NCBI GenBank assembly: GCA_002269645.1
Contig: NIVC01001573.1
Span: 124,001-188,000, forward strand
From: Macrostomum lignano
Lineage: Eukaryota
DNA: 64,000 nucleotides
Direction: 5' to 3'
Shown here: piece after piece, positions 1 to 64,000 of the stretch
Position numbering within the stretch: the first letter of the stretch is position 1
How the letters are laid out: every line of letters starts with the position of its first letter
The notes under the pieces: generated by a model
What the model saw: only the letters and a program-made list of their open reading frames with translations
Databases searched by the model: none
What the model was told of the DNA's origin: nothing
Position numbers and translations under genes: made by a program

Positions 1-350
1 GGGGGAGAGAGGGTAGAGAGGGGCGAGAGAGGGTAGAGAGGGGCGAGAGGGTAGAGAGGGGAGAGAGGTTAGAGCGGGGGAGAGAGGGTAGAGCGGGGGA
101 GAGAAGGGTAGAGAGGGAGAGAGAGGGTAGAGAGGGGCGAGAGGGTAGAGAGGGGCGAGAGGGTAGAGAGGGGGAGAGAGGGTAGAGCGGGGAGAGAAGG
201 GTAGAGAGGGGGAGAGAGGGTAGAGAGGGGGCGAGAGGGTAGAGAGGGGCGAGAGGGTAGAGAGGGGGAGAGAGGGTAGAGCGGGGGAGAGAGGGTAGAG
301 CGGGGGAGAGAAGGGTAGAGAGGGGGAGAGAGGGTAGAGAGGTGGCGAGT
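1..350. repeat. Purine-rich degenerate tandem repeat (GAGAGGGTAGAGAGGGG-like), truncated by the window edge
   Basis: Direct reading of the sequence; ORF 69..389 (LSTLSPPLYP repeats) is its translation. Confidence 0.9.
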
Positions 351-818
351 GGGAATGAGTATGGGGCAGATTAAGAAAACATGAATCAAGGAAGGGTGGT
401 TCGAGTCAGCGGCGGGCCCCTTTTTCTGTGTGATTCTGTTTTGCTGTTGCTGTTCACACCATGGCAGAGGCAGGAAGCTCTCATTTTGTGAACCCGAGGG
501 ACCCGGACTCCAGTGCGAACTTCCTCAGCATTTTTGTGCCGTGCGGGTGTCCTGTCATTACATGTACTTTTCCAACTGTTACTGTGTCCCAAACCATCGC
601 TTCAATAGTAATTATAAGTGTGCGCGTGTTTGTGTTGCCGTGAAAATATTTTGCTGTAGTCACGTGACTTTCCTTCACTATTGAACCTCAGCGGTGGTCT
701 TGGGTGTAGCGAGACTTGCTCTGAAATTCTGGTCCCGACGATGAGAGGAGGGCATAAAGGGTGAGAGAAAAGATGAAAGTGAGATGAAGGACAGAGCCTG
801 AAATGACGGACAAAAGCT

Positions 819-1711
819 GAGATGAGGGACAGAAGCTGAGATGAGGGACAGAGCCTGAGATGAGGGACAGAAGCTGAGATGAGGGACAGAAGCTGAGATG
901 AGGGACAGAAGCTGAGATGAGGGGCAGAGCCTGAGATGAAGGACAGAAGCTGAGATGAGGGACAGAGCCTGAGATGAAGGACAGAAGCTGAGATGAGGGA
1001 CAGAGCCTGAGATGAAGGACAGAAGCTGAGATGAGGGACAGAGCCAGAGATAAGGGACAGAAGCTGAGATGAGGGGCAGAGCCTGAGATGAAGGACAGAA
1101 GCTGAGATGAGGGACAGAAGCTGAGATGAGGGACAGAAGCTGAGATGAGGGGCAGAGCCTGAGATGAAGGACAGAAGCTGAGATGAGGGACAGAGCCTGA
1201 GATGAAGGACAGAAGCTGAGATGAGGGACAGAAGCTGAGATGAGGGACAGAAGCTGAGATGAGGGACAGAAGCTGAGATGAAGGACAGAAGCTGAGATGA
1301 GGGGCAGAGCCTGAGATGAAGGACAGAAGCTGAGATCAGGGACAGAGCCTGAGATGAAGGACAGAAGCTGAGATGAGGGACAGAGCCTGAGATGAAGGAC
1401 AGAAGCTGAGATGAGGGACAGAAGCTGAGATGAGGGACAGAAGCTGAGATGAGGGACAGAAGCTGAGATGAAGGACAGAAGCTGAGATGAGGGGCAGAGC
1501 CTGAGATGAAGGACAGAAGCTGAGATCAGGGACAGAGCCTGAGATGAAGGACAGAAGCTGAGATGAGGGACAGAGCCAGAGATAAGGGACAGAAGCTGAG
1601 ATGAGGGGCAGAGCCTGAGATGAAGGACAGAAGCTGAGATGAGGGACAGAAGCTGAGATGAGGGACAGAAGCTGAGATGAAGAACAGAAGCTGAGATGAA
1701 GGAAAGAGATG
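819..1711. repeat. 19-bp minisatellite (GCTGAGATGAGGGACAGAA and variants)
   Basis: Unit seen directly in tandem, with variants GAGCCTGAGATGAAGG and GAGATCAGGG. Confidence 0.95.
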
Positions 1712-1736
1712 AGATGTCTAGAGTTCCTGAACTCAG

Positions 1737-1978
1737 ACTAGCAAAGTTTTAAGACTGTGGAATCTGCAGCCGCTTCCCAATGTAGCGGAGATTAAGGATT
1801 TGATGGAGATCGAGGGGCAGCTGGCCTGTGCTGAAGAGTTTTTGGTTGAACCGCTTTCTAGACAGACAGACAGACAGGCAGACAGGAGGAATGGACCCAG
1901 GATCGGGGCTGAAGATCTTGCAGAACTGATGACTCATGTTGGTTCCCCCGCCGAACATGCCACTTCCATACCAGGCTG
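1737..1978 (+). CDS. Candidate upstream exon of the Ala/Gln-rich gene (TSKVLRLWNLQPLPNVAEIKDLMEIEG...)
   Basis: Acceptor aactcag|ACT and donor TG|gtcagt. Open frame; the phase-2 end matches the exon starting at 2812. No family recognised. Confidence 0.3.
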
Positions 1979-2319
1979 GTCAGTCTTACAGTCATATATT
2001 TTACTGCCCCTATTCCGGGAACAAGGTCTGCCTATCATCTAGGAATTGTCTGCTTCTGAGGTTTTGCTGCGGCCTTCTTCAGGTCCCCCCCCCCGACTGC
2101 CCGGGTGGCCCGGCTGCGCCTTTTACCTTCGCGGGATAAATGTAATAAGTTAGCCGAAAGTGCGAATATAAGGAGCTGCGGCGGGAAACTTCTAATGGAT
2201 GACGGATGCAATTGCGCGCAGAAGGGATTGGGGAATGATAGGCAGGCTGGCTTGTGGGCGCTGACCTTGCCTGCGCTGGCGGGCGATAGCGGTGCAAGAA
2301 GGGATAGTAAATAATTAGT

Positions 2320-2640
2320 AATGACGTCATTGAACTGCTTGCCTATGAGGGCACGGTGCTTTTAGATTGAGACATAATCTAGCAGTTAGACTATGACGTC
2401 ATCATTTAGCAGTTAGACTGTGCCGTCATAATCTAGTTAAACAATGTCGTCATCATCTAGCAGCTAGACTATGACGTCATCATCTAGCATTTTGACGATG
2501 ATGTAATTTACCTTGTTAGATAATGACGTCATCTAGCAGTTGGATGATGACGTCATTTTCCCATCGCTATTTGACAATTAAGTTATCTAGTAGTGAGAGA
2601 ATGACTTCATCTAGATGCAAGACTGTGACGTCATCTGTCA
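2320..2640. promoter_or_regulatory. Cluster of six perfect CRE palindromes (TGACGTCA) in a decayed tandem repeat
   Basis: TGACGTCA at 2322, 2394, 2472, 2524, 2548 and 2626. Regulatory function is inferred. Confidence 0.5.
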
Positions 2641-2811
2641 TATAAGACTGTGATGTAATCGAACTGGAAGATTAAGAACTCATCTTACGGCTACATTGCG
2701 ACGTGCTGTACATTTGATAGAATGGCGCCCAGTGACACATAATTCCTACTTTCAAGTAGTATGGCGAGTTAGAGAGCGATTCGACCTGATTTCACTCCCT
2801 GATTCTCACAG

Positions 2812-2989
2812 CCTGCAGCAGATGGCCTCAGCCTACGGCTACCAGCAGCAGGCGGTAATGTCGCCGGCCAGCCTCATGGCTTTGTCGGCGGCGCCACAGC
2901 TGGCTGGGGGCGCCGGCAATTCGTCCGCTACCGCCACGGCCAGCTTCCTGGCAGACTACGCTGCCACCGTGGCAGCCGCTCAGCAGTTT

Positions 2990-3025
<36 letters not shown>

Positions 3026-3541
3026 TTATACTCTGGTCTGTCCGACTCTGCCATGCTGCAGCTCGCTCAGGTGAGTGACTGGGACAGCGGGCTGGATGCG
3101 GTCTGGGGTTCGAGTCACAGAGAAATCTTTTCAGCTTACCTCTACCTTTTTTAGAATCTCACCCATCTCACAGGTCTTTATAGCATCTATCTCGCTAGAA
3201 TCCCACGGCTCTTAACGCAATCTCACCCTTTATCTAATTGGAATATCACCATTTATGTTTATGTATGTCTCACCCTTACAGATACAGCATCTCACTAATG
3301 TTTCTCACAGATCTCACCCGTCCCCCATCAGGCCTCCTACCTGCCCCAGTACTACGCCGCTGCCTCGATGCAGAGCGGCGGGGGCACTGGCGGCCTTCAG
3401 AGTCTGGCCGGCGGCGGCGCCTCCACGGTCAGCGTGGCCGGTCAGGGCTCAGCCTCCGCTGCGGCTGCGGCGGCTGCGGCTGCGGCAGCTGCCGTACAAA
3501 ACGGCTTCCTGCTGACCGGAGCCCAGGAGCGGGCGCAGTAG
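2812..3541 (+). CDS. 3' exons (2812-3070, 3311-3541) of a gene encoding a low-complexity Ala/Gln/Gly/Tyr-rich C-terminus
   Basis: Acceptor ttctcacag|, donor CAG|gtgagt and acceptor tttctcacag|ATC give a phase-0 join. Reads MASAYGYQQQ...poly-Q...ISPVPHQASYLPQYYAAA...QERAQ-TAG. Confidence 0.75.
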
Positions 3542-3667
3542 CCGCTGGGTGCTGCCACGGCCGGCCCAGAAAACCCAAAGTTCATTTTGCAGATGGCATA
3601 AGGCTGCTGGGGCAGCCTTCATCGGGTTCAGCTGACTTTTTAACTGACTCGTGTGTACTTTTGTATT

Positions 3668-4404
3668 GATCCTTCAGCGGGTGCCGCTATCCTCCCTGAT
3701 CCTTCAGCGGGTGCCGCTACCCTCCCTGATCCTTCAGCGGGTGCCGCTACCCTCTCTGATCCTTCAGCGGCTGCCGCTACCCTCCCTGATCCTTCAGCGG
3801 GTGCCGCTACCCTCCCTGATCCTTCAGCGGGTGCCGCTACCCTCTCTGATCCTTCAGCGGCTGCCGCTACCCTCCCTGATCCTTCAGCGGCTGCCGCTAC
3901 ACTCCCTGATTCTTCAGCGGGTGCCGCTACCCTCCCTGATCCTTCAGCGGGTGCCGCTACCCTCCCTGATCCTTCAGCGGGTGCCGCTATCCTCTCTGAT
4001 CCTTCAGCGGCTGCCGCTACCCTCCCTGATCCTTCAGCGGCTGCCGCTACACTCCCTGATTCTTCAGCGGGTGCCGCTATCCTCCCTGATCCTTCAGCGG
4101 GTGCCGCTACCCTCTCTGATCCTTCAGCGGGTGCCGCTAACCCTCTCTGATCCTTCAGCGGGTGCCGCTACCCTCCCTGATCCTTCAGCGGGTGCCGCTA
4201 CCCTCTCTGATCCTTCAGCGGCTGCCGCTACCCTCCCTGATCCTTCAGCGGGTGCCGCTACCCTCCCTGATCCTTCAGCGGGTGCCGCTACCCTCCCTGA
4301 TCCTTCAGCGGGTGCCGCTATCCTCCCTGATTCTTCAGCGGGTGCCGCTACCCTCCCTGATCCTTCAGCGGCTGCCGCTACCCTCTCTGATCCTTCAGCG
4401 GGTA
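3668..4404. repeat. 30-bp minisatellite (GATCCTTCAGCGGGTGCCGCTACCCTCCCT), about 24 copies, downstream of the stop codon
   Basis: Direct; each unit has a small AGCGG-GTG-CCGCT stem. Confidence 0.95.
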
Positions 4405-4883
4405 CCGCGTACGCATGTAATTATAGAAAATCGTCTTAAAATTAAACTCGGAGATACGATACTACTAACCACAGTAGTCCAGTTTGCATCTGTTTGTGTA
4501 GATAAAATAAAAAATGTAGTTCAATTATGACCAGCACTCAATTGTTCGGATCATGCTAGACAAGAATTACTACTAAGCACACAGTAGTGTGAATCCCTAA
4601 TGCTCGTTATCTGCTAAATTATTTATGAACAAAATTTTACTTTTGTATTTAATGTAACTTTTATTCTCGAAATTGCCATTTTCGCTGATCGAACACGCGT
4701 CTTGCTGCTAACTACAGCTGCTCACAAGTAGCATGCGCAAATTTTTTCTCATTTTTAGACCCGCGTAGGATGGACAGTTTTTTAATTTATAATAAATTGA
4801 TGGCTGCTTTATACAGAAACTTGTCAGCCCGCTCGTTTCTTTATGTATTGAAATTGAAACTGAAAACTCCTACTGAATATGGA

Positions 4884-5755
4884 ATCTGTCTCTCCGCTCC
4901 CTGATCAGTCCCTGAGTCTGTCTCTCCGCTCCCTGATCAGTCCCTGAGTCTGTCTCTCCGCTCCCTGATCAGTCCCTGAGTCTGTCTCTCCGCTCCCTGA
5001 TCAGTCCCTGAGTCTGTCTCTCCGCTCCCTGATCAGTCCCTGAGTCTGTCTCTCCGCTCCCTGATCAGTCCCTGAGTCTGCCTCTCAGCTCCCTGATCGG
5101 TCCCTGAATCGGCCTCTCCGCTCCTCGATCAGTCCCTGAGTCTGCCTCTCAGCTCCCTGAGTCTGTCTCTCCGCTCCCTGATCGGTCCCTGAGTCTGTCT
5201 CTCCGTTCCCTGATCAGTCCCTGAGTCTGCCTCTCAGCTCCCTGAGTCTGTCTCTCCGCTCCCTGATCGGTCCCTGAGTCTGTTTCTCAGCTCCCTGAGT
5301 CTGTCTCTCCGCTCCCTGATCAGTCCCTGAGTCTGCCTCTCAGCTCCCTGAGTCTGTCTCTCGCTCCCTGATCGGTCCCTGAAGCTGCGGCTCCGCTCCC
5401 TGATCAGTCCCTGAAGCTGCCTCTCCGTTCCCTGATCAGTCCCTGAGTCTGCCTCTCAGCTCCCTGAGTCTGTCTCTCCGCTCCCTGATCGGTCCCTGAG
5501 TCTGTTTCTCAGCTCCCTGAGTCTGTCTCTCCGCTCCCTGATCAGTCCCTGAGTCTGCCTCTCAGCTCCCTGAGTCTGTCTCTCGCTCCCTGATCGGTCC
5601 CTGAAGCTGCGGCTCCGCTCCCTGATCAGTCCCTGAAGCTGCCTCTCCGCTTCCCTGATCAGTCCCTGAAGCTGCCTCTCCGCTTTCCTGATCGGTCCCT
5701 GAAGCTGCCTCTCCGCTTCCCTGATCAGTCCCTGAATCTGCAGTTCCGCTCCCTT
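4884..5755. repeat. 32-bp minisatellite (GAGTCTGTCTCTCCGCTCCCTGATCAGTCCCT) with shortened variants
   Basis: Period 32 measured between 4889, 4921 and 4953. Confidence 0.95.
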
Positions 5756-6305
5756 AGGCTCCCGCCTTAGTTAAAAGAAGCGAGCTGATGGAAAGCTATT
5801 GAACACAATTATGCAATAATCAAGGTCACAAGGGTACAGTTTATTTTAACAAAAAATCAAAGTACCCGAGAACGCGCGCCGGTGCTTAGCAGATCAGCTT
5901 CCAAACAGTTGGAATCAAGGAACTTTCAAGTAATTATTAACAATTAATTAACATCAGGTTTTTAAAACACAGGATTTGAGACAAGAATGAACAGAGAATT
6001 ATTATTAATCAAACAGAATGAGTCAAGAATTTAAAACCGACACAGCATCATGTTTTTACATTGGATGAAGCAAAAGTTAGGAAATGAACTCTGTTGATTT
6101 CTGGGCTATTGTTGTTATATTGGAAAATTAATATAAAAATATAAAAAAACAGGTTAGCAACGACAGGTAACATCAGGAAGTAAATTTAATAGCGGCCAGC
6201 AACTGGAAAATTTACACAGAAATTCTCTGGGAAAAGTTCAAATAAACTTATCAGAAAATTGCAGACAAACAGATTGGACAAGTTGAGATTAGAGGGCGTT
6301 TGTTG

Positions 6306-6965
6306 CAGAGATTGGAAGGCGATTCTTGAAGAGATTGGAGGGTGATTCTTGAGGAGATTGGAGGGTGATTCTTGCAGAGATTGGAGGGTGATTCTTGAGG
6401 AGATTGGAGGGCGATTCCTGCAGAGATTGGAGGGTGATTCTTGAGGAGATTGGAGGGTGATTCTTGCAGAGATTGGAGGGCGATTCCTGCAGAGATTGGA
6501 GGGTGATTCTTGCAGAGATTGGAGGGCGATTCCTGCAGAGATGGGAGGGTGATTCTTGCAGAGATTGGAGGGTGATTCTTGCAGAGATTGGAGGGTGATT
6601 CTTGAGGAGATTGGAGGGTGATTCTTGCAGAGATTGGAGGGTGATTCTTGAGGAGATTGGAGGGCGATTCCTGCAGAGATTGGAGGGTGATTCTTGCAGA
6701 GATTGGAGGGCGATTCCTGCAGAGATGGGAGGGCGATTCCTGCAGAGATTGGAGGGCGATTCCTGCAGAGATTGAAGGGCGATTCCTGCAGAGATTGGAG
6801 GGCGATTCCTGCAGAGATTGGAGGGCGATTCCTGCAGAGATTGGAGGGCGATTCCTGCAGAGATTTGGAGGGCGATTCCTGCAGAGATTGGAGGGCGATT
6901 CCTGCAGAGATTTGAGGGCAATTCTTGCAGAGATTTGGAGGGCGATTCTTTTAGAGATTGGAGGG
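6306..6965. repeat. 23-bp minisatellite (GAGATTGGAGGGCGATTCCTGCA)
   Basis: Direct; generates ORFs 6289..7110 and 6648..6983. Confidence 0.95.
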
Positions 6966-7161
6966 CTATTTTTGCGGAGATAAATTGCGCTGTTTCAAAG
7001 ACAGGTGACTCTGAAGTCGTTAAACAGTAAAAACTACCCAATGCAAAAAGACAGCAAACTGTGGATTCAAATTTGTGACACCCCAGAACACACGAACTTG
7101 ACTTGTACAAGCAGAAACTAATAAAAGTACAAAAATCGGTCTCAGAAGTCTCATTCTACAA

Positions 7162-10100
7162 TCATTTCCCGCCCGGGGCTCGAATCGGCAGTCCCTGAAT
7201 GGCGTCCCTGTACGCCTGCGGCGGCCGCGTCTTTGGCCGGTCGCCCGGGTGCGCCTCGGTGAAATGCGTGTCCAGAACTTCGCGCGACCAGTAGGAGCGC
7301 CGGCACAGGTGGCAGTGGTGCGGGAACACGCCCAGGTGGTACTGCACAATGTGATCCTTCAGGCTGTTCAAGCTGCTGGAGGAGCTGGTGCACACCGAGC
7401 AGTGGTAGGTCACCCCGCCGAAGTTGCCACGCTTGCGCACCACCCAGCACTTGGCCAGAGGCGCCGGGTCCACCGCCCGGTCCAGCGAGTCCGGCATCAG
7501 CAGCAGCTCCTTGCCGTTCACCATCACGCTGGCTGGCTGGGCGGCCGCTGTCTCGGCGCCTTCCTCTTCATCGTCCTGCTCCTCATCGTCTTCCTGGGCT
7601 TCGGTCTCAGCCTCCTCCTCTTCCTCATCCTCCCCTTCCTCATCGCCAGCCTCTTCCTCCGCTTCGCCGTCTTCGCCGTCTTCCTCAGCGCCGTCGTCCT
7701 CGATAATCTGCATCTCGGCATCGTCAGCATAGTCTTCCTCATCAGCCTCCTCCTCGTTCCCTTCTTCATCGTCTCCAGCCTCCCCAGCCTCCTCATCATT
7801 GACGCCGTTATCAGCTCCGTCCTCGTAATCTTCCTCTTCATCATCTTGTTCCTGGTCTTCTTCTTCCGACATCGATCGGGGCCGCTTCCTGCTGCCGGAA
7901 GAAGAATTGCCAGAGGCCGAGGCAGCTGCGGAGGCGGCGGCGGCGGCAGCGGCAGCGGCGGCTTCTCGACGAGTCTTGGCGGCCGCGATGGCGGCGGCGG
8001 AGCGCTGCAGAATCCGCTTGGCCTGACTGGACGGCTTGACGTCCACGCGGTTCATGGCGTAGCGATAGGCCGAGTACTGCAGCAGGTGGAACTCGCGCTG
8101 CGGGTGCTCCAGCAGGTGGTGCCGGAACACGTGGTTCCTGACCGCGTACAGCTTGCCACACACGCTGCACTTGTGCCCGGGAATGCGCAGGTGGTCGCGC
8201 ACGATGTGGCCCCGGACTGGGCCAACATTGTGGGAGCCGAACTCGCACCAGCTGCAGGTGAACTGGCACCTGCCCGGCGGCAGCGGCTTCTCCGACTCGT
8301 CAGCCTGGATGACGAAACAGGTTGTGGGGATCTGCGGCCGGTCGGACGAGCACTGCATCTCTGGCGGGACGCCCGCGCTGGACGATGTCGAATCCTCCGC
8401 GTCCTCGCCTGGCTCGTCGGCTGAGGCCACGGAGGTCACGAGTTCCTGGTCGGAGCCGGCGCCCGTGGTTTTGATTTTTATTCGAAGACCTTTATTGGGC
8501 GAGGCGGCGATGCTGCCGGTGGCCGAGGCAGGCGACACCGAGGCTGCGGGGGTGCCGCTCTGGAACGGAGATTTAAGGTGGATGATTAGGGTGGATTCTC
8601 GGGTAGATTTAGGGTGGATTCTCGGGTAGATTTAGGGTGGATTCTCGGGTAGATTTAGGGTGGATTCTCAGGTACATTTCCAGGTACTCGTAGATTTATG
8701 GTAGATTCTCGGGTATACTCTCAGGTAGATTTAGGGTCGATTCTTGGGTAGATTTAGGGTAGATTCTCAGATAGATTTAGGGTAGATTCTCAGATAGATT
8801 TAGGGTAGATTCTCAGCTAGATTTAGGGTAGATTCTCAGCTAGATTTAGGGTATATTTTCAGCTAGATTTAGGGTAGATTCTCAGATAGATTTAGGGTAG
8901 ATTTTCAGCTAGATTTAGGGTAGATTCTCAGATAGATTTAGGGTAGATTCTCAGCTAGATTTAGGGTATATTCTCAGCTAGATTTAGGGTATATTCTCAG
9001 ATAGATTTAGGGTCGATTCTCAGATAGATTTAGGGTCGATCCTCAGATAGATTTAGGGTATATTCTCAGCTAGATTTAGGGTATATTCTCAGATAGATTT
9101 AGGGTAGATTCTCAAGTAGATTTAGGGTGGATTCTCAGCTAGATTTAGGGTAGATTCTCAGATAGATTTAGGGTAGATTCTCAGCTTGATTTAGGGTAGA
9201 TTCTCAGATAGATTTAGGGTATATTCTCAGCTAGATTTAGGGTATATTCTCAGCTAGATTTAGGGTAGATTCTCAGATAGATTTAGGGTATATTCTCAGC
9301 TAGATTTAGGGTAGATTCTCAGATAGATTTAGGGTATATTCTCAGCTAGATTTAGGGTAGATTCTCAGCTAGATTTATGGTAGATTCTCAGATAGATTTA
9401 GGGTATATTCTCAGCTAGATTTAGGGTAGATTCTCAGCTAGATTTAGGGTAGATTCTCAGCTAGATTTAGGGTAGATTCTCAGATAGATTTAGGGTAGAT
9501 TCTCAGCTTGATTTAGGGTAGATTCTCAGATAGATTTAGGGTATATTCTCAGCTAGATTTAGGGTATATTCTCAGCTAGATTTAGGGTAGATTCTCAGAT
9601 AGATTTAGGGTATATTCTCAGCTAGATTTAGGGTAGATTCTCAGATAGATTTAGGGTATATTCTCAGCTAGATTTAGGGTAGATTCTCAGCTAGATTTAT
9701 GGTAGATTCTCAGATAGATTTAGGGTATATTCTCAGCTAGATTTAGGGTAGATTCTCAGCTAGATTTAGGGTAGATTCTCAGATAGATTTAGGGTAGATT
9801 CTCAGCTAGATTTAGGGTAGATTCTCAGATAGATTTAGGGTACATTCTCAGCTAGATTTAGGGTCGATTCTCTGAGATTTAGGGCAGATTTTTAGGTAGA
9901 TTTAGGGTCGATTCCAAGGTAGATTTAGGGTAGATTCTCAGCTAGATTTAGGGTCGATTCCAAGGTAGATTTGAGGTTGATTTCCAGGTAAATTAAGGGT
10001 GGATTTGGGTAAGATTTTGGGTGTGATTTGGGTAGACAAGTTACTTTCATTGTAGGTTTAGGTAAGATGCAGATTTTGATGATTGAAATAAAAAATCAAC

Positions 10101-13100
10101 TCACAGAGGCGGCTCTCGCGGGTCGGAGCGGCACCATGCTGGGAAATGCGGCATCATAAGAGGCGGTGGACGCAGCGGCAGCGGCGGAAACGGCAGCTGC
10201 AGACGAAACAGCCGACAAGGCCTCGGTGGCGGCGCCGCCCCTGCCGAGTTTTTCCTCGTTCGGTCCGACCGTGCCCTTCCACTTGAGTCTGGCCAGCTGG
10301 ATGAGCAGCGGGTCGGGCAGCAGGCGGTTGTCGTCTCTGCTCAGGCGGCTGGCGTGCAGGCAGGCCGTCTTGAACCTGTCCGGCACCTTGGCGTGCACGC
10401 CCAGGATGTGCTTGCGAATGTCGCCCATGCCGTGCGGGCTGGAGGCGGAGCAGCCGGAGCAGCGGAACACCCGCTTGTTATCCGACACTGTGCGAGTCAC
10501 CGCCACCTTGTAGGTGCTGTAGTACTCCATCTTCTCACGCAGAATCTCCATGGTTTCCGAGTCGCAAGCTCCCTCAATGAGGACCTGAACACAGCGCCAA
10601 AGGCGGATGGGAAACCTTTGTTCAGATGGGTCAGTGGGTCCGATAGGGACTGGGGATAAGTCAGCGTTGGATCAGGGACTGTCGGTGGGTCAGGACAGGA
10701 TGGGTCAGTCTTAGATCAGGGACTGTCGGTGGGTCAGGACAGGATGGATCAGTCTTAGATCAGGGACTGTCGGTGGGTCAGGACAGGATGGATCAGTCTT
10801 AGATCAGGGACTGTCGGTGGGTCAGGACAGGATGGGTCAGTCTTAGATCAGGGACTGTCGGTGGGTCAGGATGGGTCAGTGTTGGATCGGAGACTTCGGT
10901 TGGTCAGGATGGGTCAGTGTTGGATCAGGGACTGTCGGTGGGTCAGGATATGTCAGTCTTGAATTAGGGGATGTCGGTGGGTCAGGATAGGTCAGTGTTG
11001 GATCAGGGACTGTCGGTGGGTCAGGATAGGTCAGTGTTGGATCAGGGAATGTCGGTGGGTCAGGATGGGTCAGTGTCGAAATTCGGCAGGAAATAATTCC
11101 CAAGACAAGTGAGCGCGCGCGATACGTCAGACTCTCACCTGCAGAGCGCTAAACGAATACGGCAGTTCGACCGCCCGCTCCAGCTCGCCTTCTTCTTCCA
11201 GAACCCGCAGGCTGGCCAGCCGCTGCTCCTGGGTGGCCACCTCATGGGGCTGGATTGGCGGCTCCGACCTGCCCAGGCCGCCGCCCAGCATGGTCGGCGT
11301 TGAAGTTGACAGGCCGCCAGCCGACGAGGCGCCGGCGGGCGACGCGGTCGGCGATGATGCGGCGGCGCGGTGCTCGGAGTCGGCAATGAGGCCCAGGGCG
11401 GCTGTTGAAGCGAATTGGTGGATGCGTGAGGCTGGGACTGGGAGGCTGACCCAGCAACTGAGGATCTGGGAGGCTGACCCAGCAACTGGGGATCTGGGAG
11501 GCTGGCCCAGCAGCTGGGGATCTGGGAGGCTGGTCTAGCAGCTGGGGATCTGGGAGGCTGGCCCAGCAGCTGGGGATCTGGGAGGCTGGCCCAGCAGCTG
11601 GGGATCTGGGAGGCTGGCCCAGCAGCTGGGGATCTGGGAGGCTGGCCCAGCAGCTGGGGATCTGGGAGGCTGGCCCAGCAGCTGGGGATCTGGGAGGCTG
11701 GCCCAGCAGCTGGGGATCTGGGAGGCTGGCCCAGCAACTGGGGATCTGGGAGGCTGGCCCAGCAGCTGGGGATCTGGGAGGCTGGCCCAGCAACTGGGGA
11801 TCTGGGAGGCTGGCCCAGCAGCTGGGGATCTGGGAGGCTGGCCCAGCAACTGGGGATCTGGGAGGCTGGCCCAGCAACTGGGGATCTGGGAGGCTGGCCC
11901 AGCAACTGGGGATCAACTGGGGAACAGCAGCAGCGCACCGGATGAGCTGGACTTGAGCAGCTTGCCGGTCTCGCCGGGCCACACCGGGTGCGAGCTGTAC
12001 AGCAGGGAGGAGAACTCCGGCTGCTGCTGCTTCTTCCCCGCATCGTCGCCGCGCTGCTGCGATTCGCCCGTCAGCATCGAGCAGGAGTCCTCGCCAGGGC
12101 CGCAGCCGCTCTCGTCCAGTCGAGAGTTCTGGTTGCTAAGCGCGCTGTCGTCAAGGGAACGAGGCGCGGAAGCAAAATTCGTGGAAGCCTTGGCCGGCCG
12201 CTCGTTGGCCAGCCGGAGCAGCATCTCGTCCGCGTACAGATGCCAGTTGTTCTCCCGCGAGATGCGGCTGGCCTGACAGCAGGTGGTCAGCATCTCGTGC
12301 GAGATTCTGGCGTGGACGCCCATCACGTGACGCCTGGCGTCGGCCAGGGTGCTGGGGCGGACGCTGTTGCCCGGCCGGCGCACCGTGTGGAAGACGCGGC
12401 CGCAGATGCACTTGTACGCCACGGTTTTTCCGCGGGCAATCTGCCTGACCAGCTGGTACTTGGAGTAGGCCCGCATCTTCGCCACCAGACTGTCCTGGTG
12501 CGGCCGGTCGCTGGCGTCCCGGAGCAGGTGGCGGAGCACCGCCTCGGAGAAGGGCAGGTTGATCACCTGGCGGGGAGGCGACGGACAGACACTCCTTAGA
12601 GTCCGTTCTGCTTATTGACATTCAGTCTGGCACTCTTAGATTCAGTCTGGCACTCTTAGATTCAGTCTGGCACTCTTAGATTTAGTCTGGCACTCTCAGA
12701 TTCAGTCTGGCACTCTCCGATTCAGTCTAGCAATCTCAGATTCAGTCTGGCACTCTCCGATTCAGTCTGACACTCTTAGATTCAGTCTGGCACTCTTAGA
12801 TTTAGTCTGGCACTCTTAGATTCAGTCTGGCACTCTCCGATTCAGTCTAGCAATCTCAGATTCAGACTGGCACTCTTAGATTCAGTCTGGCACTCTCAGA
12901 TTCAGTCTGGCACTCTTAGATTCAGTCTGGCACTCTTAGATTCAATCTGGCACTCTCAGATTTAGTCTGGCACTCTTAGATTGAGTCTAGCACTCTTAGA
13001 TTCAGACTGGCACTCTTAGATTCAGTCTGGCACTCTCCGATTCAGTCTGACACTCTTAGATTCAGTCTGGCACTCTTAGATTCAGTCTAGCACTCTTAGA

Positions 13101-14541
13101 TTCAGTCTGGCACTCTCCGATTCAGTCTAGCAATCTCAGATTCAGACTGGCACTCTTAGATTCAGTCTGGCACTCTCAGATTCAGTCTGGCACTCTTAGA
13201 TTCAGTCTGGCACTCTTAGATTTAGTCTGGCACTCTCAGATTTAGTCTGGCACTCTTAGATTGAGTCTAGCACTCTTAGATTCAGACTGGCACTCTTAGA
13301 TTCAGTCTAGCAATCTCAGATTCAGTCTGGCACTCTTAGCTTCAGTCTGGCACTCTCAGATTCAGTCTAGCACTCTTAGATTCAGTCTGGCACTCTCCGA
13401 TTCAGTCTAGCAATCTCAGATTCAGACTGGCACTCTTAGATTCAGTCTGGCACTCTCAGATTCAGTCTGGCACTCTTAGATTCAGTCTGGCGCTCTTAGA
13501 TTCAATCTGGCACTCTCAGATTTAGTCTGGCACTCTTAGATTGAGTCTAGCACTCTTAGATTCAGACTGGCACTCTTAGATTCAGTCTAGCAATCTCAGA
13601 TTCAGTCTGGCACTCTTAGCTTCAGTCTGGCACTCTCAGATTCAGTCTAGCACTCTTAGATTCAGTCTGGCACTCTCCTATTCAATATTTCAGTCTCCTA
13701 TCTAATGTCATTTTTCCGTTTGATCTGGCACTCTGATACTCAATCTATCACTATTCTATTCAATCTGTCACTCCGCACACCAGAAAATCTCGCGAGTTCA
13801 AACCTCCTCCTCGTCAACCCCGTCGGCCTCCTCAAAGTGGCTGGGGTTCTGGCCGAAGTGCAGCATGGCGCCTTTCCCAGCCGTATCGGTGAAGCCCGTC
13901 GATGAAGAAGCGGTGACAGCGGAACCCGCCGCAGGGACGCCATCCACCGAGGACGGCGTTGACGGCGGCTTCAGCTGTTGAGACAAGCTGGACGGAGGCT
14001 CCAGCACCGCGGCAGCGTCCGGGTCAAGCATCATCACATCCTCGGCGTCCTCAGACGAACCGGCGGCCCTGGGGTCGGACTGGCGAACCCGAACGAATTC
14101 CCTAGCGAGCCGGATGAGCTTGTCGTCGGAGAGCAGGGTGTACTCAGCCGGGTCCAGGCGGGACGCCTGCAGGCAGTAGCGGAAGTGCTTGGTTGAAATG
14201 CCGCAGTGGGCGCCCAGGATGTGCTTGCGAACGTCGGCCAGAGCGTGCGGCGAAGCGTAATTGCAGGAGCCGCACAGGTACTTCTTGCCGTTGCGGGCAT
14301 CCACTATCACGTACAGAGTGGAGTAGGTGGCCATCTTGGCGATGAGGTACTCCTGCAGTGCGGAGGGGAGGCTGGACTTGGGATTGCGGTGTCTCAAGAT
14401 GTGCCTGCCTGTGTGTCTGTCTGTCTTAGTGTTTGTCTGTCCATCTGTCTGTCTGTCTGGCTTAGTGTCTGTCCATCTGTCTGTCTGTCTGTCTGTCTTA
14501 GTGTTTGTCTGTCCATCTGTCTGTCTTAGTGTCTGTCTTAG

Positions 14542-14634
<93 letters not shown>

Positions 14635-14651
14635 TAGTGTTTGTCTGTCCA

Positions 14652-14702
<51 letters not shown>

Positions 14703-14735
14703 TAGTGTCTGTCTGTCCGCCTTAGTGTCTGTCCA

Positions 14736-14826
<91 letters not shown>

Positions 14827-17800
14827 TAGTGTCTGTCTGTCCATCTATCTGTCTTAGTGACTTGGCGTCTTAGTGTCTGACTGTCTACCTGTCTCTCTTT
14901 AGTCTGTCTGTCTGTCTGTTTGCCTGCCTGTCTGTTTGTCTGTCTGTCTGCCTGTCTGTCCCTCTGTCTTAGTGTCTGTCTGTCCGTCTTGGTGCCGTAC
15001 TGTCTGTCTGTTGGTGTGTCTTTAAATGCAAACCATCAAACATCCAGTAGCAGCCAATCAATCACCTGCGACTCCCTGCTGAAGTGCTGGGTCAGCTGCC
15101 TGAGCACGGCGGTGCTGTACGGCAGCGGCACCCGGTGGCGAAAGGCGTCGATGCGCACCGGCCGTGGCAGGCTGCGCTCGTTCTCGGGCTCGGATTTGCG
15201 AACCTGCGGCAAGCGGCAAATTTTAATGAGCGAGTGTACTACTGCCGCTTGGCGGATGTAGTAGTTGGCGAGGGACACGAAAAATGCAGTATACAGTGAA
15301 ACAGTGAATTTTTGGCGGGGTTGATCAGAGATTCTTGGGTAGGGTTGTTGAGTAGACTATTTGGTAGGGTTGAGTAGTCTGTTGGGTAGGATTGGGTAGA
15401 TTATTGGCTGGGGTTGGGTAGACTACTGGATAGGGTTGGGTAGACTGTTGGGTAGACTACTGGATAGGGTTGGGTAGACTGTTGGGTAGGGTTGAGTAGA
15501 CTGTTGGGTAGGGTTGAGTAGACTGCTGGGTAGGGTTGGGTAGACTATTAGGTGGGGTTGGGTAGACTATTGGGTGGGGTTGGGTAGACGAAAGGGTGGG
15601 GTTGGGTAGACTATTGGGTGGGGTTGGGTAGACTATTGGGTGGGGTTGGGTAGACTGTTGGGTAGGTTTGGGTAGACGATTGGGTGGGGTTGGGTAGACT
15701 ATTGGGTGGGGTAACAGGGTTGGGTAGACTGTTGGGTGGGGTTGGGTAGACTATTGGGTGGGGTTGGGTAGACTGTTGGGTAGGTTTGGGTAGACTATTA
15801 GGTGGGGTTGGGTAGACGATTGGGTGGGGTTGGGTAGACTGTTGGGTGGGGTTGGGTAGACTATTAGGTGGGGTTGGGTAGACTGTTGGGTAGGTTTGGG
15901 TAGACTATTGGGTGGGGTTGGGTAGACGATTGGGTGGGGTTGGGTAGACTGTTGGGTGGGGTTGGGTAGACTATTGGGTGGGATTGGGTAGGCTATTGGG
16001 TGGGGTTGGGTAGACTGTTGGGTGGGGTTGGGTAGACTATTGGGTGGGATTGGGTAGGCTATTGGGTGGGATTGGGTAGGCTATTGGGTGGGGTTGGGTA
16101 GACTGTTGGGTGGGGTTGGGTAGACTATTGGGTGGGATTGGGTAGGCTATTGGGTGGGATTGGGTAGGCTATTGGGTGGGGTTAGGTAGACCCACCAGGG
16201 TGATGGCGCCGGCTTTGTTGCTACCCGGAACCGGCTGAGTGAACTTCAGGCAATCTCGCACGGTGTCTCTCGGTATGCCCAGATGAACGCTAAGCAGATG
16301 CCGTTTAAAATCGCCCAGGCCGTAGGGAAAGGCCCGCTTGCATTCCGGGCACTCCGGGATGCGGCGCTGGTTCTCGCGGCCCAGGATTTTCACTCGATAG
16401 CCGCAGAACAGCTTCATCTTGGCGATGAGGGTCTCCGTGGCGGCCGTAGCCGGCCTGGCGGCCCTGTAGGCCTCCTCGTGGAACGGGAAGCTCACGTACT
16501 CGGTGGTTTCGCTGGACACGTCCAGACGGGGCACTTTTGTACCGTCGGCTGTTGCTGGACCGGCTGCGGCGGCATTGGCGGCGGCTGGTGACGCAGAGAT
16601 GAGGGAGGCGAGCGCTGAGCTGGGCTGCTCATCCAGTGGCCGCTTCCGAACCAGCTGCAGGAGCTGCTGCTGCTGCTGAGGCTGCGGCTGTGGCGGCGGT
16701 GGCGGCGGCGGCGGCAGCTCCTCAACGAGCGTCTTGGCCAGCATTACGCGAGAAGTGCGAATGTCTTCTTGGAGCAGAGTGGCCTGAAATAAAAGTTGAA
16801 ATTTGAAACTTTCCACTGAGAATCAGGGGAGGATTTCACTGAGGATCAGGGGTGGATTTCACTGAGGATCAGGGGAGGATTCCACTGAGGATCAGGGGTG
16901 GATTTCACTGAGGATCAGAGGCGGATTCCACTGAGGATCAGGGGTGGATTCCACTGATTATCAGGGGCGGATTCCACTGATTATCAGGGGCGGATTCCAC
17001 TGATGATCAGGGGCGGATTCCACTGATGATCAGGGGCGGATTCCACTGATTATCAGGGGCGGATTCCACTGATTATCAGGGGCGGATTCCACTGATGATC
17101 AGGGGTGGATTCCACTGATGATCAGGGGCGGATTCCACTGATGATCAGGGGCGGATTCCACTGAAGATCAGGGGCGGATTCCTAGTTATAACCCGAGTTG
17201 GCAGTGCAGCAGAGGACAATAAAATGAGTCGAAGACTCTAGCTCGAAGAAAGGGTTGCGCCACTGAATTTCCCCGCAAGCCTCGCTGCCCTGTGAAGAAT
17301 TCAACGTGTCGTTCGCGGGCACGATGACGTCACAATGAATGACGTCATTCTAATCGAAATGAAGCCCCCAGAAAGCCCAAGAGGACCGGACAATGATAGA
17401 ATGAACTCTGGCACAATTGCCCAACAACAAGCCTGCGCAACACTCGACCCTGTTCCACACAACCCCTGCCTCTCTTCCTGTCGAGTCGAGCCAAATGCAG
17501 ACGAGACCCGGTCGATGCGGACCGGACGGACAGTCAGTGCAACTCAGTACCACTCACCCACACTGACCGGCCAGTCATTCAGCGCGGTATCTTCCTCCCT
17601 CTCTCCCTCTATAGGGGAGCATTCTGTTCATCCAGACCCGGCCATCTGCGCGGTCCTTCGACAAGCAAGCAGCGGCCGCCCAAGGCCCCGGCAGTGTTCC
17701 ACGCCAGCCATGGAGCTTCATCCGTTTTGCCTGCCTTTCCCGCCAACCCCTAGCGCGGCCGGGTTCCCCCCCCCCCACCCACACCACAGGCCTTCACTGC

Positions 17801-19533
17801 AGTCAAGGCCCGGCCGCTGTCGCGCTGCAATCATCCGCTGTGCTTCCTCTCCTCTCTCTCTCTCTTTCTCTCACTGCAGACAGACTCCTGGAGAGCCTGG
17901 AGCTTCAACCGCCGGCCTGCGTCCGTCGGGACGGGGTGAGGATGGAGGAAAGAGAGACGACCGGGGGGCCCCAAGGACGAATGCAGCCCCGACAGTGAAG
18001 GGGCAGGCAGGCGGGCAGGCAGAGACGGGCAGGGCCGCTGCGTGTGGAAATGGAAGAGAGGAGAGGAGAGATGGAGGCACTGAAGGCAGGCAGGCCGGGG
18101 GACCCCGCCCGATTCAGGGCTGCCTCGGCGTTGGAGAGGCAGGCAAGCAGGCAGGCAGGCGGGGCTTTGAGGTGAAAAAGGAGGCTCTGCCCGATACAGC
18201 CAGCCAGAGCCCACAGCCGAAGCCACAGCAGGCGCGGTCGTGACGCTGACTGGGGGGGGGGGGGCCGCGGCAAGGCCAAATGAGGCAGGCCTCTGGACCT
18301 TGGCGGCTGGGCGGGGGCAGAGAAGCAGAAGAGAGACCGAGGAGGAGAAAGAGGAGCCGGGGGGCGGGTAGGAGGCGGACAGACAGGAGCTGAGCTGACT
18401 CACTCGATCTCGGCATTCAAACAGACAGCGCAGCGCAGGCAGGAGATGCAGCGAGAATGCGAATAGACAGGCGGGCACAGGAAGCAGCAGCAGGTGCAAA
18501 GACTGTTGATGCCGCAGATGCTTTTCCGCCAGCCCTCAGCTTCTATCGCTGAATCTTGCCTTTCCCATTCTGTCTGGATCGTCTCTGATTGCGCCCCGGC
18601 GACGCAGCTGCGAAATCTCGCCAAGAGAAGAAGAAAATGAATTAAGAATTTTCCAGAAATTTCTGTCATCGTGGCCGGTGCAAAAGAAACCGCGCCCCAA
18701 AAGAAATCGAAGAGGCGAGACCCGCGAGCGAGGGCCACAGGCCCGCCCGCGGCACACAGGAAGGGGAGCGGGGAGGTGGGGAAACGCACGCGCAGGGCAC
18801 AGGCTAGTGGAAAGGCCTGAACAGAGGAAATGGAAGTCAAGCCCCGTCCAGCTTAGAAGGGTGTCGCTAAAGGAGGTCATAAATGCACAACCGCCCGAGT
18901 TGAACTGAGTTGAAGCTCTGGCTTCCTTCAATGCGTCTGAGTTTCCACTCTCACGGTGGGCGCCAAATGTTGAGCTGGAGCACAACTCACGCAATGTGTA
19001 CATAGAGAGAGAGCAGCCACACACAGTTATAGCATTGCTGAAATCATTCAGCGCATTTCTACTTTCCACCTTCGCTACAAGCGTATGCCGCGCAGACAGT
19101 CACACACACGCACGCACAGACTGTCAAGCGGCTGACAATCCGGCCCAGCAGACACTGACGGGGTAAGAAAGGCAGGCAGGCGGCCAGTCCAATGCGCGAG
19201 TGCGTACACAACGCGACAGCCACGCAGCGCCCGGCCAGCAGTGACACAGCCCAGCCTGCTAGAATTTAGGTGGGGTGGCAGCAGCGGCTGGAGGACCCGC
19301 GCGAGGCCCGCCTAAGCTTCTAGTCTCTCTCCACTGCCTGTCGCCCTCTCTCACTCGGGGGTCCGCAACCTCCCCGATTCTCTCTCGCTGAGCGGCGCAG
19401 TTGCAGGCTGCAGCCAGCGGCTGGGGAGAGGAGGTCGCTGCAATCTCTCGATGCGGTCCCGGCCTCTGGGAAACAGTGTGAGAGAGGCAGAGAAGCTCTC
19501 TCTGTCAGGCAGGCCGCACGCAGCAGCGCGGGT

Positions 19534-19570
<37 letters not shown>

Positions 19571-20257
19571 GCCTCTCCTCTCCGTGGCTCGGCCCCCGGG
19601 GCAGTCCAGACCGCGGGGCTTCCGCTCCCTCGGTCCACCTCAACACAGCGGCAGGTTGCAAAATCTGGGCCAAGGCCGCTGATTGCCTCTCCGACCTCCG
19701 TCACCTCCGTCACCTCCGTCACCCCCCTCCGCCGTCTCCTCCGCCGCGGCGCTCTCTCGACCCGACCGTCGTTGGTCAGTCAGCAAGCAACTTGGTTCCG
19801 CTGTAACCTTCCGCCTACTTCAAGTTAAGCCTTGCCTAGGTAAAGCCTGAAGACACTGTTATAATCCGCATTAGGGGTCGGCTCGACTGACTTATGCCAG
19901 GTTGCCAGGTTACTAGCGGGCGGCCAGACTGCACAGATTCTATAGCTAGAGCTAGAAGGCCAAGGCAATGGGTGACTTGGACTGCGACTGACTGCTGAGC
20001 TTCATTCTCTCTCAAGCGATCGAGCGGGCAGGAGGCCCACCGCCGCCACCGCCGCTGCCGCCGTGGCACGCGCGCACACAGAGAGAATTCTCTCTGTCTC
20101 GCTCTCTCTTGAATTCCTTCCTTCTCTCTTCTCTCTGCCTGCCCGCCTGCCTCTTCGTCGGTCGCGTCAGCCAGCCAGCCAGCCAAGGCGGGCGGGCACG
20201 GCAGCTTTGAGAGTCCCCGAGGCCAAGAAGAGCCTCGAAGCGTAGCAATATAGAAAT

Positions 20258-20291
<34 letters not shown>

Positions 20292-23200
20292 GCGCAGCAC
20301 ACGCGAGCGGGCAGTCGCCGCCCCACCCCAACCGCCTCCCTTCAGCCAGCTCGATCTTCTTTCTTTCGAGGCCTTGCCTGGCCCGCCTGCCCGACAGACG
20401 AAGCCTCCCGAGGCAGCCAAGGCAGCCAGCAGTCGGGGCAAAGGCACACAAGCGCAGATAAACTCGGCGGCCCACCTCAATCAAGCTGTACACACACACA
20501 CACACTGCGCGACATGCCTCTTCAACAACAGAGTGCTGCACTGGTCGAGCAGTCAGTTAACCTGCCTGCCGCCCGCTTTAGCCAGCAGCTGCAGCAGGTC
20601 TAAAATTAAATGACCACTTAGTTACTAGTTGGTGAATTGATATGATCGAATATTGCCTGATTTTCATGCTCTATATATAGGTTAATATGCAGGTGTGTTT
20701 GAGCACTGCTTTGAGACCACTGCTGATGACAGGGCAGGGCCTCCGCTAAACTCGAGAGTCGCTCTATTCGCTCTATCGCTCTAAAATCGCTCTATTCCCC
20801 CCAGGACAGCCTTTAGAATCGCCCCACTCAGGACAGCCTTGAGAATCGCCCCACTCAGGACAGCCTTGAGAATCGCCCCACTCAGGACAGCCTTGAGAAT
20901 CGCCCCACTCAGGACAGCCTTGAGAATCGCCCCACTCAGGACAGCCTTGAGAATCGCCCCACTCAGGACAGCCTTGAGAATCGCCCCACTCAGGACAGCC
21001 TTGAGAATCGCCCCACTCAGGACAGCCTTGAGAATCGCCCCCCCCCCTAGGACAGCCTTGAGAATCGCCCTCAACAGCCTTGAATCACGCCATGACTGCC
21101 AGACACTGAGCTAATTAGCATACCGTAAGCAAATGAAAGCTCATCTCACCTCGGGACTGTCAGGATGCGCAGACGCAATGTGCTCCAGAATCAATGCAGC
21201 ATCCGTGGCCGCGGCGCCGCACTCTGAGCAGTGGCACAGTGTATAAGCAACAACGCTGGCTCCAGCCTCCCCAGCATCATCAGATTGCCTAGCGAAGCCA
21301 CTGCCACGACAGTCGGAGCAGAGATGCCGCAGGAATTTGCCCCAATCCACGGTGGCGAACTGGCAGGCCGGGCAGCGCAGGCCGAACACGGGCGGTCCGG
21401 CGGGTTTCTCCGGATCGGCGGCATCGGATTTGACAGTCAGACTGGCTGACGGCGGGTCGGCGAGAGGCGGCAGGCTCAGATAAGACACTGGCCGGGCAGC
21501 GCACGCCAGGTAGTCAATGCTGGCTATGGCCGTGGCCGGCTGGCTCGGGTGCCGCTTGGCCAGATGGCGCTGCACTGCCAGCTTGCTGGCGCTCTTCACC
21601 AGACAGCCGGGCACCTCGCAATGGTACAGCGGCCGGACGCTCTCCTCCAGGTGGGCTGGGCGAAGTAATCAGGCATGTACTTTTAGATGGAATCGGGGCT
21701 ATCGGTATAGAGAATATGATTGATTGTGCTCGACTCTTAGGCTTAAAGATTAGGGGAGATTCTCAGTGATTGAGACTAGGGGCGATTCTCAGTGCTTGAG
21801 ACTAGGGGCGATTCTCAGTGCTTGAGACTAGGGGAGATTCTCAGTGCTTGAGACTAGGGGTGATTCTCAGTGCTTGAGACTAGGGGTGATTCTCAGTGCT
21901 TGAGACTAGGGGCGATTCTCAGTGCTTGAGACTAGGGGTGATTCTCAGTGCTTGAGACTAGGGGTGATTCTCAGAGTGCTTGAGACTAGGGGTGATTCTC
22001 AGTGCTTGAGATTCTCAGGGCGATTCTCAGTGCTTGAGACTAGGGGTGATTCTCAGTGCTTGAGACTAGGGGTGATTCTCAGTGCTTGAGACTAGGGGCG
22101 ATTCTCAGTGCTTGAGACTAGGGGTGATTCTCAGAGTGCTTGAGACTAGGGGTGATTCTCAGTGCTTGAGATTCTCAGGGCGATTCTCAGTGCTTGAGAC
22201 TAGGGGTGATTCTCAGTGCTTGAGACTAGGGGTGATTCTCAGAGTGCTTGAGACTAGGGGCGATTCTCAGTGCTTGAGACTAGCGGTGATTCTCAGAGTG
22301 CTTGAGACTAGGGGTGATTCTCAGTGCTTGAGACTAGGGGAGATTCTCGGTGCTTGAGACTAGGGGCGATTCTCAGTGCTTGAGACTAGGGGTGATTCTC
22401 AGTGCTTGAGACTAGGGGTGATTCTCAGTGCTTGAGACTAGGGGTGATTCTCAGTGCTTGAGACTAGGGGTGATTCTCAGTGCTTGAGACTAGGGGTGAT
22501 TCTCAGTGCTTGAGACTAGGGGAGATTCTCAGTGCTTGAGATTGGGAACGATTCTTAATGCTTGAGATTCTCAGGGTGATTCTCAGTGCTTGAGATTAGA
22601 GGCGATATCAAAGGTAGAGAATAGGGGCGATACTCAAAGGTAGAGAATAGGGGCGATTCTCAAAGGTAGAGAATAGGGGCGATACTCAAAGGTAGAGAAT
22701 AGGGGCGATTCTCAAAGGTAGAGAATAGGGGCGATTCTCAAAGGTAGAGAATAGGGGCGATTCTCAAAGGTAGAGAATAGGGGCGATACTCAAAGGTAGA
22801 GAATAGGGGCGATTCTCAAAGGTAGAGAATAGGGGCGATTCTCAAAGGTAGAGAATAGGGGCGATTCTCAAAGGTAGAGAATAGGGGCGATTCTCAAAGG
22901 TAGAGAATAGGGGCGATTCTCAAAGGTAGAGAATAGGGGCGATTCTCAAAGGTAGAGATTAGGGGCGATTATCAAAGGTAGAGAATAGGGGCGATATCAA
23001 AGGTAGATAATAGGGGCGATACTCAAAGGTAGAGAATAGGGGCGATACTCAAAGGTAGAGAATAGGGGCGATTCTCAAAGGTAGAGAATAGGGGCGATTC
23101 TCAAAGGTAGATAATAGGGACGATTCTCAAAGGTAGAGAATAGGGGCGATTCTCAAAGGTAGAGAATAGGGGCGATTCTCAAAGGTAGAGATTAGGGGCG

Positions 23201-26200
23201 ATTATCAAAGGTAGAGAATAGGGGCGATATCAAAGGTAGATAATAGGGGCGATATTCAAAGGTAGAGAATAGGGGCGATACTCAAAGGTAGAGAATAGGG
23301 GCGATACTCAAAGGTAGAGAATAGGGGCGATTCTCAAAGGTAGAGAATAGGGGCGATTCTCAAAGGTAGAGAATAGGGGCGATTCTCAAAGGTAGAGATT
23401 AGGGGCGATTCTCAAAGGTAGAGAATAGGGGCGATTCTCAAAGGTAGAGAATAGGGGCGATACTCAAAGGTAGAGAATAGGGGCGATTCTCAAAGGTAGA
23501 GAATAGGGGCGATTCTCAAAGGTAGAGAATAGGGGCGATTCTCAAAGGTAGAGATTAGGGGCGATTATCAAAGGTAGAGAATAGGGGCGATATCAAAGGT
23601 AGATAATAGGGGCGATACTCAAAGGTAGAGAATAGGGGCGATACTCAAAGGTAGAGAATAGGGGCGATTCTCAAAGGTAGAGAATAGGGGCGATTCTCAA
23701 AGGTAGATAATAGGGACGATACTCAAAGGTAGATAATAGGGACGATTCTCAAAGGTAGATAATAGGGACGATACTCAAAGGTAGATAATAGGGACGATTC
23801 TCAAAGGTAGATAATAGGGACGATTCTCAAAGGTAGATAATAGGGGCGAACCAGTTGATTTCCAGAGCATCAGAGGCCAAGCCCAGTGCAGGCCAGTGCT
23901 GGCAAGACGAGGCTCACCTGCAAGTTGCACGGCGCTGCCGAACACCTGGCCGCAGCAGCCGCAGGCGCAGTCCTCCATCCGGCCGCTGTGCAGCCCGTGG
24001 CAATGATCGAGAAAGGCGGTCTTGTCCTCCAGATAGGCTGAGCAGTGAGGACACGGGTACAGGTCCTGGGCGGTGGCTGCGGAGAAGTGACGCAGCTGGT
24101 GCTCGCCAATGTCAGCAGCGGGAACCTGGGTGAGGCAGTAGGGACACACGGACTCGACAGCGTTGTGCTCTGCGGCTGCGTGCTTGCCCAGCTGGCTGGG
24201 GTCCCAGGATGAGTAAGCCAGGCAGAAGCCGCAGACACAGCAGGCGCTGGCAGACTCGAGTCGGTGCGCCAGCTGCTCATATTTGGCGTGCTGCGAGTCC
24301 TTGTCGAGCAGGGCGGCCCGCTGCTTGCGGAGCTTTGACACTGTCAGCTGGATGATGGGGCAAAGTCAATGATTGTAATCTTATAATTTATTTATATTAA
24401 GGGAATACTAATTATTTATATTAAGGGAATACTAATAATTTATATTAATATAAATTTACTTCTACTAATAAATAAAGTACATATATTTACAAGCATGCAT
24501 ATATGTTGCCTATTTGAGCCAACTAGCAGAATCCCCAAGTTATTCCGAAAATCAAATTATTTTACTACTAAACCCTTGTGTTTTTAATGAAAAACTATTG
24601 TTTTGACTTTTAATAGTTTAACTTTCATTTTATATGGATATTGCTACATATACAGACCTAAATTAGTCTAGTCTTTGGGTTTACTTATGTGGCAAATAGA
24701 TTTCTGGCAATATGGCTAGTTTATATTTTGGTATCCAAATATACACTAGGCAGCTATCCAAAATGCATAGTCCATATCATGCTTGGAGTTACACCAGAAG
24801 AAAACTGATGAAATTTTATCATTTATGCTTGACTTATGTCAGGCTTAAGCACTGCATGCCAGGCATAATGCTTAGACTAAGGGAGGGGGTGCAGGGCAAT
24901 TTGTACAAACATTTTTCAATTCAAAAAGTTTCATGTTTCCACTTGTATATTATAGTTAAAACTCTATAAATACTAAAGTATAAAAAAATGTAAAAGTTGT
25001 TGCATTATAGTACAATTTCTAGATTTTGAACTTTGTTTTTACTTTCTATAAATAATAAAATATAGTTAGTTCTTTGAATTCTTCATTTTATTAGGCTTAC
25101 AAAATAAGGTAATTTTTAACCAATACATGGTTAGGCCTATTATATGCCAGGCCAGAAGATAATATAGTTGTTTTTATGCTCTAGCCATTTGTGCCAATCT
25201 ACTTTTCTATCAATTCTTTTGCTAGGCATTAATACTAAGGCTAATTTTTTTCTAGATTTCTAGATGCTAGTTTTCTAGTATAATTTTAACAAAATGGACT
25301 ATGGTCCAAAATATAACCAAAGTGCCTAGAATATTTGTATATATAAATAATAACTATGCAATTTAAAATTATTTAGAATAAGTTGGATTTTGTGCTTTTG
25401 AAAAAAAATATTGACCATAATTAGGCCTAGCATAAAGAATGTTTTAGTTAATATTAGGCCTAAGTTTAAAAATCTGATCTAATATTATTTTAATCTATAA
25501 CTTTCTAAAATATAATTTTAATTGGCTTATATTATAGTTGCACTGTTAACATAGGACTTATACTTCTAAAAAGAACAAAATGTTATTGATTAAGTGATAG
25601 TTTAAGCAATATTCAACGAAGTCTAAGATTAGACTTTAGACATAGGCCTAGGAAATCATGATTATGTGCATAGGCTTTTGTGAGTTTTTTAGGTTATTAT
25701 ATTTTTACATATATAGTAGGGCCTACAATTTTTTTCAATTTAAAAGCAGAGGCATATCAATAGAGCCTAGCTATATTTTGAATTTATTTAGTTTTAAAAT
25801 ATTTTTAAATTAAAAATGCAGCTCTTTGTCATAGGCCTAGAACATATGGCATTTGTAGGCTGTATCTTTTTATCTTAAGATTTATATGGGTGTGGATCTA
25901 GAATAGGGGACATCAATCACTAAGGTAGGGCCTACATTATACACGTAATGTATTATGTATATAATATTTATAGGCTTATGCTTTTGCTTATATACTATTT
26001 ATTTTAGGGCCTACAGGCTACAACCTACAAAAATGTGCACAGGCTAGGCCTAAGCTGTAAACAGGTGCCAGATCAAGTTCAGTACAGGTACAGAAATCTA
26101 ATAATTTTATATATTTACCTCCATAAAAGACGACGACGAGTCACTTATTGTGTGGTTATCTTTAGAATTTTTGTCACCCGTACCATTCATACGACTAAAT

Positions 26201-26208
26201 GGAAGCAT
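7162..26208 (-). CDS. Large multi-C2H2 zinc-finger protein (~1700 aa). Exons 26119-26208 (tentative first exon), 23918-24347, 21150-21655, 16196-16783, 15066-15203, 13804-14352, 11939-12566, 11139-11437, 10105-10584, 7162-8559
   Basis: All junctions GT-AG with matching phases; summed length 5106 nt = 1702 codons. Many CxxC...HxxxH motifs, an acidic tract and poly-Ala/Pro/Gln linkers. The first exon is AT-rich and less certain. Confidence 0.8.
8575..10015. repeat. 23-bp intronic minisatellite (GATTTAGGGTAGATTCTCAGCTA); most units contain TTAGGG
   Basis: Period 23 measured (8763 to 8786); fills the last intron of the ZnF gene. Confidence 0.95.
10625..11075. repeat. ~39-bp intronic minisatellite (GGATCAGGGACTGTCGGTGGGTCAGGATGGGTCAGTGTT)
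   Basis: Direct. Confidence 0.9.
11438..11912. repeat. 28-bp intronic minisatellite (GGGGATCTGGGAGGCTGGCCCAGCAGCT)
   Basis: Direct; fills the intron 11438-11938, and the acceptor AG lies in the last degenerate unit. Confidence 0.95.
12620..13680. repeat. 20-bp intronic minisatellite (TTCAGTCTGGCACTCTTAGA)
   Basis: Direct. Confidence 0.95.
14405..15010. repeat. (CTGT)n microsatellite with CTTAGTGT interruptions
   Basis: Direct. Confidence 0.95.
15335..16195. repeat. 22-bp G-rich intronic minisatellite (GGGTAGACTATTGGGTGGGGTT)
   Basis: Direct; begins at the splice donor 16194-16195. Confidence 0.95.
16815..17181. repeat. 23-bp intronic minisatellite (GAGGATCAGGGGCGGATTCCACT)
   Basis: Direct. 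Confidence 0.95.
17182..20780. other. Unexplained ~3.6-kb GC/CpG-rich, microsatellite-studded island inside the ZnF intron 16784-21149
   Basis: Promoter/5'UTR-like sequence with (GA)n, (CA)n and (GCAG)n runs; no recognisable protein family in its ORFs. Confidence 0.5.
20800..21082. repeat. 27-bp intronic minisatellite (GAGAATCGCCCCACTCAGGACAGCCTT)
   Basis: Direct; carries the reverse complement of the GGGGCGATTCTC core. Confidence 0.95.
21750..22600. repeat. 26-bp intronic minisatellite (GAGACTAGGGGCGATTCTCAGTGCTT)
   Basis: Direct. Confidence 0.95.
22600..23850. repeat. 26-bp intronic minisatellite (GAGAATAGGGGCGATTCTCAAAGGTA), abutting the previous array
   Basis: Direct; the unit contains the inverted repeat GAGAAT-AGGGGCG-ATTCTC. 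Confidence 0.95.
24380..26100. other. Very AT-rich segment enriched in (T)AGGCCT(A) palindromes
   Basis: Sharp composition change; AGGCCT/GGGCCT near 25134, 25423, 25456, 25644, 25719, 25832, 25928, 26007 and 26045. Confidence 0.6.
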
Positions 26209-27309
26209 ATCGACTTCTCGAGCAGATAATATTGCTCAAGAATTATTATTACAAAGTTATTGCCGTATCTATTATTAAAAAGTATTGGAATGACAGCAAG
26301 AAAAACGATTACTTAATTAAAGAAAGAGAAAACAGACTTGAAGAATCATTTAGAGAGGCTTATTATCTCAAAACAAAATATTTCTCTAGACTTAGTGGAT
26401 CAGCCAAGACTTAAGATTTTCTGAACACTTTGACTCAAGGGCACGCCAGTACATATACATTACACACTAGAAACGTGTGAAAATTTCTCGCATGCGGTCA
26501 CAATTCCCCAAGTTAAATTTACTTCGCAGCTGTGCTCACGTGGTATAACAAGCATATTTTGTGTGAATTGCTTAAAACCAATAAAATCAGCTTTATGAAA
26601 ACTGTATGTAAGAAATCAGCAGATTAGTATAAAATGCGATTGATATTAAAGCATCAAAGACTTGCAAAGAAAAAATCGCATTTACGTAACTTTGAGGAAT
26701 TGTGATATCGTGGGGCTACATTATCGGTTTGTGGAGCAGCACGATACCTTCCAAATTCGTAAAAAATATTATTTTGATGCATTCTATTGTTCTATACAAC
26801 ACAGAGATGATCACAAAGGTCAAGTACAGCTATCTAAACGTATAATTCTTCAGTGAATTTAGGGCGACCGATTAGCCAGATGGTCTTCCAATTCAATAAC
26901 AGCAATTCTGAGATCAGAACACATAGTTTCAGAGTAGTACCTTCTTTTATCTAATAAGTCCTTGTTTGTGCTACAAACGTTATAATATCACACATACAAG
27001 TATACGAGCTACATGTACAAACGTATGTACATGTACATGTGTTCAATTAATATAGAAGTAAATTTATACAATTCAATTCATTATTTTAGTGTTAGTTAAT
27101 TTATAAAATGATTTTTTAAAATAACATAACAGATAATAATACGGTAAAAATTTTTCACGGAAGTTGAAAATGGAGTAGATGAGATGTCAGTGACCGCTAT
27201 AATTATCTTCAGCTGCAGGGGCAAATGCATTTTCCAGCCGATGAGGAGCCGCGCTGCCTGGATACGCCCAGCTAGCCTGGCGTCGGTATGAGTGTGCTGC
27301 TAAAATGAG

Positions 27310-28070
27310 CAGTGTTGGGCACCAGTCCGTTAATAAGCGTTAATCCTTTAATAAGCGTTAAAGCGTTAAGATTTTTCATTAACGCTAACGGACTGCCGTT
27401 AAGATTTTTTTGAACTAACGGATTGTTAACGAATTTGCGTTAATAATTTTGTGAGTTACCGAAAAATTCATCGTTAACGTTAATGGCAATGTCAAATGAC
27501 CAAAGACGCAAAGAAAGACCAAAATTTAAGTCTGAAGAGAAGCCAACCGGATGGATTTGAATTTACCTAAATGCACTAAATGAACTTAAATGAACTTTAT
27601 TACTTGTGCGTGAGCATGGATCACTTTTATTCACTTCTTTCCCAATCTTTATTCGTAACTTTCTGCTGCGCCTGCTAATGCTACTGAAACAACCTTCGTA
27701 TTCGTATTATATTATTCACTATTTATATTAGCTTTCCAATTTCAAATAAAAAAGTTAATTCTTTTACCGTATGCTTACTTTTAGTAGTATTATGTATACA
27801 AGTTTTTAAAATATATTATTTAATACTTTTTAGCTTGTAAATCGGTTAGATGACCTTTGTGTTTCGCTAAAAGGTGGAAAAGCAAAGACAGTGCATTGTG
27901 GAAGTCTGTTTTGAAAAAAAGTGCAAGATTTCTGTAATTTCTGTGTTAACTTTAACGGATTAACGCTTATTAATGACTGTCGGTTAATTTTCAGTTAACT
28001 TAACGAAATTAAATAAGAGTTAATAAGTTAAGATTTTCTTGTTTTAACGCTAACGCTTTTGCTAGTACAA
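27310..28070. mobile_element. MITE-like / non-autonomous DNA transposon remnant
   Basis: Perfect 17-bp inverted repeat TTAATAAGCGTTAATCC (27330-27346) / GGATTAACGCTTATTAA (27957-27973). Clusters of TTAAC/GTTAA motifs at both ends; left end begins CAGTGTTGGG. No TSD seen. Confidence 0.45.
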
Positions 28071-29177
28071 ACTATACTAGCAAAAGTGGTTTTTGTTAGT
28101 ACAAACTGTATATTTGTGTCAAGAAAACAACGGATCGGTAATCTTTTTATATAGAATTTAAAGTCAGGGACAAATATTTTGTACAATATTGTGTTTGCCT
28201 CGAAAGAGAGCCATGCATGCCGTGTACTCGTAATGTACATGTGAAATCTACAGTCTAGATGGGCTTTCTTTCGAATCTGACTGCAGATAGGGATATTGAC
28301 TGTACATATGCATTATGCTTGTGCATGTACAGTATATGGCGGACATAAATGCTGACAAATAGTGGACTTTTTACAAGTATTTGCATGCGTGAATCCTTCT
28401 ACAATCGTGTATATGCTATAAACATCGAAATTATGCGTAGATTAAAAAATATAATGTAATTGCATTAGCCAAGTAAGTACATTTTAGCTTAAATTCTCGT
28501 ATGTTGGGCATCAATATGAATTTTTCTACGAATGAGCAGTGTGCAGTCGGTGGCCATGCATGCTTGCAACTACATGTACATCTACATGCACTTGCACTCA
28601 GAAGCGAGAGCAATTATATCGCATGCATTGACGTACCGAGCTAAAATTAACATATTTCAGCAGGGCTCGTACAGTGTAAAGATAAACAAAATGTCACGGT
28701 ACGTGAGTTACCTCGAAGCTTTACACAAGAAGCCTGCATTAAAGCATAGAGTGAGAGGACGAGTGTGCTCAATATGCTCCGAATCAAGACAACTTCGGTT
28801 GAGACGAGAAAAAAGACAGAGAAAGGTGAGCGAGCTGTGGCGAGGAAAGAGCTGTACAGAGCTTGCGGCAAACAGAAATGTTGCATTGGACAGCGCCATA
28901 TCCAACGTGCACTCCGAGCACACGGCTTAAATTCCTGGGCCATTGCAACGAAGAGAAGCTGAGAGTCTCCACTACTTCGTGGGCGGTTTCAAGCAGCTTT
29001 TTGACAATACCAACTCAGCCACTTGACATCCCTGTCCACGAAACCTACCTACCATTTATCTTGCAAAATGGCGGAGGTAAGCAGCTATTACTGACATGTG
29101 TTTACGTCAAATTGACTCATTACAGCTTGTATGAAACCTTCCAACCGCCACCTATATCCTCCACTTTACAGTCATCG

Positions 29178-32100
29178 ATGCCGAAACGAAGTGAAGACGA
29201 CTGCGACATGGTCACCAGCCTGCAAGAGCCGTTTTGTGAGTCGTTTTTTATTATTAAGTCATTTAAAATTCATTGTTGTGTAGTGTAGTTTAAGTTTACT
29301 TGGCGTTACTCCTACTATGGGTTCTATTGTAATTTCAGTGGTTTCTGCCCTGTTTTAGTGGTTTGGTCTTTCGTGTTGCAGTGCTTTCTATCATGTTGCA
29401 AGGATTTCTGTCGTGTTGCAGTGGTTTCTGTCGTGTTGCAATGCTTTCAGTTCTGTTGCTATGGTTTCTGTCGTGTTGCTATGGTTTCTGTCGTGTTGCT
29501 ATGGTTTCTGTCGTGTTGCAATGCTTTCTGTCGTGTTGCAATGCTTTCAGTCGTGTTGCAGTGGTTTCTGTCGTGTTGCAATGCTTTCTGTCGTGTTGCT
29601 ATGGTTTCTGTCGTGTTGCTATGGTTTCTGTCGTGTTGCAATGCTTTCTGTCGTGTTGCAATGCTTTCTGTCGTGTTGCAGTGGTTTCTGTCGTTTTGCA
29701 ATGCTTTCTATCATGTTGCAATGCTTTCTGTCGTGTTGCAATGCTTTCTGTCGTGTTGCAATGCTTTCTGTCGTGTTGCTATGCTTTCTATCATGTTGCA
29801 ATGCTTTCTGTCATGTTGCAGTGCTTTCTGTCGTGTTGCAGTGGTTTCTATCGTGTTGCAGTGGTTTCTGTCTTTTTCAATGGCTTCTGTCGAGTTGAAA
29901 AGATTCCTGTCATGTTGCAGCAGTTGCTGTCGCGTTTCAATGGGTTCTGTTGTGTGGCAGAGTGAGTTTTTGCTGTGTTGCAGAATGGGTTGTGTGAAAT
30001 GGGTTCTCTGCATAGTTGTAATTTGTCTGCAAGCAGATTATATGTGCATTGGCAATTCTAAATTCTCAAAGAATCCAAATAAATTTGCAAAGCAATCTTT
30101 AGAAAAGACTTACCCAATAATATCCCTGAACTATCCAGTATCCAAGGCGGAGCTCGCATTACACGAAGCCGCTCGCTCAGGCAATCGAACTCGAGTTGAG
30201 AAACTGATCAAGGTGACGGGCAAGATTGATTGCAGAAACAGTTTGGACCGCACGGCGCTGCACATGGCGGCCAGCAAGGGCCACAGGGAGATCGTCAGAA
30301 TCCTCATCGAAAGCGGGAAGGCCAGCGTCGAAGTGACCGACAAGTTCGGCATGTCTCCGCTGATGTGGGCGACGTATTTCGGCCATACAGAAGTCGTCAA
30401 CTTACTGTTGGACAGATCGGCAAACATCAGACGGCGGAACAAGGTGCCAATCTTTTATCCAGAGTTTTGGTTGTACGATGCTTCGATTGTACGCTCTTCT
30501 GAAACTCCGGATAGCGGTCTGATTTACAGGTTGCTCAGGGCCGCCATTCCAACTGAGGGGGAGGGGGCTGGCATAAACAGTCCAGTTGGAAACCCTAAAT
30601 CCCCATACAGGTGACAGCCTGGTAAATTCATTTGACGTAGTTTCAACCAAATTCCCATATTCAGCTTGGAATGCACGTGGTACACATCGCGGCCGAGCAG
30701 AACCACTGCGAATTGGTGAAGATCTTCATCAACAAGACGAAGAAGACTCTGCTGAATGACACTGAAAAGGTAATGGCGGAGCACTAATTCAACATATTTT
30801 ACTCCTAATGGTAGCTTACTCGTTCCAAGTGCTCCTCAATTTTCAGAACGGCATGACGGCAGTGATGATCGCCGCTGCGAAGGGCAACGGAGAAGTTGTC
30901 CAGAGCCTCATCAGCCTGGGAGCCGACTTGAAGATTCGCGACAATGTCAGTCATACATAGGGAATGGTTCAACGATGAGTTCAATCTTTGGGTTTTGTTG
31001 TGTTGCAGTGGGTTTTGTTGTGTTGCAGTGGGTTCTGTTGTGCTGCAGTGGGTTCTGTTGTGTTGCAGTGGGTTCTGTTGTGTTGCAGTGGGTTCTGTTG
31101 TGTTGCAGTGGGTTCTGTTGTGTTGCAGTGGGTTCTGTTGTGTTGCAGTGGGTTCTGTTGTGTTGCAGTGGGTCTGTTGTTTTGCAGTGAATTGTATTGT
31201 GTTGCAGTGAATTCTTTTGTGTCGCAGTGAATTCTGTTGTGTTTCAGTGAATTCTGTTGTGCTGCAGTGGGTTCTGTTGTGCTGCAGTGAATTCTGTTGT
31301 AGTGCAGTGGGTTGTGCTTGTTGCAGTGGGTTCTGTTTTGCCGTAGTTCATACTTATTGGTGCTATAGATGTTGATTCTGTCATTTTTCCATGGGTTCTG
31401 TCATACTGCTCTATCTATTTGTGTGCTCTATCTTATTTCATTGCGTGCAGTCATGTTGCAGTGCCTTCTTCCGCGTTGACGTAGGCTTTATGGCTGGCAA
31501 CGTTGACATTACATTGTCTTTAAGTAGTTCGGCTTTCAGATGTATTTTTATTTAGCTGCTTCGAATCCTACTATCGCGCAATATCCGCTAATTCATTCCG
31601 AAAACCACCGCACTCACGCAAAAGCGAAAGCGGACGGTGCTTCACGTGGCGGCGGAGAGTGGCAACGAGCGGGTTCTGGACAACCTCATCGCTGACGGGC
31701 CAAAAATGCGCGAACTGATCAACGAGAGGGACGATCGCGGCCGGATGCCGATTCACTACGCCGTGGAGAAGGGCTTCGCCGGCGCCGTGGAAATTCTGCT
31801 GGCTTTCGGGGCCTCCCCGAACGATACCACGGATGTGAGGATCCAGGGACGGGGGTAAATAGTTAAGGGGAGTAGATAGTAAGGGAAGTAGGTAGTGAGG
31901 GGAGTAGATAGTGAGGGGAGTAGATAGCGAAGGGAGTAGATAGTGAGGGGAGTAGATAGTGGGGGAGTAGATAGTGGGTTGGAATAGATTGTGAAGGGAG
32001 TAGATAGTGGGGGAGTAGATAGTGAAGGGAGTAGATAGTGAGGAGAGTAGATAGTGGGGGAGTAGATAGTGGGTTGGAATACATTGTGAAGGAAGTAGAT

Positions 32101-35100
32101 AGTGAGGAGAGTAGATAGTGGGGGAGTAGATAGTGGGTTGGAATAGATTGTGAAGGGAGTAGATAGTGAGAAGAGTAGATAGTGAGTGAGAAGATGTGAG
32201 GGGAGTAGATAGTGAAGGGAGTAGATAGTGAAAGGAGTAGATAGTGGGGGAAGTAGATATTGGGGGAGTAGATAGTGAGGGAGAGTAAATAGTGAGGGGA
32301 GTAGATAGTGAAGGGAGTAGATAGTGAGGGGAGTAGATAGTGAAGGGAGTAGATAGTGAAGGGAGTAGATAGTGAAGGGAGTAGATAGTGAAGGGAGTAG
32401 ATAGTGAGGGGAGTAGATGGTGAAGGGAGTAGATAGTGGGGGAAGTAGATAGTGGGGAAAGTAGATAGTGGGGGAGTGTTTAGTGAGGGGAGTAGCAGAT
32501 AGATAGTTTATAGAAAGACGTGACAATTATTTGATCAAACTGGTCTTTTAGTTGATTTACTACAACATAATTTAATGCCGTTCAATTTCAGTCGGAAGAA
32601 GTGGAGACTGTTGCAAATTCTGCAACCCCAATAGCAGTGCATGTATGATCTGATTGAAATGATTGCCATCAAATTTGTCACTAAACTGTTTTTTCAATTG
32701 GCTTCACTTTAAAAGTTTTAACAAAAAACAATTTGTGAATCTGTTATTGAAATAATCACGCTCTCGACTTTGTTTGCGTTGCTATAACAACAAGTAAACA
32801 TTTTGAATTGATTTTGCAGTATTTTCGGGATCTAGAACTCACTGGCGCAATCTGTTGGTAGATCTAGAACTCGCTGGTGCAATCTGTTGGTAGATCTAGA
32901 ACTCGCTGGTGCAATCTGTTGGTAGATCTAGAACTCACTGGTGCAATTGGTCGGTAGATCTAGAACTCGCTGGCGAGTTCTTAGTAGCCCTAGAAATCAT
33001 TGCGGAAGAATTTCTCGCGTGTAGATCTAAGAATCACTCTCGATAACTTGCCCAATTCCATCAACAAAGTCAGGAACCACAGGTGGGACTTACATGGCTT
33101 ACATAGGACTAACAAAGAAATTTAGTCATGTTTTTTCTTGACTTCCCGCCCACGCTCAGAGCGTGTTCAATTCCAACATGCTAAATTCCATTTCAAGCAA
33201 AGCCACCCGATCTCGCCCATCCAGCCGGAGATGTCACCTTTCCTGCTGGCCGCCCGCGAGAAGAAGCCGAACGAAGACGAACAGCCAGCCGAGGCGTTCG
33301 CCGACGGCGCAGCTCCGGGCGAAGGCGGCAAGCCGCGACCGCAGCACGGAGAGATTTTGCGACGTCTGGTGCAGGCGGGGACGGACATTGACGCTGTCAA
33401 CAGCGTAAGCCTGCTGGATGAAGAGGATACAGTGTGTAGACAGTGTAGCTGAGGTGATGCTTTGACAGTGTAGCTGAGGTGATGCTTTGACAGTGTAGCT
33501 GAGGTGATGCTTTGACAGTGTAGCTGAGGTGATGCTTTGACAGTGTAGCTGAGGTGATGCTTTGACAGTGTAGCTGAGGTGATGCTTTGACAGTGTAGCT
33601 GAGGTGATGCTTTGACAGTGTAGCTGAGGTGATGCTTTGACAGTGTAGCTGAGGTGATGCTTTGACAGTGTAGCTGAGGTGATGCTTTGACAGTGTAGCT
33701 GAGGTGATGCTTTGACAGTGTAGCTGAGGTGATGCTTTGACAGTGTAGCTGAGGTGATGCTTTGACAGTGTAGCTGAGGTGATGCTTTGACAGTGTAGCT
33801 GAGGTGATGCTTTGACAGTGTAGCTGAGGTAATGCTTTGACAGTGTAGCTGAGGTGATGCTTTGACAGTGTAGCTGAGGTGATGCTTTGACAGTGTAGCT
33901 GAGGTGATGCTTTGACAGTGTAGCTGAGGTGATGCTTTGACAGTGTAGCTGAAGTAATGCTTTGACAGTGTAGCTGAGGTGATGCTTTGACAGTGTAGCT
34001 GAGGTGATGCTTTGACAGTGTAGCTGAGGTGATGCTTTGACAGTGTAGCTGAGGTGATGCTTTGACAGTGTAGCTGAGGTAATGCTTTGACAGTGTAGCT
34101 GAGGTGATGCTTTGACAGTGTAGCTGAGGTGATGCTTTGACAGTGTAGCTGAGGTGATGCTTTGACAGTGTAGCTGAGGTGATGCTTTGACAGTGTAGCT
34201 GAGGTGATGCTTTGACAGTGTAGCTGAGGTGATGCTTTGACAGTGTAGCTGAGGTGATGCTTTGACAGTGTAGCTGAGGTCACCTGATATGAATGAAATC
34301 TGAGCTCCCAGTACCAAATTTTCATTATCAATTACCTTTTACCGCACGCAGAATGGCTACACCGCCCTGCACTACGCCGCATTGAACGACGATTCCAACG
34401 CAGTGTACACCCTGGTGCACTTTGGCTGCGATATTTCTGCTAAGAATAATGTGAGCTTTAATTGCAACAGACCCATGGCTACTCAATCCTCAGAAGACCC
34501 ATGGCTACTCAATCCTCAGACCATATGGCTACTCAACCCTCACACCCATATGACCACTCAGTCCTCAGACCCATGGCTACTCAATCCTCAGACCCATGGC
34601 TACTCAACCCTCACACCCATGTGACTACTCAGTCCTCAGACCCATGGCTACTCATTCCCCAGACCCATGGCTACTTAATCCTCAGACCCATGGCTACTCA
34701 ATCCTCAGAAGACCCATGGCTAATCAATCCTCAGACCCATAGCTACTCAACCCTCACACCCATATGACCACTCAGTCCTCAGACCCATGGCTACTCAGTC
34801 CTCAGACCCATGGCTACTCATTCCCCAGACCCATGGCTACTTAATCCTCAGACCCATGGCTACTCAATCCTCAGAAGACCCATGGCTAATCAATCCTCAG
34901 ACCCATAGCTACTCAACCCTCACACCCATATGACTACTCAGTCCTCAGACCCATGGCTACTCAATCCCCAGACCCATGGCTACTTAATCCTCAGACCCAT
35001 GGCTACTCAATCCTCAGACCCATGGCTACTCAATCCCCAGACCAATGGCTACTTAATCCTCAGACCCATGGCTACTCAATCCTCAGACCCATGGCTACTC

Positions 35101-38100
35101 AATCCTCAGACCCATGGCTACTCAATCCCCAGACCAATAACTACTTAATCCTCAGACCCATGGCTACTCAATCCTCAGACCCATGGCTACTCAATCCTCA
35201 GACCCATGGCTACTCAATTCTCACACCCATATGACTACTCAGTCCTCAGACTCATGGCTACTCAACCCTCAGACCCATGGCTACTCAATTCTCACACCCA
35301 TATGACTACTCAGTCCTCAGACTCATGGCTACTCAATCCTCAGTCCATATGGCTACTCAACCCTCAGACCCATGGCTACTCAATCCTCAGACCATATGGC
35401 TACTCAACCCTCAGACCCATGGCTACTCAATCCTCAGACCCATGGCTACTCAATCCTCAGACCCATGGCTACTCAATCCTCAGACCCATGGCTACTCAAT
35501 CCTCAGACCATATGGCTACTCAACCCTCAGACCCATGGCTACTCAATCCCCAGACCATATGGCTACTCAACCCTCAGACCCATGGCTACTCAATCCTCAG
35601 ACCATATGGCTACTCAACCCTCAGACTCATGGCTACTCAATCCTCAGACCATATGGCTACTCAACCCTCAGACCCATGGCTACTCAATCCTCAGACCATA
35701 TGGCTACTCAACCCTCAGACCCATGGCTACTCAACCCTCAGACTCATGGCTACTCAATCCTCAGACCATATGACTACTCAACCCTCAGACTCATGGCTAC
35801 TCAATCCTCAGACCATATGACTACTCAACCCTCAGACCCATGACTACTCAACCCTCAGACTCATGGCTACTCAATCCTCAGACCATATGACTACTCAACC
35901 CTCAGACCCATAGCTACTCAATCCTCAGACCATATGGCTACTCAATCTACTCCCCCTAACTCCCGCACTCTCAACCGTTTCAGCGCATGCAAACTCCGCT
36001 CCACATGGCAGCTGAGCAGAACAGACTCCGAGCTGCTGAGGCTTTGCTCCTCAGCGGAGCGCCGTTAAACATTGCCGACAAGGTTACCGAAATGCCTCAC
36101 GCATGCTGCATTAACCATCTGAATTCTGTCTGACTGACTCGCTGTCACCTCTTGTCAACACATTGCAGACGGGCAAAACGCCGCTGGTTTTGGCCACCCA
36201 AGGCGGCTGCATCTGCATCGTGGACATGATCATCAAGGCTGAGCGGCATCGCGAGAAAGTTCAACGGGTTCTAAAAAATGTCAGTAAAGCATTGCAACTT
36301 TTTCATTAACTTGCTGCCTCTCCAACGGGAACCAAAGCAGAAGGACGCTGTCACGAGATAGAAGAGATTGAAACAACAGAAATTTTGCCCCGGAACTTTG
36401 CTTGCTTGCTTGCCGGTCTCCGGTAGCATTTCATGGAAAATTAGCTTGATAAACTTGCAATTCAACCTCAGAAAAACGAAATACTTGTTTATTAATGTTA
36501 AAATGGAGTTGCTAAGATTTGAAAGCTCAATGGAAAATTCTCAAGTGGAAAAAAGTCAAGGGAGTTTAAGTGCAACCGATGTCAACTTTTGTCCAAAGTG
36601 TTCCCCAAATGTCCGTAAGTTATAAAAACCAACAGAGCAAAATAACAGGCCAGTACACTTGTCGCGTACAGCCAGCCTTTAAAGATTTCCCAAGAAACAA
36701 GGAGCTCCATCCTTCTAAAGTTGGTCCTTGCTCATTGTTAGAATCGCACGCAACCTCAAGCTGCTACTCTTCTGCACCAACCAGGAGCCAAATCAGTGGG
36801 ATTCGGCAGCACAGGCCGATCAACTGGACGCTGCTGCTGCTTTCACTCCTGACGGCTACGAGAACCGCAGCAACATCAACGAGTCTGAGAACATCGACGA
36901 CGAGCTTACGGAGAGCTTCATCTTGGAGAACGGCACCGCTCCGGCCTACCGCCTGCGCGAGTTCAACCAGCCGTACGCCGATGAGTTCAAGTTGTTCCTC
37001 TGGAAGCTGGCCTTCGATCACCTGCGCTACGGAGAGTGGAAGAAGCTGGCGCTGTTCTGGCGCTTCCGGCTTGACCACATCACTGCCATTGAGCAGCAGT
37101 ACTCAGGTGCGGATTCTGATCAAAAGGAATGCAGTAGAAGCAGAGCTTAGTTTGGTTGTAAAGACAATTTAAAACACTAAACAGTCTACCGTTAATTCGA
37201 GCAATGCAAAGTGAAGTACATATGCTTATCCGGCTTGCGCTAGCACAGTTGAATGGGCTCCTCAACGAACTAAGGATAACGAACAAGGCGTCCGGTCAGC
37301 GTCAGCAGATCCTGCCGGGCTCAGTGGGTGGTTGGGAGGGCGGTTATTATCCTACGTCAGGCTTGGGTTTCTATGTTTATGTGAAGAAAATATCGGACTC
37401 AAAGTCAGGCCATCCCGGTAGTTAGGGATTACAGGGTAATTGGCTGGGCTGGGCACTCGAATAAACGAATAACTGAGAGAAGAAGAAACATTCCTCTCTC
37501 ACGGAAACAAGGGTGAGAAAGCCCGTACTCATATAGGCTGGGAATCCCCCAAATGCGACAGTTTGCGCAAGACCGCATGACTCAGTATCTATTTTTAGAA
37601 ACTGACGTCATCTCCCGCCTTAGAGAAGGCGGGGTCCCGGGGCACGTGATTCCCCGTAAACATGAGCCAAACAGTGCAGTAAACATATTTACTGCCCTCT
37701 TGGACTTCAAGACAACAAGGCTTGTCATGGGACTAGCTCACGTGACAAGGGCAAAACAGGCTACCACCCGTGACCTCTGAAATGGAGCGAAGGAAGAGCA
37801 GACCACAGCAGAGAAGCCCGTGGCTGCAAACGATAGTGTAGAGCAAGGGAACGGAGGCGGTAACAGGCAGATCAAAAGAGGAGAGGCAAGCTGCCCAGCG
37901 GCAGACAGCAACCCAGGGCGAGGGCAAGGGAAACTGCTGACAATAGTGGAACGCCTAACAGCTAAGAGCTAAACTAGCGGCTTACCACAAAAGAAAAGTG
38001 TTGTTATTTTTCTTTATGAACGCTCAACGCCTCTGACATACATGTAGCTCACAATTCTCTCGAAACCATGAAGTGCATTACACGAACGCAATGGTTGTGT

Positions 38101-39339
38101 AGCGTTTAGACAGACCAAGATTGTTGAGAGTTGGCACATCAGTTAATCGAGCGCGTTCTTGTCCAGAGTGCGGTTCAACCCTGCTGCAAATTTCTGTGAT
38201 GTCTCTGATCAACCTCGACAATGTGCAAACGTCAACTGCTGGACATCCTCATGTAGTCTCTCATGCATTCCGTCAGCAACCCGACGCTGTGGGCACCTTT
38301 AACAGATGGCCCCAGGTAACTTATGGACTAGCTAAAGATGTCCATCAGCTGAGGTTTGCCCACTGTCGAGGCTTGATCAGCGAAACTAGAGAAATTTGTA
38401 AAAATGTGTCCATATAGTCACCTGGTGCCACCTGCTGAAGGTCCAGAAGCTCCGTCCAGGTGAAGGCCAATGAACAACGAAGTCAGAGTTGATGCAGGCA
38501 ACGTGTGGTCGACGTGCTGATAAAATTTTGAGGCTAATTGTCTGCACTGAGGCGCAGTGCTTATTGGCGCACGGGGGTGTACACTGGCGCTTATGAGAAA
38601 AATTCGACCTTCTGGCAGAATCCTTGAAAACTCTAAAAATTTTGTTTATGGTCCGAAGTTCACAGATCATGGACATTTCAACTGTCAAGTATATTCTGGA
38701 CATTGGTGCCTGGAAGTTTCTTCCATTAATATCAACAATATTAAACATAACATTTGGCAAGACATCATTGTAGAATTTTGAGGGCTCTAAAAGGTAATGA
38801 ATGTTAACTTCGAGAGTGGCCACCCATTTAGTGCTTTCGCAGTACAAATACAACCAAACAATCGGAGAGATCCATGATACAGGCAAATGAGATTTAGTGC
38901 CGTGATATTTAGTCCGTAGTAGCAGATGCTGTAGTACTTACGAATATACGGTCGTTGTACTTGTACGCTCGTAGTTGTAGCAGTTGTCTCAAAAGTCTGA
39001 TTTGTACGAGTTATTTCCTCATTATGTAACTACTCTAAATCAACGAGTCAATTTGATTAATAAACACAATAAGCATGGTTCACAAAGTCCCTAATGACAG
39101 AAATTTCCCAAACTTACGCAGACGAGAAGAGCTACAAGCAGCACGGATACCGAGTCCTGTGCATTTGGTTCCACGGCATCGGCTGGGACACTCCGATCCG
39201 CGGCCTGTACGAAGCTCTGGTGCAAATTGACAGGCGGTCACTCGCCGAGCGGGTCAGAAAGAAGCTGGACCGCTCGGCTGAGTACTATTCTGCCGGCAGG
39301 AAAATCCATCACGAGGGTCGAAGCTGCACTATTCAGTAG
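29178..39339 (+). CDS. ANKDD1A: Ankyrin repeat and death domain protein (ANKDD1-like), ~610 aa. Exons 29178-29235, 30139-30443, 30665-30769, 30847-30945, 31625-31834, 33198-33404, 34352-34450, 35984-36082, 36169-36279, 36785-37106, 39122-39339
   Basis: Phase-consistent GT-AG junctions, 1833 nt total. Ankyrin motifs (LHEAARSG, TALHMAASKGH, TPLHMAAEQN), VDMIIKAER linker, and a death domain (LWKLAFDHL..GEWKKLALFW...AIEQQYSG..SYKQHGYRVLCIWFHG) matching the ANKDD1 architecture as I recall it. Confidence 0.88.
29330..29960. repeat. 20-bp intronic minisatellite (TTTCTGTCGTGTTGCAATGC / ...CAGTGG)
   Basis: Direct; intron 1 of the ANKDD1-like gene. Confidence 0.95.
30990..31340. repeat. 20-bp intronic minisatellite (GTTCTGTTGTGTTGCAGTGG)
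   Basis: Direct; intron 4. Confidence 0.95.
31865..32500. repeat. ~17-bp intronic minisatellite (GAGTAGATAGTGAGGG)
   Basis: Direct; intron 5. Confidence 0.92.
32828..32985. repeat. 32-bp short tandem array (TAGATCTAGAACTCGCTGGTGCAATCTGTTGG), about 5 copies
   Basis: Period 32 measured (32861 to 32893). Confidence 0.85.
33437..34280. repeat. 25-bp highly homogeneous minisatellite (CAGTGTAGCTGAGGTGATGCTTTGA)
   Basis: Direct; intron 6. Confidence 0.97.
34470..35950. repeat. 23-bp-based minisatellite (GACCCATGGCTACTCAATCCTCA)
   Basis: Direct; intron 7. Confidence 0.95.
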
Positions 39340-39716
39340 ACTGTGACGTTCTTAAGCTACATGGGTTCAAATCAAAAACCTTAAAAAAACCTTTCAAGTT
39401 TTCACTGTTCTGAGAAACCCAGTGTCCTGTCCTTATACTTGAGTCATAATTTTAACCTGCCTTGGGCGAATTCCAAAACCTACATTCGCACAGTTTTCAT
39501 TATATTGTTTGAAGCGAATTGTCCTTAAAACAATACTTTTGTTGTAAGCTAATTCGGACTACTCTAAGATCGAAATTCATACACACACTTAAAGCTTTGA
39601 AGGTGCATGTCCGTGGTGGAGTGGATACAGAATATTGTATATTGTAAATATAATCCTTTCTGAGACGAAACGATTTATTCTTCAACATATTCTTCACAAC
39701 ACATTCTTTACAGCTA

Positions 39717-40050
39717 GGGTTGCAGCCTAGTGGTTAAAGCGTCGGACTCAGACGACTTGAAGGTCGGGGGTTCGGTTCTAGACTCAATCGGGACAATTTG
39801 TGTCCTTGATCAAGAAACTTAACTCTGCATTGCTTCAGTTCATCCAGCTGTAAAATGGGTGCCAGCATTAGCTGGGGTAATTGAAGGTGTGTGTGGTGAC
39901 CCCCCCCCCCAGTCCTTGGACTGAACAGCCGAACGCAGCCTTCAGATGCCCCGCGAAATAGCTGCGGCTGAGCTGTCGGTTGCACATCTGCCCATTAAGG
40001 CAGGTGCAATCAATTACTTGTATTATTATTATTATTATTATTATTTATTA
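39717..40050 (+). mobile_element. tRNA-derived CORE-type SINE, copy 1
   Basis: A box (GCCTAGTGG) and degenerate B box (GGTTCGGTTC). Central TGTGTCCTTGATCAAGAAACTTAAC...GCTTCAGTT...CTGTAAAATGGG aligns with the MIR/CORE consensus. (TTA)n tail; a second copy lies at 42296-42593. Confidence 0.85.
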
Positions 40051-40189
40051 CTAAGCAAAACAGAGAATTTAAATAAATTAGAAAAAATAATTTAACATAA
40101 TTTAAGTTTAATTATTCGAGCTTGAGTGTTTTCTCACAGGCAATCCAACAGCAACTCTACGTGAGTATTAAAAATTCTACTGCCCTCAG

Positions 40190-40501
40190 CCGTGACTGCA
40201 GTCACCTGGACGGGTCTCCTGGGAGCAGCGGTGGAGAAGTCGGCGCTCCAGACGGCGGACATCAGACAGAGCTTCGTCTCCGACTAGAAGGCGAAGGCCG
40301 CGCAGCCGCAGGGCTGACGGATGGCGCAATCGGTGGCGCGGTCGGACTGGCTCTGGCAGGCCGATGGTGTAACTTCAGCGGGCTAAATCCGGCATAGCCA
40401 AGAGTAGAGCGCTATAAAATACACTCACGTGACGATTCAGCAGCAGCAGTGGCATACACCGCAGAGCTAATGATCATAAAGTAGCGCAGGCTATGAATCA
40501 T
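40190..40501 (-). pseudogene. Decayed third paralog of the PAN/apple-fibrinogen genes (signal exon 40429-40501 plus a disrupted PAN exon)
   Basis: MIHSLRYFMIISSAVYATAAAESS|gtgagt resembles exon 1 of the paralog at 42795-43929. Exon 2 reads CGCAAFAF*SETKLCLMSAVWSADF with an in-frame TAG and frameshifts. No fibrinogen exons follow. Confidence 0.75.
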
Positions 40502-40504
40502 AAG

Positions 40505-41285
40505 ATCGTATTGGTGAAAAGTCTAGTATCATTTTTCTGCGACTGTTTGGTTTCAAAGTTTCAGACCAGAGTGGATATTTGAGAAGTTTCCAGACCCATC
40601 AGACTGCCTGGAGGAAATGGCTTCTCTAGCTCCTGATCGGAAGCATGTGAAAACCCATGGTCCATGCTTTGCGAGTACTGGCATTGAGAGTAACTTAGTT
40701 TCTTTGCTGACGATTGCGAAAAGGTGAAAGGTGTCTTTTTTCACCAATCTCTCGTCGTTGGAAGGTTCGATTCGGCGATTGTCTTGGTCTAGCATCGGAA
40801 TTTTCGCCACCACGTGCTGGAACCTCAGGTTTGGACTCCGATGCGGTGGCTTCCACATTGATTTTTCGATCCAGCTACTGGTACAATTGAAAAGGATGAG
40901 GATGAACTTTCCTATTCAAGCCATTGTCTCTGCAGCTCAGCTGCTGACACCCAACCGAGTGAGGGAAGCGCAACCTCCTGCAGATCCCGACAAGAAACTC
41001 ATAGCTTTATGCAAGAAACCATACGCTGAGGCATTTCTCTGCCCATTCCGCTGACTACTGAGCTTGCACAAGTTCTCGGTTACCTCAGTCAGACATGTAC
41101 ACTCTCTGTACTTTCCAGGTTGGCCCTCATGGTTCTGGTTTGGATTTTGGTAGTTCAGGAAGCCTATTGGAAGACCAAGACTCCAATGTGTAGTCTTTTT
41201 TAGCCTTACCTCAAATTTTGATAAGTTAGACTAGACGAGCTGATTGATGCTTCCTGGAACTAACTAACTAACTAAATAAGTAAAT
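40505..41285 (+). mobile_element. Decayed 3' fragment of an RTE-like non-LTR retrotransposon
   Basis: Broken-frame peptides RRLSWSSIGI..T / DAVASTLIF / KPIGRPRL resemble RTE ORF C-termini. Ends in a (TAAC)n tail. Confidence 0.35.
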
Positions 41286-42295
41286 CTGGCGCCTCAGCCA
41301 TTGAACAGGCTCTTACGCCACTAGAGAGATATAGGTTCCAAGTTGGGAGTGTACTAATGCACACTTAAATCCTAATTAGAACTAAGAGGACTGTACATCG
41401 AGCCGGGAAAGCGGCGTCAGTCAGGCCAAGAGCGGGCCCTACCCCCGACCCTCAGAGCGTACGCCTACTCCAAACCCAATTGGCTTATCTAAGCCTCCCC
41501 GGGGCTGGCAGGGTTAAGTGAACCTCGGGGGCAGCCCGTGCCTTCTCCTGGGTTAGAAAATGCCAAAAAAGTGGTCCGAAGACCTCCCCACGGCCGTGGC
41601 TACCCGGAGGAGTCTCCCTATCTACCAAACCCCGGGTACTCTTGCCAAGACAGTATCTTATCTTTGAAGCGGCAGGAGGGCTAATCGCCGGGACTATTTC
41701 ACCCTTTGCTTCGCCAACCCACCATTTCTATAGTGACCGTGCCAACGGTCCCGTCCTGCTCAGACTCAGTCCTGGTTCTGGCACACTCCAGCTTTAATAG
41801 GGTCGCTGGCTGTTCGCTCAGAGGGCACTCCGAGGGGGACCGTCAAAGCACCAACTGGAACAGGTATAGGCCTGCTTTCCTATACAGCTACCCACAGCCC
41901 TTCCTGATCCACTATTACCCTCCAACCCAGCCTACTAACTCATTACAAGCTTTCAGCCAGGCGGAGACAAGTTTCACAGGAGTACTGCGGTTAGGCGCCT
42001 CTATGCGAGACAAAACCATAAGTGATAAGTTAGACTAGACGAGCTGATTGATGCTTCCTGGAAAGTCCAGCTGGTCTTCACTAATAGGAAATTTAACAAC
42101 GCCTTAGCTAACTTCCTATTAAAAATTTCTGGAGCTGAAACTACTAAAAGTAGCATAAAAGCTAATCTGCGTTACCCCCTTAAACAATGCCCTACTGCAG
42201 AACCAAAACTGAAAACAGCTATTATTTGTATGAATATTAGAAGTTAATATATGCAGACATCGCGGGTTTAATGCTTGAAAACATCTTATTTAACA

Positions 42296-42593
42296 ATAAT
42301 AATAATAATTGATTACACCTGCCCGGGCAGATGTGCAACCGACAGCTCAGCCGCAGCTATTTCGCAACGCATCTGAAGGCGGCGTACGGCTGTTCAGTCC
42401 ATGGAATGGGGGGTCGCCGCACTCCCTCAATTACCCCAGCTAATGCTGGCACCCATTTTACAGTTAGGTGAACTGAAGCAATGCAGAGTTAAGTGTCTTG
42501 CTCAAGGACACAAATTGTTCCGAGTGAGTCAAGAATCGAACCCCCGACCTTCAAGTCGTGAGTCCGACGCTCTGACCACTAGGCTACAACCCC
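42296..42593 (-). mobile_element. tRNA-derived CORE-type SINE, copy 2 (inverted relative to copy 1)
   Basis: Reverse strand shows TAGCCTAGTGG (A box), GGTTCGATTC (B box), TGTGTCCTTGAGCAAGACACTTAAC...CTGTAAAATGGG (CORE) and an (ATT)n tail; closely similar to 39717-40050. Confidence 0.87.
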
Positions 42594-42794
42594 TAAGTCC
42601 TATTAAAACTTGCGTTAAAAGTTGTAACATCTATAAAAAATTAATATGCTGGTACATTTGACATTATAAAATTGTGATATGCGTGGAATAATAGAAAAAA
42701 GAAAAGAAAAATATAAAGAAATCTTAGCGATTAGTTTTAAAGTATTCGGCAGTATCGATAGTTGTTCGACAGTTGATCCAACTGTTGGATATTT

Positions 42795-43929
42795 TTAGGC
42801 AACCTGCAGCAGGAGTCGAACGCTCTTGATCGCAGCTAGGACTCCATATGTAGCACCCGCCCAAATCATTGCGGTAGCATCAACCTCATCAGACTGGCGA
42901 TACTTCCCGTTCGGATTCATCTGGGCGCAGCCGTTGAACCACCAGCCGCCGTTGCCGCTAACACTGGAGCAGGAAGAGTTGTCCAAATTGTCGTTGTCGC
43001 GGTCCATGGTGGAGAACTGCATGCCCTTGTGAACGGTGAGCGAGTCGCTGCTCATGTTGGAGCTGCCATTCAAGTACGAGACGAAGTTCATGGTGTAGTT
43101 GGTGCTGGCATCGCCTACGGTGAAGCCGGAGTACTCAGCGACGAAGAGGACATCCGACCAGGTGACGGCCTCGACTCTCAGCAGCTTCGGGCTGCTGCCG
43201 GTGACATTATGAAGTTTTTGCAGACCTTTGAAATGTTTAGTGCAGGCATAATTTCAATAGCAGTTTCAGACAATCCGGATGCTCAATGCACAGAACTGCA
43301 CCAGCTACTCACCCAGCCAGACATCCATCCCATCTTGAAATCCAACTTCATATTCGGTCCACGGGCGAGCGAAGCTCAGAGATCCACAAACTCTCCGCTG
43401 CATTATTAGAAAGCTTCTATTCCCAACTTGCACTGGAGATGCCGAAATAGAAGTGCATGGATGCGAATCAATGAGCTTGGAATTGCAGTACAAGTATTAT
43501 AAGTTCTACTCACCCCGTGACTGCAGCCGCCTCCGATGGACGGGTCTCCCGGGAGCAGCGGTGGCGAAGTCGGCTCCCCAGACGGCAGACAGCAGACAGA
43601 GCTTCGTCTCCGGCACGAAGGCGAAGGCCGCACAGCCGCAGGGTTGAAGGCTCGTGCATTTGGCGGCGCAGTGGATGGCGTTGCGGCCGGTCAATGACGT
43701 CACTACAGCGGCTTCCACTGTAGACGCTGGCTGAATCGAGAACTCGAGCCCTGATGAGAACAATTCGGTTTATCTCCTACTTCTGCTTGAGCAAAGAACG
43801 CGGAAGAGATTTCGGTTTCTAAGAAGTTTCCATAAACAGGCAAAACCTGCACTTCTTACTTGTATTTGTCGATTCAGCCGCTGCGACGCACATAATTACG
43901 ATCAGTTTTATGACGAGATTCGAGCACAT
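42795..43929 (-). CDS. Secreted PAN/apple-like + fibrinogen C-terminal domain protein A (285 aa). Exons 43860-43929, 43514-43750, 43313-43432, 42795-43225
   Basis: Signal peptide MCSNLVIKLIVIMCVAAAES; CAAKC..C.CAAFAF....LCLL; FBG motifs QRR..GSLSFARPWTEY..GF, WLGL, FSTMDRDND, GGWWFNGC..NPNG. Phases consistent, 858 nt. Confidence 0.88.
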
Positions 43930-44858
43930 GTTGTATAGCCTTGATGGGAGTTGAACAAGACAGTCACAGGCAATCTAGAAGCAGTAGACTTTATATACGA
44001 GGTAAACTGACCGAAAAAGTTTCCTAGGGCTTCTATTATAGCAGTATCATATAATAGCAAAACAAAATGTCGCTATGGCAACACTTCATTATTTTACGCG
44101 GACACACCAACTCTGATAACTCTGTTTACCTCGCTACTCTGCGTAAATGTAATTTGTGAACAAACTAAACTGAAAATTGCCATCAAATCTTGTGGGAACC
44201 CTCATTATGTAATTGCGTAAAGAGTGGCAGTAAGGGAATATTTATTCAAGTAATTAATTTGCAATCTTCAGTGCATTAGTGCCTGTCTCCAGCCCAACCT
44301 TATTGGCTTATCGAAGCAAATTAGCTAGTAAATTGTTTAGCACAGCCTAGCAACCCTTTGTTCGCCCTGACTGACTGAACCCGATCACAATGGCCTGAGA
44401 ATGCTCTTAATGACGAAGTAGACTTGAGTACACTACCGGTACATGAAAGTGTACTCAATACATAAAAGCAAATTATGAGCACCTACAAATAAAATTTTAT
44501 GTTATCTTCATTGTGAAATTCTCAACCAATCTGGATGAAGAATTCATTGTGACAGTTATGTACAGATTTTGCCCCAAATGTAATCGAAGTAGTCACACGT
44601 ATTGTTTGCTATTGAACAACTTTTTTTCCTTTTTTCTCCAAGCATGCATAGAGTAGATTTATCATTTGTTCTACTCTACCAAAGTAGAGTAGATAGAGTA
44701 GAGTATTCAGCCAAAGAAGTTCACAAATCCTCACGGCAAAAAACAGTAGAATACATTCTGAGCTCTTCACGCTGGGTCAAGAAAAATTATGCACGGCCAA
44801 GCTTCCAGCAAAAATAAAGAGGCATTCATATTTCTGTCAAATCTCAGGGAACTCGAGT

Positions 44859-46015
44859 TCAAAGCAGCTCAAGCATGAGTCGGGTGCTCTTCAGCGCGAT
44901 GTACTGCCCGTCAGTGGCGCCCTTCCACATCATGGCCTTCGTGTTGCTCACATTGGATGGGTAGTAGATCGCGTTCGGGTTCGAGTTGCAGCAGCCTTTG
45001 AACCACCAGCCGCCGTTGCCGAAGTAGTTGGAGCAGGACAGGCTAAAGACGTCGTTGTCGCGGTCCATGGTGGAGAACTTCATGCCCTTGTGAGCGGTGA
45101 GCGAGTCGCTACTCGTGTTGGAGCTGCCACTCAGGTAAGAGTCGAAGTTCATGGTGTAGTTGGTGCTGGCATCGCCCACAGTGAACCCGGAGTACTCAGC
45201 GACGAAGAGGACATCCGACCAGGTGACGGCCTCGACTCTCAGCAGCTTCGGGCTGCTGCCAGTGAGCTGGTTGAGCTTGATCAGGCCTGAAGCAGCAGGA
45301 TAGACACCCAAAATAGTGTGGTATGTGTCGCCAGATAAAGAAAGAACTCCTGGTAACATACCCAGCCACAGATCTGTGCAGTCTTTGAAGCCGGTCTCGT
45401 ACTCTGTCCACGGGCGAGCAAAGCTGAGCTCGCCTGCGAGTCGCCGTTGAAACACGACGAACCTTCTCGCTCCAACGAGTTCAACAGGCTCTGAAGCTGG
45501 TCGGTTGTGAATGCGCGCTGCTGGACTACAGATTTCCGCATATGATAGAGAGCATTGTGACCAAATCCAGGCGATAGGCTGTCTTATGTCTTACCCAACT
45601 CAGGCAGCCGCCTCCGATAGACGGGCTTCCCGGGAGCAGCGGCGGAGAAGTCGGCGCCCCAGATCGCGGACAGCTGGCACAGCTCCGTCTCCGGTACGAA
45701 GGCGGAGGCCGCGCAGGCGCAGGACGGCTGTACGGCGCACTGGTTGGCGCAGTCGATGACGCTGTCACCAGGCGATGTTGTCACAGCGGCTTGCATCACG
45801 GGAGCGTCTGGCCGGCTGGAAAACTTGACAACAACTGTGGAGGATTCGGATTTTTCAAATGGTATATCAGTTCATGATGCATGTAGTTGCAAATTAACAG
45901 CGAGTGGCAAATTAAAAAATAGCTATGTGTCATACTCTATTTTTAGCAATACCAGTAATATCACGCAAACAGCGAGTGACTATGCTATTGTTCGAAAAAA
46001 ACCGGTTTTCGACAT
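44859..46015 (-). CDS. PAN/apple-like + fibrinogen domain protein B. Exons 44859-45286, 45362-45496, 45595-45815 or 45834; first exon uncertain (about 45936-46015)
   Basis: Same domain order and phase-1 introns as paralog A in the three 3' exons. The candidate signal exon contains an in-frame TAG at 45980-45982. Confidence 0.78.
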
Positions 46016-47821
46016 CTATTTTTAAAACTTCCAAATATGGTAAATGTTAACCTGAATGTGACCCAAGTCTCACCCTTTTCTATTCAAAAACCCCACCTGT
46101 CAAATAATAAAATTCCATTCGTGAACTCATAAAAAAACGGTTTTGAGCTCAAGGTCGACTCAAGGCCGACAAATTGTGTATAAAATACAAACACAAAATC
46201 CGAGCTCAAATCTCAGACTCGGAGCAGCCTCCAAAGATCTTGGGCTTTGCTAGAGCAGCCAAACGAGGCTATATCTCTGAGGAAGAGATAAACACCAATT
46301 GGTAAGCTTTGTTCAAGTCTTCGTTATTTTGATTATTGAGAGCGATTGTTATTGCCGGCCGTTACTGTTCAGTTGGTTTTATTGAGACTTTTGAGTCTGA
46401 GGCCTCCCTTTTTCTAACGGATTGGATAGGATCTGCGGACCGATTCCGATACCCTTAGAGGATCATCGAGTTATTGATTTTGGATTATCCTAGATTAACC
46501 GATAGGAGCACACGACTCCGATTTCGTTAGTTCTAGAAGAAGACGCCCTTTCTGGAGGACCTCGTATTGTTATTGAAGTTGATTTTGTTATTAGGGCGCA
46601 TCGTTGACATTGATTTCTGCACTCGAGGAATTCTGCGACGTCGATTTTATTGTTACGCTCTCGCTTTCGGCCGATTCTAGACTTCAGGAAGACTACCCCG
46701 GGAGGAACAGCTCTACGGAGATGAGCTCTACAGACACGCGCGACAAAGAGGAGCCCGCCACAGTAAGTGATCACTGATTTTGTTCCCAGGCTCAAGTGTC
46801 TGGAAGTGGGAGTTTTCGGGTGACTGATCACCACCCGACCAAACTCTTCATAGTCTTTCAATGGCGCGTGTTTAGCGGCGATTAACTCTTACCAGATGCC
46901 TGTATTTCGGCTACATTGCCGCACATTGCTGCCGTACAGACGATTATGAACACATGTAGATCTAGGCAGTTTATTGTTACGAGTAACTTTGGCGCTTGGT
47001 TGTTCTTCAATAAGAAGAATTTAGATAGAGTTTTCCAGCGCCTTAAAATCATAGCCAGTGTTTGAGATACCGGCTTTATATGCAATCGTTTTGTTTCTGC
47101 TGTCGTCAGAAACAGCTCTCGAGGATTTTTTTGCTGACAATGCGCTCTTGAAACGGTTTTAGAAGATTTAAAAAATACGATTAAATCATTGAATGCTTAA
47201 ATTTGTAACCCACCCCAGGCGTTACTAGCCTAACAAACAATCCCAAAAGCTAGTCGAAAGTTGAATCTGGCAATCCAACTTCCTTTCAAAAATTTTGCAA
47301 AAAACTAGCTTTGAATTTCCGTATGTTGCCAACGGCTCAAATGATTTGAAAAGAAACTTTTTTTAGAGTGAAGCAGCCGCCTCAGTGGCGCCTGAGAGTC
47401 GAAACGGAAGCTAGCACTCTTTGCAAAGACGGCCCCCGAGTAAAAAAGTCAGTTGCGGTGGGGAGTCTAAAGCACTTGAATCTAGCGGAATTTTTTGCAA
47501 ACCTCAACATTTAAAGTTATTGAAAGTTCAGAGTCTCCCTCTGGCGGTCCGGTGGGGTCTCGGTCTGCAGGACCGCCCTCACATAACGAAAGGCAGTCCA
47601 GTCCACGCCAGCCCACGGCAACGCCACAAAAAATTTGAAACTGATGGTTATGAGCAGACAAAATCAACAGCTACAAATAGGATTATGTTCTGGGATTATG
47701 TAATAAAGATAACCGACAGAAGTGTCGTCTCTGTCTTACTGTTTAAATTTGTCTATTTCAGTTTCCGTTCTTTTGGTTCAATGGTAGCGATATGTCTATC
47801 ATGAGAACAACACCGCAGAGT

Positions 47822-50800
47822 TCATGACTGGTCCATGTGCATGTAGCTCAGCCTGCGGGGCACAAACACCACAGCAAACGTGGCAATCAGGCCCAGGTAG
47901 ATACAGAAAAACAGCCGGTCCATAGTGCGCAGCAGGTCGCGCCAGTCAGCAGCCACAGCGTCGACGGTGTCCTCGCGACATCCGCGTCGCAAGAGTCGCC
48001 GAATGCTGCGCGCCACCCGGCGCAGATCCTTCTCCATGCGACTGGCTGGGAACTCGCTAGCTGCGCGAGTGCCGTCCTTGACACCGCCGCAGTTTTCAGT
48101 GTCGCTAGCCGATTCGGATGACTCGGAGGGCGTCGGGGTTGGCGACGGCGTCGGAGGTGGCGGCGGCGGCAGCAGTATCACCGAGTGCCGACTTCGGACT
48201 TGCAGCAGGCAGCCGATTGAGTCCAGCATGACCTTCGGGACGAACAAGAAGTGTCTAGTGTCAGAAGTTTTGTGTTTTGAGAAATTCACTTAAAATTCTT
48301 TCCTTGCTACTCTTTAGTAGACGATCTCGTATATGAGTACAGGGTGTGTTTCTGTTTGCGAGTGAGTGCACTGGTGTCAGTGGAATGAGCCTGGATAAGG
48401 CTGGAAGGCTGGAAGCTATCCAAGCTCCCTGCCAAACTGACTGACTAATCAAATTAACAAGCAGTGCTACGCTCGTACTACCGTAAGTAGCATACAGCAG
48501 CCTACTTTTTTAAGCATCGGATGCATCGGCTGCCTTGAGTCGCCGTTGTTAAAGTGCAGATTGACAATTATGCTGACCAGAAAAGTCGATACCGTTATCA
48601 TCACCATGTTGACGCAGTAATAGCAGCCTGAAAGCGTAAGAAAATGATAGACAGTGTGATACATGTAATGCAGAGCCAGTTCAGATGGACTATAAGAGTG
48701 ATAGCTTTTTTAGATGCTCTCAAAATTCCCAAACCGAAACTTGCTCACCAATCAGCGGGAAAGCCTCGACAGCGCTGGGGATGAGCTCTGCCAGCAGCAG
48801 CAGCAGAATGAAGAAAGCGACAAAGATGCTCATGCCTGGATTAGAGTTATTAATGGAGCTGGACTAATGGACTAGCTCTGTTATATACATACCGGTACAT
48901 GTAGTGTCAAGTAGGGCAACTTAAAAAAACGTCAAATGCACGTTTGGACACTGTCTGAACTGACTGATTCAATTAAATGTTAAACAGTTAACACTCCAGT
49001 GAAATTCTCGTCGCATTTTAAGCATCGAACGGGAGCTTATATTTCCGGCTAGCACGGAAAGTGATTTCTATGGTAATCTTAACTTCGATCTCATCATAGT
49101 CTCTCGCAAACTCTCGGAGCACAATCAGTCCCAGCACTTCGCTTACCAAGCAGCATCTTGGCGGGCGCCTCAGGCGGCAGGCAAAAGACCACCAAGGTGA
49201 GGCAGGATAGCAGGATGCACGGCACCACAAGGATGGCTACGTAGAATGACGGATTCCGCATCATGCGAATCCGGTAGTCCAGCAGGCGGTACCGCCTGAT
49301 CACGGGATTGCCTTCGGCGTCGTGTCCGCTCTCGTTGCGGTAGCGGACCCAGCTGCGGATCTGCAAGACCCGCTGGTCTGGATCGGCTATGCCCGCCTGG
49401 AATTTCAGAAGATTGGCGCGCGGTACTCGCTACTTACAGAGTAAACATGCGAGATTAAAAACTGGTGGAACATGGTGGGATCCATTCAATGATCTGATGA
49501 GGATGCAGTCTTGACCCATTCACTGATCTGATGAGGATGCAGTCTTGATCCATTCACTGATCTGATGAGGATGCAGTCTTGACCCATTCACTGATCTGGT
49601 GAGGATGCAGTCTTGACCCATTCAATGATCTGATGAGGATGCAGTCTTGACCCATTCAATGATCTGATGAGGATGCAGTCTTGACCCATTCAATGATCTG
49701 ATGAGGATGCAGTCTTGATCCATTCACTGATCTGATGAGGATGCAGTCTTGACCCATTCACTGATCTGGTGAGGATGCAGTCTTGACCCATTCAATGATC
49801 TGATGAGGATGCAGTCTTGACCCATTCAATGATCTGGTGAGGATGCAGTCTTGATCCATTCACTGATCTGATGAGGATGCAGTCTTGACCCATTCAATGA
49901 TCTGATGAGGATGCAGTCTTGATCCATTCACTGATCTGATGAGGATGCAGTCTTGACCCATTCAATGATCTGATGAGGATGCAGTCTTGACCCATTCAAT
50001 GATCTGATGAGGATGCAGTCTTGACCCATTCAATGATCTGATGAGGATGCAGTCTTGACCCATTCAATGATCTGATGAGGATGCAGTCTTGATCCATTCA
50101 CTGATCTGATGAGGATGCAGTCTTGACCCATTCAATGATCTGATGAGGATGCAGTCTTGACCCATTCAATGATCTGATGAGGATGCAGTCTTGATCCATT
50201 CACTGATCTGATGAGGATGCAGTCTTGAACAATTCACTGATCTGATGAGGATGCAGTCTTGATCCATTCACTGATCTGATGAGGATGCAGTCTTGATCCA
50301 TTCACTGATCTGATGAGGATGCAGTCTTGACCCATTCAATGATCTGATGAGGATGCAGTCTTGACCCATTCAATGATCTGATGAGGATGCAGTCTTGATC
50401 CATTCACTGATCTGATGAGGATGCAGTCTTGATCCATTCACTGATCTGATGAGGATGCAGTCTTGACCCATTCAATGATCTGATGAGGATGCAGTCTTGA
50501 TCCATTCACTGATCTGATGAGGATGCAGTCTTGACCAATTCACTGATCTGATGAGGATGCAGTCTTGATCCATTCACTGATCTGATGAGGATGCAGTCTT
50601 GATCCATTCACTGATCTGATGAGGATGCAGTCTTGACCCATTCAATGATCTGATGAGGATGCAGTCTTGATCCATTCACTGATCTGATGAGGATGCAGTC
50701 TTGATCCATTCACTGATCTGATGAGGATGCAGTCTTGACCAATTCACTGATCTGATGAGGATGCAGTCTTGATCCATTCAATGATCTGATGAGGATGCAG

Positions 50801-53800
50801 TCTTGATCCATTCACTGATCTGATGAGGATGCAGTCTTGATCCATTCACTGATCTGATGAGGATGCAGTCTTGACCAATTCACTGATCTGATGAGGATGC
50901 AGTCTTGACCAATTCACTGATCTGATGAGGATGCAGTCTTGATCCATTCACTGATCTGATGAGGATGCAGTCTTGACCCATTCAATGATCTGATGAGGAT
51001 GCAGTCTTGACCCATTCAATGATCTGATGAGGTTGCAGTCTTGACCCATTCACTGATCTGATGAGGATGCAGTCTTGACCCATTCAATGATCTGATGAGG
51101 ATGCAGTCTTGACCCATTCAATGATCTGATGAGGATGCAGTCTTGACCCATTCAATGATCTGATGAGGATGCAGTCTTGACCCATTCAATGATCTGATGA
51201 GGATGCAGTCTTGACCCATTCAATGATCTGATGAGGATGCAGTCTTGACCCATTCAATGATCTGATGAGGATGCAGTCTTGACCCATTCAATGATCTGAT
51301 GAGGATGCAGTCTTGACCCATTCAATGATCTGATGAGGATGCAGTCTTGACCCATTCACTGATCTGATGAGGATGCAGTCTTGACCCATTCAATGATCTG
51401 ATGAGGATGCAGTCTTGACCCATTCAATGATCTGATGAGGATGCAGTCTTGACCCATTCAATGATCTGATGAGGATGCAGTCTTGACCCATTCAATGATC
51501 TGATGAGGATGCAGTCTTGACCCATTCAATGATCTGATGAGGATGCAGTCTTGACCCATTTACTGATCTGATGAGGATGCAGTCTTGACCCATTCAATGA
51601 TCTGATGAGGATGCAGTCTTGACCCATTCAATGATCTGATGAGGATGCAGTCTTGACCCATTCACTGATCTGATGAGGATGCAGTCTTGACCCATTCAAT
51701 GATCTGATGAGGATGCAGTCTTGACCCATTCAATGATCTGATGAGGATGCAGTCTTGACCCATTCAATGATCTGATGAGGATGCAGTCTTGACCCATTCA
51801 ATGATCTGATGAGGATGCAGTCTTGACCCATTCAATGATCTGATGAGGATGCAGTCTTGACCCATTCAATGATCTGATGAGGATGCAGTCTTGACCCATT
51901 CAATGATCTGATGAGGATGCAGTCTTGACCCATTCAATGATCTGATGAGGATGCAGTCTTGACCCATTCAATGATCTGATGAGGATGCAGTCTTGACCCA
52001 TTCAATGATCTGATGAGGATGCAGTCTTGACCAGTTCACTGATCTGATGAGGATGCAGTCTTGACCAGTTCACTGATCTGATGAGGATGCAGTCTTGACC
52101 AGTTCACTGATCTGATGAGGATGCAGTCTTGACCAGTTCACTGATCTGATGAGGATGCAGTCTTGACCAGTTCACTGATCTGATGAGGATGCAGTCTTGA
52201 CCCATTCAATGATCTGATGAGGATGCAGTCTTGACCCATTCAATGATCTGATGAGGATGCAGTCTTGACCCATTCAATGATCTGATGAGGATGCAGTCTT
52301 GACCAGTTCACTGATCTGATGAGGATGCAGTCTTGACCAGTTCACTGATCTGATGAGGATGCAGTCTTGACCAGTTCACTGATCTGATGAGGATGCAGTC
52401 TTGACCAGTTCACTGATCTGATGAGGATGCAGTCTTGACCAGTTCACTGATCTGATGAGGATGCAGTCTTGACCCATTCAATGATCTGATGAGGATGCAG
52501 TCTTGACCCATTCAATGATCTGATGAGGATGCAGTCTTGACCCATTCAATGATCTGATGAGGATGCAGTCTTGACCAGTTCACTGATCTGATGAGGATGC
52601 AGTCTTGACCAGTTCACTGATCTGATGAGGATGCAGTCTTGACCAGTTCACTGATCTGATGAGGATGCAGTCTTGACCCATTCACTGATCTGATGAGGTC
52701 AAGACTGCTGAGTGCATCCTCAGCAGTCTAGAATGTTGTTGAAGAAAAACAAAAATAATTTCTCGAAACTATCGCTAGAGCGTTGGTGGGAAGTTCCGCA
52801 CCGAAGGAAAATCCTCTGTGGCCATGCAAGAGGGATGTGTAGCGAAATTCTAAAAGTAAGATAAGTTAACCGATGATAACCTCCAGCTCTCCGTCAGTGG
52901 CCCACTCGTTGCTGACTACATAGTCGCTAAAGTCGACAAACGGCAGCGGTTTTCGAGTCGTCGTAACATCATCATCGGCTCCAGTAGAGTCGCTTTCGCT
53001 TGCATTGCCATCTGAGGCCGAGGACGGCACTCTGACCAGAGCCCAGTCGAGTCGGAGGTGTCGCTCGTCGTATGTCCAGGAGCCGAACCGCATTCGACAG
53101 ATCTGGAAAGGTTTTTACTACTGAATGTGTTGAACACCTGAGATCACTTACAGCTTTTTGTACGCGCAGTAAAACTTAAGTATCTCGGTTTTAGTCATGG
53201 GATATCTATGGTTTCTCCCTGGTTATGAGATATCTAGGGCTCCTGCTGGTCATGAGATATCTAGGGTTCCTCCATGGTCATGAGATATCTAGGGTTCCTC
53301 CCTGGTCATGAGATATCTAGGGTTCCTCCCTGGTCATGAGGTATCTAGGGTTCCTCCCTGGTCATGAGATATCTATGGTTCCTCTCTGGTCATGAGATAT
53401 CTAGGATTCCTCTCTGGTCATGAGATATCTAGGGTTCCTCCCTGGTCATGAGCTATCTAGGGTTCCTCCCTGGTTATGAGATATCTAGGGTTCCTCTCTG
53501 GTTATGAGATATCTAGGGTTCCTCCATGGTCATGAGATATCTAGGGTTCCTCCATGGTCATGAGATATCTAGGGTTCCTCCCTGATCATGAGATATCTAT
53601 GGTTCCTCTCTGGTCATGAGATATCTAGGGTTCCTCCATGGTCATGAGATATCTAGGGTTCCTCCATGGTCATGAGGTATCTAGGGTTCCTCCATGGTCA
53701 TGAGATATCTAGGGTTCCTCTCTGGTCATGAGATATCTAGGGTTCCTCGCTGGTCATGAGATATCTAGGGTTCCTCCCTGGTCATGAGATATCTAGGGTT

Positions 53801-56576
53801 CCTCCCTGGTCATGAGACATCTATGGTTCCTCTCTGGTCATGAGATATCTAGGGTTCCTCCATGGTCATGAGATATCTAGGGTTTCTCCATGGTCATGAG
53901 ATATCTAGGGTTCCTCCCTGGTCATGAGATATCTATGGTTCCTCTCTGGTCATGAGATATCTAGGGTTCCTCCCTGGTCATGAGCTATCTAGGGTTCCTA
54001 CCTGGTTATGAGATATCTAGGGTTCCTCTCTGGTTATGAGATATCTAGGGTTCCTCCATGGTCATGAGATATCTAGGGTTCCTCCATGGTCATGAGATAT
54101 CTAGGGTTCCTCCATGGTCATGAGATATCTAGGGTTCCTCCCTGGTCATGAGATATCTATGGTTCCTCTCTGGTCATGAGATATCTAGGGTTCCTCCCTG
54201 GTCATGAGCTATCTAGGGTTCCTACCTGGTTATGAGATATCTAGGGTTCCTCTCTGGTTATGAGATATCTAGGGTTCCTCCATGGTCATGAGATATCTAG
54301 GGTTCCTCCATGGTCATGAGATATCTAGGGTTCCTCCCTGGTCATGAGGAGATATCTAGGTTTCCTCCCTGGTCATGAGAAATCTAGGGATCGGCTTTGA
54401 TTGGTGTTTTTCTGAAAGTGCACAACATCAAATCAGGAGCAAGCACTGGACGCTCACTACGCCCTGGGCGGCCGGAAAAGCTATCGACTAAAGTTCTTGA
54501 TCATCTGAAAACATCGCCAGATGCGTAACTCAGCCTCCAGACCGCCGTGACTTGCCCCTTTCGTCTTTTCCGGTAACGCGTTCGCGCTGGAGCAAACCAT
54601 GTTTTGCTTTGATAGCAGTCAGCTCGTCTGCACCAAAGTCGTCTGTAAGAACACCTCAAGAAATACTTCACAGAGGGATTTACGAGTCTCTAAATACTAA
54701 TCGATATCGATTCATTATGCAAGGCTGAACCCAAAAGACCTGCTGGGACTTCAAGTTCTGCAAGCACCGCATGGAGCATCAACCACATCAGAAAAAAGGA
54801 GTAAACGGTCGTCGCTCACCTGAGTGTCAAACGGAAACATTCGAATTTGCACCTTGCAGGTGGTCTTTAGCAGGGCCTGCGGTATCCAGAGAACGTGCCC
54901 GTTGCGGTTCACAACTATGCGGGCCTCGCGACGCTCAAAAATTCGTTCGTCGGCGCTGTGAACAGGTGGGAGTTTTTGATATGGAAGGATGAGCAGCATA
55001 TTTGTGAAATATGTTCTGCAAGAGGCCTGGCTCACAAATTGTACAGCTTAACATCGGGCGTCCACACTTTCGATGGCGGCAGTCGGATCTGCTTGACCTG
55101 CTGGAACTCCGGCTGTGTCCAGTTCTTCCAGGACAGAAGCCGGTCGTGCCAGCTCTGCGGGCGAGATGCCATTCTCTAATCACGAGTGTATCTTGCTTTT
55201 AGGGTTGCTAGGTACCTGTTTACGATCGTACATGTATTACTGAAGAAGTTTTCATTATTTCGTTATGCTTACGAAATGTATTGATGTAATGCCTGGGGTC
55301 GGCAAACTCTGGCATCTCTAACCGGCTCTCGGGTCTTTTGAAACTTCTTATTAGCAATCCGGACCGCTCAAGGTTTGCGTCTCTTCTCAGCTCTTTTTCC
55401 TCCTCTCCCCTCTCCTCTTTCCCTTCTCTCCCCTCACCCTTTTCTCCCTTTCTTCTTTCCCTTCTCTTCCCTCTTCTCTCTCTCCCCTGTCCTCTACTCG
55501 CAAAAATGCAAGTTTTAGTCCCCTTCTGCTTGAGTTGTCCCTGAGCCTAAACGATCCAAATCAGTGGTGAGGTGGAAGGCCTTTAGTTTAATAGATGTGA
55601 TGGCAGCGAAGTTTTGTGCTGCTTTGCGCATATATTTATATTTACAAGACTGAAGGGGCGTAGGGAGGTGCGAAAAGGTGGCGTGGCGTGATAGGCTGCG
55701 CCAACCCCCCCCCCGGCTTAGCGAGCTGGCTAGCTTGGTGCACACCCACCCCACCTCAGCTAGACAGAGGTTGGGGGGTTTCCAGTGCGGCTGTGCACTG
55801 GTGCTTGCCGGTCGCGTACAGTCGGGCCGCCACAAGTGGCTATTTTTCTTGCAGGTTAAGAAAAGCAGTTAAATGAAACGGCGCTTTTGCCGCCAAGCTC
55901 ACAAATCTCAGCCAGCAGTTGGTGCGCAGCATCTGCTGGTTCTCCTGCAGGTCGAGGATCTGGATAAGCGCCAGGCCCAGACGCACCGAGACAACTTCGC
56001 TGTTGTTCTCGACTGGGCGGCCCAGAATGCCGAGACTGCGATAGCGGCGAAGGATTTCCGTTATTAGCCGCTTCTCCACGGCCGATTGAGCTTCGAGCGC
56101 TGCGGCCAGTGAGGAAGTCAGAACGGCGACTACTGCTCGAGAATGATAGGGCATAGCGGAGGGTGATAGGGCATAGCGGAGGGTGATAGGGCATAGCGGA
56201 GGGTGAGAGGGCATAGCGGAGGGTGAGAGGGCATAGCGGAGGGTGAGAGGGCATAGCGGAGGGTGATAGGGCATAGCGGAGGGTGCTAGGGCATAGCGGA
56301 GGGTGATAGGGCATAGCGGAGGGTGAGAGGGCATAGCGGAGGGTGAGAAGGCATAACGGAGGGTGAGGGAGAATAGCAGAGAGTGAGAGAGCATAGAGGA
56401 GGGTGAGAGGGTATAAGGGGGGGGCGAGGCAGAAAGTATGGCTAAGGAGGCGACGCAGAGGGCGTAGCGGAGGGCGAGGCAGAGGGCAAAGCTCTTGTAA
56501 ATTAAACCTACAAGTCGTATCAAAATTTGCAAAAATTTTTAACCGCCCACTTACGCAACAGTGCCGCGCGAGTCAT
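47822..56576 (-). CDS. Nicotinic acetylcholine receptor (Cys-loop) subunit, non-alpha, predicted anion-selective type. Exons 56555-56576, 55903-56135, 55036-55154, 54820-54955, 52881-53102, 49147-49396, 48749-48835, 48506-48627, 47822-48232
   Basis: Signal peptide, WTPDVKLYN, Cys-loop CKVQIRMFPFDTQIC, FGSWTYD, four TM helices, PPEAPAK before M2, and DRLFF before M4. Phases consistent, 1602 nt; the 52881 donor is weak. Confidence 0.9.
49475..52697. repeat. 34-bp intronic minisatellite (GATCTGATGAGGATGCAGTCTTGACCCATTCAAT), about 95 copies
   Basis: Period 34 measured (49627 to 49661). Confidence 0.97.
53200..54390. repeat. 28-bp intronic minisatellite (GGTCATGAGATATCTAGGGTTCCTCCCT)
   Basis: Direct. 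Confidence 0.95.
56145..56480. repeat. 20-bp intronic minisatellite (GGGCATAGCGGAGGGTGATA)
   Basis: Direct; intron 1 of the receptor gene, ending next to the acceptor. Confidence 0.9.
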
Positions 56577-57394
56577 GCTGCTTTAGACTTTATGTCTCAC
56601 GCTCGTAGAAAAATGGATATATCTAAACAGTTAGAGCTCTGTTATTGAATTCCTGCTTTCCCAATGTCCTGCTTCATCTGACTTCCTAAACGATAAACTT
56701 ATACACTCGTACATCGCATGTGTGGCAGTTGTTTCAGTTGCCCCACAGCAGCCGGAGGGCAGAGAGTATCTGCAGGATGCACATTGTTATTAAAATTTAC
56801 GATGCCCATCGGTGGGGCTGCAGGCTTGAACCAATCAGTTTCTGTTGGAATTAACGGCAAAAAAGTGAGGCTGGTCGGAAAATCCTGCGCTGCCAGCTTT
56901 TGGGCAGCTGAGAGGCTGAGCTCAGATGATGAGGGCGGGTGCCGGGAAACCGGGCCAGTCATGGAGGAGAGGGGAAGCACTGATGCTGGTCGGGACAGAG
57001 CAACCGCAGGTGTCCAGGAATTCATGCAGTGTGCCCTGTATAGCTTTGATGGAGCTTGGCAGAAATAAGAAAGATAGAAATCGGAAAGATAGAAGAGCGA
57101 ACAAACAAAAAAGACTCAATAACAAACCATTTTGTGTAATTTGATCAACAACTCACGGCCAACTGATTAACATTAAAAAAATTGAATGATGCTGTATTTC
57201 CGTCTCATTTGCTGGTAATACTCAGCCGCATCAAGGCTTGAAACTGGATTACAAAAATGAAAATTTTACATTGCTATCAAAGGAATCACCGACGAGAAAG
57301 CCTGAAATAAGCATACCGGTATTGAGCAGCAGAGAAGCAGGAATATTGCGCACAAATATTGTCAATATACATAAACTTCGCATGGGGTCTATCA

Positions 57395-57582
57395 CCTCTC
57401 ATTGGCTGGCTACCCCTCTCCACCACTGATTGGCTGGCTATCCCCTCCGCACTCCTCATTGGCTGGCTACCCCCTCCCACCCCTCATTGGCTGGCTACCC
57501 CCTCCCCACCCCTTTAGTGGTTGGCTACCCCCTCCCCATTCCTTCAGTGGCTGGCTACCCCCTCCCCACCCCTCATTGGCTG
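57395..57582. promoter_or_regulatory. Short ~28-bp tandem array carrying five CCAAT boxes (AGCCAATGA/CA on the - strand)
   Basis: ATTGGCTG near 57402, 57429, 57457, 57486 and 57575; 0.8-1.0 kb upstream of the receptor ATG. Confidence 0.45.
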
Positions 57583-58129
57583 CTACAGATTCTGATTTGT
57601 CAGTAGGAAAACTTACACAAAACCACAGGCGGGTGGGAACTAGCAGAAAGTGCAGGTGTGAACACAAATGAATAATTTATTTTAACTCAACAGTACAAAA
57701 ACGGTGTTAAGTAGCTGAATCGCGGTTCATGGTAAAAAATGAGTTGAATTTAACCAAAGCAAACATTCAAACCAGCGCTTGCTACTTGTTTTAGAAAAAT
57801 CTCGATATCTAGGTGCGCATTCTTCTGTGGAGAAATCGAAGCATTACAAATTAAACTGGATAAAAATAGCATTACAGATTTTTTTAGCATCTGTGAGGAC
57901 TAATGATAAAAAAATCGCTAATGTCGCTCTCAAGTATAAAACAATGAAAAATTAATTTGATATCTAAAGCAAGATATTTTACTTCTTTAAATTAAGAACG
58001 CATCTTGGAAACCTTCCAACCCCTAAGCTATTTTCAACGTACATGTAGGAGTGTAAAAATTTGCTAACTTGCTGAGAATTTTGACGTCTAAGATCTTCTA
58101 AGCATAATAAGGAGGCTCGTGGGGTACAC

Positions 58130-58590
58130 AGCGCTCACACAGGATGTACACACGCTCACACAGGATGTACACACGCTCACACAGGATGTACACACGCTCA
58201 CACAGGGTGTACACACGCTCACACAGGGTGTACACACGCTCACACAGGGTGTACATACGCTCACACAGGGTGTACATACGCTCACACAGGGTGTACACAC
58301 GCTCACACAGGGTGTACACACGCTCACACAGGGTGTACACATGCTCACACAGGGTGTACACATGCTCACACAGGGTGTACACACGCTCACACAGGGTGTA
58401 CACACGCTTACACAGGGTGTACACACGCTCACACAGGGTGTACACACGCTCACACAGGGTGTACACATGCTCACACAGGGTGTACACATGCTCACACAGG
58501 GTGTACACACGCTCACACAGGGTGTACACACGCTTACACAGGGTGTACACACGCTCACACAGGGTGTACACACGCTCACACAGGGTGTAC
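58130..58590. repeat. 21-bp minisatellite (CACACGCTCACACAGGGTGTA)
   Basis: Direct; source of four spurious ORFs. Confidence 0.95.
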
Positions 58591-58933
58591 AGCGACCCAG
58601 ACTTAAGAGAAACAGCCCCATCATGAGCCATTAAAAAGTTGGTAGCGAAATATCGAGCGCTCATCTTTATAAAAAGCGTCGAAGGCTAGTAGAATTTTCA
58701 GAGCCTTCAACACGATGCCGATGTGAAAGCTCGGCCACTGGCTCTCCTCCAACGCTGGTTGCAAAATCATTTTAAGGCAAAGGCTAATTCGGGAGTACTG
58801 AAGTTAAATCTTAGAACACGTGTCTATTCACATCGCTCATGAAAGCACTCTCGCAGTGATGAAAATAATGAAGTTCAAATGGTTTCCACACCTCAGAGAG
58901 TTCAAGTGCAACTGTTGGATCAACTGCTTTCTG

Positions 58934-60274
58934 TTAGTCAATAACGGAGTAGCCAATGGAGGCCGTGTTCCGGAACCGCTGCTCGCAGGCAAAGAAACTG
59001 ATTGTTCCAAAGCAGCCGAACACAACTAGAAGCAGCAGCTGCCACTGCATCAACAGGTAAGTGCTGTAGAAAAACGCAATCGAAGCGGCCGCTGACTGGA
59101 AGAACTTAAACAAGGCGAAGGCCGGGGCGCTCTGGCTGGGGTACACGCAGCCCAGCACAGAGATCAGCTGCGTGTTGTAGCAAGCGTCACCGAAGCCCAG
59201 AAGGAAGGCACCGACCAGAGCCGCGGCCGGGTTCGCCTGCAGAAAGTAGATTCGCCCCGACGTATCTCGAATCGGAGAGTCCATCGGCAGATTCACAAAG
59301 GCCAGGTAGAAAGTGCAGGTGTGAACCAGGTAGCCCAGCAACACAACCGGGTCTCTGCCGAACTTATTGGTAAATGTACCCAAGATGCTAAACAGGAAAC
59401 CGGCCAAGATCTCCCCAGCTGCGATGGCGATTCCCGATTGGCCAATCAGGCTGCTCACGCTGTCACCAAACTGACGGGTGTGGTGCAGCATCGTGCCGTA
59501 CACACCGGACATGAAGGTGAGCTCAAGCCCGCTGTAGATGAAGGTGCTGATCAGCAGCTGCATTGGGGTGTCCCTCAGCAGCTGCACTGACTGGCGCAGA
59601 GTGTTCACCACGATACTCGAAGCCGACGGTCGGTCCAGCGTAGCCAAGTCGGCATTCACTGATGCGTCGATGTCATCGTCATCTGACTGAGCAGTTCTGC
59701 TCCGGAAAAGTAGCATGAAAGCGCTGCCGCAGCAGCCCACGATCGTCAGAATGAGGAACAGTTTCCATCGGTCATCAGAGCTGATCTCGGGCTTGCCGCT
59801 GAATGACAGCGTGACGTACAGATTGCCCCAGAGGAGGCTGGTCTGGAAGATCGCCCAGAACAGACCGCTGTTGCGACCCATGGTTTCAGAACTCGAATTG
59901 GCGGTGAGAAAAGCGCCCTGAGCTGTCCAAATCACAGCTGCAGCGATCCCTAGCAACACAGACCCGAGATAGAGACTCCACAGAGCGGGGCGCAGGAAGG
60001 AAGCGCAGAATGCGTTGTAAATCAAGGCCGATGCAATCATGGACACCTTGGCGCCTAGCAAAGCAACAATCATTGGCGAGATCCAGTTGAACACAGCGAA
60101 CACCAGGTAGATTATGGACAAAGACTTGTAGCCGGCACCAGTGAAATCTTGTCCAGTATCATTCTGAGCAGCCTCGAGTACCGACTCCTCCAGCATGCCG
60201 GTAGTTTGGAACGCGGTGAAGACCAGCATGAAGCTCAGACTGAGAGTTAAAATGTTGAGCAGAGCCCAGTTCAT
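58934..60274 (-). CDS. MFSD11: UNC-93-like MFS membrane protein (MFSD11-like), single exon, 446 aa
   Basis: Continuous ORF; motifs FMLVFTAFQT, G.GY.SL.IIY.VF, LGIAAAVIWTAQG, GRNSG.FWA..Q.SL..GNLY, GFGDACYNTQ and AFALFKFFQS match MFSD11 as I recall it. Start placed at ATG 60272-60274. Confidence 0.92.
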   Translation of the reverse strand: MNWALLNILTLSLSFMLVFTAFQTTGMLEESVLEAAQNDTGQDFTGAGYKSLSIIYLVFAVFNWISPMIVALLGAKVSMIASALIYNAFCASFLRPALWSLYLGSVLLGIAAAVIWTAQGAFLTANSSSETMGRNSGLFWAIFQTSLLWGNLYVTLSFSGKPEISSDDRWKLFLILTIVGCCGSAFMLLFRSRTAQSDDDDIDASVNADLATLDRPSASSIVVNTLRQSVQLLRDTPMQLLISTFIYSGLELTFMSGVYGTMLHHTRQFGDSVSSLIGQSGIAIAAGEILAGFLFSILGTFTNKFGRDPVVLLGYLVHTCTFYLAFVNLPMDSPIRDTSGRIYFLQANPAAALVGAFLLGFGDACYNTQLISVLGCVYPSQSAPAFALFKFFQSAAASIAFFYSTYLLMQWQLLLLVVFGCFGTISFFACEQRFRNTASIGYSVID

Positions 60275-60781
60275 GTTGGCTTTGTGTCTGCAATGTAGAT
60301 GCGCATTTTGACATTTCATTCAATCGAGGTTAGCGGCTTTCAATCAAAGAGAAATATCTATTCGTAACAAAATCTTCAAGAAATAATTCCGAAAGCCAGA
60401 TGAAGTCGTGTGTAAATATCTAAAAAAACGAGCGCATTCTACGCAATCAAAAGACATCTTCTGCTAAATCAGATTCGTTAGTGGAGAAACATTGTTCATG
60501 TTTCTGATGATGATTCACTGGCTCAACAGACTATAGGTAAACGCATACTTAAAAAAATCTCTGTCGATGTAAATATTTTTAGTGGAAAGACAAAAAACAC
60601 AATATTCAATATATCAGTACTTAGTTTACTAAAAAAGCATATACGATAAAAAAGTAAATTATTTAAAAAATCATAATACTGCATGTTACGACTGTTCAGC
60701 TGACAGGCAAGCCTTTCCTTCCAAGCCAAGCGTCTTATGGCCAATGTGATCTGTCAGTAGAAATTTTACGTCAACCCAAAT

Positions 60782-61252
60782 TTACGGTAGAAATTTCTGG
60801 CGCATGGTTTTGGAGTTGGAATTCTGAGTAACAAAGACCCCTTGAGCTGTCCCGATCACTGCGGCAGCGATCCCCAGCAACACAGATCCAAGGCAGAGGC
60901 TCCACAGAGCAGGGCACAGGAACGAAGTGCAGAATGCGTTGTAAACCAAGGCCGATACAGTCATGGACACCTTGGCGCCAAATACGGTCACGATTATTGG
61001 CGAGATCCAGTTGAGCACGGCGAACACCAGGTAGATAAAGGACAAGGACCTGTACCCATATCCAGTGAAATCTTGACCGGTTTCCCTCTGAGCAGCCTCG
61101 AGCACCGACTCCTCCAGCATGCCGGTGGTTTGGAAGGCTGTGAAGACCAGCATGAAGCTCAGGCTGAGAATTACAATGGTAATTAGAGGCCTGCCCATTC
61201 CGGCCTTCGATCTGGAAGGCATTTTATCATGAAGTTTAAATTGGATGCTCAT
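60782..61252 (-). pseudogene. 3'-truncated tandem duplicate of the MFSD11-like gene
   Basis: Aligns closely to the intact copy up to ...TM (ACCATG), then diverges and stops (RQKFLP*). No remainder is found before the intact copy. Confidence 0.78.
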
Positions 61253-61434
61253 AATTGTGATTTTGTTTGACTGTTCTAAATTCGCTACGAGTACAACTGA
61301 ATTATCAATTTGCTGAACATGGCTTCTCTAAATTGCGAGGCTAAGACTGATCATGGAATGGATTTTTGAAACGCTGTGTACTGGAAATTTTTATGGTAAA
61401 ATAAGTCACAATTTTGTAAGGAATTCACGGGCAA

Positions 61435-64000
61435 TTTTGTGAGATGCTAGAGGCAGTTTTGTGAGAGATGTTACTGGCAGTTTTGTGAGAGATGCTACTG
61501 GCAGTTTTGTGAGAGATGCTACTGGCAGTTTTGTGAGAGATGTTACTGGCAGTTTTGTGAGATGCTACTGGCAGTTTTGTGAGATGCTACTGGCAGTTTT
61601 GTGAGAGATGTTACTGGCAGTTTTGTGAGATGTTACTGGCAGTTTTGTGAGATGTTACTGGCAGTTTTGTGAGATGTCACTGGCAGTTTTGTGAGATGCC
61701 ACTGGCAGTTTTGTGTGAGATGTTACTGGCAGTTTTGTGAGGAGCTACAGGCAGTTTCGTGAGATGCTACAGGCATTTTTGTGAGAGATGCCACTGGCAG
61801 TTTTGTGAGATCCCACTGGCAGTTTTTTAAGATGCCACTGGCAGTTTTTTGAGATGCCACTGGCAGTTTTGTGAGATGCTACAGGCAGTTTTGTGAGAGA
61901 TGCTACAGGCAGTTTTGTGAGAGATGTTACTGGCAGTTTTGTGAGGAGCTACAGGCAGTTTCGTGAGATGCTACAGGCATTTTTGTGAGAGATGCCACTG
62001 GCAGTTTTGTGAGATCCCACTGGCAGTTTTTTGAGATGCCACTGGCAGTTTTGTGAGATGCTACAGGCAGTTTTGTGAGAGATGCTACAGGCAGTTTTGT
62101 GAATTGTGAGATGCTACTGGCAGTTTCGTGAGATGCTACAGGCAGTTTTGTGAATTGTGAGATGCTACTGGCAGTTTTGTGAATTGTGAGATGCTACTGG
62201 CAGTTTTGTGAATTGTGAGATGCTACTGGCAGTTTTGTGAATTGTGAGATGCTACTGGCAGTTTTGTGAATTGTGAGATGCTACTGGCAGTTTTGTGAAT
62301 TGTGAGATGCTACTGGCAGTTTTGTGAGATGCCACTGGCATTTTTTTGAGATGCAACTGGCAGTTTTGTGTGAGATGCAACTGGCAGTTTTGTGAGATGC
62401 TACTGGCAGTTTTGTGAGATGCTACTGGCAGTTTTGTGAGATGCCACTGGCAGTTTTGTGAGATGCTACAGGCAGTTTTGTGAGGAGCTACAGGCAGTTT
62501 CGTGAGATGCTACAGGCATTTTTGTGAGAGATGCCACTGGCAGTTTTGTGAGATCCCACTGGCAGTTTTTTGAGATGCCACTGGCAGTTTTGTGAGATGC
62601 TACAGGCAGTTTTGTGAGAGATGCTACAGGCAGTTTTGTGAATTGTGAGATGCTACTGGCAGTTTCGTGAGATGCTACAGGCAGTTTTGTGAATTGTGAG
62701 ATGCTACTGGCAGTTTTGTGAATTGTGAGATGCTACTGGCAGTTTTGTGAATTCTGAGATGCTACTGGCAGTTTCGTGAATTGTGAGATGCTACTGGCAG
62801 TTTTGTGAATTGTGAGATGCTACTGGCAGTTTTGTGAATTGTGAGATGCTACTGGCAGTTTAGTGAATTGTGAGATGCTACTGGCAGTTTTGTGAGATGC
62901 CACTGGCATTTTTTTGAGATGCAACTGGCAGTTTTGTGTGAGATGCAACTGGCAGTTTTGTGAGATGCCACTGGCAGTTTTGTGAGATGCTACAGGCAGT
63001 TTTGTGAGAGATGCTACAGGCAGTTTTGTGAATTGTGAGATGCTACTGGCAGTTTTGTGAATTGTGAGATGCTACTGGCAGTTTGTGAATTGTGAGATGC
63101 TACTGGCAGTTTTGTGAATTGTGAGATGCTACTGGCAGTTTTGTGAATTGTGAGATGCTACTGGCAGTTTTGTGAATTGTGAGATGCTACTGGCAGTTTT
63201 GTGAATTGTGAGATGCTACTGGCAGTTTTGTGAGATGCTACTGGCAGTTTTGTGAGATGCCACTGGCAGTTTTGTGAGATGCTACAGGCAGTTTTGTGAG
63301 GAGCTACAGGCAGTTTCGTGAGATGCTACAGGCATTTTTGTGAGAGATGCCACTGGCAGTTTTGTGAGATCCCACTGGCAGTTTTTTGAGATGCCACTGG
63401 CAGTTTTGTGAGATGCTACAGGAAGTTTTGTGAGAGATGCTACAGGCAGTTTTGCGAATTGTGAGATGCTACTGGCAGTTTCGTGAGATGCTACAGGCAG
63501 TTTTGTGAATTGTGAGATGCTACTGGCAGTTTTGTGAATTGTGAGATGCTACTGGCAGTTTTGTGAATTGTGAGATGCTACTGGCAGTTTCGTGAGATGC
63601 CACTGGCATTTTTTTGAGATGCAACTGGCAGTTTTGTGTGAGATGCAACTGGCAGTTTTGTGAGATGCCACTGGCAGTTTTGTGAGATGCTACAGGCAGT
63701 TTTGTGAGAGATGCTACAGGCAGTTTTGTGAATTGTGAGATGCTACTGGCAGTTTTGTGAATTGTGAGATGCTACTGGCAGTTTTGTGAATTGTGAGATG
63801 CTACTGGCAGTTTTGTGAATTGTGAGATGCTACTGGCAGTTTTGTGAATTGTGAGATGCTACTGGCAGTTTTGTGAATTGTGAGATGCTACTGGCAGTTT
63901 TGTGAATTGTGAGATGCTACTGGCAGTTTTGTGAATTGTGAGATGCTACTGGCAGTTTTGTGAATTGTGAGATGCTACTGGCAGTTTTGTGAGATGCCAC
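61435..64000. repeat. Compound minisatellite of 20-29-bp variants (TGGCAGTTTTGTGAGATGCTAC) with recurring higher-order blocks; runs off the window
   Basis: Direct. Confidence 0.95.

Follow-up and report, generated by a model that had tools for sequence, protein, structure and literature searches.

Nine minisatellite arrays, falling into ten blocks, in the 1-24 kb part of the 64-kb Macrostomum lignano stretch analysed here as the window (assembly Mlig_3_7, contig NIVC01001573.1) are related to one another, clustered locally, intronic in position and mixed in orientation; in one group of them, family A, the units are alike along their full length. On balance, we favor the interpretation that the nine arrays form one superfamily, derived from a single ancestral unit that spread locally without a transposon and was then amplified in place. 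The original prediction of about a dozen core-sharing arrays was thus right about the relatedness and too high in the number. Of this genome region ~75 kb was sampled, and the M. lignano DNA used comprised the window and three 21-kb loci. Minisatellites make up 36% of the window, and TRF detected 14 arrays in 1-24 kb and ~27 across the whole window. With head-to-tail units of 19-39 nt, 10-80 copies and 74-97% matches, these arrays fall within the minisatellite range (units of 10-100 nt). They are named below by their first position. Rfam and tRNA scans of the window gave no matches. One array carries a protein annotation.

The consensus units of the 14 arrays in 1-24 kb were compared with dinucleotide-preserving shuffles of the units. 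Sixteen array pairs had an 8-mer or longer in common (4.1 expected), and six pairs a 10-mer or longer (0.42 expected); neither value was reached in any of 1000 shuffles. The 12 arrays in 29-64 kb showed no excess of k-mer sharing, and had nothing in common with the 1-24 kb group. By alignment, z≥3 was obtained for 17 of 105 pairs in 1-24 kb, for 1 of 66 pairs in 29-64 kb, and for none of the 180 pairs between the two regions. Neighboring arrays were related more often than distant ones (4/25 adjacent pairs vs 12/300 non-adjacent pairs; permutation P=0.02). The shuffle test and the alignment z-scores therefore agree with the claims that the arrays are not independent slippage accidents and that the core families cluster by locus, with related pairs concentrated in 1-24 kb. 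One could argue that G-rich units in a G-skewed region share short words by chance or base composition, since G-richness is common among the units and some 7-8-mers, GGGTAGA for example, are found in many places. However, the shuffles never matched the observed sharing and no cross-region pair reached z=3; these two results refute the chance reading, to which we assign a negligible probability.

Family A, of the GGGGCGATTCTC type, comprises arrays 6285, 8586, 20802 and 21747. The last (21747-23849, plus strand, 26-nt units) consists of the sub-arrays 21747-22600 (GATTCTCAGTGCTTGAGACTAGGGGY) and 22600-23849 (GATTCTCAAAGGTAGAGAATAGGGGC), mutually alike at z=21, and occupies 93% of candidate intron 21656-23917 of a minus-strand gene. 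Array 20802 (20802-21070, 27-nt unit) lies on the minus strand, inverted with respect to the others. Its reverse-complement unit is GATTCTCAAGGCTGTCCTGAGTGGGGC, the 14-mer TTGAGAATCGCCCC is common to it and array 21747, and it aligned to sub-array 22600 with z=16.9 and to sub-array 21747 with z=9.5. Array 8586 (8586-10036, plus strand, 23/46-nt unit TTAGGGTAGATTCTCAGCTAGAT), in which the core CG is changed to TA, is linked to 21747/22600 at z=8.6-8.9 and fills 94% of intron 8560-10104. Array 6285 (6285-6981, plus strand, 23-nt unit GAGATTGGAGGGCGATTCTTGCA) is located downstream of the last large zinc-finger exon, and aligned to 21747 with z=9.2; a search of representative proteins with its translation matched only unrelated repeat ORFs and long repeat proteins. 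As had been claimed, GGGCGATTC occurred 46 times on the plus strand, at 6.3-7.0 and 21.7-23.9 kb, and 10 times on the minus strand, at 20.8-21.1 kb, and GGGTAGATTCTC occurred 27 times at 8.5-10.0 kb. The contig carries two further family A arrays 43 kb further right, at ~66.9-67.3 kb (z=9.0 to 16811), which indicates that the family moves beyond the zinc-finger gene.

Family B, of the GATCAGGG type, comprises arrays 3667, 4885, 10654 and 11434, which are joined by modest links (z=3-6). Array 11434 (11434-11914, plus strand, 28-nt unit GGGATCTGGGAGGCTGGCCCAGCAGCTG; z=4.5 to 3667) occupies 90% of intron 11402-11938, and array 10654 (10654-11076, plus strand, 39/44-nt unit containing GGATCAGGGACTG; z=3.4-3.6 to 3667 and 4885) occupies 76% of intron 10585-11138. 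Two arrays lie on the minus strand, array 4885 (4885-5754, 32-nt unit, reverse complement TGATCAGGGAGCGGAGAGACAGACTCAGGGAC), opposite in orientation to 10654, 11434 and 16811, and array 3667 (3667-4408, 30-nt unit, reverse complement GGATCAGGGAGGGTAGCGGCACCCGCTGAA); together with 20802 they are the three inverted arrays. Here too the motifs lay where predicted, GATCAGGG in 35 minus-strand copies at 3.5-5.8 kb and 18 plus-strand copies at 10.5-11.1 and 16.8-17.2 kb, and GATCTGGG in 16 copies at 11.4-11.9 kb. Array 16811 (16811-17182, plus strand, 23-nt unit GATTCCACTGAGGATCAGGGGCG), just upstream of the 3′ splice site 16784/16783, contains both cores and five copies of GATCAGGGGCG. It aligned to 4885 with z=6.3 and to 21747/22600 with z=3.2-3.5, and hence bridges the two families as anticipated. 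The intronic array 12620-13676 (20-nt unit) and arrays 780-1716, 2362-2556, 14405-15011, a (CTGT)n repeat, and 15347-16191 were not significantly related by alignment z to family A, to family B or to other arrays. Array 1-353 had a single marginal link (z=4.0 to 8586), and a likeness between 15347 and 8586 seen by eye was dropped at z=1.8.

When the core was removed from the family A units, the remainder was still alike (z=2.9, P=0.003). Likeness beyond the core points to common descent of whole units, and not to a motif that started amplification anew wherever it occurred; as judged from their sequences, the family A arrays are diverged copies of one ~23-27 nt unit rather than unrelated arrays sharing a motif. 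The original prediction had invoked amplification dependent on a hairpin or motif, in which a GAGAAT-AGGGGCG-ATTCTC-like sequence would set off amplification and unrelated sites would converge on the core. The stems around the AGGGGCG loop are present as described in the consensus units, but they are perfect only in two arrays, sub-array 22600-23849 and one array outside the window (pairs were counted by script, and loop lengths differ between arrays). Summed pairing of the family A units with the 3′ arm exceeded that of shuffles (35 vs 28.1±1.9, P=0.001), but this P mostly reflects one ancestor, given the non-independence of the eight arrays, and in three of the eight the pairing was no better than chance. 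Compensatory change, the covariation proposed as a check, was seen in one comparison between arrays and not within them: the two perfect stems, GAGAAT/ATTCTC in sub-array 22600 and AAGATT/AATCTT in the ~66.9-kb array, are two compensatory pairs apart, with array 6285 as the half-way state, but among the units of any one array each variant disrupts the stem, with no case of compensation. In the best array, 6/6 stem pairs are retained in only 23 of the 47 units. Folding energies were no better than those of shuffled units, 6- and 8-bp palindromes occurred at about chance level (hand count), and there is not a single unamplified solo motif in the 64 kb. The compensatory pairs between arrays suggest that the hairpin is probably an ancestral inverted repeat, and a structure-dependent process could have played a part. 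The whole-unit likeness, the ordinary energies and the lack of within-array compensation speak against separate hairpin-driven origins as formulated, which we consider quite unlikely.

The nine related arrays sit in introns in and around a minus-strand multi-zinc-finger gene whose exons at 7162-16816 match the M. lignano UniRef proteins A0A1I8FQ97 and A0A1I8HX04. The exons include four paralogous single-finger modules (ORFs 16169-16816, 13798-14652, 11913-12566 and 10096-10551), a small exon (11139-11393) and a large four-finger exon (7162-8559). Parasitic flatworms have a conserved counterpart of the 10.4-kb module; a profile search with the four modules matched only two proteins, both from these worms. 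By synteny with the window, a duplicated copy of the gene is expected on contig NIVC01001037.1, roughly 35-50 kb to the low-coordinate side of the UNC93-like gene there. Further to the right, a zinc-finger exon with C2H2-like fingers (21150-21655, minus strand; candidate splice sites 3′ CCCAG| and 5′ |GTGAGA) lies between arrays 20802 and 21747, which are inverted and complementary to each other, and an upstream exon with three C2H2-like fingers (23918-24341, minus strand) ends at the 5′ splice site CAG|GTGAGC. At least four arrays occupy 76-94% of candidate introns of this gene, as called from GT..AG sites and old gene models, and the array-filled introns are spliced out in those public models. 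An origin of the cores from splice signals, suggested by the resemblance of CTGAT on the transcribed strand to a branch point, was rejected because it cannot explain the 10-14 nt identities or the inverted arrays.

The arrangement of this gene, four modules at ~2-kb intervals, with an array-filled intron after each and one orientation in most arrays, would be expected if an exon-plus-intron module had been duplicated in tandem and the arrays descended from one array in the duplicated intron. However, third-codon identity between the paralogous exons was 0.38-0.59, compared with 0.39 for random sequence. With synonymous sites near saturation and no homology between the masked introns, the units nevertheless share exact words of 8-14 nt, and from the near-random third-codon identity it follows that the exon duplication long predates the arrays. 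Array similarity does not track exon paralogy, since the closest modules (14.2 and 10.4 kb) precede the unrelated arrays 12620 and 8586; moreover, three arrays are inverted, and family members at ~67 kb lie outside the gene. Co-duplication is already largely refuted, and we rate it very unlikely.

Both orientations and distant members would also fit repeated insertion of a Foldback-like, MITE or Helitron element, with the arrays as its internal or terminal tandem repeats, and the pair 20802(-)/21747(+) resembles the inverted, tandemly repeated ends that Foldback elements have. Yet what these two arrays enclose is a zinc-finger exon of the host gene that is predicted to be spliced. The array flanks had no common stretch of 11 nt or more beyond CTG/A-rich simple sequence, and no common termini. 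Masked self-BLAST detected no similarity among flanks or intron DNA outside the arrays, and there was no transposase-like ORF near the arrays. A transposon-borne origin is therefore unlikely. A search with the family A profile turned up solo copies neither in the window nor in loci L001-L003; the suggestion of a tiny locally mobile unit holds only in the loose sense that array pieces may have been copied nearby, and not in the sense of solo copies or conserved ends. Introners would be homologous from end to end in one orientation, whereas the ends of these introns share nothing and 20802, 3667 and 4885 are inverted. The array edges are decayed units in which no sharp boundary can be read, and the sampled DNA yielded neither an insertion junction nor a microhomology signature nor an empty site. 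A metagenome scan for two tandem cores gave no matches.

Under local spread from a single unit, the ancestor would have been ~23-27 nt long, roughly GAGAnT-AGGGGCG-ATTCTC plus a spacer, and would have split into families A and B, with 16811 as an intermediate form. Pieces of arrays may then have been copied nearby, in both orientations and mostly into neighboring short introns of the zinc-finger gene. Likely routes, none of them requiring a transposon, are template switching while breaks are repaired or DNA is replicated, ectopic gene conversion from array to array, and the reinsertion of circles derived from array DNA. Through slippage and unequal exchange, each copy would have grown where it lay until the intron was full, and would have been homogenized internally while sequence and unit length drifted, the core CpG being most variable. 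We infer both the copy-and-paste mechanism and that the short introns predated the arrays.

The likeness of the cores might instead reflect their retention as splicing-factor sites or as elements for pairing between introns in intronic RNA. Pairing of 20802 with 21747 as RNA (four units per side) is predicted to gain -64 kcal/mol, against -7±5 for shuffled units, and CeRep25B, a repeat of C. elegans introns, is tied to genes with multiple splicing decisions (PMC4039745). On the other hand, the CpG is the most variable core site and varies freely. Such retention would explain maintenance rather than origin, and is compatible with local spread; we regard it as improbable. A reading that we consider equally improbable is that the family propagates itself as a colonist of introns, independently of any transposon. 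A process directed by sequence or structure, such as fold-back priming or a core-cutting factor, would act on the inverted-repeat unit and copy array fragments into nearby transcribed introns, where they would expand to become the intron, and oppositely oriented copies around an exon (20802 and 21747 around 21150-21655) would pair as RNA and drive back-splicing or exon skipping. If so, the repeats would both remodel the structure of the gene and regulate it. The locus offers a concrete, testable case of complementary intronic repeats flanking an exon.

We know of no published account of how the simple and tandem repeats of M. lignano arose, and copying of arrays between nearby sites, a known behavior of satellite DNA, has to our knowledge not yet been described in this species. 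Such repeats make up 15% of its genome (PMC5730564). These results suggest that at least some of these repeats form families of common descent that have spread among neighboring introns, and that a minisatellite array can form nearly an entire intron. This bears on the evolution of intron size and gene structure in a model flatworm, and on the quality of assembly and annotation.

Human hypervariable minisatellites share a G-rich, chi-like core, the Jeffreys core GGGCAGGANG. As in M. lignano, a common G-rich core of ~10-14 nt occurs there at different loci, in units of different length and with variable copy number; however, the core sequence is unrelated, and the M. lignano likeness spans the whole unit and one neighborhood only. 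The Jeffreys core had one exact match in the 64 kb, outside the arrays, and chi and a PRDM9-like motif were absent from the arrays, so that the human parallel drawn earlier stands as an analogy only. Comparable systems are satellites that spread without transposons, documented for the Drosophila 1.688 and Rsp-like repeats (PMC7403614) and for Tribolium satellite DNAs located in gene-rich regions (PMC11610590). Like the M. lignano arrays, these form related arrays at many nearby euchromatic sites without transposon flanks, grow locally by unequal exchange, and turn over in copy number between close relatives. The routes proposed for them are likewise microhomology-guided template switching or gene conversion, and circular DNA. 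Their units, however, are 100-360 nt long compared with 23-39 nt, and the M. lignano arrays occupy almost whole introns of one gene. CeRep25B (PMC4039745) is similar in its ~24-nt near-palindromic unit, regional clustering, mostly intronic position and suspected link to splicing, but belongs to a different phylum, and the palindrome is perfect in only two M. lignano arrays; AGCAGAC and GGTCTGC, looked for as signs of homology, were absent from the arrays. Yeast megasatellites are reported to jump between genes (PMC2919712); their tandem motifs also reach new loci and then diverge, but are 135-300 nt long and coding, whereas the M. lignano arrays are short and intronic.

Copy-number turnover could be followed in duplicated copies of a neighboring locus, which are ~98% identical in unique DNA. 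The same arrays are found at the same positions in these copies, with 0-1 change per unit and copy numbers that differ up to ~3.5-fold. The arrays thus persist for at least the time needed for ~2% sequence divergence, while their copy number shifts up to ~3.5-fold.

TRF detected ∼27 distinct minisatellites in the 64-kb window, of which 14 are within 1-24 kb, and repeats make up 36% of the window; for the M. lignano genome, 15% simple and tandem repeats has been reported (PMC5730564). The original prediction, made from the sequence alone, was that arrays at the left of the window share two overlapping cores and may have been seeded by hairpin- or motif-dependent amplification or by a tiny locally mobile unit. 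All its motif placements were found to be correct by a motif search of the window. TRF consensus units were then compared, as circles and on both strands, with 1000 dinucleotide-preserving shuffles. Among the 14 arrays of 1-24 kb, 16 pairs shared a word of at least 8 nt (4.1 expected) and 6 pairs a word of at least 10 nt (0.42 expected), values reached by none of the 1000 shuffles; the proposed core sharing thus exceeds that of dinucleotide-shuffled controls. In the same shuffle test the 12 arrays of 29-64 kb were without excess sharing (1 pair versus 1.65 expected). With a local alignment of doubled units (z-score cut-off of ≥3), relatedness was seen for 17 of the 105 pairs within 1-24 kb, for 1 of the 66 within 29-64 kb and for none of the 180 that link the two regions. 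Since the k-mer and alignment tests concur, unit sharing is real and particular to the 1-24 kb neighbourhood. Clustering of families by locus had been put forward as a check: within the window, excess relatedness was confined to 1-24 kb, and related pairs represented 4 of 25 adjacent versus 12 of 300 non-adjacent pairs (permutation P = 0.02).

The alignment scores distinguished two families, whose arrays are named here by their start positions. Family A is robust (z = 4-21) and contains 6285 (6285-6981), 8586, 20802, which is inverted, and the sub-arrays 21747-22600 (21747A) and 22600-23849 (22600B). Family B is weaker (z = 3-4.5) and contains 3667 and 4885, both inverted, 10654 and 11434. Array 16811 (16811-17182) joins the families, with z = 6.3 to 4885 and 3.2-3.5 to 21747/22600, which bears out its suggested bridging position. 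No significant relatedness was observed by alignment z-scores for arrays 780, 2362, 12620, 14405 and 15347, and array 1-353 had a single marginal link (z = 4.0 to 8586). Hence, about a dozen arrays had been thought to be related; relatedness was found, but for nine arrays by these scores. Because the remainders of family A units are still alike beyond shuffles when the core is removed (sum-of-pairs z = 2.9, P = 0.003), and their lengths are close (23-27 nt), the family A arrays are diverged copies of one unit. The core CpG is the most variable site in 6285, 8586, 16811 and 21747-23849 (CG and TG at ∼1:1 in 6285; C, T or A in 21747A and 16811; TA in 8586), and in DNA outside the arrays CpG is little depleted (observed/expected 0.89). 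In the large array, blocks of variant units recur at 21966-22208 and 22941-23666: a unit pattern of 28, 16, 38 and 26 nt occurs twice, 160 nt apart, and a GATTATC/GATATC/GATAAT unit run occurs three times. These recurring blocks are internal segmental duplications, a form of higher-order structure.

The arrays at 7-24 kb are all located between exons of a minus-strand multi-zinc-finger gene. Two C2H2 proteins of M. lignano in UniRef match the minus-strand ORF at 7162-8538, and the exons at ∼16.3, 14.2, 12.4 and 10.4 kb are four paralogous single-finger modules, of which the one at 10.4 kb is also conserved in Trichobilharzia and Protopolystoma. Older gene models connect window exons across arrays. 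With candidate boundaries located as GT..AG sites, arrays occupy 93% of the intron at 21656-23917, 90% of 11402-11938, 76% of 10585-11138 and 94% of 8560-10104, and their edges fade into decayed units nearly up to the splice sites. The 10.4- and 14.2-kb modules carry an extra intron after an LPYS..Q motif, filled by array 10654 (10585-11138) and by a (CTGT)n run (∼14405-15065), respectively, while the 12.4- and 16.3-kb modules read through; among these paralogs, an intron was gained or lost. Between 16811 and 20802 lies an array-free 3.6-kb stretch (17183-20801; 58-61% G+C) with long ORFs on both strands, in which no Pfam match was found; this stretch may represent a single long intron or a promoter region dividing two zinc-finger genes.

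The arrays might have been duplicated together with these exons. Third-codon identity between the zinc-finger modules is 0.38-0.59, with a random expectation of 0.39, and a masked self-BLAST of the window revealed no intron homology and only 40 nt of exon. Because third-codon sites are near random and array units keep exact 8-14 nt words, the exon duplication is far older than the arrays. In view of this age, of array likeness that is out of step with exon paralogy, and of the inversion of three arrays, co-duplication is rejected. A transposon origin is likewise unsupported: k-mers common to the array flanks were limited to simple sequence, the flanks gave no BLAST matches among themselves, and no transposase-like ORF was found in the window. 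The arrays also failed when tested as transposon-borne repeats, by conserved termini, and as introner-like elements, by end-to-end intron homology. Outside arrays the cores are no commoner than chance, and an nhmmer family A profile matched known arrays only, both in the window and in three other M. lignano loci. The idea of a locally mobile unit holds only loosely, as family members lie at several nearby sites; neither solo copies nor shared flanks were found.

As the most likely mechanism, we propose that fragments of existing arrays were copied to nearby sites, probably by template switch or ectopic conversion in repair or replication, or by reinsertion of array-derived circles. Copies would land in either orientation, mostly in neighbouring introns, and each would then expand in place and be homogenised. 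What is observed is that the arrays are related, clustered, in both orientations, devoid of shared flanks and persistent; the route of copying is suggested by analogy with satellites of Drosophila (PMC7403614) and Tribolium (PMC11610590), which disperse without transposons. The window arrays behave like dispersed euchromatic satellite families, and are similar to the C. elegans minisatellite CeRep25B (PMC4039745) in their size, their near-palindromic units and their clustering in introns, although without sequence kinship. A parallel with human minisatellites had been drawn; at the sequence level it failed, as a motif search of the window arrays found no Jeffreys core, and no chi or PRDM9-like motif.

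The hairpin arms GAGAAT/ATTCTC around the AGGGGCG loop are present as described. When three-unit strings were folded with DNA parameters, no unit had an energy significantly below its own shuffles (best z -1.8; 22600B, -1.5; 21747A, +0.8). Arm variants within arrays, GATACTC being common among them, all reduce pairing and none is compensated; the best array keeps 6/6 pairs in just 23 of 47 units, and in array 16811 late units pair worse than early ones. Over eight family A arrays, the best pairing with the 3′ arm summed to 35 versus 28.1±1.9 in shuffles (P = 0.001), which, given the shared ancestor, is about one observation; three of the eight pair at chance level. One result speaks for the hairpin: perfect stems occur in two arrays, 22600B (GAGAAT/ATTCTC) and one near 66.9 kb (AAGATT/AATCTT), with two compensatory pair differences, and GAGATT/ATTCTT of array 6285 is a half-way state. 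Compensatory stem change was thus seen between these two arrays only, and not within arrays. The inverted repeat is probably an ancestral feature of the unit. Overall, the original observation is confirmed, and its interpretation is partly supported.

Family A extends outside the zinc-finger gene. Two more of its arrays, (GTGGCGATTCTCACTGGTGGTTCA)n, with z = 9.0 to 16811, and (GGGACGAATCTTAAGATTGGTGTA)n, lie 43 kb away, within the 6 kb that follow the window on its right (locus L001). These two adjacent 24-nt arrays are at 3015-3355 of L001 (∼66914-67254 in window coordinates), 6161-7311 of L002 and ∼6090-7150 of L003. L001 covers 48.9-70.3 kb in window coordinates, and L002 and L003 are two duplicated copies of this region, reached via cluster members P0178 and P0179. 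A contig-annotated 'gene' of 88-272 aa is the in-frame translation of these arrays, (ATEPPVRI)n then (TPILRFVP)n, and is probably an annotation artefact. The unique DNA of L002 and L003 is ∼98% identical to L001, and every array is kept at its position with 0-1 change per unit, while copy number differs up to ∼3.5-fold (8.5 versus 27.5, 13.6 versus 30.6, 95 versus 62). Where L002 has an expanded 23-nt array (15271-15692), just a short repeat is present in the window. Because copies that are ∼98% identical keep positions and units, the arrays are long-lived in place, with consensus sequences that are not unusually fast-evolving; on these grounds, the radiation of families A and B is placed well before the duplication of the right-hand region and well after that of the exons.

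The zinc-finger exon 21150-21655 is flanked by two reverse-complementary arrays, 20802 (minus) and 21747 (plus). With four units per side, the predicted RNA co-fold gain was -64 kcal/mol versus -7±5 with a shuffled partner. Complementary repeats around an exon favour back-splicing or exon skipping in other animals. Because its flanking arrays are reverse-complementary and the co-fold gain is strong, this exon is a candidate for either event.

Arrays also lie between exons at ∼30 kb (an ankyrin gene) and at 48-56 kb (a Cys-loop receptor), with sequences unrelated to families A and B; therefore, array-filled introns look general in the window, and the shared family looks specific to the zinc-finger locus. 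An ankyrin-repeat exon is flanked by two 20-nt arrays (29367-29959 and 30989-31337) that are homologous to each other (z = 9.7; identity 15/20 by hand alignment) and to nothing else, which shows a second gene with neighbouring introns sharing an array, like the zinc-finger locus. Of the clean ORFs, the longest (58934-60319, minus strand) encodes a UNC93-like/MFSD11 protein; the gene is intact and intronless, and next to it lies a truncated tandem copy at 60782-61252 with 82% nucleotide identity. Duplicated, partly inverted segments (77-87% identity) at 39700-45800, with a fibrinogen C-terminal domain ORF at 44859-45455, look like a small cluster of fibrinogen-related genes.
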